Shown here: positions 1-64,000 of the stretch, one piece after another | How positions within the stretch are numbered: position 1 is the stretch's first letter | Layout: each line of letters starts with the position of its first letter | Source of the DNA: Octopus vulgaris | Lineage: Eukaryota | Length of the DNA stretch: 64,000 nucleotides | NCBI GenBank assembly: GCA_951406725.2 | Contig: OX597822.1 | Location: forward strand, 69,812,001-69,876,000 | Direction: 5' to 3' | Position numbers and translations under genes: made by a program | Notes under the pieces: model-generated | The model's database searches: none | Seen by the model: the letters and a program-made list of their open reading frames with translations, nothing else | What the model was told of the DNA's origin: nothing

Positions 1-86
1 ATCTAGCAGTATATTGGATATATGTTATCCCATGGAGGGTTGAATTTACAACCCCTATCTCATTTTATATATATATATATATATAT

Positions 87-190
87 ATCTCTATATATAA
101 ACGGCAGTTTGTCTGTGCGTGTTTCTGTGTGTAAAATTCTTTATAGTTATTTCCCTTACAAACCTGAGCAACGCCGGGCGATACTGCTAG
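87..190 (+). mobile_element. Mini Helitron-like non-autonomous element
   Basis: Starts TCTCTATATATAAA followed by (GTCT/GT) repeats. Ends with a GC-rich hairpin (cctgagcaacgccggg) followed by CTAG, which are typical Helitron termini. Sits in a TA tract. Confidence 0.55.
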
Positions 191-219
191 TATATATATA
201 TATATATATATATATATAC

Positions 220-379
220 GACGAGCTTCTTTCAGTTTCCGTCTACCAAATCAACTCACAAGGCTTTGGTCAGCCTGAGGCTATAGTAGAAGACACTTGC
301 CCAAGGTGCCATGCAATGGGACTGAACCCAGAACCATGTGGTTGGTAAGCAAGCTACTTACCACACAGCCACTCCTGCA
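220..379 (-). mobile_element. tRNA-headed CORE-like SINE (family A), 5' half
   Basis: Minus strand reads GCAGGAGTGGCTGTGTGGTAAG...GGTTC(A)GTCCC (A/B boxes), then CCTTGGGCAAGT. The same sequence recurs more than 10 times in the window. Confidence 0.85.
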
Positions 380-431
380 GAAAAACTTAAAAACAGAGAA
401 GCAGACTCTAAGAAGTAGAGCAGTCTGTATT

Positions 432-716
432 TATTACGGGTGAAGGCCTGTTTATAAGGTTACCCTGGGTTTCTCACCATAAAGAGTATCTTTATGGTGT
501 ATCATCAGACTTGTTGACCTATGGCCTCTTTAACGTATGGAGACGGAAACGAACTGGATATAAAGCTGATGACCACCAGAAGAGGGAGATAACCCCATTC
601 TCTCTATCAGGTTGGTTTCCTCCTCCATATTTTAAAGAGGCCATAGGCCAACAAGCCTTAGGGTCTGGTTGGCAAGAAATCCAGAGTAATCCTATAAACA
701 GGCCTTCACCAGTAAT

Positions 717-717
<1 letters not shown>
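432..717. repeat. Degenerate fold-back inverted repeat next to (TA)n
   Basis: tattacgggtgaaggcctgtttata (432-) pairs with tataaacaggccttcaccagtaata (-717). cttgttgacctatggcctctttaa pairs with ttaaagaggccataggccaacaag. Confidence 0.8.
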
Positions 718-749
<32 letters not shown>

Positions 750-840
750 GATATATATACATATACATATGGAAGTCATCTAAAAGTCCATAAGTCTAGA
801 AAAAGATGCATTAGTATATCTGTCAATAGAGTAGGTATAT

Positions 841-1059
841 TAATCCGAAATGTACAGTATTATATATCCATCATGGCTGATCTTGCCAATTGGTTTCATG
901 CTATGAAATAAGGCACCATATTTTATTCCATATCGGCTACCTCTGATGAGCATAGGATTATATAATTGGATTGTTACCTAACACTCTGTTGTACCACTAG
1001 TGCAAAACCAGTTGGTAAGATCAGCTATGATGGATATATAATACTGTACATTTGGGATA
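841..1059 (+). repeat. Inverted repeat (~57-bp arms) enclosing a degenerate hammerhead motif
   Basis: Arms are 841-897 and 1004-1059. CTGATGA lies at 943-949, with GCA...TGC as stem II and AAAAC-CAGTTG-GTA after it. The inverted arm preserves GAAACCAATTGG. Confidence 0.7.
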
Positions 1060-1070
1060 ATATATATATA

Positions 1071-1951
1071 CAGGGTGTGGTAAATAGACTGTTGTCTAAA
1101 TTACACAAAAATGAAACTAACACTGACATCTCATTTTAACCAAAAATACATAAAAATACCTTGAAATACTAAAGAGTAAATTTATTCAATAAAATCACCA
1201 TTGGCTTCAACCACAGCCTCCAGATGACTTTGGAATCTCCTGCAGCTCTTCTTGACAGTCTCCTTATTTATTTAAGTTGGTCAATGCTGCCATAATCCTT
1301 GCCTTCAGTTCATCTTTGGTGTTACAAGGAGTTTTGTTGGTCTCTCGCTCAACTGTGCCCCACACATAATAATCAAGAGGTTGCAGTCCGGGGTATTATA
1401 TAACCAAATGTTAGGGGTGATGTGGTTGCAGAAATTGTCTGACAGCCATGACTGGGTTCCCCTGCTTATGTAGCATGATGCAGAGTCCTGTTGCCAGACA
1501 TTAGGGTCTTCCAGCAGTGACCCTCTTGACCCAGGACAGCACTACCTCTTTCAGGCACCTTATGTAGGCCTCTGTGTTAAGTCTGCGGCTGTATGGGAAG
1601 ATGGAGGCATAATGTCGCCATCACTAGTAATTACTCCGAACACCATGGTGTTGACCGGATGTTTGATTTTTATCACTCTTAGTACATGTCTTCAGATTGC
1701 ACTATCCTCAGATTGACACCCAGACACGCTGAAATGCTCACACTGGAGCTTCTGGTGTGAATGCCAAGCAGTACAGCATGTCATTTCCAAATTTCTGGCA
1801 GAGTGAATCGCATCATGGTGCTGTTTTTCTCACAGATGGTGCCCAACTAACCCTACTATAGTGTGTAGTTGACAAAATCAAAAACAATGCATATGTGCAA
1901 AATTAAAAATATAAAATGGCGACAGTTTACCCATCACACCTGGTATGTATG
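1071..1951 (-). mobile_element. Tc1/mariner-superfamily DD37D (maT-type) transposon remnant
   Basis: TA-flanked CAGGGTGTGG... terminus. Disrupted minus-strand transposase fragments: WQQDSA...WLSDNF..HITPNIW...DCNxLDYYVWG..ERETNKTPCNTKDELKARIM. Confidence 0.8.
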
Positions 1952-2029
1952 TGTGTATACACACACACATATATGTATACCCATATGCATACATAACATA
2001 TCTATACCTTACATGCACACACACACACA

Positions 2030-2275
2030 CCCATGCATACTTGATGGCTGCAGCTTGATTTTAAACAATGCCATCACTTTATGGTTCTTGTAGACACAGG
2101 CAGGAGAGATATGGCTGTTCAATCCTGCAAGGGGCCTAACTCTTTAGATGTGGCAATGGGGGATGCTTCTTGCTTCAGGCATTCAGAGATCTTACCTCCT
2201 ACACTGACATATTTTCATTCCATCATGGAATTTTTTACCGAGTGTTTTGCCTTTCTTGCCTATGGCCAGCCATAG
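2030..2275 (-). repeat. Deleted LINE-derived dispersed repeat (second copy at 31720-31960, +)
   Basis: The reverse complement aligns by eye to 31720-31960 and includes an RT-like fragment KFHGGMKACV. Confidence 0.55.
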
Positions 2276-2745
2276 TACGCAACATATAATAGACATGTTA
2301 AAAATCACATGATGTCTATGCTTGTAGTGTTTTAAAGTGACAGAAGGCCTTGCACAGGACAATCCCATTCTTTAAACACTATACGTATTTGCCCCAAAGA
2401 GAAAACTAGGTGACATCATTGGATGCAAACAAAGTCACAAGTGTTACTTCAGAATCTTTTGTCCAAACAAAGACCAGTAGTTAGATGGCCATTGAGTTCA
2501 TCTGCCCTTTAACAGGTCTTGTTTCTCGTTTTGCAGGATATCTAATGAAAACCATCCTCCTTACCAAGAAGGTTTAGTTGCTGATAGCTCAACCATGCAA
2601 CATAATGTATCGGGTTACATGTTACTAGTAGCACTAAAATTGACCTTACATACATACATACATACATTCAATATGTGACCATGTGTGTATCGTTGGCGAT
2701 TTTTTTCCTCCATCTTCCCTTCTTTGGATCTTTCCCTTTTCTATG

Positions 2746-2778
2746 TTTCTGACAAAGAGCTCCGCTCGAAACATTAAA
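2746..2778 (+). ncRNA. Degenerate minimal hammerhead motif (Penelope-type)
   Basis: TTT-CTGACAA-A-GAGC-TCC-GCTC-GAAAC-AT-TAAA. Two G>A changes at CpG sites would restore CTGACGA and GAAACGT. Confidence 0.55.
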
Positions 2779-3417
2779 TCCTCCTTCTTTCTTTCCTTTC
2801 CTGAGCATCCAATAACACTATACTTGTTCCACGTCCTTGCGTTTTCTCTTTGTGTTTTCATGTTTGGATTAACTATACATACATACATACATCATCGTCA
2901 TAATCGTCATTTAATATCTGTTTTCCATACTAGTATGGGTTGGAGGATTTGATAGGATTTAGTGAGCTGCAAGGCCACATTAATCTCCGATGTCTGCTTT
3001 GGCAGAGTCTCTGTTGCTGGATGCTCTTCCTAATGCCAACCACTTTACAGAGGGGATTTTTCATGTCACTGGCACTAGTGAGACAGAAATTTACAAGGCA
3101 GAAAAATAACAGGGAAAAAAAAGAAAAAGATCCCACTCATAAGCAGGAGTATTTGGGAGGTGAAGGTGGAGGAGGATGGCTTTCGCCAGGTATTGAAAGG
3201 CTAAAGTATAATAGCAGGACAAATACAGGTGTCTTGTTGCAGAGGAGATGCATGGCTGGAGGAAAAAATGGAGGCTAGATAAAAGGAAGTTGTGATGGGG
3301 CAAATTCTCAAGGTACAAAAGGGTGAGCATAAGAGAAAACACAGACAGTGGTTCATGAGAAGGGATGAGAGAGTGAATACTTTCATAAGAGGGTGAATGG
3401 AGAGTAACAGATAATTA

Positions 3418-3815
3418 GGCGTAGGAGTGGCTGTGTGGTAAGTATCTTGCTTACGAATGACAGGGTTCAAGTCCCACTGCGTGGCATCTTGGGCAAGTGT
3501 CTTCTACTATAGTCTCAGGCCGACCAAATCCTTGTAAGTGGATTTGGTAATTGGAAACTAGAAGAAGACCGTCATATATGTATATATATGTATATGTGTG
3601 TGTGCGTGTGTGTGTTTGTGTCTGTCTTTGTTCCCACAACATCGTTTGACAACCGATGCTGGTATGTTTATGTCCCCGTAAGTTGGCGGTTCGGCAAAAG
3701 AGACCGATAGAATAAGTACTAGGCTTACAAAGAATAAGCTCTGGGGTCGATTTGCTCGACTAAAGACGGTGCTCCAGCATGGCCGCAGTCAAATGACTGA
3801 AACAGGTAACAGAAT
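3418..3815 (+). mobile_element. Full-length SINE family A with internal (TA/TG)n
   Basis: tRNA-like head GGCGTAGGAGTGGCTGTGTGGTAAG...GGTTCAAGTCCC, CORE-like CTTGGGCAAGT, an internal microsatellite and a tail ending GACTGAAACAGGTAA. Confidence 0.85.
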
Positions 3816-5024
3816 AAAATAATTTAAAAAAAAAAGATTCAGTAAGACATTTAATTTTTTTCAGCTCTCATGTTAATTCTTTACAGTTTTGTGTGATTTG
3901 TTATAAAAATATTATCAGATTCAATAAGAGGTTTCATCTTTTCCCTTTCCATGTTCATTAATTTTTATCTTTTTATTGAGGGTTAAACAATTTTTTTTTG
4001 TTGAAGGAGATAACCAAAAGTACCGATATTTCTCATAAAAAGTGGCGAGATAACCCAATTTTTTAATGGGGGTGAGATAACCAAAAAGGTACCCATCCTT
4101 CTAGCTAGGTTGGTCATTATAAAAACCGAATTCTGTACACACACACACACACCAGTTATCAGCAAGCAGTGACCAGTTAGACACATAGCTAGAGATGGGC
4201 AAGCAGTGACCGTCGACACAATACCGTAGCAGTTGCATATCACGGACAGACGAGACAGAAAAACAGCACAACCCGACCAAATGACAAACGCACACACAGA
4301 CACATAAGATGTCTTATACTATCTCGTCACATAAACATTCTCTTTCCTCTGTTTTCACTTCGCCGACTCGAAGAAGTTGGTAACTTCATGTAGCAGCATA
4401 TTTATCCGTTTTTTTTTTTTCAAATCAAACTTTCTGTATCCAACACGTAAATGCAACTGTTAACCAAATAAATTATGAAAACTGCATTCCTGTTCTTTGT
4501 CGTGTTTTCCTTTGATGTCGGTCCAACACGCCTATCTTCATCTGTTGCACACGACAACGTACATTGAACCATCAACAACATGACATTTCGCTACACATTC
4601 CGCTACAGTCTTCTTGTTTTCTCTTCTGCTGCCTCAACAAGGTTTGAAAACTGCTAAAGACATGTCATGAAGACATCCCTACAACACCATCAAGTTGAGG
4701 CCCCTAGGCAAAGCATATATATATGTATGTGTGTACGTGTGTAATATATATGTGCATATATATCTTTTATCCTTGTTTCAGTTACTGGACTGTGGTCCAG
4801 CTGAGGCACTGCCTTGAAAGATTTTACTCAAACAAATTAACCCTACCCACCTTTTTTTTTTAAAGTCTAGTACTCGTTCTATTGGTCCTTTTCGTCAAAC
4901 CGCTGGTTTTGGGGACTTAAACCAACACTAATTGACAAGTGCCGTGTGTGAGAGGTCAAACATAGACACGAAGACGCACACAAACAAATAAGATCAAATG
5001 TAATGAATCTTTAGTTAATGTTTG

Positions 5025-5276
5025 GGATCTTTTCCTTTTGAACGGCAGTTTTCAACACAATTTCTAGTTAACTAAACACTATGGACGTATTTGATTGGTT
5101 AAAATTGCCGAAATGCTCGAAATTAAAGTCGAAATATGTTACAACATATAGAATTTTCTCAATAAAGCCAAGAAAAAATGATGTTTTATAAACACATTTT
5201 ACCAGTATACGAAGTTTAAAAGTGTTTAGTTAACTAGAAATTGTGTTGAAAACTACCGTTCAAAAGGAAAAGACCC
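5025..5276. mobile_element. MITE with ~55-bp TIRs and 8-bp TSD (Merlin-like termini)
   Basis: TIR ggatcttttccttttgaacggcagttttcaacacaatttctagttaactaaacact with its inverse at 5221-5276. TSD AATGTTTG at 5017-5024 and 5277-5284. Confidence 0.8.
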
Positions 5277-6040
5277 AATGTTTGTGTGTGTATGCATATA
5301 TGTATGTATGTGGCGGGCTTCCACACAGTTTCTATCTACCAAACTTACTAACAAGGCATTTGTCGACCAAGGGCTATAGTAGCCGACACCTAAGATGCCG
5401 CATAGTGGGGGGATGAACATGAAACAACGTAGTTACAAAGTGAACTGCGTTAATATTTAACTACAGTGGCATCAATTAAAATGATGCATGTTACACACTA
5501 CACTGTGTCACGCTGAATCTGCCTGGACATTTACGTTAAGAGCGTACATGCCTATCAAATGCTCAGCCGTTCACACGTTGATTCAGGAGCAAGTATTTCC
5601 GCTGATCGAACAATACTAACCGCCGAAACAGACAGAGTTCACACACACACAAAATCTCCCATTGATAAATCTTAACCAAATGAAAAACGTTAGCTAATTT
5701 ACAAGCACTAATCCTTAGTCATTAGTGTAATTTTTTCTAGCACGTGTACATAATTTACATTGACACCGGTTCCAGCGCTGCGCATATTTATAACTTCGTA
5801 ACTATTCCCTCGTGGTTTGTGTCTATTAATAAAGTATCACATAGGATAATTATGAATGAAAAAGTAAATTATATTTTATGTATGAAACTTTTTCACTCTA
5901 AACACTATCAAAATAGTTTCTTATGAAACTATTTATTTTGTTTTATAAAATTACCCAGAAGTCCATTTATATATGGCCAGAACCTGCCAGTTGCGACAAG
6001 TTGTGGTAAACTTTTGATTTTATTTCTGTTATCCGACAAC

Positions 6041-7675
6041 ATGGATGGACAGTTCGACGACGCCGTAGATGATACATCAGAGCCTATTCTACAAGAAAAA
6101 TTCGAAAAGGAAGTTTACAGCAGTTCTTCAAGTGAAGAAAATGAAGAGTCTTCAGATGATTACGACGATGATCTGAGTTTTGAATGGACCAACATGTCTG
6201 GAAATTTCACTAAGAGATATAACACTGCCATGTCAGGCGGACCAACGAATTCACATCAAACAGCGTCACAGAGTAAAAATACGAAGGAGTCTTATCAGCC
6301 TCTTGACAAAGTTCTTAAAAATGTTCTTGATTTGAAGATGAAAACCACGAAATACGAAGGTCCATCTAATTGTTTTTTTAGTAAATCGGAAAGGAAAGCC
6401 GAAGCGGAACGCCTTCGAGGAAAAGACAAGTCTGAGCGAGCCACTTCAGAACAAGCTCTTGATCCACGGACTCGGATGATAATTTTTAAATTACTAGGTC
6501 GTGGTGTAATATATAATATCAACGGTTGTATTAGCACTGGCAAGGAGGCCAATGTTTACCATGCCACCGGAAAAGACGATTTTGATATCGCTGTAAAAAT
6601 TTACAAAACTTCGATTTTGGTCTTTAAAGATCGAGACAAATACGTCTCGGGTGAATATAGATTTCGACATGGATATTGCAAACGGAATCCCAGAAAGATG
6701 GTCAAAACATGGGCTGAGAAAGAAATGCGAAATCTCCAAAGAATACATCAGTCTGGTATTTTGTGTCCGAAACCTATTCTGTTACGAAGTCATGTTTTCC
6801 TAATGGAGTTTATCGGAAAAGACGGCTGGCCAGCACCTTTGCTACACGAAGCTGTCTTAACAGAATCAAAAGCTCGTGAGTTGTATCTTGATTGTATTTT
6901 AATGATGAGAACATTGTATCATGAATGTCGGTTAGTTCACGCTGATCTAAGTGAATTCAACATGTTGTTTCACGAAGGGAAAATCTATTTGATCGATGTT
7001 TCTCAATCGGTCGAACACGACCACCCTAACGCATTGTTTTTCTTGCGTAAAGACTGTACAAATGTGACGGACTTTTTCCGTAAACATTCCGTTTGTGGTT
7101 TAACTGTGAAGGAATTATTCGATTTTGTCACTGATTCTTCTATAACAGACACAAACGTGGACGATTATCTAGATAAGGCTATGACCATTACTGCTGGGAG
7201 AACTTTGGAAGAAATTACGCAACAAGACAAAGTAGACGAGGAAGTGTTTAAGAAGATTTTTATCCCAAGAAATCTTGATGAAGTTGTTAATTTTGAACGC
7301 GATATTTTAAATGCTAAGAAAGGAGACACAGAACAGGTGTACTATCAGACAGTTGTTGGTCAAAAACCAGATTTAAGCGGACCACAAAAAGAACCATTAT
7401 TACTTGAGAAACAAAATGATGAAACTGGTTCTGCAGAGGAGTCTGCAGAAAACTCTGACCAAACAGATGATAGCGGACAAGATAGTGATGATGAAAACGA
7501 AGATAGTGGTAAGAACGTTGAAGGAAATATTCACCATAGAGCCAGGAACGAGTCACCCAATAGTCGCAAGAACCGTAAAAAATTAGTGAAAGAAGCTAAA
7601 CAAAAGTCAAGAAGTCAAAAAATCCCAAAGCATGTAAAAAAACGCAAAGAGAAGTTAGCAAAGACAAAACGTTAA
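6041..7675 (+). CDS. RIOK1: Serine/threonine-protein kinase RIO1, single coding exon (544 aa)
   Basis: Uninterrupted ORF from ATG 6041 (MDGQFDDA, matching the conserved GQFDDA N-terminus). RIO1 motifs include [75 protein letters not shown] and [12 protein letters not shown], plus a basic C-tail [12 protein letters not shown]. Confidence 0.97.
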
Positions 7676-7783
7676 GTCAAAAGTTATTGTAGTTTTTATG
7701 TACACACCGTTTTTCTTGAATGAAGCACTGCTTATTAACAGTTGTTTAGTGTTGAGTTTAATGTTTGTGTACTTGTGTATATA

Positions 7784-8056
7784 CCGTATTTGATGGCATA
7801 AAAGACACTCGGGCATATAAGAGTATCCCAATTTCAGTAGCGCATATTCAGGAAGGAAAACATTTGGCGAAGGTAAATAAAGCCCAAACCCCTGTGTTGA
7901 AAACAGGTGGTGTGCGTATTTTTTTTTTTACCTCCGCTAAAAGTTTTATGCATTAAAGTTTATGGTAGTCTCAACATCGTATATAGGACCCAGGGTAGTT
8001 TTTTTTTTTGACATTTTTCTTGGGGGGAAAAAAGTCTTATTTGCCATCATATACAG
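7784..8056. mobile_element. TA-flanked Tc1/pogo-type MITE downstream of RIOK1
   Basis: TA|ccgtatttgatggcataaaagac ... gtcttatttgccatcatatacag|TA. Confidence 0.7.
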
Positions 8057-8689
8057 TAATTTTAATGATACCAACCTCAAAAGTAGCCAGTCTATCTTCA
8101 AAGGGTTGAATTGTTAAAAGTTTATTAATTCTGTTCTTTTTTACCTTCAAGCCCCACTTAATAAAAGGCTTTTATTTAATTTTATAATTTAGTCAAAGGA
8201 CAATGGGTCATGCCTGTGACCTTTGCTGGAGAAGAAAGGAGGCAGAAATTACAGCTTATTGATTGCTGTTAACTATTTACTTTGATCCACATAACTATTT
8301 CATCTGGAAGTCAATGAGTGCAGGTGAGAATATTAGGAAATAGGGTAGCCTCTTGAGGCAACACTACTCATTGAGTTGAGCTCCTGCCAACTGGTGGCAA
8401 GACACCTTTAAAGAATCAGTCCCACCTATACCCTCAAATAAACAGTGGCAGGGGAAGCTAGAAATAATAAACAAATCTTCCTCAGATCACACATCACATA
8501 TTACCATTTTAAATAAGCAAAGGTGACATTTCATTATATAGTCCTAGATACTCTTAGAAAGACTGGATGATCATAGCTGGAATGGCTTTGATCTTAGAGT
8601 TCACTCTTGAGCTAAACCCTCAGGCACAATCCAGCAGGAAGTAGCACATCAAGATATTTAGTTATCTTCGTATTAGCTGTTATTATTGT

Positions 8690-8910
8690 GAGGGTGCATA
8701 GCTTAGTGGTTACATTATTCAACTCATAGTTGTGAGGTCGTGAGTTCAATTCCTGATAATGTGTGGTCCTTGAACAAGACCCTCTTTCACATTGCCCCTG
8801 TCCACTCAGCTGGCAAAAATTAGTTGTATGTGTAATTTAAAGAGTCAGCCTTGTCACATTGTGTCATGCTAAATTTTCCTGAGAACTATGTTAAAAGTAC
8901 GCGCGTCTAT
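8690..8910 (+). mobile_element. tRNA-derived CORE-type SINE (family C)
   Basis: Head gagggtgcatagcttagtggtta...gagttcaattcc, then ccttgaacaagac...tccactcagctggcaaaaat. Relatives lie at 44860-45200 and 54830-55085 (-). Confidence 0.65.
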
Positions 8911-8959
8911 TGACAAGTATTAATGTTTTGTAACTTTGGTAGTACTGATGTCCATTCTA

Positions 8960-10215
8960 AGTTTGTGATTTTGTGCTCACATTAGAAGTTATTGCGTTCT
9001 GAGTTCAAATCTTGTTGCAGTCAACTTCACCTTTCATCCTTTCGTACCAGTCCACCACTGGGTTCGATGTAATGACCTCCTCATAAAATTGCTGACAGTG
9101 TACCAAAATTAAGGAAGTGAGCTACCAGAATCATTAGCATATTAGGCACTGGTGTAGCTAGAGTGTGTGCAGCCCTTCCCATTTACTGCCCCAAAAACAC
9201 ATTGTCTACAGCAATAGCCTACAACAGGAGTAAAAGTTCCGTCCCCACCTCCCAGCCATGCTAGTGATGTTAGGTTAGGTAAAATGCTTGGCATCACTTC
9301 TAGCTCTTTACGCTCTGAGTTTAACTCCTAATAAGATAGACTTTATCTTTCATCCTTCCAGGGTCAATAAAATAAATACTAGGTGAGCAATAGGGTCAGT
9401 ATAATTAATTTACCCCACCCCAACCCCTGAATCCTAAAATTGCTGGTTTTTTTAGGATTCAGAGTTGGCAGAATTGTTAGCATACCAGATAAAATGTTTA
9501 GCAGCATTTCATCTAAGTTCTAATCTCACTGAAGTTGACTTTGCCTTCCATCATTTTGAAGTTGATAAAATAAGTACCTGTTCTGCCCTGGGGTTGATGT
9601 AATCAACTATGCTCCTCCTCTAAAATTGCAGCCCTTATTCCAAAATTTGAAATAATATTGTCATTATGTCAAGGTGGCAAGCTGGCAGAAACGTTAGCCC
9701 ATCAGGTGCAATGCTTATCAGTATTTCATCTGTCTTTACGTTCTGAGTTCAAATTCCGCCAAGGTCGGCTATGCCTTTCATCCTCTCGGGGTCGATAAAT
9801 TAAGTACCAGTTGCATACTGAGGTCGATCTAATCAACTGGCCCCTATCCCTGAAAATTTCGGGCCTTGTGCCAAGAGTAGAAAAGAATAAGTTCCATTCC
9901 TATCAAAGTCGACTTCGTTTGTATCCCCTCAGGGTCAGTAAAACAAAATATCAGTAAAGTGCCAGCTGTGATTTACACCCACCTCCGAGGCTTTTAGTCT
10001 GAGAAGTAATTTTTATAATTATTTAAGGGCAGAATTGTTCGTATCCCACAAAATGTCTTGTAGTATTTGTTCCATTCATTCTGAGTTAAATTCCTGTCAA
10101 GTTCAGTTTGCCTCTCATCCTTTTGGAATTGATAAAATAAAGTACCAACCAAATACTAGAGTTGATGGTATTGACTAACCCTCTCCCATAAAAATGTTAG
10201 GCCTTAGGATAGAAG
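8960..10215 (+). mobile_element. Cluster of about six tandem, decayed SINE family B copies
   Basis: Repeated TTCTGAGTTCAAAT...GCCTTTCATCCTT...GTCGATAAA..AAGTACC blocks. The best copy is 9672-9890. Confidence 0.8.
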
Positions 10216-10299
10216 CAATTGTTCTTCAAGGGCATTAAATCAACTGAATCAAAAGAGTGCTGTCCCTTTATGTTGTGACTTCAAAAACTCAGAAAGTCA

Positions 10300-10497
10300 T
10301 TACGCCAATAACAATACACGCACAGATCAATTACAATTCTTTATTGTTAGTCATTTGGCTAAATATCTAATTAATCGATCGTTAACAAAAGACTGATTGT
10401 TTAACCTGCACAAGCTATCGATTAATTGATTAGATATTTAACTAATTGATTAACAATAAAGAATTCAAATTGATCTGTGCAATTGTTATTGGTGTAA
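10300..10497. repeat. Imperfect fold-back inverted repeat
   Basis: ttacgccaataacaat...gcacagatcaatt...aattctttattgtta...taaatatctaat is mirrored by attagatattta...taacaataaagaatt...aattgatctgtgc.attgttattggtgtaa. Confidence 0.8.
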
Positions 10498-11324
10498 TAA
10501 TTCTCCCAAGGCCCAACAAAATTTATTTCAATACGCGAATACAGATCAAGAATCTTTGAAGCCAAATACAAAAACGAAGTGAATAAGATAGTCAAAGTTA
10601 GAAATTATAATTATTGCTTAATTGAACTATGACATCTATTTGCCAGTTTTTATAAACATTTCTTTTTCTTATGAAGGACATCTTTATGCAAAATGCAGAT
10701 GGAACGTTACACAAACACTCTTAATATCTTAGGCTGGCTTTTGAATCGGAAGTAATTGGCCAAATATACTACCTGTTTGATGCCAACTACAGGGTTAAGA
10801 GCTGATTCAATTATCTAACCGTCTTCATACATTGTGAGCCATTAGAAGGTAGTCTACATGGTTGCTGAACCTGTTGGAAATAGCTGTTGAATCTCCATCA
10901 AATCTTACCCCAACATCTTAAAAAAAAAAGTGATGGTCATGGCTGAAACGCCTTTGATCATAGATCTACTCTATCGGAATTGAGCTGTAGTCATAGCTGA
11001 AACGCCTTTGTTCATAGATCTGCTCTGGGAAATAAACAAGTCTTACTAATTTTTGCAGAAATCCAGCAATTTGAGGGGAAAGATTTGGTTGATTACATCA
11101 ACCCCCAGTACTTTTATTGACCCTGAAAGGATGAAAAGTAAAGTCAGCTTTGATAGAATTTGAACTCAGCATAAAAATCCAGAAGAAATGCTGCTAAGCA
11201 CTTTATTCGACAAGATTCTGCCAGCTTGCTGCATTAAACGGTTTTCAAATTTTCACACAAGATCAGCAATTCCTAGGATAGTGGGACAGTTTATTATATC
11301 AACTCTAGCGTTCAACAAGTACTT

Positions 11325-11650
11325 CATCATCATCGTCGTTTAACGTCTACTTTCCATGCTGGCATGGGTTGGACGGTTTGACTTGACGGCTGGTCAGCCA
11401 TGAGGCTACACCAGGCTCCAATCCAATCTGGCAATGTTTCTACAGCTGGATGCCCTTCCTAATGCCAGCCACTCCGAGAGTGTAGTGGGTGCTTTTTACA
11501 TGCCACCAGCATGGGACCAATCAGCCAGCACTGGCATTGACCATGCTCAAATGGTGCTTTTTACATGCCGCCAGTCAGGCGGCACTGGCAACAATCATGC
11601 TTGAATGGTGCTTTTTACGTGCCAGCTGCATGGGACCAGTCAGGCAGCAC
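11325..11650 (-). mobile_element. 5'-truncated RTE LINE 3'UTR copy with (GAT)n tail
   Basis: Matches the 3'UTR at 62017-62540 (AAAAGCACC subrepeats, GGAAGGGCATCCAGCTGTAGAAAC, GACGTTAAACGATGATG). Confidence 0.8.
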
Positions 11651-11759
11651 AACCATCGACCCATGAAAGTAAGAAAGTTAAAGTTGGCCTCAGTGAAATT
11701 TGAACTCAGAAGCATAGCTAACAATTTTGTCAGCACTTCTTTGACCTGAGAAATAATTA

Positions 11760-11921
11760 CCATATTTTAACATGTATAAGGAACCCTTTTTTGTCAAAAA
11801 TTAGGTTAAAAAAATATGGGGGTTTCTTATACATGAATAGTATTATAATATCTTGCAAAACCTTTTCTCCAAATTTTAAGCCCCCAAAATTAGGGGGTTC
11901 CTTTTACACGTTAAAATACAG
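11760..11921. mobile_element. TA-flanked MITE
   Basis: TA|ccatattttaacatgtataaggaaccc ... gggttccttttacacgttaaaatacag|TA. Confidence 0.75.
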
Positions 11922-11940
11922 TAATATTGCTAGTTGATTC

Positions 11941-12029
11941 TTAGGTATCTTTAACAACATTCACTCCTTTGCAAACTTCAGACTCAATTTCTTCCCTGCC
12001 CATGGTTTTGTTTCTGATGCTCAGGTTAG
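11941..12029 (-). CDS. Candidate terminal exon of the TM-SEA-mucin gene (unconfirmed)
   Basis: Strong acceptor tttttctccctttag. Phase-1 entry is compatible with the donor at 23804, and the frame is open to TAA (NLSIRNKTMGREEIESEVCKGVNVVKDT*). There is no homology support. Confidence 0.25.
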
Positions 12030-12854
12030 CTAAAGGGAGAAAAACCTATTTGTTTTTGGCTACTGTTCCTTTCGCTTTTTCTTCCTTTTTTTTCTTCTTT
12101 TTTGCTGCGTTGTCCAATAATTTGTTTTAAAATAAAGGGACACAACTCTATAAATACTGAAGATTTTAGAAGTAAAACAAAAATTTCGGAGATGTACTTG
12201 CATAGCAAATGACCTGATCTGAGATCATGTGCTGGAACGAAAACAATTGCAGCACAAAAACTGTTAGATTCACTTCAACATTTAAATTTAATTTGTCAAA
12301 ATATTTTCATCGCTTTGAGACCATATCCTGTACATTTTTGCTATCTTCAACTTAAGCCTGTGCCAGGAAACCAAATGTAATCTATAGGGATAGTTGTACT
12401 TGAAATTTTTTCAGAAATGATGAATTGGAAGTTATACGTCCTGGGGTTAGTCCCACTGTGTTTCACCTTGGGCAAGTGTCTTCTAATATAGCCCCAGCAT
12501 GACCAAAACTTTGTTACTGGATTTGGTAGACGGAAACTGAAAGAAGCCCATCGTGTGTTTATATATATATGTGTGTGTGTTTGTCTCCCACTACCGCTTG
12601 ACAATTAGTGTTGGTGTATTTATGTCCACGTAGCTTAGCGGTTCAGCAAAAGAGATAGATAAAATAAGTATCAGGCTTAAGAAAAAATGATGTACAAGAG
12701 TTGGTTCATTTGACTAAAAATTCTTTTAGACATTGCCCCAGCATGGCCACAGTCTAATAACTGAAACAAGTAAAAGATAAGAGATACATTTTAATTGCAG
12801 TGTTGCTCACTTCCTTAATACTTTTAACATATCTTTGTTGAAATACAATGGTTT

Positions 12855-13230
12855 TACTCTTTTACTTGTTTCAGTTATTTGACTGTAGCCATGCTGGAGC
12901 ACTGCCTTTAGTCGAGTAAATCGACCCCAGGACTTATTCTTTGTAAGCCTAGTACTTATTCTATCAGTCTCTTTTGCTGAACCACTAAGTTACGGGGATG
13001 TAAACACACCAGCATCGGCTATCAAGCAATGTTGGGGGGGACAAACATACACACATATATGCATATGTGGGTGCGATGGGCTTCTTTCAGTTTCCATCTA
13101 CCAAATCCACTCACAAGGCTTTGATCGGCCCAAGGCTATAATAGAAGACACTTGCCCAAGGTGCCATGCAGTGGGAATGAACCCGGAACCATGTGGTTGG
13201 TAAGCAAACTACTTACCACACAACCACTCC
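12855..13230 (-). mobile_element. Full-length SINE family A
   Basis: Reverse complement of 3418-3815. Confidence 0.85.
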
Positions 13231-13881
13231 TTTGTTTCAGTTTTGAAAATATTGAAGAATTTAGTATAACTTTGTCATTATTAAACTTGTGTTTAGAATG
13301 TAAATTAATATGAAAATTGATTGCAGGTTTTAATTTAGATCACTCTAAAACAGGAAGTTGGTATCCTCAAATCAAATATAATCTGGTGTGGTTTTGTATG
13401 AAAAGAGTTAAATATGTTAATCCTAAATTGCCTGTTGTAATTTTGTGGATTGCTACAGGTAAGAGGGCTCTGAAAGGGGTCTCAGGGAGTAGCATCTGTG
13501 CCTTCCTGAGCTAGTTTTCCACCACATTTCTTAAAAATTGTGGTAGAGGCCATTCATGTCTCAGGACCACTCATGTCTAGAACTTGAGGTTGGGGGTAAG
13601 CAAGGGCATGTTCCCCATAGAAAATCCAGCTTCAAAAATGCCTCATGACAACAAAGGAGACTGGCACCATCTATAGGGATGGTTGTGCTTGAAATTTTTT
13701 CGGAAATGATGAATTGGAAGTCATATGTCCTGGGGTTAGTCCCACTGTGTGGCACCTTGGGGTGGGCTGCACCTGCCTACCTCGGTTGCTATGGCATTGA
13801 GGTAGATCCAGCCACCCCCGTTAACAGGAACAAAACCTGGATTTAAAATACTGAATGATGATGATGTAACGGTATTGAAAA

Positions 13882-14113
13882 GGCAGCGAGCTGGCAGAAT
13901 CGTTAGCATGTTGGGCAAAATGCTTAGCTGTATTTTGTCTGCCGTTACGTTCTGAGTTCAAATTCCGCCGAGGTCGACTTTGCCTTTCATCCTTTCGGGG
14001 TCGATTAAATAAGTACCAGTTACGCACTGGGGTCGATAATATCGACTTAATCCGTTTGTCTGTCCTTGTTTGTCCTCTCTGTGTTTAGCCCCTTGTGGGT
14101 AGTAAAGAAATAG
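13882..14113 (+). mobile_element. SINE family B, young copy
   Basis: GGCAGCGAGCTGGCAGAATCGTTAGC...GAGTTCAAATTCCGCCGAGGTCGACTTTGCCTTTCATCCTTTCGGGGTCGA...AGTAAAGAAATAGG. Very similar copies lie at 14636-14862, 30160-30380, 44268-44500 and 58615-58795. Confidence 0.85.
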
Positions 14114-15054
14114 GTATTGTTAAGGTGGAGTCAGTGGTCAATATCTCTAAGTACAGCTTTTGCTGTCAGACAGCTTGATAAAGTTGACTTGCTAAGGAAA
14201 AAACACTGTGAGGTTAAGGGAAATTAACTGATTTGATTTTGAATCCTACTGTAGCTTTCTGCAAAAGAAATTCGTTCCATGCCTTCACTACATTATTTTT
14301 TTTTAAGTATACAATTTACATATAATTGTACAATTGTATACAGGCGTGGCTGTGTGGTTAAGAAGCTTATTTCCCAACCATGTGGTTTTTGGTTCAGTCC
14401 TACTACATGACACCTAGACAAGTGTCTTTTACTATAGCTCCCGAATGGCAATAATAGTGTTATTAACTGATGTTCATTTTCCCAAAAGTCAACGTTTTCG
14501 AATTTGACAATGATAAAGCTTTTGCCCATGTTTGGTACAAGAATCTCCTAACCAAGTTGTTTCTTTTGGTCTTTGACTATTTCTTATTCCTTGCATTGGA
14601 AGCATCTTGTCTGGTTGCAATCTTGTAATATACAAAGTGGCGAGCTGGTAGAATCGTTAGCACGCTGGACAAAATGCTTAGTACTATTTCATCTACCATT
14701 ACATTCTGAGTTCAAATTCCACCTAGGTCGACTTTGCCTTTCATCCTTTCGGGGTTGATTAAATAAGTACCAGTTATTCACTGGGTTAGATCTAATCGAC
14801 TTAATCCCTTTGTCTGTCCTTGTTTGTCCCCTCTATGTTTAGCCTCTTGCGGGCAATAAAGAATGAATATGTGTTGATGGAACTATTTCTTTCAGATCTG
14901 TAATCCTTCAACTCTTGTGCCCCAAGATTTAATAATGTTAAACACTCTTTACATTAATGAGCTATTTGCAATACTTATTAAGCAGACTGCTTTACTCTGT
15001 CTTAACCTTCTGCATATAGGCACAGGAGTGGCTGTGTGGTCTTTTAAGTGGGAT

Positions 15055-15190
15055 TTGATCTTTGCCTTGATTTTGGGGTCATAGCCATAGACCCATGATT
15101 CATCACCAGTTATGACTATTTCCAAATAAATTTTGTCTTCTTTGACACAGTCAAGGAGATCCTATGAGGCTGAAACCCTATCTTTTCTTT
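15055..15190 (-). mobile_element. mariner transposase fragment
   Basis: Minus strand encodes IVITGDESWVYGYDPKIK, the first catalytic-D motif. Confidence 0.75.
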
Positions 15191-15619
15191 GAGACAACCA
15201 CACTCTGCATACTCTAATTCCAGGCACTGCTATAAACAACGAAAGTGAGCAAAAACCTTATGTGTAAGAACTTTTAGCCAGATGAATCGACCCCAATACT
15301 TTTTTTTTTTCTAAAGCTTGATACTTATTTTATCTGTCTCTTTTGCTGAACTGCCAAGTTACAAGGACATAAACGCACCAACACTAACTAGTTATCAAGT
15401 GGCAAGGGACAAACACTCATATATTAAGTGTGCTTGCATGACAGAGTTCAAGATCAATCTTTGTGCCTAGCGGCTTTACTCTATGTATCCTGCTGCACAC
15501 ACACATCTCTTAAACCATAAGTGACTGAACTAATTGACACTAATTCACTTACCAACATGCTACAATCTTCAGCTTACAGATTTATTATTTTGCACTTCCT
15601 ACCTTTTTCCCTTCTACGC

Positions 15620-16010
15620 TTTTACTTGTTTCAGTCATTTTACTGTGGCCATGCTGGAGCACCGCCTTTAGTCGAGCAAATCGATCCCAGGACTTATTCT
15701 TTGTAAGCCTAGTACTTATTCCATTGTGGTCTTTTGCCGAACCACTAAGTTATAGGGACGTAAACACCAGCATCGGTTGTCAAACAATGTTGGGCGGACA
15801 GACACACAAACATATACACACACGTACATACACACACACATATATATATATATATACACGCATATACGACGGGCTTCTTTCAGTTTCTGTCTACCAGATC
15901 CACTCACAAGGCTTTGGTCGGCCTGAGGCTATAGTAGAAGACACTTGCCCAAGGTGTCATGCAGTGGGACTGAACCCGGAGCTACTTACCACACAGCCTC
16001 TCCTATGCCT
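15620..16010 (-). mobile_element. SINE family A
   Basis: Same sequence as 12855-13230. Further copies lie at 19370-19725, 36195-36515, 56580-56975 and 62575-62970. Confidence 0.85.
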
Positions 16011-16983
16011 ATGCTGCAATGGTTTCTGCTTTTAATTAGCTATCTACATGCCCTTTCTACTCAGCCCCATCTGTATCTCATCTCTCAGACCTCAAATGAA
16101 ACACTTTCACAATTCTTGTTTCACAACTGGAAATGCATCCAGATCAAGACTTTTCTTGTAGAAATTGAGCTACAAATATTCAAAGTGAATATTTATTGCA
16201 TGAAACTCACAACTCCATGAATGTAGGCACGAAAAAAGCACCATTCAAGCGTAGTTGATGCCAGTACTGCCTGACTGGCCCCTGTGCTGGTGGTATGTAA
16301 AAAGCACCCACTATACTCTTAGAGTGGTTGGTATTAGGAAGGAAATACAGCTGTAGAACTTTTGCCAGATCAGATTGGAGCTTGGTGTAGCTTCCTGGCT
16401 TGCCAGTCCTCAGTCAAACCGTCCAACCAATGCCAGCATGGAAAGTAGATGTTAAAAGATGATGATGATGATGAAAAAAAAGGCAACCAAATTTCCAAGT
16501 TTCACTCCATCATTTTAAAGCTCAATGCACAAGTAATATTGATCTAGATGGGTGCAGATGTGGTTGTGTGGTTAAGAAGCTTGCTTTCCAACTACATGGT
16601 TTTAGGTTCAGTCCCACAGTGTAGCACTTGTGAGTGGATATGGTAGATGGAAACTAAAAGAAGCCCATCATATGTGAGTGTGTGCGTGCATGCCTTGACG
16701 TTGTGTGATCGTCATAGACATGTGTCACTATCATACAACCATTATCCTTCATTTTCAAACTTTCATGCAAACATGTCCAGCTATCGAGAAATATTACGTT
16801 TTGTTTACGTTGTGGTTTTGAATATTTCATCACCAAAAAATGATTTGATGACGTCGGGGCGTGCACAAGGATGTAGGAATAATATTACCCAAATTATTAT
16901 TTGGATATGGTTATCTAGAATAACCTTTCACAGAATTAATATGTTCACACAGAATGTACTCCGTACTATTCCAAACATAGAAT

Positions 16984-17419
16984 TTTAATAATGGAAGGCA
17001 AGGTTTACGATATCGGAGGAATATCGTCTCATTCCATCATCCTTTTGTTCTTCAAGTGGTTCAGGCTTTCAGCAGGCAAAGAGAAAAGACTTCAAGTACA
17101 ACTGCTATTTACAACTGGTTTATTTACAGGAAAGGTGAAGTGTGCTGCTCTCAGCTACCATCTTAAGCTCCAATAGTGTGGGCGTATTGCCTCTGGAGAT
17201 AGACAGGCAGAAAACCTCAGCCAGTGTTACTGTGTAGTGGCGCCGAAGAAGAGAAATTTGAAGAGGGTTTTCCCTTTATATAGTTTTTTCCACAATGAGC
17301 CTTATTGTGATCTCATGCATGGCAAATGGATGCAGGTGAGGTCTCGCTCCAGTCTCAGAGATTACAATGGCTGCTGCAAGATCTCATCCAATATGGCACT
17401 GGCTGCTTGTGCTGCTACA
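16984..17419 (-). mobile_element. Probable solo LTR, copy 1
   Basis: About 440 bp, with a second copy at 40341-40794. The minus strand starts TGTAGC and contains TATAAA and AATAAA. It has a 4-bp TSD GAAT (16980-16983, 17420-17423). Confidence 0.65.
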
Positions 17420-18039
17420 GAATGATATTAAACTCAGTAATCCAATACGAACAACCAACACTGTCAACTAACAACAGTTACACACAGTTTCTTTATTTTA
17501 TCGAAATGTGTCAGTTCACTTTTGGTCACATGGGGGTGGTCAGGATCTTTCCACAACACCTTTATTGGAAACAGGAGGATTGGCCACATGCACGGCATCT
17601 GGCTGTTAGTTGTGATTTCCAAGTTTTGACATATATAACCAATATGTTAAGTGTTCCAGATATTTGTAACCATAATAAAAAAAGATAACATATTTAAAAT
17701 TTTTTTCTCCTTGTTTATAGTTGAAATATTTATTACTAGAAACATTTTTGATTTAACATACTTTTTTTAATTCCTTTATTTTATTTTTAGGAACTTGAAT
17801 AATAAACATTGAAATTTTTTTTTTTTTTTCAATATAAAATAGATTTTTATTTAGCAACATTCTTTCGCAGGAAGAAAAAGAAAAGTCACTATATTAGAAG
17901 TATAACAAATCAAATCAAGAAAAAAAAAACCCAAACTAGGAAACAAAGTTCTGGTTTTTCCTCACCGAGGAAACCAAGAAAAAGAAAGAATGCGGGGTTA
18001 AACAGTAGAATACAATGGTGGGAGAAACAGCTGTATATC

Positions 18040-18165
18040 CCAGACTGATTTCCTCCATCGAATCAGGATAACTGTGGCCCGTTTGAGAAATGAGCCTCAT
18101 GAGGTTGGGTGGCTTTTGCAGCGAGTATCACTTGGCCATTCTCATCGGCAACGCCTTTGCAAACA
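18040..18165 (+). mobile_element. C-terminal fragment of an RLE-endonuclease non-LTR element (CRE-like)
   Basis: Translates, with one frameshift, to NEPHEVGWLLQRVSL/AILIGNAFA. This resembles the 'QRLSLAVxRGNA' C-terminal motif of CRE-type elements. Confidence 0.55.
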
Positions 18166-18297
18166 TGGAAATTATTTTTAGATAGCAAGTTGTAAACCAT
18201 GTGGTCAATTAATGTAAGGGAGATAATCATTTCTAGATAATCCTTAGATGGACTAGAAGTTTGAATTTGAAATCAATAAACAAGGAAGATTCATAGA

Positions 18298-18900
18298 ATC
18301 ATCATCATCATCGTCATTATCGTTTAATGTTCGTTTTCCATGCTGGCATGGGTTGGACGGTTTGTCTGAAGACTAGCAAGCCAGGAGGCTGCACCAGGCT
18401 CCAATCTGATCTGGCAATGTTTCTACAACTAGATGCACTTCCTAACACCAACTGCTCCGAGAGTGTAGTGGGTGCTTTTTACATGTCACCAGCACGGGAG
18501 CCAGTTGGGGGCACTGGCATCGACCACATTCAGATGGTGCTTTTTATGTGCCACCAGTCAGGGGGCACTGGCATCAAAGACGTTCGAATGGTGCTTTTTA
18601 TGTGCCACCAGCATGGGAACAAGTCAGGGGCCACTGTGGCATCAACCACGTTCAGATGGTGCTTTTCATGATCCACTGCCACAAAAGCCAGTCAGTGGAT
18701 TCTGGCATCAGCCATGTTTGGATGGTGCTTTTGATGTGCCACTGACATGGGAGCCAGTCAGGGGCAACTGGCATCAACCATGTTCAGATGGTGCTTTTTA
18801 TGTGCCACTGGCACGGGAGCCAGTCAGGAGGCACTGGCACTGACCACATTCGGATATTGCTTTTTACTTGCCACTGGCACAGGAGCCAGTCAGGGGGCAA
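18298..18900 (-). mobile_element. RTE 3'UTR copy with an expanded ~50-bp tandem array
   Basis: About eight repeats of atggtgctttttatgtgccac...ggagccagtcagggggcactggcatc following the (CAT)n tail. Confidence 0.8.
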
Positions 18901-21728
18901 AATTTTATACTTATTTATTTTTTCATACTCATTACAAAAATCTGAAAATTTCTAGTCTTAAGTCATCATGTTTTAGATGGGCTTTGAATCTTTCCCCCAA
19001 CTATTGTGAAATCTAATCTGACTAATTGATTGATTTACAATATCAGTAGACTGTAAATCTATCCCAGTCTAATTGTTGTTGTTATAACAAGTTTAATCAG
19101 AAGCAAACTCATTGCATTATGATTGATTAACTCTGATCTATTTCTGATATTTTACAAGACTCGAGTAAAACCCGATATGTGTGTGGAACAGTGCTGCTGT
19201 ACAAACATATTTAAACTGCATTCAAGATTTAATCTATTTTCTGTTAATACTAACCCGAGTCTGTTTTGTTCTTTAATTTGAGTTTACATTTTTACAGTAA
19301 AAAGAAAATTTCACCCTTTAGCATTCAGATTATTTTGTCTAATGTAATACTTATTTACTCTTTTATTTTTTTACTTGTTTCAGTCATTTGACTGTAGCCA
19401 TGCTGGAGCACCACCTTTAGTCGAGCAAGTCGATCCTAGGACTTATTCTTTGTAAGCCTAGTACTTATTCTATCGGTCTCTTTTGCCAAACCACTAAGTT
19501 ACGGGAATGTAAACAAACCACCATCGGTTGTCAAGCAATGTTGGGGGGACAAACACAAACACATAAATACACACATACAGTTTCCGTCTACCTAATCCAC
19601 TCACAAAACTTTGGTCGGCCCGAGGCTATAGTAGAAGTCACTTGCCCAAGGTGCCACGCAGTGGGAATGAACCCGGAACCATGTGGTTGGTAAGCAAACT
19701 ACTTACCACACAGCCACTGCTGCACCTATTTATTCACATTGTTTTGAATTATTCATGAAATATCTTGTAGCTTCAAGATTTTGATGATGTAGTAGTTTAT
19801 TTTTAGAATAACATTGCAAAGTAGATGCGAGGGGCCAAGTCTGGCCAGTTTGAACATAAAACCGGTAGAATATTTTGGCCGGATATGGCTGGTTTAAATA
19901 CTGAAGGGTTAAACATTATTATGAATTTAAATATCAATAAGAATAAATGTTATTTCACTTACTCCCCCCTCCCCCAAATTTGTAATCAGTATTGCCACAT
20001 AAAATGCACTTGTACCTGTGCTGCCTCAGCATACCTGTGCCATTGGTATGTAAAAAGCACCCAGCACACTCTGTAAAGTGGTTGGCATTTGGAAGGACAC
20101 CAAGTGGTAGAAACTATGCCACAACAAACAATTGGAGTCTGGACTGCTCCTCAGCTGGCCAGCCCCTGTCAAACCACCCAACCCATGCCAGCATGGAAAA
20201 CAGATGTTCAGTGATGATGATGATGACAGCTTGTTCATTAACAGTTATTAGTGGCACTTTTATGTGTCTCTAGATTTGTTTCTACCATCATCATCATCAT
20301 CATATGTCTTGCTTCCATTCTGATATAGATTGGATGGTTTGACAGGATCTGATGGATCCTAGGATTGCATTATGTTTCAGTGTCTGCTTTGGCAGGGTTT
20401 CTATGGCTGGATGTTCTTCCTAATGCCAACCACATTACAGCATATATTGAGTGTTTTTTTTTTTTCATGCCAATTCGGCCTAATAGGGCCATCATGTAGT
20501 TTGCAAGACTACAAACCCTTGGGAGATAATTTTATGCTAAGACATGAGAGGCAAAAGACGGGTAAAGTATGAGAGAATGGGCCAGAGGTGCAACATGACT
20601 GCTCCCAGTTTAGAAGAGAGGGTGGACGTGATTGTGTGAATACATATTCTTGATAATAATGTCTGAATGATTAAGTGACCTGTTTAGTACAAGATCTGGA
20701 AGGTAAAAATATGGAAATGATATTGCAAGTGAGAAGTGTCAATTACTTCATCATCATCATCATCGTTTAACATCTGCTTTCCATGCCAGTATGGGTTGGC
20801 TGATTTGACTGAGGACTGGCGAACCAGATGGCTGCACCAGGCTTCAATCTGATTTGGTGGTTTCTACAGCTGGATGCCCTTCCTAACACCAACCACTCCG
20901 AGAGTGTAGTGGGTGCTTTTACGTGTCGCCAGCACGAGGGCCAGTCAGGCAGTACAGGCAATGGCCATGCTCAAATGGTGTTTTTTACATGCCACCTGCA
21001 CAGGAGCCAGTCCAGTGGCACTGGCAACAAATTGTGCTCACAAATGCATGGAATTACTCAACATGTCAACACATCATTGTAGACTTTGGCAAACAAAGAA
21101 TAAACAGTCTTAAAATGAAAACAAAGTTGTAAAAATTGTTCTAACAACAGACATAAGCATGGATGTTACAGCTGCAACAATAGTGATGTGTTTCACTGTT
21201 TAGCATTTAGATTACTTTGTTAAATGTACTGCTTAATTATTCACATTGTTTTGAATTAATCATGCAATATCTCATGGCTTTGAGATTTCGATGATGTGAT
21301 TGTTTATTTTAAGAATGACTCTGTTGGGTAGGTGTGAGAGGCTGGATCTGGCTGGTCGGAATATAATATGCATGATATTTAGGCCAAAATAGCTTTGAGA
21401 TTTAGATGATGAGATTGTTTATTTTTAGAGTGATATTGTAGGATAGGTATGAGAGGTCAGATCTAGCTAATTTGTTCATAAAACAGTCAGAATATTGGGC
21501 CAGTTATGGCTGGTCTAAATGCTAGAGGGTTAAGTTTACTTTACAACCATATAGTTGGCACCTCCAGTGCCAAGGCTGGCCAATGCCTTGTGAGTAGGTT
21601 TGGTAGACAGAAACTGTATGGAAGCCCATTGTGTGTGCTTGTCCCTACACTGCTAGACACTTGATGATAGTTTGCTTATGTCTCTGTGATTTAGCAGTTC
21701 AGCAAAACTGCTTAATGAAATATGTGTC

Positions 21729-21872
21729 ATTATTATTATTCAGGTCACTATCTGGAATCGAACTCGGAATCTTGGGGCTAGTAGCCCGCGCTCTTAACCA
21801 CTACGCCATATGCCTGTAGTGGTTAAGAGCGCGGGCTACTAACCCCAAGATTCCAAGTTCAATTCCAGGCAG

Positions 21873-21908
<36 letters not shown>

Positions 21909-21910
21909 TT
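21729..21910. repeat. Palindrome of two head-to-head tRNA-like units with (AAT)n tails
   Basis: Left arm 21729-21804, 11-nt spacer, right arm from 21816. The unit reads GGCATATGGCGTAGTGGTTAAGAGCGCGGGCTACTAACCCCAAGATTCCGAGTTCGATTCC, with A and B boxes. Confidence 0.85.
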
Positions 21911-23272
21911 GAAAAATATGTATCATACTAAAAAAAAAAAATACTGGGCTCAATTTGTTTGACTAAATACTTCAAGGCTGAGGCCCAAGGAATAAAAGAA
22001 TACTAGACTTTTGGTTTCTTTCTCCATGTGTGTGTGTGTTTATAATACAATCAGAGGAGTGCAGGTATGGCTGGTAGTTAAGAAGCTTGCTTCTGAACCA
22101 TGTAGTATTGGATTCAGTCTGAGTACATACCTTAGGCAAGTGTCTTCTAATATAGCCCTGGGCCAAGCAAAGCCCTGTGGGTGTATTTTGCACATGGAAA
22201 CTTAAAGAAATCTGTCATATATCATCATCATCATTTAGCATCCTCTTTCCATGCTGGCATAGATTGGACAGTTTGACATGGAGCTGACTAGCAAGGAGGT
22301 GTCCAAACTCCAATTGTCTATTGTGGCATGGTTTCTATGGCTGGATACCCTTCGTAATGCCAACCACCTAACAGTGTGTTCTGGGTGCTTTTTATGTGCC
22401 ACTGGCATGGGTGTTTGTTTGTGTATATGTGTGTTTGTATACTCATGTCTTGACACCATGTTGTAAACAATCATCATCATCGTACAAGCAAAGTTTCTGT
22501 GAATAACATGTCTGGCTCCGAGAAGATATTACCTTGCATGAGAACAGATGAGGGTTGGCAAGAGGAAGGGCATCCAGCCATAGAAAGTCTCTCTCATCAA
22601 ATTCTGTCTGACCCATGCGAGCAAGGAAAAGTGGACATTAAATAATGATGATGATGACAACGATAAGGAGGAGGCGGATTCATTTGTTTGGCAGGTTCTC
22701 TCAATCAGTAATATAGATATGATTGATTTCAGCTTGAACATTTGTAGCAAGTGGAAATACAGGTAGGAGATTCCACTTGAGAAATGCCTTGAATTTATTT
22801 TTTTTTTTAAATCCTTATAGTACTGTAGCTGTTTTGTTTTCTTGAGCAATTTCCCTAACTCTACCTACCCTAAATTTTAGGATTGATGAATAAAGTAAAT
22901 ATTTGCATATATTTTTGTAAATTTTTTATTCACCATATCTGTTGTGAACAGCGCTGGATTAACCATTAAACAAAATAAGCATGTGCTTGGGGCATCAAGA
23001 GAAGGAGGGGGGGTACCACAGAAATGGTAAATGGTTGACAGCACAAAAGAAATCACTTTAAACTTGTTAAAATAATATTTGAATTGGTTTACATGATCAG
23101 AAATATAATTTTGAAGTGTCCATGGTGCCACAGTAAGGATCTGATCAAAGACTTTGCCAGTAAATAAAAGTAGGAGAAAACTTTTCAAATATAAATAAAG
23201 TGGAATGTACAAAAATAAACATTATTTTCCATCTTACTGTTAGCTTTGTTTCATTTTGAAAAATAAAAATTT

Positions 23273-23670
23273 ATTACCTCCGCCAAGGAAGGAGGTTATG
23301 TTTTCAGCGGTGTTGGTTTGTCCGTCTGTGTGCAAAATAACTCAAACAGTTGTGAACGGTATTTGATGAAACTTGCAGGAAACGTTGGTAATGACACAAG
23401 GAATAGATGTTGAAATTTTGGTAGTGATCCGGGAATTTTTATGGATTCTTGAAGGATTTTTCATTTGTTATGTTTACTTTACATGAAGTATTACAATGTT
23501 ACGTTCTTTGATTATCTCCCTTGAAAACACGTTCATCATTCCCACATAACCTATGGTGGCGTTGCTGTTCCCAAAGTTTATTTTCATTTCTCTATTAGTA
23601 ATTTTACTCGTGTATCTATCTTAAAATGAGCTGCTTGGCGGAGGTCTGCGCTCTCCAAGTACTTTTCTAG
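23273..23670 (+). mobile_element. Helentron/DINE-like non-autonomous element
   Basis: Subterminal inverted repeats acctccgccaag (5') and cttggcggaggt (3'), a 5' hairpin with ggaggt, GTCT/GTTT microrepeats and a 3' ...CTAG. Confidence 0.7.
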
Positions 23671-23804
23671 ATTTATGGCTTATTGTTTATATTGTGAATT
23701 ACATAATGGGGGCACCAAAATCTTTTAGATGCTTAGAGCCTCTTTGGATCTTAATCTGTCCCTGGTTGTGAACTTAACAATTTGACAATATTTCTATGAA
23801 TTAC

Positions 23805-26800
23805 TTGTTTTTTGTTTCTTTTCTAAAGAAGACTGTGTGGCTGTGAAGCTAGAAGCTGTTGCAGTTGCCGCTTTTACTCCAAACACATTGTCAGGAATAC
23901 GATTTCGGGTTACTTTTAATTTCATAACAGATTGGTTTGAAGATGATACCAAACCCATATATGGAGGATTTGGTGTGATAAAACCATTAATTGAAGTGAG
24001 AGGCTTTGGAGAAGATACAGTCATTGCCTCACGATTGGAAGAATTATTAGTGAATTGCTGTTGATCTGATATAAATTTTGGTGAGGATATAAATTGGTTT
24101 GATGTAGTGGGCACATTTTGGGTTGTATCACTTTTAAACTGAGGAACAGAGGTATGTAGTGGATGTGTTTTAGTCAGATCCTGGGACCATTTAGAGCTTG
24201 ACACCTGAAGAAGATCAGAAGTTACATTTAACAAAGATTTTTGTGTCAAAGATTTGTTTTGCCCAAAAGTAGGAACATTTTGTAAATGCTTTATTTCTGT
24301 TGATATTGATCTTGGAGAGCTCTCAGTTGAGGCAGAATGTTGAACCTTTCTTTGAGTGATGTTAGGTGTAAATGCTGTTGTAATATTCAGAGTATTAGTT
24401 ATCGAATTATAATTTGTATTTGCATTAATCTCAAGAGGGTTTACTATGGATGTATCATGATTCACCATATAAATAACGTTTTTCTCAGTTATTTTACTAG
24501 TTACAAGCTCTTCCTCAGGAGCAAATGAAGCTAAAACATTAGAATCTAGGGGTTTAATTACATTCAATCTTGTTGCAGTAGAATTTTGTGTAGGGTGAAA
24601 GCTATGTAGTGGTTTAGTATTAGTAACATCCACATTCTGGTTAGTTGTTAATCTGTCAGTGTTGTTTGTGATTATAGATGCTAGTAGTGAGCCTTTCATA
24701 GATTCGGTGACAGTACTGAGTTTCATGGGCTTTTTATAACCCTTTTTGGTAAAAATATAATGAGTGTCATTTCTAATGTTATTGTCAGGTAAAGTTTTAT
24801 TGACAGGAATCTTTACCCAACCAAATCCTGCAGACATAAAAGCAGTTACACCAATATTTTCTTCAGAGTCAGTTGGCTGCTCTTTCTTAATGTTATTGTC
24901 AATCTGAAAATCAGCTTGATGGCCAGCTCTGATGGTCAGATTATCATTATCAGCTTTTACTGTGTTTTTCAATAAATTCAAATCCTGGGACCAAACAGTG
25001 GTATCAGTGTTACTCTCTGTAATAGGTATTGTTGGGGACACAATGCCCTGAGAATGCTGAGGCGGAGGAGGTTCGACTGTTGTGTATGTCCTGTGATAAG
25101 GAGCTGTCACGGTGACAGTATACATTTGTAGAGAAGCATCTTGCTGATTCAAGTCTATGATAGACTTCTGTGTAACAGCAACTAACTGGCCTTTAACTGT
25201 AGTGAATTCATGTAATGTAACACCACTTAGCTGGTCCCTATTTCCAGTTGGCTGTGTGCTACCAACATCTTGTTTAGCCCAATCTCTGTTGAGCTGAGAT
25301 ATATCAACAACGTGCTGGTTCACATTTGTGGTAGGCTTCTGTGCTGTATCAATACCTTGTTGGTCCCTGTTTCTAGTTGATTGGGGTGTGTCAACATTTT
25401 GTTGAGCCCTGTCTCTGTTTGATTGGAGAATACCAACAATTTGCTGGTTCCAGTTTGTAGTAGGCTTCTGTGATGTAATAATGCCTTGCTGGTCCCTATT
25501 TCTGTCTGACTCTGATATAACAACAGCTTGTAGTATTCTGTTTGTAGTAGATGCTTGTAATGCAATAAAATCTTGCTGGCTTCTTTTTGTGGTTACCTTC
25601 TGTAAAATAACAGGTTGTTGGTCCCTGTTTGGGGAGGACCTACTTGTTGTATCAATGTAATCACTTTTATTTAAATATTTGTTGGTCAAAGGAGTTATTG
25701 AAACATCTTGCATGAAAAGGGATTCATCTGTTGATTTGAGGCCTATATTTCTCATATGAGTATGATTTTGTGTTAAATTTCCTTTTCCCATTCCTGGGGC
25801 CTTTGGCCTGTCATTGGTAGTAGAAGTGACCATAGAAGAGAGTATATCTTTAAAAGGGTTAGTGGTTGAGTCTGAATTTGAGATTATAGCATTAGGATGA
25901 TCCTGACTTAATCCACTGGCTATGTGTACTTTTTCAGTCTCTAGCTGATTCCTAGTTACATTAGGGGAAGAAGAAAGCAGATACAAATCTGAAACAATGG
26001 CTTTATTCCCAGATTCTGAACCAGGTTGTGATGTTCTAATAGTTGTTTCATCAAAGGTGTCAACTGGAAGCTTCAGTGTAGAGTTGTTGTCTCCCATAAT
26101 AATATCTGATAACATGTCAGTTACATTTCTTTGACTATTGGTAACAACTGGAATATTCTTGATATCTGAATTAAGATTCCTCTGTTTTCCTATATAATCT
26201 TTGTAGCTACTCTTATCAGTTTTAACAGGTATAAGCGTACTCTTGAATATGTTACTGTCATTCTTTTCAGAAAGATCAAATGGATTATTTGTAATCTCCA
26301 CTAGATTATTGGATCCTCGCAAAGGATTATCTTTATTCATGTCAGTGTTTGCCATATAATTTTGAACTGTTACAGATTCGTTGGAATTTATAATCCCAAA
26401 TTCTGCTGGCAGTTCTTTATGAGAATTTTGTTGTTTATGCTTAATATTCATGTTTATGCTTGATGAATTTCGTTTGCTTTGTGCAGAACCTCTTGTTAAA
26501 TACTGAAAAGGAATGGCCAACCAACCAGAACCAGAAGGTTTTATGTTAATACCAGTTTTTACATTGATTGATTCATGCGAATTGTTCTCTTGCTTAGTCC
26601 TGAGATCAATGTTATTTTCTCTATGTGGGGTCAATGTAGTTATGGACAAGTTCACTTGTGTGATTTCAGATTGATTATTGTGACCTTTGCCAACATCTAG
26701 GCCAGTAATGTCCTCACTGATATTTCTCGTTAGATTTGTAAAGATATCAGAACTTTTCTCAACTGGAGTTTTGTTGTGGAGAAAATTAAAAACATCACTT

Positions 26801-27113
26801 AATTCTTTTGAGTGTTGAAGATCAAACGATTTGCTTGTGATTGCTGTAAGGAATCTATAACCCCAAACTCCTGTATAACTTGTCCAGCTGGGTGTAGTAA
26901 CAGCAGCTTTAAGTGAATTTTCTTGTCTCTTTATGGAATCATGAATTATACCTGTTTCTGTATTAGCATCAGTTATCATTTCAGTACTGACCATTGTCAC
27001 AGAACTGGTTTGATCAGTAACATTTTTATTGGTACTTAATTGTAGATGGTAATTCCAAGTGGTATTTTCATCGACATCATTTGGTACGGCAAATTCCAAG
27101 TGATTATCTGTCT
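23805..27113 (-). CDS. TM-SEA-mucin gene, coding exon 6: 3309-nt S/T/N-rich mucin-like exon
   Basis: Open frame of about 1100 aa with acceptor tttttatgtttcag at 27114 (phase 1, matching the upstream donor). Likely donor AA|gtaatt at 23804, or read-through to TAG at 23794. Many N-x-S/T sequons. Confidence 0.85.
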
Positions 27114-27449
27114 CTGAAACATAAAAATTTGATTTTTTTTTTTTAAGCTTCATAACTAACACAAGAAAATAAGAAATTGTGACTTTCATCTTTTACACAT
27201 GACAGAATAAATACTTGCTGCATATCAAAATTCTACTTGATTAGAATTGATCTGAGACTATACAACAAGGAAGAAGATTAAAATGATAAACAAAAGACTT
27301 TGTGTGTGTGTGATGCCATTTTATGTACAATCTAAATTACTCAGGCATAGTACCTTGGCTTAGTGCTATCTCAAACCAAGCAACGTCTTCAGAGTAGAAA
27401 TGGGTGACAGAAATTGCATGAAAGCCTATGATTTGTATGTGTGTGTATA

Positions 27450-27576
27450 CAGGGTGATTCAAAAGTCACCATCCATAGGAAAAATTTATTTTTTCATAAG
27501 AAACAGTTAAATAAAAAAACTGTTTCTTATAAAAAAAAAAATTATTCTTATGTATGGCGACTTTTGAATCACTCTG
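27450..27576. mobile_element. Tc1/mariner MITE
   Basis: TA|cagggtgattcaaaagtcacc ... ggcgacttttgaatcactctg|TA. Confidence 0.8.
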
Positions 27577-27900
27577 TAGTAAGGAATTATTATTCCAAAC
27601 ATTTACCAGTTTGGTCTCAGATATTCAAAATAGGTTATTCAATGGTTAATATATAAATCCAATAATATTCTTATAAGATAAGAATTTAGAGATATATTCC
27701 GTTGGATAATTCAGAATATATTACCTTAACCATATAGGTTTCCTGGAGTATCAACAATAATAATAAGAATTATTACAATAGACTGATAGAATAAGTACTA
27801 GGCTTACAAAGAATAAGTCCTGGGGTCAATTTGTTTGACCAAAAGCAGTGCTCCAGCATGGCTGCTGTCAAATGACTGAAACAAGTAAAAAAATAAAAGA

Positions 27901-28130
27901 ATACAGCTTTACATAGGTCCACATATATTTCAACTGCACCAATTAGTGTCCTTTGCAATTGCAACCCTTCTATAATACTGGTGCAGTTTCTTCAGGGTCT
28001 TTACTTAACATCCTTCAATTTAACTGTTTGAAATTTTCTGTTTATCTACTCTGTGTATTATAGTAGGGTTGCAATTGCAACGGTTACTAATTAGTACAGT
28101 TGAAATGTGTAGGTCTATGTAAAGCTGTAT
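27901..28130. repeat. Fold-back inverted repeat (~75-bp arms) next to (TA)n
   Basis: atacagctttacatagg...ttgcaattgcaaccct pairs with agggttgcaattgcaa...ctatgtaaagctgtat. The minus strand near the apex has acc-CTGAAGA...tatag(t)a-gggt hammerhead remnants. Confidence 0.8.
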
Positions 28131-28194
28131 ATATATATATACATATTTATATATATATATATATTCAAAATAAGCAACAAGAATGACTCCAGTA

Positions 28195-28285
28195 ATTTGG
28201 TACGATTGTTTCGTACTACATCATTTTATTAAATGTTGTAAGTATTACAACAGATTTTAAAATGCTGAGCACTCATCAGCCAATT
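28195..28285 (-). ncRNA. Type I hammerhead ribozyme motif, near-intact
   Basis: Minus strand reads UUGG-CUGAUGA-GUGCU-[extended hairpin including UGUUGUAA/UUACAACA]-AGUAC-GAAAC-AAUC-GUA^-CCAA. All core nucleotides are present. Confidence 0.8.
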
Positions 28286-28435
28286 ATAGAGGTTTTCCAT
28301 TAATACAAAAATTTTCATATCAAGTGGCAACAATTATAGAGAAGGTAGATATATAGACAAAGATGTGGATTTAAATTTTAAGAACATTTGAGGTGGTGGA
28401 GCCCATCAACTGACTGACTAAGATTCAGTTGTTCC

Positions 28436-28474
<39 letters not shown>

Positions 28475-28551
28475 AATTAAAGGTAATGTTATACAACTTC
28501 GAATTAATCCTTATTATTATTGTTGATATATGTATACATATATATACATAA

Positions 28552-28582
<31 letters not shown>

Positions 28583-28597
28583 CATGTATATATATAT

Positions 28598-28940
28598 ATC
28601 ATCATCATTGTTTAACGTCCACGTTCCATGCTAGCATGGGTTGGACGATTTGACTGAGGACTGGCGAACCAGATGGCTGCACCAGGCTCCAATCTTGATC
28701 TGGCAGAGTTTCTACAGCTGGATACCTTTCCTAACGCCAATCTCTCTGAGAGTGTAGTGGGTACTTTTACGTGCCACTTCCACGAGAGCCAGTCAGGCGG
28801 TACTGGCAACGGCTACACTCAAATAGTGTTTTTGTTATGTGCCACCTGCACAGGAGCCAGTCCAACAGCACTGGCAACGACCTCACTTGAATGTTTTGAT
28901 CACGTGCCACCAGCACAAGTGCCAGTAAGGCGATGCAGGT

Positions 28941-28990
<50 letters not shown>

Positions 28991-29345
28991 TCATCATCAT
29001 CATCATCATCGTTTAGCGTCCGTTTTCCATGCTAGCATGGGTTGGACGGTTCTACTGGGGTCTGTGAAGCCAGAAGGCTTCATCAGGCCCAGTCAAATCT
29101 GGCAGTGTTTCTACGGCTGGATGCCCTTCCTAACGCCAACCACTCCGTGAGTGTAGTGGGTGCTTTTTACGTGCCACCCGCACTGGTGCCAGACAGAGCT
29201 GGCAAACGGCCACGAACGGATGGTGCTTTTTATGTGCCACCGGCACGAGGGCCAGGCGAGGCTGGCAACGGACACGAAACGGGGCGGTGCTGGCAACGGT
29301 CGCGAAACGGAAAGTTCTCTTACATGCCACCGGCACTGGTAACAG
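28598..29345 (-). mobile_element. Two tandem RTE 3'UTR copies separated by (TA)n
   Basis: Both start with a (CAT)n tail and match 62017-62540. Confidence 0.8.
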
Positions 29346-29669
29346 TGAGTGTGATATATGCAAGCACGTGATGTTTACATTCTGTGTGCTCGAATGAAAG
29401 CATTGAACACAAAATGGTGACTTTATTGAGGAAATACCTTGTCAATAAATCATCCTCTAGCACTGCATTCCTTACTTGCAAAACAGGTAAGGATTAGTAA
29501 CAGAAAAGTCATTCCTCTGTTAAACAATGCTTCAGTAAGTATTCACCCAACCCATGCCAGCATTAAAAATGGACATAAAATGAATGAGTGTCATAAGTTG
29601 AATGAATAAAAATGCCTTTAATTTAGCTTCTTCAAACAATCAAAGGGAAAAATAGTGAAAGTTGATTAC

Positions 29670-29893
29670 CTTTAATAAAGAAAGGTGCTGCAGAAGATAC
29701 TGCTTTGATAAGATGCACCCTTAACGATTTGTAAGGTATCAAGAAACGATTTATCTTGATATAAATTTTCTGATTGACCAGTTGCAAATTTGATTTAGAT
29801 ATAATAATATCACGAATTTGATCAGGGCTAGACAACTTGTTGCTGTTCTTGAAAGCAAGGAGGACACCCAATCCAATGTAACTGTGAGATTTT
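29670..29893 (-). CDS. TM-SEA-mucin gene, coding exon 5 (C-terminal part of SEA domain)
   Basis: Acceptor ttttctttttcag and donor AAG|gtaatc, phase 2 to phase 1. Translates as KSHSYIGLGVLLAFKNSNKLSSPDQIRDIIISK...FLIPYKSLRVH. Confidence 0.8.
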
Positions 29894-30944
29894 CTGAAAA
29901 AGAAAACCAAAAGGAGAAGAAATATGGACCATTATAAAGAGTAATTGAAACCATGTTCATGTTCACAGTACATAGCTCCTACTGATCATTCTCAACCTTG
30001 TTTCTAAATGTGGGTAGCCATGTAGGTCCTCTACATCGAGAACCTGGTCCTCCTCTTCCCTTCTCTCACAATTTAACCCCTCATCCCCTGGCATAAAGCA
30101 CCCTCTCTCTACAAGCGGTCGTAGTCTTTCAACCTGCATGGCAACCTCAATAGTACTAGTGGCGACCTGGCAGAAACGTTAGCACGCCGGGCGAAATGCT
30201 TAGCGGTTTTCATCTGCTGTTACATTCTGAGTTCAAATTCTGCTGAGGTCGACTTTGCCTTTCATCCTTTCAGGCTTGATAAATTAAGTACCACTGCGGT
30301 CGATGTAATCGACTTAATCCATTTGTCTGTCCTTGTTTGTCCCCTCTGTGTGCAGCCCCTTGTGGACAGTAAGGAAATAATAGTGCTAGTGGCATGATAA
30401 AGCCCCAGTACATGCTGTAAAGTGGTTCATGTCAGGAAGGGAATCTGTCTAGTAACTGTACAAAAGCAGATACTGGAGTATGATGCAGTCGTTAGACCTA
30501 TTGGATCTTGTTGAACCTTCTAACCTATGCCAGCATGGATCATGGACATTAAATGATGATGATAATGATATCACTGGAGTCAATTACTCTGAGATGCTAT
30601 CCACATAAAAAATAACAAATTACTTTTAACATATTTAATGTAGTGATCATCAAATATTTAATTACAAAAGAGGACATTAGCTCAGTGCTAATTTTTCACA
30701 CCAACACTCATTTCACACCTACATAGTAATTCTCTCATCTCTACTTCATTAATTACAGTGAAGCATATATTCCACTGAGAAGGTCTAATAATGATGAAAC
30801 ATGTCGGGAGTTCTCTCCCAAACTTGTCAAAAGGATTACAGTAATACTAGTCTTTAGATTAATGTCTTTTTCACCATCACATAAGTAATTCTAATTAGAT
30901 TTTTAATACTTCATTAATACATTAACAGTAACTTAACTATAATA

Positions 30945-31440
30945 CAGGGTGTTCAGGATAAATTTGACAGTTTGCATAAAAGGAAAAGGAGATACATTAT
31001 ATCTTCTGAAAATAAAACTACTTCAAAACTCAAAAAACTATCAACTAGATTATGGCTGGAAGATAACAGTTTATTATGACCACAAGATGACCCCGGAAAC
31101 TGACACATACATTCCTCATTGTGTTCCTGGGAAGACCTTTGAACACTTTCTTGATCTTGGTCACCAGCTCGGCCTTGGTGCTGCACTCAGCATAGTTGAT
31201 GTCTTTCTCAACTGCGCCTCATGCATAATAATCTATGGGATTTGGAGGCCAGAAATTGGGGCTTGGTGAAGTCATAGAAATTATCCGAGAACCACTTCTG
31301 AAACTTTCTGGATGTATAGCAAAGAGCTGAATCTTGTTGCCATGCATACAGCCTTTCAGCAGCAACCATCTCCAGCCAGGAACTGACTTCAATCTCCAGC
31401 AGCTTCACATAGCCATTAGAATAGAGTCTAAAGTCCTGTT
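30945..31440 (-). mobile_element. DD37D transposon fragment
   Basis: TA|cagggtgttcagg terminus. Translates as YAWQQDSALCYTSRKFQKWFSDNFYDFT..NFWPPNP. Confidence 0.75.
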
Positions 31441-32303
31441 CAAAATTATGGAGTATTCTATATCAATAGGCAGAACACTTGACTCTAAAAGAGTCCACTC
31501 CATCAGAATACAAACAACTCATTACTTTAAGTAGTGACATCATTCTCACATAGAAGATGACATCATTAGATTGCATTGCAGAGCTTAGTTCTGTTTATGG
31601 GGAAAGCTATCTACAATGGATCACTGTTCATTCTTAAAATAGACTTATGTCTCATTTTCTTATCACTTATCAAAACTTGAGATAAGCCTAATTATCTAAA
31701 TCTATGTGTTACATTATTATGGCTGGCTGTAGCCAAGAAAGACAAAACACTCATTGAAAAATTCCATGGTGGAATGAAAGCATGTGTCTGTGAGGGTGAT
31801 AAGGTCACTGAACACCAGCTCCAAGTGGAACCCATCATTGCCATATCTGTGCAATGGTGTTGGTTTCTAGCAGAAGAGAAAAGCCACATCTGTGCTGCTC
31901 ATGTTTAGGAGAACACTCAAGCAATGGTACTGCTCAAAACCAAGTTGCAGCCACAATGCATGCATGCATGCATACATGTATTTATGTACGTATGTATGCA
32001 TACATGCACACGTGTGTGCATTTCTGTTCTTTAAATTTCTTCAATAAAGAAGGGACCAGCTCCTGACCAAGAAACAATTCCCTCATTGGAAATTTATCAG
32101 CTCAGCAAAGTCCCACATACTAGACTTTAACAAGTCTTACATTTTCTTATATTACTCAACTTGTGTACAAATGCCTCTGTATATATCTTTGTTTCTTTGC
32201 TTAAGTTGAGAACTTAGATATAAAGAATTGTTGGCAGCATTTTAACGTATGAACTCAAGAGTTGCATTTATAACTTAAGAATCTGAAGAAGAAAGAAACT
32301 TAC

Positions 32304-32371
32304 GTTATATTTTTGAGAGTGCAACCCTTTTGAATTTCAGACAGGTAACTTGATTTTATATAGCGATTTAT
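32304..32371 (-). CDS. TM-SEA-mucin gene, coding exon 4 (SEA middle)
   Basis: Acceptor gtgttttcag and donor AC|gtaagt, phase 0 to phase 2. Translates as INRYIKSSYLSEIQKGCTLKNIT. Confidence 0.8.
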
Positions 32372-32654
32372 CTGAAAACACACATAAATAAATAATTAAA
32401 GAGAAGTGTTATGTTTCAGTGCTAGACTGAGTTTATAACATATAATAGGGTTTATAGACAAAAGACATTACAGAGCCATTTTGTTTTCTGTTTTTTGTTT
32501 TTATTTTTCTTTGAAAGTTGTGGCACAAACTACAAAACATTATAATAAAGTAGGCGATAATATAGTGAGTCAATGAATCTTAATTAATCACAGTAGATCT
32601 CCTTTGTTATCATTTGGTTTGGGTTTAAAAGTTCAAAGTGGACGAAACCTTTCA

Positions 32655-33424
32655 TATCTCACCAAACAGATAATAACACCTTACATAGATGAAGACCTTC
32701 TTTAGCCTGGGGTGCTGGTATTTCTCCTTTCCCTACCCACTGTCTTTGGTGCTTGACATTTTTATAGGGAATCCATTTCTTGTCACCAGTCACTATTCCA
32801 TCCAAAAAAGGTTCATTCATGAGATGTGACAGCCAAAAAGAGCATACATTCACTCTCTGCATGTGAATATACTTGGAAAGTTTGCGAGGAACCCATTGAC
32901 CCAGTTTACTGACTTTACCAATGGCATGCAGGTGTCACTGAATGATTGAATGACCAAATCCAAGCTTCTTTGCTAGTTCCTCAATAGTTATGATGGGATT
33001 TTGTTCCACCAGGGTTTGCAGGACGTCCTTGGCAAGCTCAACAGATCTTCCAGGAAAAGGCTCGTCTTCTAAGTCTATAGTTTCTGGCTTGGAATTTCTG
33101 GAACCACCATTGACACTGGCTTACATTTATTGTCCAGTCCCCATATACTGCATTAATATTCCTCACACTTTCCATTGTGTTGGTGTCTTTATTGAACTCA
33201 AAAAGCAATATATACCAAACATGCTCCTTTGTCACTTCTATTATAGCTTTGAAAAAATAACTGTTAAAATCCAACCGCACTCTTCAAAACTTTCACTAAG
33301 AATAAATACAAGGTAAAATTTCTACCTGCTTTTATAGCAAGTTAATGCAGGTAGTTTATCCCATCCCCTCCGTCTTTTAGTTCATGCAATTGAAAAAACC
33401 ACATTATTTATGGGATGACTCAAT
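32655..33424 (-). mobile_element. mariner (DD34D) element, 5' part, disrupted
   Basis: TIR-like ttgagtcatcccataaataatgtgg. Contains HTH region EVTKEHVWYILLFEFNK...RNINAVYGD and catalytic FLDGIVTGDKKWIPYKN. Confidence 0.85.
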
Positions 33425-33427
33425 ACT

Positions 33428-34640
33428 TCTAAGTATCCCCTCTGGCATTTTCTGTACGTTTCTAGAGTTTACTATACCTATACACCTGCCACACACAAAG
33501 GCTACTTTCTCTACAAACCTTCCTCTGATACTGCTGCACCTCTTATGTGTCCGTAGCTTGCACTGGGTACAGCCGATGGAGTTTCTACCTATAATTTTCT
33601 ACATATCGAGCAGGGCCATATCCCCAAAGGAATTTGTGATTTGTCTGTTTTCTGACTTTGCTAAATAAACACTAAGACCCTTTGATTCCAGGCTTTGCGT
33701 ACATACCTGAAATTTCTTTAGTTTTGGTAATGATTCAGCTATAAGAACAAGGTTGTCAACATAGAGGAACTCCCAAGGGCAGCCCATCTTAGATTACTCT
33801 GTATACCCTGAAGGACTATGATGAACAAGAGGGGTGGTGCTGAGAACCAATCCTTGGTGAACTCCTGCCTGTACACTGAGCTCATTGCTATACTCGTTTC
33901 CAACCCTCATCTTACTGACAGCATCCCTGTACATGGCTGGTAGTGCTCTCACCAACCACTCGTCTATCCTGAGCTTCTACATTGACCACTAGATAAGGGA
34001 GTGGAAGACCCTGTCAAAGGCTTTCTCCATGTCAACAAAAACCAAGTACAGAGGTTTATTTTTGGCTAAGTACTTTTTCTGCGGCTACCTTACCTGAAAT
34101 ATAGCACCAGTAGTGCTTCTCCCTGGCACAAGACCAACCTGCATCTCATCTAGTCTAACTCTCTTCCTAGTTAGTTGGGCTATGACTCTCCCTGTAACTT
34201 TCATCACCTGGACCAGCAATTTGATACTTCTGTAATTATTTCTGTCTTCAGTGTCAACTTTACCTTTGAAGTAGGAGTCATACCCCATGACTATTGCGCC
34301 AGTCATTGGGTATGACTCCCTTGTGTACAACTTGATTGACTATACAGGTAACTAGACCATAACCCACGCCACCAGATATTTTAAGCATCTCAGAGGTGAT
34401 TCCTGACACACTGTCTTGCAAACCAGAACACTTCAAGCCACTTGTCGTCATGCCACAGAACATTGGCAAACTTTTCCCTTTCTGCTTCATCCCTAGCTAA
34501 GTATACCTGTCTCCAAGCTTCCCTTCTAGTTTTTTTGCTACTGCCACCCTGCCAGTCCTTCCGGGCCTGTTTCTTTGCTCTACTAGCCCTGTCAACTATA
34601 CTGCTCCACCACCATGTCACCCTAAATATGTCTGTGTGTA
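33428..34640 (-). mobile_element. RTE-clade LINE fragment (RT plus Cys-rich finger), disrupted
   Basis: Contains NYRSIKLL, MQVGLVPGRSTTGAIF, FVDMEKAFDRV, GVHQGLVLS and WEFLYVDNLVLIAES. Same family as 61186-62016. Confidence 0.9.
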
Positions 34641-35399
34641 TGATGTACTCTCCTATCAAAGATGATGTATGAGCATTTTTGCTGAACAACCTGTGCAAAT
34701 GATTTTTTTAATGAGCACATTAGCTCACACCCTCCATCAAATCGATGTTGTCTGAACAGGTGCACAGTGCACCATGTGTCAGGTATCAAAGTGATGGCAG
34801 AGCAAGGTGAGATGAAATGTTTTTGCTCAAGAACACTACACACTACCTGGTCTAGAAACTGAAATCACTATCTAGCACTCACGAGTGAAACACCCTAACC
34901 ACTAAGCCATGTACCCTCACACACACACATATATTCGCACACATGTATATATGTATTATGTGTACAGAAAAATGTGTGTATGTGTGTATATGAGATTATT
35001 AGTGAATTACATAAGTGATATTTTTATGCACAAGTTTCTTATTTTGAATAGAATTATATAAATATATTACATACAAACAAACAACTTATAAAACTCACCC
35101 AACTACTAAATCCTATAATTTTATAGTGATGAATATGATGAGAAAAAATTATGCAGAGAAACAAAGTTTTAACAATATTAACCCGTCTTTAACCAGTCTT
35201 TCAAGTTAATACATATATTTATATATATAAATCAATAAATGGTGGGGTTGTGTTGACCGCACGTGGAGAAATGATAAGCAAGGAAAAATTGTAAAAAGGC
35301 AGAATGCTAAATTGAAAGAAAATTTTAATGAAAATGGGTGTATGGAAAAAGTTTTTGAAAAATTGATAAAATATATATATATATATATATATATATTTT

Positions 35400-35441
35400 A
35401 ATTCAAACCGGTTTTCATCATAATGTGACTTTTCAAGAATT
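35400..35441 (-). ncRNA. Degenerate hammerhead motif next to (TA)n
   Basis: Minus strand reads AAUUC-UUGAAAA-GUCA-CAUUA-UGAU-GAAA-ACCGGU-UU-GAAUU. The stems and palindromic stem III are retained, but the core has two substitutions. Confidence 0.4.
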
Positions 35442-36879
35442 GTAAAGGAAAAAATTTTTTTTAAAGTGAGGAGGGGGAAAAAAGAAAATTACATTGTTTT
35501 TTGCAAAAAAATAATTATAAATATATACAAAAATTAAAAAATAGGTACTCCGATACATTGTAAAGTCTTTGTGTATCTTGAGTTTAAAGATTGTTCACGA
35601 AAAAATTACCTTGAAGTATTGAGATCCAGTGGAATTAAATCCATGTGTTGTTTAATTTAATTAAGGGTGTCTCTTAAGTGGATGGCAAAACATCCTATTC
35701 TTTGGCTGTGTGGCCATTGGTCATTTGCTAATGACTTTGCAACCGGATTTTGCAACTTCTCTAGGTTTTTCCACAGCTGCCTGGGAGTCAACGTAATTGA
35801 AATAATTTGTTGTTTATAATTATAGACATCAAAAGTATAACTTCTAAGTATTTTGATACTGAACTTCAATAAAGTAGCAAGCTGGTTGAATCATTAGCTT
35901 ACTGGGTAAAATGCTAAGCAGGATTTCATTGGTCTTTATGTTCTAAGTTCAAATTCTGCCAAGGTTGACCTTGTCTTTTATTCTCTCGGGATCGATAAAA
36001 TAAATACTAGTTGAGTACTGGAGTGAATGTAATTAACTAACCCCATTCCTTGACAAAACCCACACAGGAAAGAAGAAATACAACAGTGGTTTTCAACGAC
36101 AATACAACCAAGGGGCAAATCTCAATTGAAATCAGTATCACAATACTGAAATTGATGATTTATTCTTTGGTTCTTTAATTCTTTTATTCTTTTGTTCTTT
36201 TACTTGTTTCTGTCATTAGACTGTGGCCATGCTGGGGCACTGCCTTGAGGAATTTTAGTTGAATAAATCAAACCCAATACTTTTAAAAAAAATTTTTCAA
36301 GCCTGGTACTTATTTCATTGGTCTCTTTTGCTGAACTGCTAGATTACAGGGATGTAAACACACCAACACCAGTTGACAAGCAGGGGAACAAACACACATG
36401 CAAGCACACACACACACACACACACACACACGATGGGCTTTCATCCAGTTTCTGTCTACCAAATCAACTCACAAGGATTTGATCAGCCCAAGGATATAGT
36501 AAAAGACACTTGCTCATTAGGTATTTTCCTTTCCTAGGAGTTTTTAGGCAAAAATTTTTTACCTATTTGAATCACAATTATATTTATCAGATTTAATTAC
36601 TGCTGCACTGTTTGTATGCATTTGTAATTTTCAGCTCTTGGAAAATTATGTAGCAAGAACTGGCTTAAAATTTGAAATCAAGACCTTATTTTTAAGTTTT
36701 AAAATTTTCAATGAACAACTGGATTTTTCAAGTTGACTGATGATGTCATCAAGAAACTAATCAATAATTTCCTTTGAAAGGACATTGAAATTGACTCATG
36801 TCGATAAAATGTTGGTCATTAAAAATTCACAACTATCAAATTGACTTTTTTTTATATATAGACCCAGGCCTATTTGCCA

Positions 36880-37870
36880 TTATTTTAGGAGGTGGTAACC
36901 ACAAGACACACACCAGGCATTCCATTCATTTCTCAGCACAAAGAGGCAAGCCCTGTTCTATGCTTGGGTCAAATCATAGAATGCAACCCCCAATATCAGC
37001 AGAAGGGCCCAAGAGCATATGCTGGTTTAACCCTGGATCTGCTGCTTATCACTTCTGCCTTCATCACCCTCCTTACCATCCACTCCTCATCCATCCTCTC
37101 CATGTGGCCAAACCACATCAACATTTGTCTATCCATTTTCATTGTTTGTTTTTCTCTCATCCCTGCTCGCCTTTGTGCCTCCTCATTCCTCATCCTGTCC
37201 ATCCATGTCAAACCAACCATAGCCCTCAAACATCTCATCCCAAACACATCTAGTCACCTCCTCTTCACCTCTCTCAGCCCCCACATCTCTGCAACGTATA
37301 ACATTGATGGCACAATCACACCCTCATACACACCTCTTTTCGCTTTCATACTCAACCTTTTATCTCTCAGCATACCTTTCACAACTCCAAGTATCTTACT
37401 CCCCTCCTTCATTCTATATCCCACTTCCTCCCCATCTGCTGTCATATGTGACCCTAGATACTTAAAGTCACTCACCTCCTCTAATATCTCACCATTTAAA
37501 CCCACATCCATCCTACCAGCCATTCCATCTCTCAAACATTTCATCACCTTACATTCACTTTCAGTTTCCTACTCTCACACACTCTTCTAAACTCTACCAC
37601 CAGTCTCTTCAGTTGTTCTTCTGAATCCGCCACCAGTGCTGTATCATCAGCAAATAACAATTGTCTCACCTGCCATTTCTCTCCATTTTCTCCCACCATT
37701 TGAGCTCCCCTACCAAAAGTTCTAGCATTTACCTCTCTCACCACACCATCCATATATAAATTAAACAGCCACAGAGACATCACACAACCTTGTCTTTACC
37801 CCACCTTCACATCAAACCACTCATTTACTTCACCACTCACCCTAACGCACGCCCTACTTTCTCTATAAAG
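36880..37870 (-). mobile_element. RTE-clade LINE 3' fragment, second family
   Basis: Contains RQGCVMSLWLFNLYMDGVVREVNAR, QLLFADDTALVADSEEQL, LEEVSDFKYLGS and WFGHMERM, with frameshifts. Confidence 0.92.
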
Positions 37871-38483
37871 TTTGATTTTTATAGAGAATCAAATTAATGA
37901 CATCAGCAAAAAACTAACCAATGATGTTCAACGATCACACATCAGATCAACTGATGATGTCATCATTAAACTGACTAGTTCCGGTTGATGATTGTGATCA
38001 GTGAACCTGAATTTAAAGTCTCTGATAAAGGCCGTAAAATTTTGAGTACAGGTTAGACAGAATGCAGTTATGCATTCACAAGAAGTTCTTTTCAATATCA
38101 GTTGATATTTGACAATAAGTCTTGCCAAGTATGAGAAGTCTCCAACATGAAGGAGGACCTGAATTGCTAGTAGCTTAAAGGCTATGTAGCTATAGTAGAC
38201 AACACACACATTCCTCTCTCTCTCTCTCTCTCTCTCTCTCACATATCTTTATCTTTATCTTTCTTACCTTTTACTTGTTTCAGTCCTCATTAAACTGTGG
38301 CTCTGCTGGGGTGCTACCTTGAAGAATTTTGGCCAAATGAATCAACTACAGGACTTACTTTTTCTTTAAGATCAGTATTTATTCTACTGGTCTCTTTTGC
38401 TGAACTGCTAAGTTATGGGAATGTAAACACACCAACACTGGTTGTTAAGTGCTGGTGGGGGACAAACACAGACACAAAGACAC

Positions 38484-38526
<43 letters not shown>

Positions 38527-38530
<4 letters not shown>

Positions 38531-38648
38531 TAATTTAAGGTATCTAAGAGATACCACCACGCTGGAAATAGCAGCCAAAACTTAGAGTCAAGTTTTGGCT
38601 GCTATTTCCAGCGTGGTAGTATCTCTTAGATACCCTAAATTATAATTT
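38527..38648. repeat. Near-perfect ~120-bp hairpin within TA tracts
   Basis: attataatttaaggtatctaagagataccaccacgctggaaatagcagccaaaactt-(agagtc)-aagttttggctgctatttccagcgtggtagtatctcttagataccctaaattataat. Confidence 0.9.
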
Positions 38649-38830
38649 TAATAATAATTATTACCTTTCAAGGTTTTTATTCCCATGCTGGCCACCTGAT
38701 AAGATCGGTATTTAAATAACGATCTTATTCTTATTTATATATGTATGTATGTATATATATATATATATATATAATATAGAAATATTGAGTTTCTAAATCT
38801 CTCGTAGAGAGGTGTAAGGTGGTGGAGCGA

Positions 38831-39227
38831 TATAATGGTTGTATACTGTCAATCTAACAAGAACGTGACAGTAGGGGGTACACCACCGTTATATAGCCCT
38901 AGGAGGCATCAAACGCCTCCTGACAGCTTCGACACATTTTATCCTGTGTCCTTATATACACATACGAAGGGGAGACAAACACCCCCAACCGCCGGAACTG
39001 CATCTAGGGACACCGTGTTTCAGGATGAAGGACAATGATCCTGAAACACGGTGTCCCTAGATGCAGTTCCGGCAGTTGGGGGTGTTTGTCTCCCCTTCGT
39101 ATGTGTATATAAGGACACAGGATAAAATGTGTTGAAGCTGTCAGGAGGCGTTCGATGCCTCCTAGGGCTATATAACGGTGGTGTACCCCCTACTGTCATG
39201 TTCTTGTTAGATTGACAGTATACAACC

Positions 39228-39233
<6 letters not shown>
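38831..39233. repeat. ~400-bp near-perfect palindrome with hammerhead 3' half at the apex
   Basis: Arms are 38831-39026 and 39038-39233, with about four mismatches seen, all transitions at CpG. The apex reads GATGA-AGGA-caatga-TCCT-GAAAC-ACGGT-GTC-CCTAG. Confidence 0.93.
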
Positions 39234-39272
<39 letters not shown>

Positions 39273-39315
39273 ATATATATATTTCATTTTGAATTTGTGT
39301 GAATGAGTATAGAAT

Positions 39316-39577
39316 AATATATCAGTTGAATAAAGTTAAAACATGGTCTGGTTTTCAAGTTTTTTGCTATGGTATTTTAACATTAAAAAAAAATATTTTG
39401 AAATGCTCATAAAGTTAAATTAGCGCTTTCGTACATTTGAAATCTGATGATTACTCTATGTATGAAAGCACTAATTTAACTTTATAGGCATTAAAAACTT
39501 TTTTTTTTAATGTTAAAATACCATAATAAAAAACATGAAAACCAGACCATGTTTTAACTTTATTCAAATGATATATA
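39316..39577 (+). repeat. Fold-back inverted repeat (~120-bp arms) with a minimal hammerhead at the apex
   Basis: Apex 39440-39477 reads AAAT-CTGATGA-TTAC-TCTAT-GTAT-GAAA-GCAC-TA-ATTT. The inverted arm preserves GTAC-GAAA-GCGC-TA-ATTT. Confidence 0.85.
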
Positions 39578-39953
39578 TATGTATATATATGAGGCTTCTT
39601 TCAGTTTCCATCTACCAAATCAACTCACAAGTCTGTGGTCGGCCCAAGGCTGTAGTAAAAGACACCTGCCTAAAGGTGTCACACAGGCTAGATTGAGCCT
39701 TGAACCATGTGATTGGAAAACAAACTTCTTACCACACAACCACTCTCATGTTCAGTTCTATGGAACCAGTCAACAAACTAATCACTGTACATAAAGAACT
39801 TTCCATTACTCCTTCTGATAAATACCTGATGAATCAAAACCTTCAACTTGTCTCTTATTCACCCATCTACTCCCACACTTGTCCTTCATCTTTTTTTATT
39901 AAATTGGTGACAGAACATTTCTTATTCTTAAAGATAGATGCAATGGCACAAAC

Positions 39954-40066
39954 CTCATGACAGAATGGCACAGATATTTCTTTGAACTGTTTCGATGTTT
40001 TATTCTTCATTGCTGGGTGATAACGTACATTGAGCACATCCATGTGGAGATATGTGATGACCTCAC
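39954..40066 (-). CDS. TM-SEA-mucin gene, coding exon 3 (SEA N-terminal part)
   Basis: Acceptor ttttttgcacag and donor GAG|gtttgt, phase 1 to phase 0. Translates as EVITYLHMDVLNVRYHPAMKNKTSKQFKEISVPFCHE, fitting the SEA pattern N..Y...L.N..S..F. Confidence 0.82.
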
Positions 40067-40340
40067 CTGTGCAAAAAATGTAACGGGGCCATCAAAGCAA
40101 GGAAATATTTTAACATTATCAAAAACAACAATCAAGGTATTAATTACTAAAGAGGTAAAATTATAATTAAGTGATGTAAAAATATAGACCAATTATAATA
40201 ATAATCCTTTCTACTATAAAGGATGGCAGGAATAGTCAATTACATCAACCCCAGTACTCAACTGGTATATATTTTATCGACCCCGAAAAGATGAACGGCA
40301 AAGTTAACCTTGGTGGAATTTGAACTCAGAATGTAAAGAT

Positions 40341-40794
40341 CTTAATAATGGAAGGCAAGGTTTATGATATCGGAGGAATATCATCTTCTTCCATCATTCA
40401 TCTTGTTCTTTATGTAGTTCAGGCTTTCAGCAGGTGAGGAGAAAAGACTTCAAGTACAACTGCTATTTACAACTGGTTTATTTACAAGAAAGGTGAAGTG
40501 TACTGCTCTCAGCTACCATCTTAAGCTCCGTTAGTGTGGGTGCAAAATTGCCTCTGGAGATAGTCAGGCAGAAAAACTCTGCCAGCTTTGCTGTTTAGCC
40601 AATGCTGCTGTGTAATGGCGCCGAAGAAGAAGAGACGGGATTGAATCGGTTTTCCATCTACATCGTTTCCATCATGAGCCTTGTCTCTTATGCATGGCAA
40701 ATGGATGCAGGTGAGGTCTCGCTACAGTCTCGGAGATGGCAATGGCTGCCGCAAAATCTCATCCAATATGGCACTGGCTGCTTGTGCCGCTACA
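40341..40794 (-). mobile_element. Probable solo LTR, copy 2, inserted in a family B SINE
   Basis: Homologous to 16984-17419. TSD AGAT at 40337-40340 and 40795-40798. It splits a SINE into 40205-40340 and 40795-40860. Confidence 0.7.
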
Positions 40795-41441
40795 AGATGA
40801 ACAAAATGCCACTAAGCACTTTACCTGGCATGCTAATGATTCTGCCAACTTGCCACCTTCATCATTTATAGTAATAATAATAATAATATCACTCAGTACA
40901 TTCTGTGGAGTGGTTGGTGTTAGGAGGGGCATCCAGTTGTAGAACCCAAGCCAAAACAGACTATGGAACTTGATGCGACCCATAGCCTTGCCAGTTTCTG
41001 TTATGCCATCCAAGCCATGACAGCATGGAAAACAGACATTAAATGTTGAGGAGGAGGAGGATGAATGAACTTATTGTATACAGTGCTCAGGTGAACTACA
41101 GCTCATCAGAAAATGTAGCCCAAAGTGCATGAATAGCACCCAGAATAATACACAGGAAGTGAATGGTGAACAAATTGTTAAAAAAAAGGGTGGTGGTATC
41201 AGGTGTACTCTTACTGAATTTCGGGAAGCATGGAAGTTTTGAAGGATGTAGTGTCCCAACAGCTAACAACTGAGGCAGGTAGTTTATTCTATGCTTCACC
41301 TTTCCCTGTCAAAGATACCCTTCAATAAGTGGCTAATTATAATTACTACAATAATCATTACATTTGACAGAGTAATTTGAATGGTAAAGGGTTAAGCAGC
41401 TACAGCTATAAAGAAGGGATTTGTTTGGTGGAGCAACTTAC

Positions 41442-41694
41442 CATGTGTAAGGAAAACCATGATAAAAGTGATTGTGATAACCATGAGAGAGAATGACAGA
41501 ATTGAAACAGAAGCAATCCATTGTTTTCGGAGATTAGATTGTTGGAAAATATGTTCAGAAGAAACTGGAGCTGATGTTTCTGTAAGGCTTGAGCCTGCTG
41601 GTTCACCTTCAGCCTGAGTGATACAATCGGAATAATTGAGAAAGTCGAGCAAACTACTGGAGCGGACGACAGAGAATTCAATGGAACTGTCTTG
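41442..41694 (-). CDS. TM-SEA-mucin gene, coding exon 2 (cytoplasmic tail plus signal-anchor TM helix)
   Basis: Acceptor ttttctcctcatttag and donor G|gtaagt, phase 0 to phase 1. Ends LRKQWIASVSILSFSLMVITITFIMVFLTHG, with basic residues before the hydrophobic helix as expected for type II topology. Confidence 0.82.
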
Positions 41695-42222
41695 CTAAAT
41701 GAGGAGAAAACAAAAAAACAGACTTGATGAAACCATTAACTGAACATTGTTTGAATTTCGGGGTTTTGTGTCATTATTAAGTTTTGTGTGCACTCTGTGT
41801 GTGTGCGTGTGTGTCTGTGTGTGTGTGTATGTATGCATGTGTTTTTGTGTGCATCTGTGAAGAAAGGAAGTCTTGTATTTACAGAAGAGAAGGAATGGGA
41901 AGTTTTAACATTTATGATTTTTTTTTTCTCTAATGATATTAGTAGTGTCAATAAAGTGACTGAAACTGTTGACATATCAGACAATCATTCAATCCCAATT
42001 TGTTTTTATGTCACAGTATGTGATTGTCCATGGATCCATGCAGCTGACAAAGTCTAAAGAAGTAGAAATGCACACATCTAACATTCTCAGCATTGCTGTT
42101 GGGCGATTTTCATCAGCTACAAAAAATGTTTATGTTATATACCACAGTACATCCATAAGAAATGCTTTTGAAATTACACATAGCAGTGTTTCAGAATAGC
42201 TATCAGTACCTCAAAGAGAAAG

Positions 42223-42530
42223 TGGAGGCACATGGCCTAGTGGTTATAGCAGCGAACTCGCGGTCGAAGGATCGCGGGTTCGAATCTCAGACCAGGCAAT
42301 GTGTGTGTTTATGAGTGAAACACCTAAGCTTCACGCGGCTCCGGCAGAAGGTAATGGCAAACGTCTGCTGACTCTTTCACCACAACTTTCTCTCACTCTT
42401 TCCTCCTGCATCTTGCAGCTCACCTGTGACGGACTGACATCCCGTTCAGGTGGGGAACCTATACGCCAAGGAATCCCGGAAACCGGCCCTTATGAGCCAG
42501 GCATGGCTCGAGAAGGAACAAACAAACCTC
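42223..42530 (+). mobile_element. tRNA-derived SINE (family D)
   Basis: Head GGAGGCACATGGCCTAGTGGTTA...GGGTTCGAATCTC and an (AAC)n-like tail. Confidence 0.7.
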
Positions 42531-43912
42531 ATGGAGAAAGGGAAACGAATTAGGAGTGGGGTTTCTACTAAGATTTTTTAATATTCCTGTTTTTCATACA
42601 ATAGAAATTACTGGCCAATGACAGTGCCACGTGACTGACACCCATGCCAGTGGCACGTAAAAAGCACCATTCGAATGTTGAGCCTCATGGAGGCAGTGAC
42701 AGGTGACTGAGAGCTTTGGTGGTATACCATGCTTGAGAAGACCTGTCAAGCCAAGTGAGATCACAGTCATGGCCGATGCCAGCGTCACATAAAAAGCAGC
42801 CACTTCACTCTTGGAGTGGTTGGTGTTAGGAAGTGCATCTAAATGTAGAAACCATGCCAAATCAGACTGGAACCTGGTGGAGATCCCCAGCATACCAGTT
42901 CTATCAAATGAATGAATGAAAGACTATTTTCTTCCTAAAATTTGTGAGTGAATTTGGAAGATGGAAAGAGTGTGAAAGCCCATCATGTGTGTGTGTGCAT
43001 GCATGTGTGTGTGCCTTTGTGCTTGTATTTCTCCATCCCCACCCCTTGACAACCGGTGTTGGTTTGTTTATATCCCTGTAACTTAGCTGTTTGACAAAAG
43101 AACCAATAGAATAAGAACTAGGCTTACAAATGAATATTGGGGTTGATTTGTCTGATTAAACTCTTCAAGACAGTGCCCCAGCATGGTCGCAGTTCAATGA
43201 CTGAAACAAGTAAAAAACGAATGAACTTCACCAAAATTCCCTTGGTCAGCTCTCTCTTCCATTAGAATATGAAAAAAAAAATTCTTTTCTTCTCTAAGCA
43301 CAAAGCCTGAAATTCTTAGGGAGGGGGCCTGTCAATTTTGGTCTTGTTTAAAGCAGTGAACTGGCAGAATTGTTAGCATGCCAAACAAAATGCTTAGTGG
43401 CATTTCATCCATCTTAATGTTCTGAGTTCAAATTCCAAGAACAACTTTACCTTTCATCCTTTTAGGGCTAATAAAAGGATTACCTATTGAGCATTGGGTC
43501 AATGTAATCAAATTGCCTATCCCCCTAAATTGCTGGCCTTGTGCAAAAATTTCAAACCAATATTTATGCCATGTTCAAGGTGACAAGCTGGCAGAATCAT
43601 TATAGCATGCCAGGCAAATTACTTAGCATCATTTTGTCTGGCTTTATGTTCTGAGTTCAAATGTGGAACCAATATTTATGTCTTGTTTTTACAGTAAGTC
43701 AAGACCAAGATTCTCAATTGACCAAATATCGCCTCACATCCCTTATACCTTTGAGAAAAACTGAAAATGTCACATCTTCTTTCCTCTTTCTCACAAACTG
43801 TTTTTAACACATGACACTTACAAAGCTCTTGAAAACTTAAATGGCAAAAAAAAATGTTTTAATTGGAAAAGCTAAGAATGTACAATTCAAAGAAAATGAA
43901 AAATCTACTCAC

Positions 43913-43963
43913 CTGAGAAAATTCTTTTTCCAAACAAGTGCTGTCACTGAATTTAGATTCCAT
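43913..43963 (-). CDS. TM-SEA-mucin gene, first coding exon
   Basis: ACAACAATGG start with an in-frame upstream TGA. Encodes MESKFSDSTCLEKEFSQ and ends at donor CAG|gtgagt (phase 0). An upstream acceptor attttccag near 44030 implies a further 5'UTR exon. Confidence 0.7.
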
Positions 43964-45023
43964 TGTTGTAAAATTGGTTCATGTCCATATAGAAACAATC
44001 AATATCTGAACCATTTCCCAAAGTGTTTCTGGAAAATATGAAATTCAATATGCAATTATTGTGACTCTATTATAATTCCATTTCCATTCACATTTTAGTT
44101 GCTTATAAAAATATAAATCAATTCAGGTCTTGATTAAGATTTGGCACTGAAATATTTTAACTCTTTGGAAACGGAATATATATATTAATATTATACAGTG
44201 GGCCAGGGAAAGAATCTGGTTATTAAGTTAGGGGAAACAAGCACAAAAGAAAAGGTTCCAATATATGTGGCGAGCTGGCAGACACGTTAGCATGCCGGGC
44301 GAAATGCTTAGCCGTATTTCGTCTGTCGCTACGTTCTGAGTTCAAATTCCGCCATGGTCAACTTTGCCTTTCATCCTTTCGGAGTCGATTAAACAAGTAT
44401 CAGTTACGCACTGGGGTCGATATAATCGACTTAATCTGTTTGTCCATCCTTGTTTGTCCCCTCTGTGTTTAGCCCCTTGTGGGCAGTAAAGAAATAGGTA
44501 TTTCGTCTGTCTTTACATTCTGAGTTCAAATTCCGCCGATTAAAATCTTACACCAAAACTGCATATTAGTTTATGTTCCAAACACCAGCTTAATAATGAC
44601 AAAGTTACTTTACTAAAGTTTTCATTGTTTTCAAAAGAAGTGAGTTTCAACAGAAACGTGGCAATGAATGAGTTTTAAAGAATTACACCTAGAGTAGTCT
44701 CAAACATATGAATATGAATAATAATCACTGTATTGAACAGACTATCAGATATTATACACCGATGGTCACAATGCAATTCCTCACATAGTTGTAGCTTTCA
44801 AATGATGCCATCCTGCTGGCTTGGTGTGCAGGCCTATAGCATATAAGCAACTGGGATCCAAACATTCCCCTTAAATGGGACACCAGTCTGTCGCAGGGTT
44901 ACTTATTTGCAGTTGAGTGGACTGGTGCAACATGAAATAATGTGTTTTGCTCAAGAACACAATGCACATTCTGATCCAGGAATCAAAACTATGAGCCTAT
45001 GGTCGTGAGTGCAACACTGTAAC

Positions 45024-45179
45024 CCAGACATAGGCAACCTTTTACAAGAAGTGTCCTGCATTAGAAAAAGCTTGTCATCAGATGGGCTGCGCTACCAAAA
45101 GAAAAAAAAAGACTGAAGTTAAATTTTCACTAGGCATGCCATTTAGAAAGTTCCACAAGCCAAAGGTTGCCCATAACTG
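45024..45179. mobile_element. hAT-like MITE inserted in a family C SINE
   Basis: cagacataggcaaccttt ... aaaggttgcccataactg, interrupting the SINE at 44860-45205. Confidence 0.55.
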
Positions 45180-46258
45180 CCCCTAACCATTAGGCTGCAC
45201 ACCTTCACTCATATAATAATATCAAAAAATAAAAGAAAAATTTAGTCTATTCAGCATTTCTTTCTATTTAGGGTTAAAAAGGAAATATTTTTGCTATATA
45301 CAAATGATTAGATTGATTAGACCAAATGTTTGAGCTAAGTATTTGATCAATAAAATTTGACAAAAATCAACTATAAGGAAATAATCTTCAAAGTTATCCA
45401 TTGAAATGGTCAACTACTCATCTGGTATTTGTGATTTTGATTAAATATGATCTTTATGCATCAATAATAGCTCTGAAACAAGTACTTTGACCAAGCAAAA
45501 TCGATACTAAATATTTGGACAAGCATTTATATTTAAACAGCAATCTCTCATTGGTAGATTTGTTAACCAGCAACACCTTAGGAATGGTGATAATACAGGA
45601 AGTCTAGTATGTATGTAGTTGGGCCTTCTGTGCAGAAGGATAGAGGCCAGTTTCATATGAGCCACCACTTCCCAGAGGTTAAAATGGTTTGTGTAAAACC
45701 AACAACCCTACCTATGAGAAAAAATAAAGTTACAGAAGCATCGATGACAATTCAAAACCAACAAGACTTGAGAGAGGAAGGCTTTCACTTAGGTAGGGAA
45801 ATATATGATATCATGCAGCAAAATTCGAAAGGAAAAAAAAACTCCTGCTTCACTCCTCAGGCCTTGACTTGGAACTCACAAGGATGTAAAAGAGACAACA
45901 GCCTAAAAATAGCTGGAGGTGGGATACTCAGGTAGAGCTGAAAAAGCAGGGGTTGAAGGAGTGAATCAGAGAAGACAGCCCAGAGCCAAGGGCAGTGGAG
46001 AAAACTCCTTGACAGCCTCTGCTCTGAAAGGAACAAAGGACTTACGAAAAAAGAAACATGGTCTCACTTGATACAAATAAATTAAAGAGTGTATGTGTTG
46101 TTTTGTGTGTGTGTGTGCTAGTCTGTATGTAGTAGTGTAAAAATTATTATTCATTATAGTTTGTGCCAACAATTAAACTGCTAAGTTAAAAAACCCACTG
46201 GCCAAATACATCAGATGCTACATATCTGCAGATATCAAGTGCTCTATAGATCTATTAG

Positions 46259-46318
<60 letters not shown>

Positions 46319-46412
46319 ATATAGGGAGAATTCATGAAAAAAAACAAAAGACGAAGACAGGTGGTGTAGAAAACAAACAGGTGTATTAGTATAACGCTTG
46401 GGAATTGAAAAA

Positions 46413-46450
46413 GTCTTTTACGTTTCAATCCTATGCTCTTCCACAGAAAG
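46413..46450 (-). ncRNA. Degenerate hammerhead motif related to 2746-2778
   Basis: Minus strand reads UUU-CUGUGGA-A-GAGC-AUAG-GAUU-GAAAC-GU-AAAAG. The element starts right after a (TA)n tract. Confidence 0.35.
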
Positions 46451-48429
46451 GAACACAGAAAGAAACAAGGAGAGAAAAAATGTGTGTGGTGGCTACCGAT
46501 CTAAGTCCAGTGGACTCTAGTCCTTTCACAAGAATGAAATTTGATAAACTCACAACCAGTAAAAGCTCACAAGATGTGAATTAATTTAAAAAGAAAAACA
46601 TCATGGCTTAATTTTAAGATAGTGAAATCCAATAAACATTTCATACTCACAGTTTAATCTTATATATTCACTAAATAGCTAATTTCACAGTGACATTGAA
46701 AAATGCCTTTGTCTTTCAGAAAGAGACTTTTAATGAGCCACTTTTTTTATTTAGGAGAGTAAAATGGAATCCTATCCTGACATTTTCCAGAGCACAAAGT
46801 CAAAGCAGAGCCATGATGCTGATTATTTTTGTAATGGTGGTGAACCTGAGGAAAAATCTATATATCATGGACTGATGCATGTAAAATATGCACTTCAGTC
46901 GTGTGTGTGTGTGTGTGCATGTACATATGCACACGCACATGCACACACAGAGGAATCTAGCTAAAACAGAATCTTGCTACCCAGTTAACTACAAATGAGT
47001 TACATCAGCAGTTTCCTCTTCCCCTTCTTCCATATTCTACAAATAATTTTAAAAGGAAGAAAAAAGAAAATGTGAGAACAAGTTTGTTTCAGATCTGTTT
47101 TCAAAGTCTTCTTAAAGCTGTTAAATTTAATTTCCGTCTGACAGATAACAATGTTTTATAAAGACATTGTTTTAAAAGTTTCTTTGATTTTGATGTTTTG
47201 TTGGATTATTGTTTTTGTGGGAGAAAAAAGTTGTAAGTTTTAATTAGATTTTTACCTGCAGTAATTGACAATGGCTACACTTTCGTAGATAAGTAGTTAA
47301 GGATGTTTACGCAATGTTTCCAGTGTAAATTTCACTAAATGTGACACATTCCATCAAAACTTACAGGTATTTTATTTCCTTTATTTGTCAATCATACAAG
47401 GTAATGGAGTGACTCAATGGCCATGTAAGCAATATGACAACTTTTGCTTCAAGATATCCAAGTTCTTGTCTTCTCAACAGCTTTTTGCAGGCTAAATTTT
47501 TCAGTCACGTACTTAAAAAACTAAAATGGCTCAGAGTGCAATTGGAATTTGTTAAAGAACTGAATAGTTTGGTTTATAAATAGTGTACAATGCTGCTACA
47601 GTCCCCATAGGATGCTGTTGATGTCTAGCCCCAATTCGCAAGGAATCAAGCGGACCTATGTTCAAAGGATTCCCAGCTGTGCTGTGTGTGTGAAGTCTGT
47701 TAAATTTTAGTGGAATGATAAAATGGAGAATGTTGTAAAACAAATCATGTTGAATTTAAAATCTTAAGTATTTGTCCTTCCACTAACAGGGTGGGTAGTC
47801 ATGTTGAGACACATCTGGAACAAACTATATATTACTAGACTTGTGAGAGATGCAACTGTCCAGGCTGATAACACTCAATACATTTTGGAAAGTTGACAGT
47901 TTGCATTCCATCAGCATTACTGCTATGTTTTTATTGAGACATTCAACATCTAGTGGCAAAATAAACTTGCCTATTGTTGCTGATTCTAAGATGCATTTTA
48001 CCACAGCTAATCTCTTTGATGGAGCTGCAATCCTGAGGCACCTAACATCTGCAATTTTGTGAAGCAATAGTGGTCCTCTGCCATTTGGGTAATGTGGCTG
48101 GTAGAACAGCATTAGCATTCTGTAAGGGTATAGTGGTAGGGAAGAATGACGATGTTCTTGGGGAAACACCAGACTCCAACAGATAATCAATTACAGCTAA
48201 TTTCCATGAATTCATGGCCTGGCAGTATTTACAGTAGTGTAAAAATTTTGGTTTGAAATAAACACTACAAACACAAAAGTGTCCTCAGGCGCCCTGACCA
48301 AGATGTACAGAGTGGTGAAACCCCTTCTAAACACACTCATTTAGTGTCCAAACATTGCTGGCTTGTGAAGCTTTGTTGAAATGCAGTTGTTACATATAAA
48401 TTATGTCTGTCTTGAAGATGTGCAAACTA

Positions 48430-49860
48430 GCAAACAACTATGAAAACTTCTACGTCAATGGGATCCAAGCACTGCAATACTGATGGAAGAAATGTGAGAA
48501 CCGCAAGGGAGATTATGATGAAAAATAAAATCTCATTTGGTCATATTCTGAGTGCCTTAGTCAGCTGATGAACTTTTCAGCCAACCTTCATAGAAGCCAA
48601 CGTGGAGTAATTCCTTCCTTCTCCACTAAATCACTGCTCTTTGTACAATCATTATTGCAAACCACACTTCCTAATCCTCTCCTAGACACAAATTTCTCAG
48701 CTCTAATCAATAGGCCATCTGTGCTATGCAGCATATACTCTATTCAGACTTCAGCCTGAAGAATGGAAATTACTCAAATGCCACCAGATGTTGCTCTCAC
48801 CTGGACATTAACTACAAAACTTCCAGTTACTCCAGCTCAAAGTCTTTCTCAAATACATTCGTTTCTACTGCTTCTTATATTGAGGATATCTAACTCACTC
48901 CACTTCCTTGCCACCTACTCATATGCCTATATAAAACCATCAAGATGGAAATATTATTCTCTAAAAACAAAATACTACATTTAAAAAGCCTCGATACAGT
49001 GTTATACCAAGTGGTAATGCTGGTGGTACTCTTGAATTTTTGTGATTTATTTTTGGCAAATATTTACCTTAGTTTGTTGATATTGAAGACAGATCCTCTC
49101 CATTGCTCCTAATTGAGAGTGATATCATTCAAGATAGTCTTTGGGCCTAATTTTCTTTCTATCAATGATATTAATTCAGTTATCAGATTAGCCCCATAAA
49201 ATTATATGCAGACAATGCTAAATTGTAAATTTTTAATCCTAAATATACTATAAATGATTATCTAAAAAATTCATTCAAAAATATTCAATGAGCTCCAGCA
49301 TGACTCAAAATTAGCATTTCCAAATATATTATATTTGATATATGACAATACTCAAAAACAGTAAGGTGGTTCCATTCCTATTTCTTCAGTTTCTACAATT
49401 AGGAAGTTTGGAATAAATTTACTAATTATTTAAATTTTAACGCTTATTACCAAGTAATTTCTAAAAGCTGGTCTATATCTGCAATAATTTTCAGTTTGTT
49501 AAATAATGACAAAATCCTTATTTCATATGTATAAAACTTAAGTCAGATATAAATTAGAATAAACATTTCTAACATTTGGAACTCCTTTTATATTCAAAAT
49601 ACAAATAGAACATGTTCAGAAACATCTTATCTGATGGATACCTGGGATATATACATCTTTTGTATCCAGAGTATCTGATTGAGCTCATATCACTGTGTTG
49701 AAAATACTGATATTACTAACTCCTTTAACAGATCCAACCAACGAACTAGCCACCATATTCGTCTTCTACCTAGATGCAATAAAAAGAACTCAACTACACT
49801 TTTTCTCAAGTCATTCCCCTCAGATTTTAAGAGTAGTTTCTTTAGATTTGTCAAATTCTT
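48430..49860 (+). mobile_element. Highly decayed CR1/L2-like LINE
   Basis: RT remnants near 49125-49225 (IQDSL.GP...INDI, KLYADNAKL) and downstream EHVQKH...WIPG. Confidence 0.5.
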
Positions 49861-49864
49861 TAAG

Positions 49865-50123
49865 GCAGGGGTCCCCAAACCCTGATCCAAGGATCATTTG
49901 ATACTGAGCAACACAAAAAGAATAATTTTAAAATTTCATTTCTATTTTATTAACTATCACAGTCTGCAGGGTGTTTTCATGTTATATATGTATTATATGC
50001 ATAATAATTAAATTATATATTTTGCACTTTATTGTGTTTTGTTATGCATGTATTTTCTTAGTCCTTAGGAAAATTGTCTTGCGTGAAACTGGTCTGTGAC
50101 ACAAAAACTGCTAGGGACCACTA
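49865..50123. mobile_element. hAT-like MITE
   Basis: caggggtccccaaacc ... tagggaccact termini. Confidence 0.5.
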
Positions 50124-51311
50124 ACTTTAAGGGAATGGCCCAAATTGGTCAATCAGCTACAATCATTGCTGGCCTAATCAAAATTTAAAAAAAAACACAT
50201 AATAATGTTTACTATATAGAAATTGTGTAATTTTGTAAAATCTATATTAAGTTTATGGTAAAATTGTTCACTTCTAGGTATTAAGTGAGAGCAAAAGAAC
50301 AACATCTATGTCCCATAGCATCAAGAAATGATAAGCATCAAGGTTATGTCCATTTTCCATGAGCTATGCTGGACTAGCCATATTCAAAAGATGGACAATA
50401 GATGACTGCCAAAGATCATCTTTTATTTTGTAGTATTGACAGGAAAATGTCATCATGGCAGACTCCTGACTGAGGTTCAGAACTGTCTTGAAGCGAAATC
50501 TCATATTCAAGAACATCCAACTAAAGGAGTTGGAAACTGCTACAAAGAATAGAGAGCAATGATAAAATCTGTCATCTTGTCTGTTGTCTGGAGTTCTTTG
50601 AGTAAAAAAAGAAATGACTATTAACCCTAGAAACGACAGATGAGAGAAATAATAATAAAAGACGACCAACGATTCAATGCAGAATATGTTATGGAATGTT
50701 TTGATCAAATCTGAATCTCCACAGTCATCTGTTCTCTTGCATGTGTTTTCTGACTTTTCTTGAAACTATAATGGGAAAATTACTTAAGAAAAGCAAAGAT
50801 GTTCCTTCTGGTGTACTGAAATGGTAGAATATTTCTGTAAAGAAATAGTGACATAATAAAATTATAACTACTTGTGTATCAATGCATACGCGGATGAGCA
50901 GATTGATTCTACTTGTAAAACCTGTATTTTAAATTTTTATGTGGGAAAGTAATGCAATGAATGCATTAATAGAATAAAATGGTTCAAAGTTTGAAGGTAA
51001 ATAAACACAACTTCCTTGAAGAAACAAAACCCAATTGTCTGAAAGTTATTATGTAATTTTAATTATGCTTCATTTTCTGCAGGTCACTGAGGTTAAAAGT
51101 ATATTTTTAAAAACTACAGAACAAGGTACATGAATAGATATGAAATATCTTAGCTAATCAAATCAGCTCAAAGTATTTCGTAGGTGGAAGACCAATGACT
51201 ACTTTCTGACCAGTCATAACAATCAACTGAGAAAAATACACACACACACACGAGTAAGGACAAGGTGAAAAATTAGTACTTGAATACTGAAGATTGAGTC
51301 ATATGCTTTTA

Positions 51312-51877
51312 TTGGGTTGTCCGGAAAGTTTGTGCCGATTTATAGTAGCTTACCTTTCCACTTATTTTAGAACATGGTTGAGTCCATAAAATAGGATTTG
51401 ACTACACCTCCATTTAGAGCACAGTTTAAGCTAACTTTTCGTGGAAGAAGGTTTATGTTCCTACAACCTGTGTTAATTCTGTAACCCTTTAAAATGGAAG
51501 ATAAAAAAGTTCGTTTTCGGCACTTGATGCTTTGGGAACCAGACAAAAATTGCTGCAGCTCGGCTGGGATATGTTACCCCCACCCTTCATATTCACCAGA
51601 TATTGCTCCTTCAGATTTCCACTTATTCAGGTCTCTGCAGAATAGTCTTTATGGTAAACATTTCAATTCCTTGGATGATGTAAAAAGATACCTTGATGAA
51701 TTCTTTGCCATGAAACCACATCAATTCTGGGAAGAGAGTATTTTCAAGTTAAAGGAAAGATGGAGACGCATTGTGCAACAAAATGTTTCATATTTGGTTG
51801 ATTAAAAATGTAATGGCAAGTATTTATTGACCTTTTTCTTTCCTTTAAAATCAGCATGAACATTCTGGACAACCCAA
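51312..51877 (+). mobile_element. Internally deleted mariner with both TIRs
   Basis: TA|ttgggttgtccggaaagtttgtgccgattt ... aaatcagcatgaacattctggacaacccaa|TA. The N-terminus MEDKKVRFRHLMLWE is fused to HPSYSPDIAPSDFHLFRSLQN. Confidence 0.92.
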
Positions 51878-51944
51878 TATTAAAGCTGCAAAAATTTTCG
51901 CAAACAGTTTGGGAAGATTTTTGTAGCTTTAATAAAGGTATATG

Positions 51945-51987
<43 letters not shown>

Positions 51988-52084
51988 AGTGAATCATAAA
52001 TCTGAAAGAGAAGCCCACACTAAGTTATAGAGCAATAGAGTAATTAGATAAAAATAGTTATGGTCAGTCCCAGTCTATATAATG

Positions 52085-52894
52085 AGGGTGCAGCGGGTAA
52101 ATTGTCGCCATTGTCAACTACAAAATATAATAGGGTCAGTTGGACATCGTCTGTGCGAAAAACAGCACTATGACACATTTCACTCTGCCAGAAATTTGGA
52201 AACAACATGCTGTATTGCTTGGCATTTGCACTGGAAGCTCCAATACAAACATTTCAGAGTGTTTGAGTGTCAATCTGAGGACGTGTACCGAGAGTGATAA
52301 AAATCAGACATCCACTCAACATCATGGTGTTTGTAGTGATCACTAGTGATAGTGATTCATTTTCCCACATGGTCTAAGACTCAAAACAGAGGCCTACATC
52401 AAGTGCCTGCAGGAAATAGTCCTGCCCTGTGTCAAGTGGTTGGCTGCTGGAAGACCCTATGTCTAGAAACAGGACTCTGCACCATGTCACACAAGCAGGA
52501 GAACCCAGTCATGGCTGTCAGACAATTTCTGCAATCACATTACCCCTAACATCTGGCCACCTAACTCCCCAGACTTCCGCCCCTTGATTATTATGTGTGG
52601 GGTGCAGTTGAACAAGAGACTAACAAAACTCCTTGTAAAATCAAAGATGAACTGAACACAAGGATTATGGCAGCTTACACCAACTTAAACAAGGCGACTG
52701 TCCAGAAGAGATGCAGGGGATTCTGAAGGTGTTTCGAGGCCATTGTTGAAGCCAGTGGTGATTTTATTAAATAAATTTACGCCTTAGTATTTCAAGATAT
52801 TTTTAAGCAATTTTAATAAAAATATTTCTGTTAAAATGAGATGTCAGTGTCATTTTCATTTTTGCATAGACAACAATATATTCACCACACCCTG
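52085..52894 (+). mobile_element. DD37D (maT-type) transposon remnant, same family as 1071-1951
   Basis: Contains ...QDSAPCHTSRRTQSWLSDNFCNHITPNIWPPNSPD..PLDYYVWG and ends accacaccctg|TA. Confidence 0.82.
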
Positions 52895-53544
52895 TATATA
52901 TATATATATATATATTCACCACACCCTGTATATATATGTTGGGCCTCGTGGAGGCAATGACCAAGACCTTAGGCATTATGTGTGCTTGAGAAGAAGACTT
53001 GTCAAGCCAAGCAAAATCACAGTCTTGGCAGATACTGGTGTCATGCTAATTGGTACCCATGCTGGTGGCATGGAAATGCACCCCAGTGTCATGCAAATGG
53101 CACGTAAAAGCACCCATTACACTCTCAGAGTGGTTGGCATTAGGAAGGGTATCCATCCATAGAAAACCATGCTAAATCAGTCTGGAGTCTGAAGCAGCCT
53201 TCCAGCTAACCAGTTCCAGTCAAACCATCTAACCCATGCCAGCATGGTCCATGGATATTGAATGATGATGGTGATGATATATATTAACAAACACTCCATG
53301 AATGATTGAATAAATAAACACCACCATTAATGCCTTTTAAACTGTAGACTATTTTCTCTCTATAAGAATTGTCTAACTTAGTAATATTTATAATTTATTT
53401 TTCTCTGGTTATACGATACTGACGATTCCAAATGAGGATGAACTGGCACCATACATGGCTACCAATGACAGAAAACTTTTAGACCTTTATAATATATGAG
53501 AAAAAGAAACATTAAATATTCTGTGCACCTTTTTCTTTACACAG

Positions 53545-53588
53545 ACACCTGATGAAGGCTCGAGGGTATATCAGCCAAAATGTTGTGT
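53545..53588 (+). ncRNA. Degenerate minimal hammerhead motif
   Basis: ACAC-CTGATGA-A-GGCT-cgagggtatatc-AGCC-AAAAT-GTT-GTGT. Two CpG transitions would restore GAAACGTT. Confidence 0.6.
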
Positions 53589-53641
53589 TAACAACAAACA
53601 AGATGAGAACAATTGCAGCGTGGAAGGTGTTTGTAAGCTGT

Positions 53642-53816
53642 TTAAGAAACACACAAAAGCCGTTCGATTCACTTCAACATTTAAGTTTAATTTGTCAAAA
53701 TATTTTCATCGCTAAAATCCACGACGTGTCAGGTCGCGGATTTTAGCGACGAAAATATTTTGACAAATTAAACTTAAATGTTGAAGTGAATTGAACGGCT
53801 TTTGTGTGTTTCTTAA
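53642..53816. repeat. Near-perfect ~175-bp hairpin
   Basis: ttaagaaacacacaaaagccgttc...tcgctaaaatccacgac-(gtgtcag)-gtcgcggattttagcga...gaacggcttttgtgtgtttcttaa. A single-arm relative lies at 12240-12330. Confidence 0.92.
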
Positions 53817-54164
53817 GATGAGAACAAATATCTGTCAAATGTAAATAATGTAAATAATGATCATATAATTTATACTTAGAAACTATGGTTAACAACCATA
53901 TGATAGAATATATGAAGGAAATTGAAATGTTTTCTTATTAAACATGGGAGACATGTGATCAAGAAATTTGTGAAGCCTGGCAAAATACTGGAACAGCAGA
54001 AGTAGTGCAAAGAAACATTATGCAGAAGACATACATTCTTTCAAAAAAATTGAAATTGGAAAGGAAAATAGATATTTTATTATGTTTCCATATGAATTTA
54101 CATCATGTAAAAATCTTAACTGTGAATGTAGAATAACAACAAAGGTTGTGGTTAATTAATGAAA

Positions 54165-54636
54165 TGTTGCCAGTGCTGCTGCGAGGTCGTTGCCAGTGCC
54201 ACTGCGAGGTCATTGCCAGTGCTGCTGTGAGGTCGTTGCCAGTGCTGCTGCGAAGTCGTTGCCAGTGCTGCTGCAAGGTCGTTGCCAGTGCTGCTGCGAG
54301 GTCGTTGCCAGTGCTGCTGCAAGGTCATTGCCAGTGCCGCTACGAGGTCGTTGCCAGTGCCACTAGACTGGCTCCTGTGCAGGTGGCACATAAAAAGCAC
54401 CATCTGAGCATGACCATTGCCAGTACCGCCTGACTGGCCGCCATGCCGGTGGCACGTAAAAGTATCCACTACACTCTCGGAGTGGTTGGCGTTAGGAAGG
54501 GCATCCAGCTGTAGAAACTCTGCCAGATCAGATTGGAGTCTGGTGTAGCCATCTGGTTTGCCAGACCTCAGTCAAATCATCCAACCCATGCTAGCATGGA
54601 AAGTGGATGTTAAACGACGACGACGATGATGATGAT
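54165..54636 (+). mobile_element. RTE 3'UTR copy headed by a 23-bp tandem array
   Basis: About 8-9 copies of ggtcgttgccagtgctgctgcga (54165-54362), followed by the standard 3'UTR and a (GAT)n tail. Confidence 0.85.
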
Positions 54637-57480
54637 TTGTGACACACTGACTGAGTTATATTGCAAATATGGCTAGACTTGGAAATGTTAGTCATAATGT
54701 AGAAACACACGAATCAGGTCTTAAACCAGCTAAAATATCATTATTTGATTATACAATCATTATTGATGATCATTACAAAGTATTTTCTTGCTCTTCCTGA
54801 CAGAGTTAAATATCTACATTAAATAAATAATAAATGCGCCCTTTTAAAGCCTAGCCAGGCTCATGGGCCTGGTTTCCCATTTTCAATGGTGTATGCGTTC
54901 TCCAGCTGGATGGGACGCCAGGCCATCTCAGCGTTACTCATTTTTGCCAGCTGAGTGGACTGGAGCAACGTGAAATGAAGTGTTTTGCTCAAGAACACAA
55001 TGCGTCGCCCAGTCCAGGAATCGAAACCACAATCTTACTATCATGATGCTGACACCCTAACCACTAAGTCACACGCCTCCACAAATATCTACATTACTTG
55101 TAAAAATTCAGGATTTCATTTTTCAAGAAACAACAATAATACACGATATGTAGTTTGTATATAATACTCTTAACATGATAGAGTGCAATCATTTATGTTT
55201 TAATCATTCAATTCATCACCAGCAGCATTTAATATTTATGTTCTATGCAAATATGGGTTGGACAGTTTGTCAGGATCCAATGGGCCCAAGGACTGCATTG
55301 CACTCCAGTGTCCAGTTTGGTATGGTTTCTATAACTGGATGCGCTTCCCAAGGCCATTCATCTTACAGCATGTGCTGGGTACTTTATCTGTGCCACCAGC
55401 ACCAGTGAGGATATGAAACAGCTTGCAAGACTACAAATCACAAGAAGAGGTAACTTTATGCAAGGAGATAAGGACTAGAGCAGGCTAAAGTATGAGAGAA
55501 AAGGGCCTGAGCAGAATGGGTTTCATTTCCATTTGTTAATCTTGAATCCTGTTTAACCACACCATAATGCTGAGAAGCAATGGAAACATAAAATATGGAA
55601 TAAAAGAATATGGAATACATTGAGGTTTGTTAGGCATAACTCACTGAGTCAAGAGGAAAATGTTTTGCAAATACAATTATTATATCTTTGTGTGAAAACA
55701 TCTAAACTGTCTCAAATTTATACATGAAAATTGTATTTCATAAATAAAAGATGAACTTGAATATTTTTTATGATAAATAAATATATATTTCAGATTTGTT
55801 TTATTTTCATTTATTTTGTTTCCTTTGGAAATGTCGAGTAATTCTGAAAAAGCAATATAACAATGCCAACTAATTTTTTTAAAAATTAAAAGAATTTCAT
55901 AAAATTCCAAAAATAGATCATCATTCAAATATATCTCAAGTGGCTAATTGAATGGAATTCCACAGTTAACTAACTTCATTGAATGTTCACAATATAAGGT
56001 CAAAAGCCTGGATACAAGCTAGTGAAATGGAAGTTTAAGTGCTTGAAGAATCAATAATTATCCAAGCACAAATTTTAATTAAAATACAACTATGCAAGAC
56101 ATTTGATTAAATTCAGTAAAATATTAAATATATACTTTAAATTTTGAATACTCAAAATTCTAATTTTTACAGGAAATAAATTTCAGAAAAAAGTCTTCAC
56201 TTTATATCATTAAACCCATAATTCAAAGGTGGTTCATTGGTGGAATCGTTAGCAAGTCGGACTAAATGTTTCGCGGTATTTCTTCAAGCTTTACTTTTCT
56301 GCATTAGAATTCCGCAATCGACTTTTCCTTTTATCCTTTTGAGGGTTGGTAACCAGTCGAGAACAGAAAAAATTTCAGACTTTGTGCCTATAGTAGAAAG
56401 AATTTTAAATCCACGAACTGCATGTAGAACCTATAAAAGTGTTAAACATTTAAAAAATGTCCTGTTGAGAAAATATTAAAAAATAAGTCAACAACCTGTC
56501 ATTTTCAGATCCTGTACTACGAAATAATAAACTGCAGTGATTAGTCACAAATATCTACAAACATTATTCTCTCTCTCTTATTTTCTTAGTTGTTTCAGTT
56601 ATTTGAATGTGGCCATGTTGGAGCACCGCCTTTAATCGAGCAAATCGACCCCAGAGCTTATTCTTTGTAAGCCTAGTACTTATTCTATCGGTCTCTTTTT
56701 CTGAACTGCTAAGTTACGAGGATGTAAACACACAAGCATCAGTTGTCAAGCGATGATGAGGGGACAAATACATACACACACATACATATATATGTATATA
56801 TACATATACGATGGGCATATTCCAGTTTCTGTCTACCAAATCCACTCACAAGGCTTTGGTCGGCCTGAGGCTATAGTAGAAGACACTTGCCAAAAGTGCC
56901 ACGCAGTAGGACTGAACCCAGGACCATGCGGTTGGTAAGCAAGCTACTTACCACACAGCCACTCCTACGCCTATAGCTACTTACCAAACAGCCACTCCTG
57001 CACCTTGGAACTATACATAATTCTATTGTTAACACATGAGTAATTTTTTAAAAAAGAAAATCGTTCTTTCAAATTGAAGGTGTAGTGACATATTTCAATA
57101 GATTTCTGTGTTGTTGGGAAGGTTATTCCTGAGTTTTTATTCAGTAACATAATCAGTAACCAAAGTATAACTACTTTAATCCTGTTTTCTCCAGTTTTGG
57201 CCTGTTTCCAGGATCTGTGAACTTTGACCCAGTGTCTAAACTGAATACAGATATGCAAAGACATGAGATATATTACACCATATCTGGTGATGGACGCAAT
57301 CAAAAAGAGAAAGGGTAATGCTGAGGAAAACTGGCAAAGGGGCCAGTTTCATGGCCTTGACATGACCTTAACTTCTGAACCTTGTACTCTTTGGTCAATA
57401 ACATCACACACACACAATGTGTGTGTGTGTATATATAACAATACTGTTGTAAGTTGTAAGGTACCGCATGAGTGGAATTA

Positions 57481-57718
57481 TATATAAAAGAAGGTTTGAA
57501 AATGCAATTTTAAAAGATGTTTTCCCAAGATTTTTCCTTGTAAACTGTTTTTAACAAGTTATTATTATCAAAGAATGTATATATGTATTGTAATATTTTG
57601 TGACAACCAGTACTTAACACAATAAAGCTTTTACATGTTACTTTTGACAATCTTTTTCTAAAAAAGTGAAACCGGTCAAGTGAATAAACATCTTTTAAAA
57701 TTGCATTTTCAAACCTTC

Positions 57719-57727
<9 letters not shown>
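57481..57727 (+). repeat. Inverted-repeat element (~40-bp arms) with a degenerate hammerhead
   Basis: aaagaaggtttgaaaatgcaattttaaaagatgttt with its inverse at 57686-57721. Positions 57640-57681 read ACTT-TTGACAA-TCTTTT-tcta-AAAAGT-GAAAC-CG-GTC-AAGT. Confidence 0.75.
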
Positions 57728-57749
<22 letters not shown>

Positions 57750-57755
<6 letters not shown>

Positions 57756-58095
57756 TAATAAATATTAGGGAATAATCCAAACTTACAGGGAAAATCATTT
57801 AGGATTGAATACAATTTTATAATATATATTATATTAAATTAGAATATGGATTTTCTACCTTATAAATTAAAGTTAATATTTAACATTATAGTCGATTTCG
57901 ATATAATCATATTTAATAATAGAGTTTATTATAAGTAAATTATTATTTTAGATTATATAGATTATTTATATCTTAAAAATATTGATTATATTTTAGATTT
58001 TGAAACCACCTGATGAATGTCTGCTACTCAAAAATTTGATGACAGAAGACAGGAAACGATCGTAGTGGATATTAATTATATTTAATAAGGAGTTT
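57750..58095 (+). mobile_element. AT-rich TA-adjacent element carrying a hammerhead (inverted relative at 60415-60900)
   Basis: 57751-57808 is the reverse complement of 60842-60900, and 57931-58016 is the reverse complement of 60416-60501. Confidence 0.75.
58006..58068 (+). ncRNA. Type I hammerhead ribozyme motif, near-intact
   Basis: CCAC-CUGAUGA-(A)UGUCU-24-nt loop-AGACA(G)-GAAAC-GAUC-GUA^-GUGG. Stem III is the palindrome ACGAUCGU. There is an A.G mismatch at the base of stem II. Confidence 0.8.
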
Positions 58096-58247
58096 GGAGA
58101 CTTATACATCCACTATTTTTATTTTACAGTTATATACAGCATATTACAATGACCTGCATGTTTTTCCCCTACAGCAACTGCACATTGTTGTAGATGCAAC
58201 CTGTCAATATTGTCAGTGCACTATTAATATTATTATAAACTCTAGGG

Positions 58248-58890
58248 CAGTGCTACTCAAAGTGGTGGTCTGCGGACTGGTGCCGGTCCGTGAGCCATCA
58301 GCTGCCCGTACATGGCAAGTTTCCAGAAAAGAAAGAAACATTATAAAATGCTTATGTAATATTGTATTATTTGTTTACAAAATAAATATAAGATAAAAAG
58401 AATTGTTAACTTTTCTTATATTCATTATATATATCTCCCCTTTTTGGAAACTTAAGTATACAGAATGTTTGTGTCACGTAGCCAACTAGAAACGGTGTTT
58501 CTTGGGGCTAAAAAACAGTAAAATTCTTCGTTTTCCTGGAACTGCTACATTAAGTTGGTAACAAGCCATCACATTATATATATTGTTTCCAGTATAAATT
58601 AATATACTGTAAACAATATTTCATCTGCCCCTACGTTTTGAGTTCAAATTTCGCCGAAGTCAACTTTGCCTTTCATCCTTTCGGGGTTGATTAAATAAGT
58701 ACCAGTTACTGGGGTCGATATAATTGACTTAATCCATTTGTCTGTCCTTGTTTGTCCTCTCTATGTTTAGCCCCTTGTGGGTAGTAAAGAAATAAGTATA
58801 AATTAATATTACTAAGAAATATTACCAGTCCCTGGCACATTGGAAAAAAAAACTGCTGATATGCCACATCAGATAGTTTAAGAAGCACTG
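58248..58890. mobile_element. hAT (Charlie/Buster-type) non-autonomous element with a nested SINE
   Basis: CAGTGCTACTCAAA ... TTAAGAAGCACTG termini with a perfect 8-bp TSD CTCTAGGG (58240-58247, 58891-58898). Confidence 0.85.
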
Positions 58891-60134
58891 CTCTAGGGAA
58901 CCTTCACAGGCCTGAGTAGGACACACAGAATTACTCAACAGGAGAATTTACGAGTGACTAACAACTCACTGTAAGCACTAGTATTGGATACTGACCGTTG
59001 TGGTCAGCTAGCATCTGGAACCAAACAGAGAACTAACATGGTATTCACCTGGACAATATATCCCTACAAACTCAGCACCATTCGAGTGTGATCGTTACCA
59101 GCATCGCCTTACTGGCACTTGTGCCTGTGCTAGTAGGGTGCCAAGAGCACCATCTGAGCATGATCGTTGCCAGACGGCTATCTTGCTTCCATGTCAGTGG
59201 CACGTAAAAGGCACTATTCACGCGTGATCGTTACCAGCGTCGCCTTACTGGCACCTGTGCCGGTAGCATGTGTAAAAAGATTCAAGCAAAGTTGTTGCCA
59301 GTACTACCTGACTGGCCCCGTGCTGGTGGCATGTAAAAAGCACCCACTACACTCTCGGAGTGGTTGGCATTAGGAAGGGCATCCACCTGTAGAAACACTG
59401 CCAGATCAAGATTGGGGCCTGGTGCAGCCATCTGTCAGTCAAAATCGTCCAATCCATGCTAGCACGGAAAGTGGATGTTAAACAATGATGTATGATGATG
59501 ACGATGATGTATGAGTGTGTGTGTGTATGTATGTGTGCGTGCATACACACACAAATACATATAGGTATATATGTTTACACACATGCACACATAAATACAC
59601 ATGCAGGTACAACATCGATTTTGTGGAACCTTAGGGTCCAAAGCCTTTCTGGATTACTGTTAGCCAGTGGTGGTCACCCTGGCTAACACATTCTAAATTA
59701 AACAAATATTAAATTTACTTAAATAATTAAATGAAGTACAAATACAATAGTACAATGGTATAGATTATACAAGTTTATTAATACTGTAATATGCAAGGTA
59801 CTAGTTTGTGCAACCTACTAGTAAAATAGTCTGGCGGCCACAGGAATTTGAAGTTCTTGTTTGAAAATTAGTGTAGATTATAAGAGGTTCTGGACCATCA
59901 GTCACCAGAAAGTCTGTGTTGTACCTGTATATACAAATACATACACACACCCATATACGCAGTAAAGTGTCAAAATACGTGAGTTATAGATGCCATGTTA
60001 AAATGGCATAAAAAAGAGTCAGGTTATAGCATGATAAGAAGAGCCACAAATAGTTGAAATGAAGAGTGAAAACAAGCTGATGGTTATTTCAAAACAATTC
60101 ATTGTGTACGTTTAAATTATACTATATAGATCAG

Positions 60135-60225
60135 ATGGTGGTGGTGGTGGCGGCGGCAGTGGCAGTGGTGGTGGTGGCGATGGTGGTGGCGGCGGTGATG
60201 GTGGCGGTGGTGGTGGTGGTGCTGA
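60135..60225. repeat. (GGT/GGC)n triplet repeat
   Basis: Directly visible. Confidence 0.9.
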
Positions 60226-60414
60226 TGAAAAATGAAGTTCTTCAAAAGATTATTGAAACGTTTGTAATGAACAGTTTGAAATATCATTAACTTGTATTCA
60301 TTTCAAACATACATACATACACACATATATACATATATATATATATATATATAATAAGATATATATATATATATATATATATTATTTAGATATGTAACAT
60401 CATCATCATCAAAT

Positions 60415-60896
60415 CATCATCAGGTGGTTTCAAAATCTAAAATATAATCAATATTTTTAAGATATAAATAATCTTATAATCTAAAATAATAATTTACTTA
60501 TGCGAAATACTATAATGCTTTATTTATAAGGTAGAAAATCCATATTCTAATATCCATATTATTCTATATCTAATTATATAGATATTTAAAATGACTGATA
60601 TATATAAATTATCAATGAAAATATATATAAATATTATAATCAAGATCTAAAATAATCTCTATAAACAATTGTATATAATGGATGAAATCTGGTAAAATAC
60701 TTATAGAAGTAATATAGTATTAAATAAATACTATAAGTACTATAAACATAATTATGAATGGGAATAATTATCTAATATAGGTTTCTGTCTTCTGTCATCA
60801 AATTTTTGAGTAGCAGGCCCAGATATAAATAATCTGATCTGGCAATCCTAAATCTGATTTTCCCTGTAAGTTTGGATTTATTCCTAATATTTATTA

Positions 60897-60900
<4 letters not shown>
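60415..60900 (-). mobile_element. Rearranged inverted relative of 57750-58095
   Basis: Shared blocks include the hammerhead halves: CCACCTGATGA at 60416-60426 (-) and the stem II/GAAAC block at 60781-60816 (-). Flanked by (TA)n. Confidence 0.7.
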
Positions 60901-60932
<32 letters not shown>

Positions 60933-60943
60933 TTAGTAATATA

Positions 60944-60983
<40 letters not shown>

Positions 60984-61147
60984 CATCATCATCATCATCA
61001 TCATCATCCGCTTTCCATGCTAGCATGGGTTGGATGGTTCAACTGGGGTCTGGGAAGCCAGGAGGCTGCACCAGGCCCAGTCTGATCTGGCAGTGTTTCT
61101 ATAGCTGGATGCCCTTCATAATGCCAACCACTCCATGAGTGTAGTGG

Positions 61148-61185
<38 letters not shown>

Positions 61186-61188
<3 letters not shown>

Positions 61189-62540
61189 TAGGAAGGCAGG
61201 CAAACCACAAATCCCTTCAGGTAGATTGCCCTGCTCGATCTGTAGTAGAGGCATAGGTAGAAACTCTATAAGATGTACCCAGTGTAAGCTATGGACACAT
61301 AAGAGGTGCAGTAATATCAAAGGAAGGCTAATGGGGAAGATAGTTTTTGTATGTGGTAGATGCTCGGGAGCAATAAATGCTGAAAATGTGCAGAGAACAA
61401 CTTCCACCACATTCCAGGGAGGAAAACTAGAAGTAGTTGATAGCTTCCATTACCTAGGTGACCAAGTCATTAGCGGGGGAGGGTGCGCTGAAAGTGCAGC
61501 TACTAGAATAAGAATAGCTTGGACAAAGTTCAGAGAGCTCTTACCTCTGCTGGTAACAATGGGCCTCTCGCTCAGAGTAAAAGATAGACTGTATGACACA
61601 TGTGTACGAACAGCCATGCTACATGGCAGTGAAACATGGGCTGTGACTGCTGAGGACATGTGTAAGCTCGCAAGGAATGAAGCCAATATGATCCGATGGA
61701 TGTGTAATGTCAGTGTGCATACTTGACAGAGTGTAAGTACCTTGAGAGAAATGTTGGGCCTATGAAGCATCAGATGTGGTGTGAAAGAAAGACGACTGCG
61801 CTGGTATGGTCATGTGGCGAGAATGGATGAGGACAGCTGTGTGAAAAAGTGCCACACCCTAGCGGTTGAGGGAACCTGTGGAAGAGGTAGACCCAGGAAG
61901 ACCTGGGATGAAGTGGTGAAGCACGATCTTCAAACTTTGGGCCTCACTGAGGAAATGACTAGTGACCGAGACTTTTGGAAATATGCCGTGCGTGAGAAGA
62001 CCCGGCAAGCCAAATGAGACCATAATCTCATGGCCTATGCCAGGGGCATTACCAGCCCACTTATGCATACCTTTTCCTTCTTTGGACACTAAACTCTGCT
62101 TGCGAAGACCTGTTGAGGCAAGTGAAATCAAAAATCAAAATCAAAATCAATTCGATGACTGGCGTCCGTGCTAGCGGGGTTCAAAGAGCAACATATGAGT
62201 GTGTTCATTGACAGAGCAGCTAACAGGCCTCCATGCCAGTGGCACTTAAAAGGCACCATTCGAGCGTTGCCTTACTGGCACTCGAGCCCCATGCTAGTAG
62301 GATATTAAGAGTACCATCCGAGCATGATCATTGCCAGAGCGGCTATCAGGCCTCCGTGCCAGTGGCACGTAAAAGCACCCACTATACTCTCAGAGTGGTT
62401 GGCGTTAGGAAGGGCATCCAGCTGTAGAAACTCTGCCAGATCAAGATTGAAGCCTGGTGCAGCCATTTGGTTCGCCAGCCTTCAGTCATTCGTCCAACCC
62501 ATGCTAGCATGGAAAGCAGACGTTAAATGATGATGATGAT
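61186..62540 (+). mobile_element. 5'-truncated RTE LINE: ORF C-terminus plus 3'UTR and (GAT)n tail
   Basis: Contains PCSICSRGIGRNSIRCTQCKLWTHKRCS...FVCGRC, LEVVDSFHYLGD, LHGSETW and RRLRWYGHVARM...GRGRPRKTW. In-frame stops are present. The 3'UTR is 62017-62540. Confidence 0.92.
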
Positions 62541-62984
62541 ATATATATATATATATTCTTTTATTCTTTTAGTATTTTACTTGTTTCAGTCAGTTGACTG
62601 TGCCTATGCTGGAGCACCATCTAGAAGGGTTTTAGTTGAACAAATTGACACCAGGACTTATTTCATAAGCCTAGAACTTATTCTATAGGTCTCTCTTGTC
62701 AAACCAATAAGTTATGGGGATGTAAACTTGCCAACACCAGTAGTCAACCAGTGATGGGGAACAAATACAGACACAAAGACACAGACGCATGCACGTGCGT
62801 GCGCACACACACACACACACGACAGGCTTCTTCCTGTGTCCATCTAAAAAATCCACTCACAAAGCTTTGGTTAGCCTGAGGCTATAGTGGAAGATATCTA
62901 CCCAAGGTGCCATGCAGTGGGACTGAACCTGGAACCATGTGGTTGGGAAGCTTCTTATCACCACACAGCCTATATATATATATA

Positions 62985-63340
62985 TCTTTATATATATAAA
63001 ACTGAAGATGTCTATCTGTCTGTCTGTGTGTTTCCCTAAAACTTGAGAACTACACAACCAATTTCATTCAAATTTTACACATGCCTTACTTAGGGTCTGG
63101 GGAATGTCACCGGCAAAAAAATTTTTTTACTTTTTGCCTAGGGCGAGCCCACAGCAATATCATATCTTCTCCACTACAATTCCCTAAAACTTGAGAACTA
63201 CACAACCAATTTCATTCAAATTTTACACATGCTTTACTTAAGGTCCATGTAGTTTCATGGGCAAAAAAATTGTTCAACTTCTTGCCTAGAGCGAGCCCAT
63301 AGCAATATCATATCTTCTCCACTATTTCAGTATTACGTGT
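62985..63340 (+). mobile_element. Helitron-like 5' end with two ~150-bp tandem repeats
   Basis: TCTTTATATATATAAAA start and (GTCT)n. The block ttccctaaaacttgagaactacacaaccaatttcattc...atatcttctccacta is duplicated at 63032-63176 and 63180-63324. Confidence 0.55.
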
Positions 63341-64000
63341 TAAAAGTGAAACAAAAACATTTCTCTATTTTATGTCAGATACTTTCACTTTAACAATAAA
63401 AATAATAATAACAATTGAATTATATGTAGTAAGTAATACTTAAAATCAAACTAAAGTATAATATAATCGTAACATAACAAAAGTAAAAATAGCAATTGGT
63501 ATAAAATTGCATCAATGACTTGAACTTGAATAAGTGGTTTCACATGAATCGGAATAAATTAAAAATAAAATTAGCGTGCAGAAATGGAGTAGTCCAGATG
63601 GATAATAAAAAATTAAATTAAAGAAAAGACTATTGTCTATAAAGTATACAATGTAGAGAAAAAAGAAGATTTGAACGCACGGAGGAAAGCACCTTCGAAA
63701 AATGTCTTGGTGCGACTATGAAAGATAGTAAATTCACCACAATAGAAGCAAGGTTCGAGTCAACGGAGCGTGCAAGGGAGTACTTGACTCAAACTTGCAA
63801 AGTGAAAATATTTTATTTTTACCTTTATAGTAGAGGTAGGCTGGATTGTAGCCACACTTCTATACAAGAGGGAGGACAAGATACAATTGATCGAAATTAC
63901 AAGAGACAGGCTAACAATTCCAGTCTGTTATATATTTTGAGTATTGTTATCACTAGCGATATCAAGATATAACTTTGTATATTGTATTTTATGTGTAGAT

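Follow-up and report, generated by a model that had tools for sequence, protein, structure and literature searches.

In a 64,000-nucleotide stretch of the Octopus vulgaris genome (contig OX597822.1, positions 69,812,001 to 69,876,000; hereafter the window), short loci carrying hammerhead ribozyme (HHR) motifs lie among TA repeats, some of them in inverted repeats. We asked which elements these loci come from and whether the ribozyme shapes the way they were inserted.

Hammerhead motifs in the window and in the genome

An earlier note, made from the sequence alone, had listed 13 loci sharing a hammerhead motif. A minimal type I HHR was present at all 13, and a further one was found on the minus strand at 508, giving 14 HHR loci in the window (Table 1). 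All 14 are members of dispersed repeat families, with relatives found in the genome for each, and they are unrelated outside the core, as had been described, the sole BLAST match among them being the overlap of two neighboring stretches.

Table 1 Hammerhead-bearing loci and associated element pieces, numbered from the first nucleotide of the window.
Feature	Positions	Strand	Description
508-family fold-back	428..721	-	canonical HHR 456-512 (CUGAUGA, long stem II, ACCCAGGGU stem III, GUA); one arm tailed
943 fold-back	836..1064	+	HHR 939-1022, CUGAUGA; GAAA changed to AAAA in this copy, GAAA kept in most relatives; left arm tailed
2749-family HHR	2745..2780	+	element ~2646-2885; no fold-back; commonest core CCGACGA (U4C); very abundant
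27995 fold-back	27901..28130	-	HHR 27916-27999; CUGAAGA; stem II domain 57 nt
28279 PLE end	28160..28401	-	near-intact canonical HHR 28197-28284; flanked by two TA tracts; no fold-back here
30775 HHR	30771..30815	+	old, decayed, low-identity family
35436 HHR	35400..35441	-	U3-A8 core; Neptune-like PLE 3′ end
Family A (39024) fold-back	38776..39234	+	tailed inverted arm ~38776-39026; forward arm 39024-39234 from inside the HHR core
Family B (39444) fold-back	39285..39585	+	HHR 39440-39478; left arm tailed; 3′ end of an RT/GIY-YIG-coding PLE
46446 HHR	46415..46450	-	A6U core (CUGUNGA); element ~46310-46474; most abundant family tested
53419 HHR	53414..53455	+	old, decayed family
53549 HHR	53545..53590	+	canonical core, GAAA decayed in this copy; PLE-type end, split by an unrelated fold-back at 53642-53816
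57644 fold-back	57479..57729	+	U3-A8 HHR 57640-57681; left arm tailed
Family C (58010) piece	57753..58083	+	inverted tail; retained-intron 3′ part ending TTTTAG; intact HHR 58006-58068
Second family C piece	60417..60899	-	inverted HHR 5′ flank and intron; forward tail, then (TA)n

Whether the motif exceeds dinucleotide-shuffled sequence depended on the descriptor. With an exact core and structure-aware settings, the window gave 5 matches where 20 local shuffles averaged 0.2, although one of the five (60222) has no relative among the loci compared and may be a chance match. Stricter settings, or settings allowing core mismatches, gave no enrichment (0 vs 0, 0 vs 0.05, 1 vs 0.05 and 2 vs 1.0), and therefore the window by itself proves intact motifs only. 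Genome-wide, the pattern CTGANGA-N12-30-GAAACGATCGTA had 681 matches against 1 in the control; this and the pattern counts given below are exact matches on chosen scaffolds and no census, and members of one family cannot be counted as independent. The 76 Rfam matches at E ≤ 5 included no hammerhead, the minimal forms evidently scoring under the model thresholds.

In the 13 correctly registered family rows of a pairing table (17 rows, 4 mis-anchored or deleted ones dropped), stems I and II were each paired at 3–4 of 4 positions and stem III was a full palindrome, with the reservation that the parser took the best fit and is thus biased towards pairing. Pair types in stems I–III differ across families, a sign of covariation, and single minimal HHRs folded no better than shuffled sequences in 4 of 7 cases. 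By their sequence, the loci are minimal type I hammerhead motifs with a putative cleavage site at the NUH.

Parent elements and their targets

The elements share one layout, in which the HHR is followed by 50–200 nt, one of two 3′ ends lying 30–70 nt apart (the ‘tail’ of Penelope-like elements, PLEs) and (TA)n. To find parents, we used as tblastn query the genome’s own 781-aa open reading frame (ORF) with RVT_1 and GIY-YIG domains. In the copies L289/L290 it is ORF2, overlapped by a 479-aa ORF1, and carries a CGRPNCGIC linker. Clade names throughout rest on motifs: the 781-aa family is ‘Neptune-like’ by motif, a CX2-5CxxC linker before the GIY-YIG being shared with Nematis, and families B and 35436 are Neptune-like by similarity only.

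The expectation that extended relatives would reveal linked PLE ORFs proved right for five families, which lead in longer copies to upstream Neptune-like or Hydra-type reverse transcriptase (RT)/GIY-YIG ORFs: 39444 (family B), 35436, 58010 (family C), 27995 and, weakly, 46446. Family B copies match the 781-aa ORF upstream of the HHR, as do 7 of 20 relatives of 35436 with an RT/GIY-YIG region, mostly at 44–62% identity. A Hydra-like endonuclease lies upstream in 4 of 20 relatives of 27995, with weaker RT/GIY-YIG support, and a PLE ORF in 2 of 30 relatives of 46446 (29–47% identity). The link is doubtful for the 943 family (1 of 20 copies). No parent ORF was found in relatives of 508 (0/20), 57644 (0/20) or 2749 (0/30), in family A, or in 15 copies each of the 30775 and 53419 families.

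The marks of PLEs were present as well, namely a pseudo-LTR with an HHR, an optional tail, 5′ truncation and an inverted 5′ copy; 39 of 58 family A insertions and 39 of 60 family C insertions were inverted. The association with TA repeats also held: a (TA)5+ tract is no more than 250 nt away from 9 of the 14 HHRs, compared with 15.7% of positions drawn at random (P = 5e-5). Of the 98 family C 3′ ends that could be scored, 97 are followed by (TA)4+, as are 69 of the 88 terminal ends of family A; with a background of 3%, this confirms that these elements insert into TA repeats. Judged by these sequence marks, the loci are pseudo-LTRs or 3′ ends of PLEs of many families, and the upstream ORFs and TA targets uphold the earlier view of PLE-type minimal HHRs in PLE-mobilised elements. 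In our view they are probably 5′-truncated, often head-to-head inverted insertions of coding and non-coding HHR-bearing PLE families, likely written into TA repeats by PLE RT/GIY-YIG proteins.

Spliced copies and one-armed tails

The parent of family C (L442) reads, in order, HHR, tail, ATG, a frameshifted RT (YRDD) with a C-terminal endonuclease, 3′ region, exon, intron and HHR. Its Hydra marks (DKT, a CxCX5C linker, and CxxC and CxH around the endonuclease end, with KWK replacing RWK) were read by eye in translations of frameshifted copies, against the description of Craig et al. 2021; (TA)n, the HHR, a single ORF and the lack of a CCHH motif, also Hydra features, agree as well, and Pfam gave no match in any of three family C pieces. 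The GT-AG intron, whose 3′ end lies just 5′ of HHR stem I, is precisely absent from short copies and present in long ones (52 spliced and 13 unspliced exact matches). Among 62 distinct stretches, none of the 51 spliced ones extends upstream of an A[GC]TTCATA site, whereas all 11 unspliced ones do. This initiator-like stop site lies ~39 nt upstream of the core, and a non-templated G precedes it in 11 of 27 copies for which the inverted arm gives no explanation (9 loci), which suggests cap copying. The spliced copies ending at this apparent transcription start site (TSS) point to a linear capped RNA template. Intron-retaining copies would then derive from the transcript’s 3′ repeat, and spliced copies from its cap-proximal 5′ repeat; if so, priming in the two repeats would explain intron retention in PLEs without an antisense template.

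The tail is on one arm only in 66 of 67 fold-backs (27 of 28 two-ended inversions in family A, 39 of 39 pairs in family C), an asymmetry that suggests twin priming. A PLE protein, probably a dimer, would cut both strands of a TA tract and prime two cDNAs, one per internal start site; the cDNA 3′ ends would join head-to-head through 0–6 nt of microhomology or a short filler, leaving a fold-back with one tailed arm.

Variant hammerhead cores

The description of the loci as intact or decayed holds for 30775 and 53419, whose families are old and decayed (70–80% identity), but not for 35436, 57644, 46446 and 2749, which belong to families with fixed variant cores; the 57644 family is young, with copies 98–100% identical. 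The core is UUGAAAA in 19 of 20 copies of the 35436 family and UUGACAA in 18 of 20 of the 57644 family (both U3-A8). The invariance of U4 and A6 is broken in family A (CCGAUGA, U4C, in 41 of 45), the 2749 family and the 46446 family, and kept in the others.

Genome-wide, U3-A8 cores with GAAACCGGT gave 9,189 matches (control 184), against 605 for C-G (121), 374 for U-G (123) and 335 for C-A (118) at the 3-8 pair, a covariation with an odds ratio of ~80 after control subtraction (computed by hand, on copies that are not independent). On the ACCGGT scaffold U3-A8 outnumbers C3-G8 by ~15:1. The A6U core of the 46446 family (CUGUNGA) had 18,988 matches against 0 in the control and the U4C core of the 2749 family (CCGANGA) 9,315, where canonical cores on the same scaffolds as the variants numbered 605 and 5,119. 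Several seemingly decayed cores are thus fixed family variants and not simple decay.

Perreault 2011 reported that hammerheads changed at A6 had little activity (kobs <0.1 per min for A6C) and that U4C lowered activity considerably in vitro; poor cutting is predicted for both the A6U and the U4C cores. As they stand at thousands to tens of thousands of copies, hammerhead cleavage is likely weak or dispensable, and self-cleavage may be unneeded for the spread of abundant variant-core families. We tentatively propose, as a real possibility, that the most successful PLE families have fixed cores that cut poorly (A6U and U4C, as predicted) or are rewired (U3-A8), so that the HHR would serve mainly as a fold or as a protein or splicing signal, not as a nuclease. 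The insertions would then record the PLE cycle, with twin priming by a dimer giving fold-backs, priming in the 5′ repeat giving spliced, TSS-ended copies, and priming in the 3′ repeat giving intron-retaining ones.

It is conceivable, if somewhat doubtful, that the PLE protein, distal contacts or the setting of a dimer keep the A6U and U4C cores active after all, and that cleavage still matters. Four subfamilies of the A6U family differ at position 7 but are fixed at C3, U4, G5, G8, A9, stem II and GAAAC-GU, as continued hammerhead-like constraint would lead one to expect, although fixed neighbors may be inheritance from few master copies. The genome-wide covariation of U3-A8 points the same way, as do the protein-assisted HHR cleavage of the Anolis Poseidon element PAc and the sufficient activity that U4C keeps in vivo in a viroid; against these stand the in vitro activities above and the failure of 8 of 9 Xenopus retrozyme dimers to cleave.

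A tandem retrozyme family

The loci had also been taken for a population of non-coding, PLE-mobilised or retrozyme-like RNAs. This was too broad: 5 of 14 families come from ORF-coding PLEs, and only that of 39024 (family A) is shown to be an ORF-less tandem retrozyme. Its unit is circularly permuted, 364 nt long (362–365 nt), carries a type I HHR in each repeat and occurs as dimers and trimers; folded as a circle it reaches -143.5 kcal/mol (z = -10.8). The family fits a non-LTR retrozyme, with a circular RNA form predicted.

That all loci are independent non-coding retrozymes, replicating through circular RNA and borrowing PLE proteins, is unlikely. Family A itself, several families in which no ORF was found, and a second, unrelated tandem family in the genome (359–360 nt, canonical core) argue for it. 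Five families, however, run upstream into PLE ORFs; in five 20-copy sets the sole direct repeat was two separate 943-family copies at one locus; and the spliced, TSS-ended copies point to linear capped RNA. The reading would hold for family A only.

Junctions of the fold-backs

The earlier note had placed many of the loci in inverted repeats and proposed that synthesis switches template at the ribozyme. We found a local fold-back at only 6 of the 14 HHRs (508, 943, 27995, 39024, 39444 and 57644), while ~10 other local inverted repeats in the window have an apex without an HHR (8 compared with family copies). The junction lies in or beside the HHR in 5 of the 6 HHR fold-backs, which speaks for such a switch but may be an effect of the earlier reader’s selection.

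In families A and C, breakpoints are not clustered at the HHR. Although 10 of 41 family A junctions have one end in the HHR, 12 of the 5′ ends fall there against 10.5 expected; 11 of 82 junction ends are in the HHR and 2 of 82 within 3 nt of the cut. The hot zone instead lies 30–75 nt downstream (33 vs 15 expected). In family C, ~25 of 99 arm ends are in the HHR, a per-base rate below that just downstream, where the sequence is AT-rich and mapping of arm ends noisy. There may be a slight excess near the cut in this family, 7 of 99 arm ends lying within 6 nt 5′ of it, 2 of these exactly there. In Frangieh et al. 2024, no reads ended at the HHR cut and cleavage was unneeded in vitro. A switch point set by the ribozyme, whether by its cut end or its fold, is hence quite improbable.

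Under twin priming, family A arms would end where the RT stalls, at the base of the long HHR-bearing rod, and family C arms by run-off at the RNA 5′ end. An arm ending at a stall or an RNA 5′ end would place the HHR near the apex without its being the switch point; in family C the stop in 51 of 51 spliced copies would put apices near the HHR because the templates are short.

A reading of the fold-backs as assembly artefacts or as MITE-like DNA transposons that duplicate a TA target, with HHR matches arising by chance, is extremely improbable. Short TA-flanked inverted repeats do resemble MITEs and 4 of 7 single HHRs fold no better than shuffles, but 5′ truncation is variable, tails are one-sided, partial copies occur in tandem, the intron is lost precisely, RT ORFs lie upstream, the arms differ by several percent and the pattern counts are 681 vs 1 and 18,988 vs 0. 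For the families tested, a transposon with terminal inverted repeats (TIRs) is refuted, as copies differ in arm length and in junction, with no fixed TIR or length. An HHR-less fold-back lies, for example, at 27448-27578; for such fold-backs the MITE reading may apply.

Comparison with known systems

Much of this is already published: HHR-bearing PLEs, TA bias, inversions, U3-A8 and an octopus Hydra family. Cervera & de la Peña 2014 (PMC4209133) described minimal type I HHRs with a palindromic stem III in PLE pseudo-LTRs and, as here, many unrelated families per genome, mostly as single truncated copies, opposite-strand pairs (100–700 bp apart there), U3-A8 cores (Schistosoma has ~1,300) and, in D. 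virilis, an intron whose 3′ end is at helix I. In its accessible parts there is no octopus entry and no A6U or U4C core, and the ~15:1 dominance of U3-A8 on the ACCGGT scaffold and the spliced genomic copies set the octopus apart. For A6U/U4C dominance and spliced PLE retrocopies, no precedent was found in the literature searched.

Whether cephalopod families had been described is answered in part by the supplement of Craig et al. 2021 (PMC8557442), which holds Hydra-1_Obim of Octopus bimaculoides, with an HHR and (TA)n. The octopus elements share with Hydra and Neptune the C-terminal GIY-YIG, HHR, (TA)n, an inverted 5′-truncated copy and an often one-ended tail, for which the accessible text gives no figures and which is counted here. 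Family C differs from Hydra-1_Obim in its HHR sequence, and in its length (~4.9 kb, including a long 3′ region and an intron of 0.7–1.3 kb) from Hydra elements, which are ‘generally <3 kb’.

Non-LTR retrozymes have been proposed to be non-autonomous PLE derivatives (Cervera & de la Peña 2020, PMC7229834; Li, Clavereau & Pollet 2026, bioRxiv 10.64898/2026.07.22.740005). Family A resembles them in its ORF-less tandem units (200–400 nt in those reports) with a type I HHR; no cephalopod appears among the retrozymes in the accessible text of either. Family A adds direct marks of PLE insertion (two start sites, inversions, TA targets) and a minimal U4C HHR.

The octopus elements share with Drosophila virilis Penelope and the PLEs of Adineta (PMC2377424, PMC3846280) an initiator within the pseudo-LTR, a short first exon with an intron that may be retained, and pseudo-LTRs in inverted orientation. 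For Adineta, self-priming on an antisense template was proposed to explain intron retention and inversions, whereas in octopus retrocopies of spliced sense RNA are frequent, making up 52 of the 65 exact matches. Finally, Frangieh et al. (PMC11167929) showed for PAc, a predicted dimer, that the tail is set by two internal sites at which the RT starts and that both strands are cut at AT-rich DNA. The tail asymmetry of 66 of 67 fold-backs matches these two start sites and two-strand cutting. That work does not deal with the origin of inversions; the one-arm tails of the octopus connect each arm of a fold-back with one of the two start sites.

Hammerhead motifs and their families

Read place by place, all 13 loci of the earlier note show the parts of a minimal type I hammerhead (HHR) in order, from stem I through the core, stem II, the GAAA, a palindromic stem III, and the NUH cut site back to stem I, and an additional HHR was found by eye at position 508 on the minus strand of the window. 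A candidate at 60222 was dropped from the set as a probable chance motif. Enrichment of the motif depended on the settings: a descriptor that required an exact core but allowed looser stems found 5 sites against 0.2 in shuffles, and the other settings, including the strict and the core-mismatch ones, showed none. Rfam gave 76 matches in the window at E ≤ 5; none was an HHR, and all were miRNA look-alikes driven by repeats. The folds of single HHRs reached z < −3 in 2/7 cases and were weak in the others, as expected for dimer-type hammerheads.

The whole assembly (2.8 Gb, 227 contigs; window at G000:C9:69812001-69876000) was then used for comparison. One HHR pattern gave 681 matches against 1 in the control, and every HHR locus of the window turned out to be a member of a dispersed family, which together settle that the motifs are real. 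Stem pairing is kept with differing base pairs across the 13 correctly registered family rows (4 of 17 rows were dropped), and the loci share no similarity with one another beyond the core, as had been noticed. The association with TA repeats was also borne out, as 9 of the 14 HHRs lie within 250 nt of a (TA)5+ tract (against 15.7%) and TA follows the family 3′ ends in 97/98 and 69/88 cases (background, 3%). The link to fold-backs (head-to-head inverted insertions) held in part: 6/14 HHRs lie in local fold-backs, but about ten further inverted repeats have no HHR at their apex.

Coding parents and retrozyme-like units

Every family examined has the 3′-end layout of a Penelope-like element (PLE), with the HHR, 50–200 nt, one of two alternative ends (the stretch between them being an optional tail), and (TA)n; 5′ truncation and inversion are variable. 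No PLE open reading frame (ORF) had been recognised in the window, and a tblastn search of it with a 781-aa ORF found none. This ORF belongs to intact two-ORF Neptune-like PLEs present in the genome (479 + 781 aa; RVT_1, GIY-YIG), where 781-aa frames occur repeatedly; the protein of two young copies, L289 and L290, is a candidate for in vitro work. Longer copies of families B (locus 39444) and 35436 extend into Neptune-like ORFs, as do 2/30 copies of family 46446, and a related endonuclease lies upstream in 4/20 copies of family 27995. An ORF was sought for families 508, 57644, and 2749, and none was found. The parent of family C (locus 58010) is L442, a 4.9-kb element with an HHR at both ends and a frameshifted ORF bearing Hydra marks. 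The reverse transcriptase (RT) thumb region of this ORF holds a long Asn/Lys-rich insert, resembling the N-rich inserts of Adineta Penelope ORFs (PMC3846280).

Family A (locus 39024) consists of a 364-nt unit that lacks an ORF and has a tail leading back into the unit. It occurs as monomers to trimers, with 911 exact 28-mer matches and best copies 99% identical, and no parent was found for it. Folded as a circle (z = −10.8), it forms a long rod capped by the HHR, and by structure it is a non-LTR retrozyme. Diverged relatives are found in L291 (about 4400–4620) and in the L177 flank; one has a canonical CUGACGA core, which would place family A in a wider retrozyme group with U4C gained in one branch. 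A second ORF-less tandem family (L449–L451) has a canonical CUGACGA core, with C3-A8 in one array, and circular folds of z −1.8 to −4.8; BLAST found no similarity between it and family A.

Variant cores

Several motifs that the earlier note took to be decayed are fixed variants instead. UUGANAA is present in 19/20 copies of family 57644 (UUGACAA in 18/20) and in 19/20 of family 35436 (UUGAAAA in 19/20) and is the compensatory U3-A8 pair. With GAAACCGGT as stem III, the 3-8 pair was U-A in 9,189 genome matches, C-G in 605, U-G in 374, and C-A in 335 (controls, 118–184). In the main U3-A8 family, which is linked to a Neptune-like ORF, an acceptor-like TTACAG lies immediately before the core. On the scaffold A-GAGC-N3-6-GCTC-GAAACGT, the genome holds 18,988 CUGUNGA (A6U), 9,315 CCGANGA (U4C), and 5,119 canonical CUGANGA matches, with none in the controls. 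Many of these CUGANGA matches have the same loop as the CCG family, from which CpG decay may have produced them. The core of family A is CCGAUGA in 41/45. Most HHR-bearing repeats on the tested scaffolds escape standard CUGANGA descriptors, and 200-nt HHR-bearing pieces are easily misfiled as SINEs or MITEs.

The U3-A8 core is already known and active, and changes at A6 and U4C reduce activity in vitro (PMC4209133; Perreault 2011). Either HHR cleavage would be dispensable in the A6U and U4C families, in line with Frangieh 2024 (PMC11167929) and Craig 2021 (PMC8557442), or it would be restored in context; N7 varies freely inside the A6U family, which hints at continuing constraint. In a crude mapping of 5′ ends in the U4C and A6U families, those of about 10/30 U4C copies cluster 67–84 nt upstream, near TCAGT, a cluster that is only suggestive. 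The long-standing question of whether PLEs need HHR cleavage becomes testable with these sister families, which have a common scaffold, vary from one another at single positions of the core, and number thousands of copies.

Splicing and probable start site in family C

Family C, which has 1,787 matches in the genome, contains a GT-AG intron of about 0.7–1.3 kb that ends some 12 nt 5′ of stem I. Among 65 exact exon-1 matches, 52 were precisely spliced and 13 unspliced. When 62 distinct stretches were read, every one of the 51 spliced copies ended at A[GC]TTCATA, a site some 39 nt 5′ of the core, and all 11 unspliced ones continued upstream of it. L034 and L035 (G000:C1:8.39 Mb and 8.77 Mb), entered as two in the family C sample, are near-identical over multiple kb, either because the segment was recently duplicated or because two haplotypes were left uncollapsed. 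An extra G precedes A[GC]TTCATA in 11 of the 27 copies that the other arm does not explain (9 loci), as expected if a cap had been copied.

The pattern of splicing and ends indicates that the template of the spliced copies was a spliced sense RNA starting just upstream of the HHR. RT would begin only 110–170 nt downstream, with the HHR making up much of the template, and the shortness of this template would explain why the apex often lies near the HHR. The layout of L442 suggests that the unspliced copies derive from the transcript's 3′ repeat. The antisense template proposed for PLE intron retention in Adineta (PMC3846280) sits poorly with these sequences, at least in family C.

Fold-back junctions

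The ribozyme had been proposed as the point where fold-back synthesis switches template, which our breakpoints do not support. Copies were sampled via the 3′-terminal pattern in genome order, so their choice was unbiased by upstream structure. The 58 family A insertions sampled included 39 with inversions and gave 41 junctions, of whose 82 ends 11 fell inside the HHR (unit 150–197); counting all 5′ ends, 12 did so against 10.5 expected, and 2 ends lay within 3 nt of the cut. An excess was seen at 230–270 (33 vs 15 expected, P = 4e-5; zone picked after data inspection), which corresponds to a small hairpin and the rod base, the first structure met by RT. For family C, 99 arms from 60 insertions were mapped; about 25 of them ended within the HHR, at a per-base rate no higher than that just downstream, the data being noisy and AT-rich. 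Two arm ends were exactly at the cut, where a small excess is compatible with the data; self-similarity of the AT-rich sequence inflates the number of ends at +3 to +10. Family B was left out, its map being fragmented by divergence.

The tail was found on exactly one arm in 27/28 two-ended family A inversions and 39/39 family C pairs (66/67 together), where independent choice would give about half. The 41 family A junctions comprised 20 overlaps of 1–6 nt, 4 blunt joins, and 17 with short fillers. A PLE protein, predicted to be a dimer, cleaves both strands of AT-rich DNA, and RT starts at two sites bounding the tail (Frangieh et al. 2024, PMC11167929). Twin priming would be the simplest reading of the one-armed tails: each target strand would use one start site, and the two cDNA ends would then be joined head-to-head. 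With the family C split, these tails make the long-standing questions of PLE intron retention and inverted ends testable in natural material.

Other features of the window

The frame at 5927–7672 is RIOK1-like and possibly intron-poor or retroposed, and that at 23797–27192 is probably a large exon of mucin-like or extracellular type. Relatives of the HHR-less fold-backs at 53642, 38523, and 5022 occur elsewhere in the genome; some carry extensions on one side only, and these families may represent PLE-type ends that lack an HHR. The 21729–21889 fold-back ends in an (AAT)n tail and is presumably tRNA/SINE-derived. The 28279 element lies in a TA tract between the 27901–28130 fold-back and its apparent tail at 28472; it is apparently nested in 27901–28490, which would make TA tracts repeated landing pads.

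Table. Features located in the window and elsewhere in the genome.
Feature	Position	Strand	Remarks
582-aa open frame, RIO1 domain	5927-7672	+	Pfam E=5.5e-72, one unbroken stretch
1,132-aa Ser/Thr/Asn-rich open frame	23797-27192	-	0 Pfam matches
HHR-less fold-backs	53642-53816, 38523-38650, 5022-5278, 10299-10498, 21729-21889, 27448-27578		
Tandem arrays	11517-11623, 18507-18896, 29159-29278, 54166-54360, 25211-25503, 63032-63324		units 54-66, 23, 129, 148 nt
Young intact two-ORF Neptune-like PLE	L289, L290 (G000:C5:1040000-1046000; C2:202812500-202818500)		pseudo-LTR HHR with U3-A8 core
Second ORF-less tandem family	L449-L451 (G000:C1:20001500-20005500 and others)		359-360-nt units, up to 7 copies, one inversion

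Comparison with known systems

HHRs in PLE repeats, their dimers, U3-A8 cores, intron-adjacent HHRs, and opposite-strand pairs are described by Cervera & de la Pena 2014 (PMC4209133), and TA bias, inversions, and one-ended tails by Craig 2021 (PMC8557442). Whether cephalopod families had been described was left open by the earlier note; this is so in part, as the latter paper includes a Hydra family from Octopus that carries an HHR. Retrozymes have been treated as non-autonomous PLEs (Li 2026, 10.64898/2026.07.22.740005; Cervera 2020, PMC7229834). Ribozymes are not mentioned in the main text of the repeat annotation published for O. vulgaris in 2026 (PMC13282606). Our literature search, with thin coverage of subscription papers, found no A6U- or U4C-dominated PLE families, no TSS-ended spliced retrocopies, and no cephalopod retrozyme. 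Lunse et al. 2017 reportedly dealt with PLE hammerhead dimers, and some of the variants may already be present in that work or in Repbase/Dfam entries. The layout of family C matches the initiator, short exon, and intron of D. virilis Penelope (PMC2377424). The HHR loci are a real feature and a system of an already known type; variant cores occur in their families, and the course of PLE priming and splicing can be read from the copies.

Follow-up and report, generated by a model that had tools for sequence, protein, structure and literature searches.

Two 5′-truncated copies of an octopus repeat joined head to head within a hammerhead motif, a probable trace of Penelope-like element insertion

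Penelope-like elements (PLEs) leave characteristic marks at their insertion sites: inverted 5′-truncated copies, a tail of 30–40 bp on one side only and partial tandems (PMC8557442, PMC3846280, PMC8969392). In Adineta vaga the elements Pen2, Pen2a and Pen3a include an inverted 5′-truncated copy joined at the 5′ end (PMC3846280; scheme in the legend of Fig. 2 of PMC8557442), and palindromes at PLE junctions were interpreted as self-priming (Arkhipova et al. 2013, PMC3846280). The Poseidon element PAc of Anolis carolinensis cuts and extends both strands, two start sites bound its tail, and PAc with a dead hammerhead inserts equally well (PMC11167929). PLE hammerheads typically have a palindromic helix III (PMC4209133); this helix has 4 bp closed by one nucleotide in 17 of the 26 Hydra-clade rows in File S2 of PMC8557442, and most Hydra-clade elements in Files S1 and S2 of that paper are listed with (TA)n targets. 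Pairs of hammerheads on opposite strands, 100–700 bp apart, occur in Schistosoma (PMC4209133; PMC7229834; bioRxiv 10.64898/2026.07.22.740005). PLEs make up 6.83% of the Octopus vulgaris genome in 190 families (PMC13282606), and the octopus family described below may already sit in an existing repeat library.

We analysed a window of 64,000 nucleotides from contig OX597822.1 of O. vulgaris, in which the original prediction had reported a palindrome of about 400 bp. The palindrome is real. Its inverted arms, at 38830–39026 and 39038–39234, are 197 nt each, 98% complementary, and lie around a spacer of 11 nt. The left copy (38830–39026, reverse strand) is the 3′ end of an element, 5′-truncated at element position 15–17 in loop II/stem II, and the right copy (39024–39234, forward strand) is a 211-nt piece of the same 3′ end and has no tail. 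Of the two copies, only the right one, which is longer, contains the spacer (39027–39037, forward strand). The left arm extends 57 nt further than had been seen (38773–38829), up to its (TA)n flank; the right arm abuts (TA)n directly. Including this one-sided tail, the whole locus measures 462 nt. Both flanks, at 38736–38772 and 39235–39281, are (TA)n/(TATG)n microsatellite, the left one being the likely insertion target as judged from its sequence; (TA)n, an AT-rich microsatellite target, lies on both sides of the locus. No target-site duplication is readable at the flanks. A second copy of the arm was not found elsewhere in the 64-kb window. The locus is best described as two 5′-truncated copies of the terminal part of a high-copy repeat of octopus, joined head to head. 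Within the arm, a TATA-like box on the forward strand (39106–39111) is a candidate for a pLTR promoter, and the 3′ part (39130–39234, forward strand) is predicted to form hairpins (z −3.9).

The two copies are joined by the 3-nt microhomology GAT/ATC at 39024–39026, as had been proposed; these three letters are assignable to either copy, and family homology stops at 39024. A microhomology of this length arises easily by chance, with 171 options in the 211-nt element. The axis of the palindrome differs from that of the hammerhead stem II at its apex. Palindrome pairing joins element positions 1–3 with 15–17 and stem II joins 6–9 with 16–19, giving pair sums of 18 versus 25 for the two registers.

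The apex has the shape of a hammerhead. A truncated type I motif on the forward strand (39024–39060) was recognized by its sequence pattern, and its layout was compared with File S2 of PMC8557442. It contains, in order, GATGA (39024–39028), corresponding to core positions G5–A9; a 4-bp stem II, AGGA/TCCT (39029–39032 and 39039–39042); GAAA (39043–39046); helix III, ACAC-G-GTGT in a 4-1-4 layout (39046–39054); C at 39055, after which the cut is predicted; and CCTAG (39056–39060), the predicted 3′ strand of stem I. Helix II, GAAA, helix III and an NUH cut site thus occur in the correct order at 39029–39055, and the locus copy lacks the complete core C3-U4-G5-A6-N7-G8-A9 with helix I. The prediction that the upstream CT and stem I had been replaced by the inverted arm holds: the left arm stands in place of C3, U4 and the 5′ strand of stem I. 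Because these parts are missing, the stub is predicted to be unable to cleave. A relaxed truncated-hammerhead pattern was matched by 26 of 200,000 simulated random hairpin apexes (∼1.3 × 10⁻⁴), and in a scan of the whole window the apex motif was the sole match. Rfam returned nothing at gathering score for the locus; the 27 weak matches by E-value were generic hairpins, with no hammerhead family among them. The exact pattern was also sought in viral, metagenome and prokaryote collections, with 0 matches.

To characterize the repeat family, contigs of 4 of 24 listed runs were placed on 39004–39246 (243 bases). The stretch is present in 20 of the 24 listed runs, which carry 3 organism labels and come from 9 studies, with word shares of 0.27–0.56. 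The surveyed runs are assembled contigs, possibly of different species, with a word share of at most 0.56. Since 1203, 891, 86 and 49 contigs in the four runs matched the 243-base region, with many variants, the arm belongs to a large, heterogeneous, high-copy repeat family. Depth was 0 at 39004–39021 in all four runs and coverage began in the bin 39022–39030, the spacer being covered in all 4 runs. The family therefore includes the spacer but does not run on into the left arm. In three listed contigs (two from X1, one from X3) the match goes to precisely 39024, and 5, 2 and 36 letters are left unmatched; their other ends are at 39126, 39107 and 39114. Because those other ends fall at expected 31-letter variant breaks, we infer that the leftover letters lie upstream of 39024, where they are unlike the left arm. 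With this orientation the three contigs bear out the expectation that other letters of the family precede 39024; in the alternative orientation they begin at 39024 and mark the same boundary. No loose end at 39024 was found among the 24 of 138 loose ends listed. Non-inverted copies of the family presumably carry an intact hammerhead.

No matched contig in the four runs follows the left arm past 39024, and therefore the junction is not family-wide, with the proviso that contigs may drop single-copy or rare forms. Among the listed contig joints there were no strand changes, so other inverted copies were not seen. Both arms carry minority family states at 39076, 39077, 39123, 39173 and 39175, and these five common states point to one source for both arms. 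At 39024–39066 substitutions were listed at 0 of 43 positions, compared with 18 of 168 downstream (p = 0.014), a difference that edge effects may inflate. A family variant with a 1-nt deletion at 39050 makes helix III a perfect palindrome; its share of the depth is 0.08% in X1, and 15%, 29% and 31% in the other three runs. A subfamily parts from the rest after 39185 in X3 and X11. An apparent second junction pile-up, of X11 and X7 contigs starting at 39038, was rejected, as 31-letter contig breaks at variants near 39069 explain it. We also dismissed a truncation gradient as the meaning of the tenfold greater depth at 39184–39228, since summed contig depth is not copy number.

The tail of the left copy (38773–38829, reverse strand) is likewise family sequence; the adjoining TA run makes its outer limit indistinct. 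An X11 contig continues 55 letters past the equivalent of 39234, and 29 of the 30 letters shown match the first bases of the tail, a match to the family that covers 30 of the 57 nt. Eight X1 contigs have a related, shorter extension whose consensus parts from the tail of the window after ∼17 nt. One X3 contig, a single record, leads from 39230 via such a short tail back to 39078 in a 5′-truncated next copy, apparently a partial tandem. At least three different 3′ ends seem to occur in the family, with no tail, with ∼17 nt and with up to 57 nt, and each of them finishes in a TA-like motif; three TA-ending start sites may be used to produce them. The tail resembles that of PLEs in lying on one side only and in consisting of element sequence, although at 57 nt it is longer than the published 30–40 bp.

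We compared the locus with the described systems. [quoted passage not shown] It differs from them in having no ORF and no readable target-site duplication, and in that its join cuts through the hammerhead motif (PMC3846280). With Hydra-clade PLEs it shares the 4-1-4 helix III, a (TA)n target and a hammerhead near the 3′ end (PMC8557442). This likeness is confined to the hammerhead layout and the target, and elements outside Hydra may have the same layout. The mechanism described for PAc fits the locus in its two reverse transcription starts bounding the tail, its use of both strands, its AT-rich target and its use of uncleaved RNA as template (PMC11167929). In PAc the ORF starts in stem II of the hammerhead (PMC11167929), whereas the matching sense frame of the locus has three stops and searches with it found no protein relatives. 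A short palindromic helix III, thought to need a dimer, is common to the locus and to minimal metazoan PLE hammerheads and retrozymes; unlike those, the motif here is truncated and single, with no tandem array (PMC4209133; PMC7229834). Its first stem II pair is A-U, compared with the usual G-C of minimal type I hammerheads (PMC4209133). Among titles and the starts of abstracts, mostly from outside subscription journals, we found no report of a PLE junction inside a hammerhead. The architecture as such is already described for PLEs, and the locus is a clean example of it, not a new system.

The one-sided tail, the 5′ truncation, the apparent partial tandem and the (TA)n target are PLE insertion marks, and we regard the repeat family as very probably a PLE, likely an endonuclease-bearing one. 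Against this identity, searches found no reverse transcriptase or GIY-YIG ORF at the locus or linked to the family, and Pfam gave no match to either arm frame. The antisense arm is open for ∼69 codons from an ATG (frames of the window at 38835–39040 on the forward strand and 39020–39229 on the reverse strand); a word-index protein search with this 69-aa frame returned no candidates of similar length. The sense arm frame, which contains three stops, was read through with X and gave 123 word-index candidates, none significant. The sole HMMER match of the arm translations was to a tandem-repetitive junk protein and was dismissed as an artefact. Two published elements were considered as the parent and set aside, in both cases by motif: Naiad_Ovul (‘HHR_half_core’), since the motifs of the locus family were not found in the part of the PMC8557442 supplement searched, and Hydra-1_Obim of Octopus bimaculoides, whose listed hammerhead sequence differs from the locus motif (PMC8557442).

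How the two copies came to be joined is constrained by the tail and by the join itself. We believe that two cDNAs were probably primed on opposite strands of the (TA)n site from uncleaved RNA and joined by GAT/ATC, and that the two-copy locus is likely the product of one insertion event. A PLE enzyme would nick both strands of the (TA)n run. Reverse transcription would then proceed on each strand, a distal start leaving the 57-nt tail and a proximal start leaving none. Both cDNAs would pass the predicted cut site and stop 15–18 and 29–32 nt upstream of it, the one with the tail end reaching position 15–17 and the one with the proximal end reaching position 1. Their 3′ ends, GAT and ATC, could then anneal, followed by fill-in. 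As both copies extend past the predicted cut after 39055, the template would have been uncleaved or religated there. This scheme was built from the observed pieces and fits them by construction; its actual test is the failure of simple alternatives. The first of these is fold-back of a single cDNA at GAT/ATC. It reproduces the apex and gives 405 nt without a tail or 519 nt with two tails, and since the locus has a tail on the left only, simple fold-back was rejected.

Self-priming within the same PLE family avoids that objection if an antisense strand, either template or cDNA, that terminates at 39024 folds by GAT/ATC and is extended, one tail being trimmed afterwards. The minus strand does read as a full antisense copy folded at GAT/ATC, matching at 401 of 405 letters; both arms would come from one source, as their common states suggest; and junction palindromes were so interpreted in PMC3846280. 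Yet the left-only tail demands the extra trimming step, and for the antisense DNA end the prediction is a stem II fold, which would tie up GAT, and not a 3-bp stem with an 11-nt loop. We regard self-priming as unlikely, though it is the strongest of the competing accounts. A non-autonomous SINE- or retrozyme-like hammerhead family outside coding PLEs, or a later inversion or repair at the DNA level that duplicated a single copy, appears quite improbable. No link to an ORF was found, and animal retrozymes do have type I hammerheads and are proposed to be PLE derivatives (bioRxiv 10.64898/2026.07.22.740005). Against a non-autonomous family stand the marks of PLE insertion, namely the one-sided tail, 5′ truncation, apparent partial tandem and (TA)n target; against a retrozyme, the absence from the window of tandem 150–400 bp units with intact hammerheads, there being one truncated motif and no other copy of the arm; and a duplication at the DNA level would need loss of the tail on one side.

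The original prediction had explained the palindrome by fold-back priming at the hammerhead stem II. Stem II does lie at the apex, and the antisense end is predicted to fold through it, but the register differs, as the pair sums of 18 and 25 attest, and this model calls for a 6-nt loop, a length of 398 nt and a different apex instead of the observed 11-nt spacer and 462 nt, and leaves the tail unaccounted for; for this copy that part of the prediction is abandoned, and we give it very little credence. Equally slight is the likelihood of a MITE, a palindrome with terminal inverted repeats of 197 bp whose centre resembles a hammerhead by chance, for although about ten other fold-back repeats occur in the window, several of them (TA)n-flanked, none of the contigs in the four runs leads from the apex on into the left arm despite the great depth of the arm, an apex common to the family would not be rare in contigs, the ends are asymmetric, and the motif arises by chance in only ∼1.3 × 10⁻⁴ of hairpins.

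The two arms differ at exactly four sites, 38865/39199, 38911/39153, 38931/39133 and 38990/39074. As had been predicted, all four differences are transitions, C to T or G to A, at CpG. By position alone the chance of an all-CpG pattern is 5 × 10⁻⁵ (18 CpG bases of 197), and 0 of the 179 non-CpG sites differ between the arms (95% upper bound 1.7%). The family has C at 39133 (≥99%) and at 39199 (≥99.9%), and therefore the right arm was mutated at both; at 38911 the mutation was likely in the left arm, since the family has no listed variant at 39153. The family itself is mixed at 39074 (32–48% G), and the direction of change is not polarisable there. The four transitions would have followed the insertion, likely by deamination of methyl-C. 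The original description of the insertion as young and methylated fits the CpG-only differences, with qualifications on both counts: ‘young’ is relative and homogenisation of the arms would mimic it, and methylation is what the CpG-only change would imply. Octopus transposons are mostly poorly methylated; O. bimaculoides shows low levels on them and high levels in some gene bodies (PMC9476566). Because of this, and because the local CpG observed/expected ratio is 0.28, the methylation may stem from the region and not from the element. We searched for an upstream exon that would place the locus in an intron and found none.

By itself the locus is ordinary transposon debris, and its worth lies in the clean record of an insertion. 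Its one-sided tail and 3-nt join speak against a simple fold-back and agree with two cDNAs primed independently, as would be predicted from the work on PAc in vitro, and the passage of both copies through the predicted cut site fits insertion from uncleaved RNA. As a tentative extension, which we hold to be doubtful at present, the folded uncleaved hammerhead could halt or delimit reverse transcription, in which case truncation and inversion junctions would cluster within ∼35 nt upstream of the cut. If this were true, the ribozyme fold would shape the ends of insertions without cutting, which bears on what PLE hammerheads are for. One junction does not show clustering; the family is large, and should junctions throughout it cluster at the hammerhead, the octopus genome would provide a large sample for the role of PLE hammerheads.

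Other features of the window were also recorded. The MITE-like fold-back repeats lie at 428–721, 836–1064, 5022–5278, 10299–10498, 27448–27578, 27901–28130, 38523–38650, 39317–39576, 53642–53816 and 57479–57729. The hammerhead pattern was found in none of these roughly ten repeats, several of which are (TA)n-flanked. In the repeat at 53642–53816, 3 of the 4 arm differences are CpG transitions. At 21729–21889 two short tRNA-like repeats with (AAT)n tails lie head to head; they are 90% identical and one is 5′-truncated. The pair looks like a SINE, in an inverted layout similar to that of the hammerhead locus. ARAGORN reported no tRNA in this repeat, which presumably resembles A and B boxes. An uninterrupted RIO1 kinase ORF of 544 aa (Pfam RIO1) occupies 6041–7675 on the forward strand; it shares a 90% cluster with RIO1 of O. 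bimaculoides and is distinct in sequence. On the reverse strand, a 1132-codon open frame at 23794–27192 is rich in Ser, Thr and Asn, has no Pfam match and is probably a large mucin-like exon. The same strand carries a mariner transposase fragment at 32900–33250 (Pfam HTH_48) and a decayed reverse-transcriptase fragment at 36999–37795 (Pfam RVT_1).
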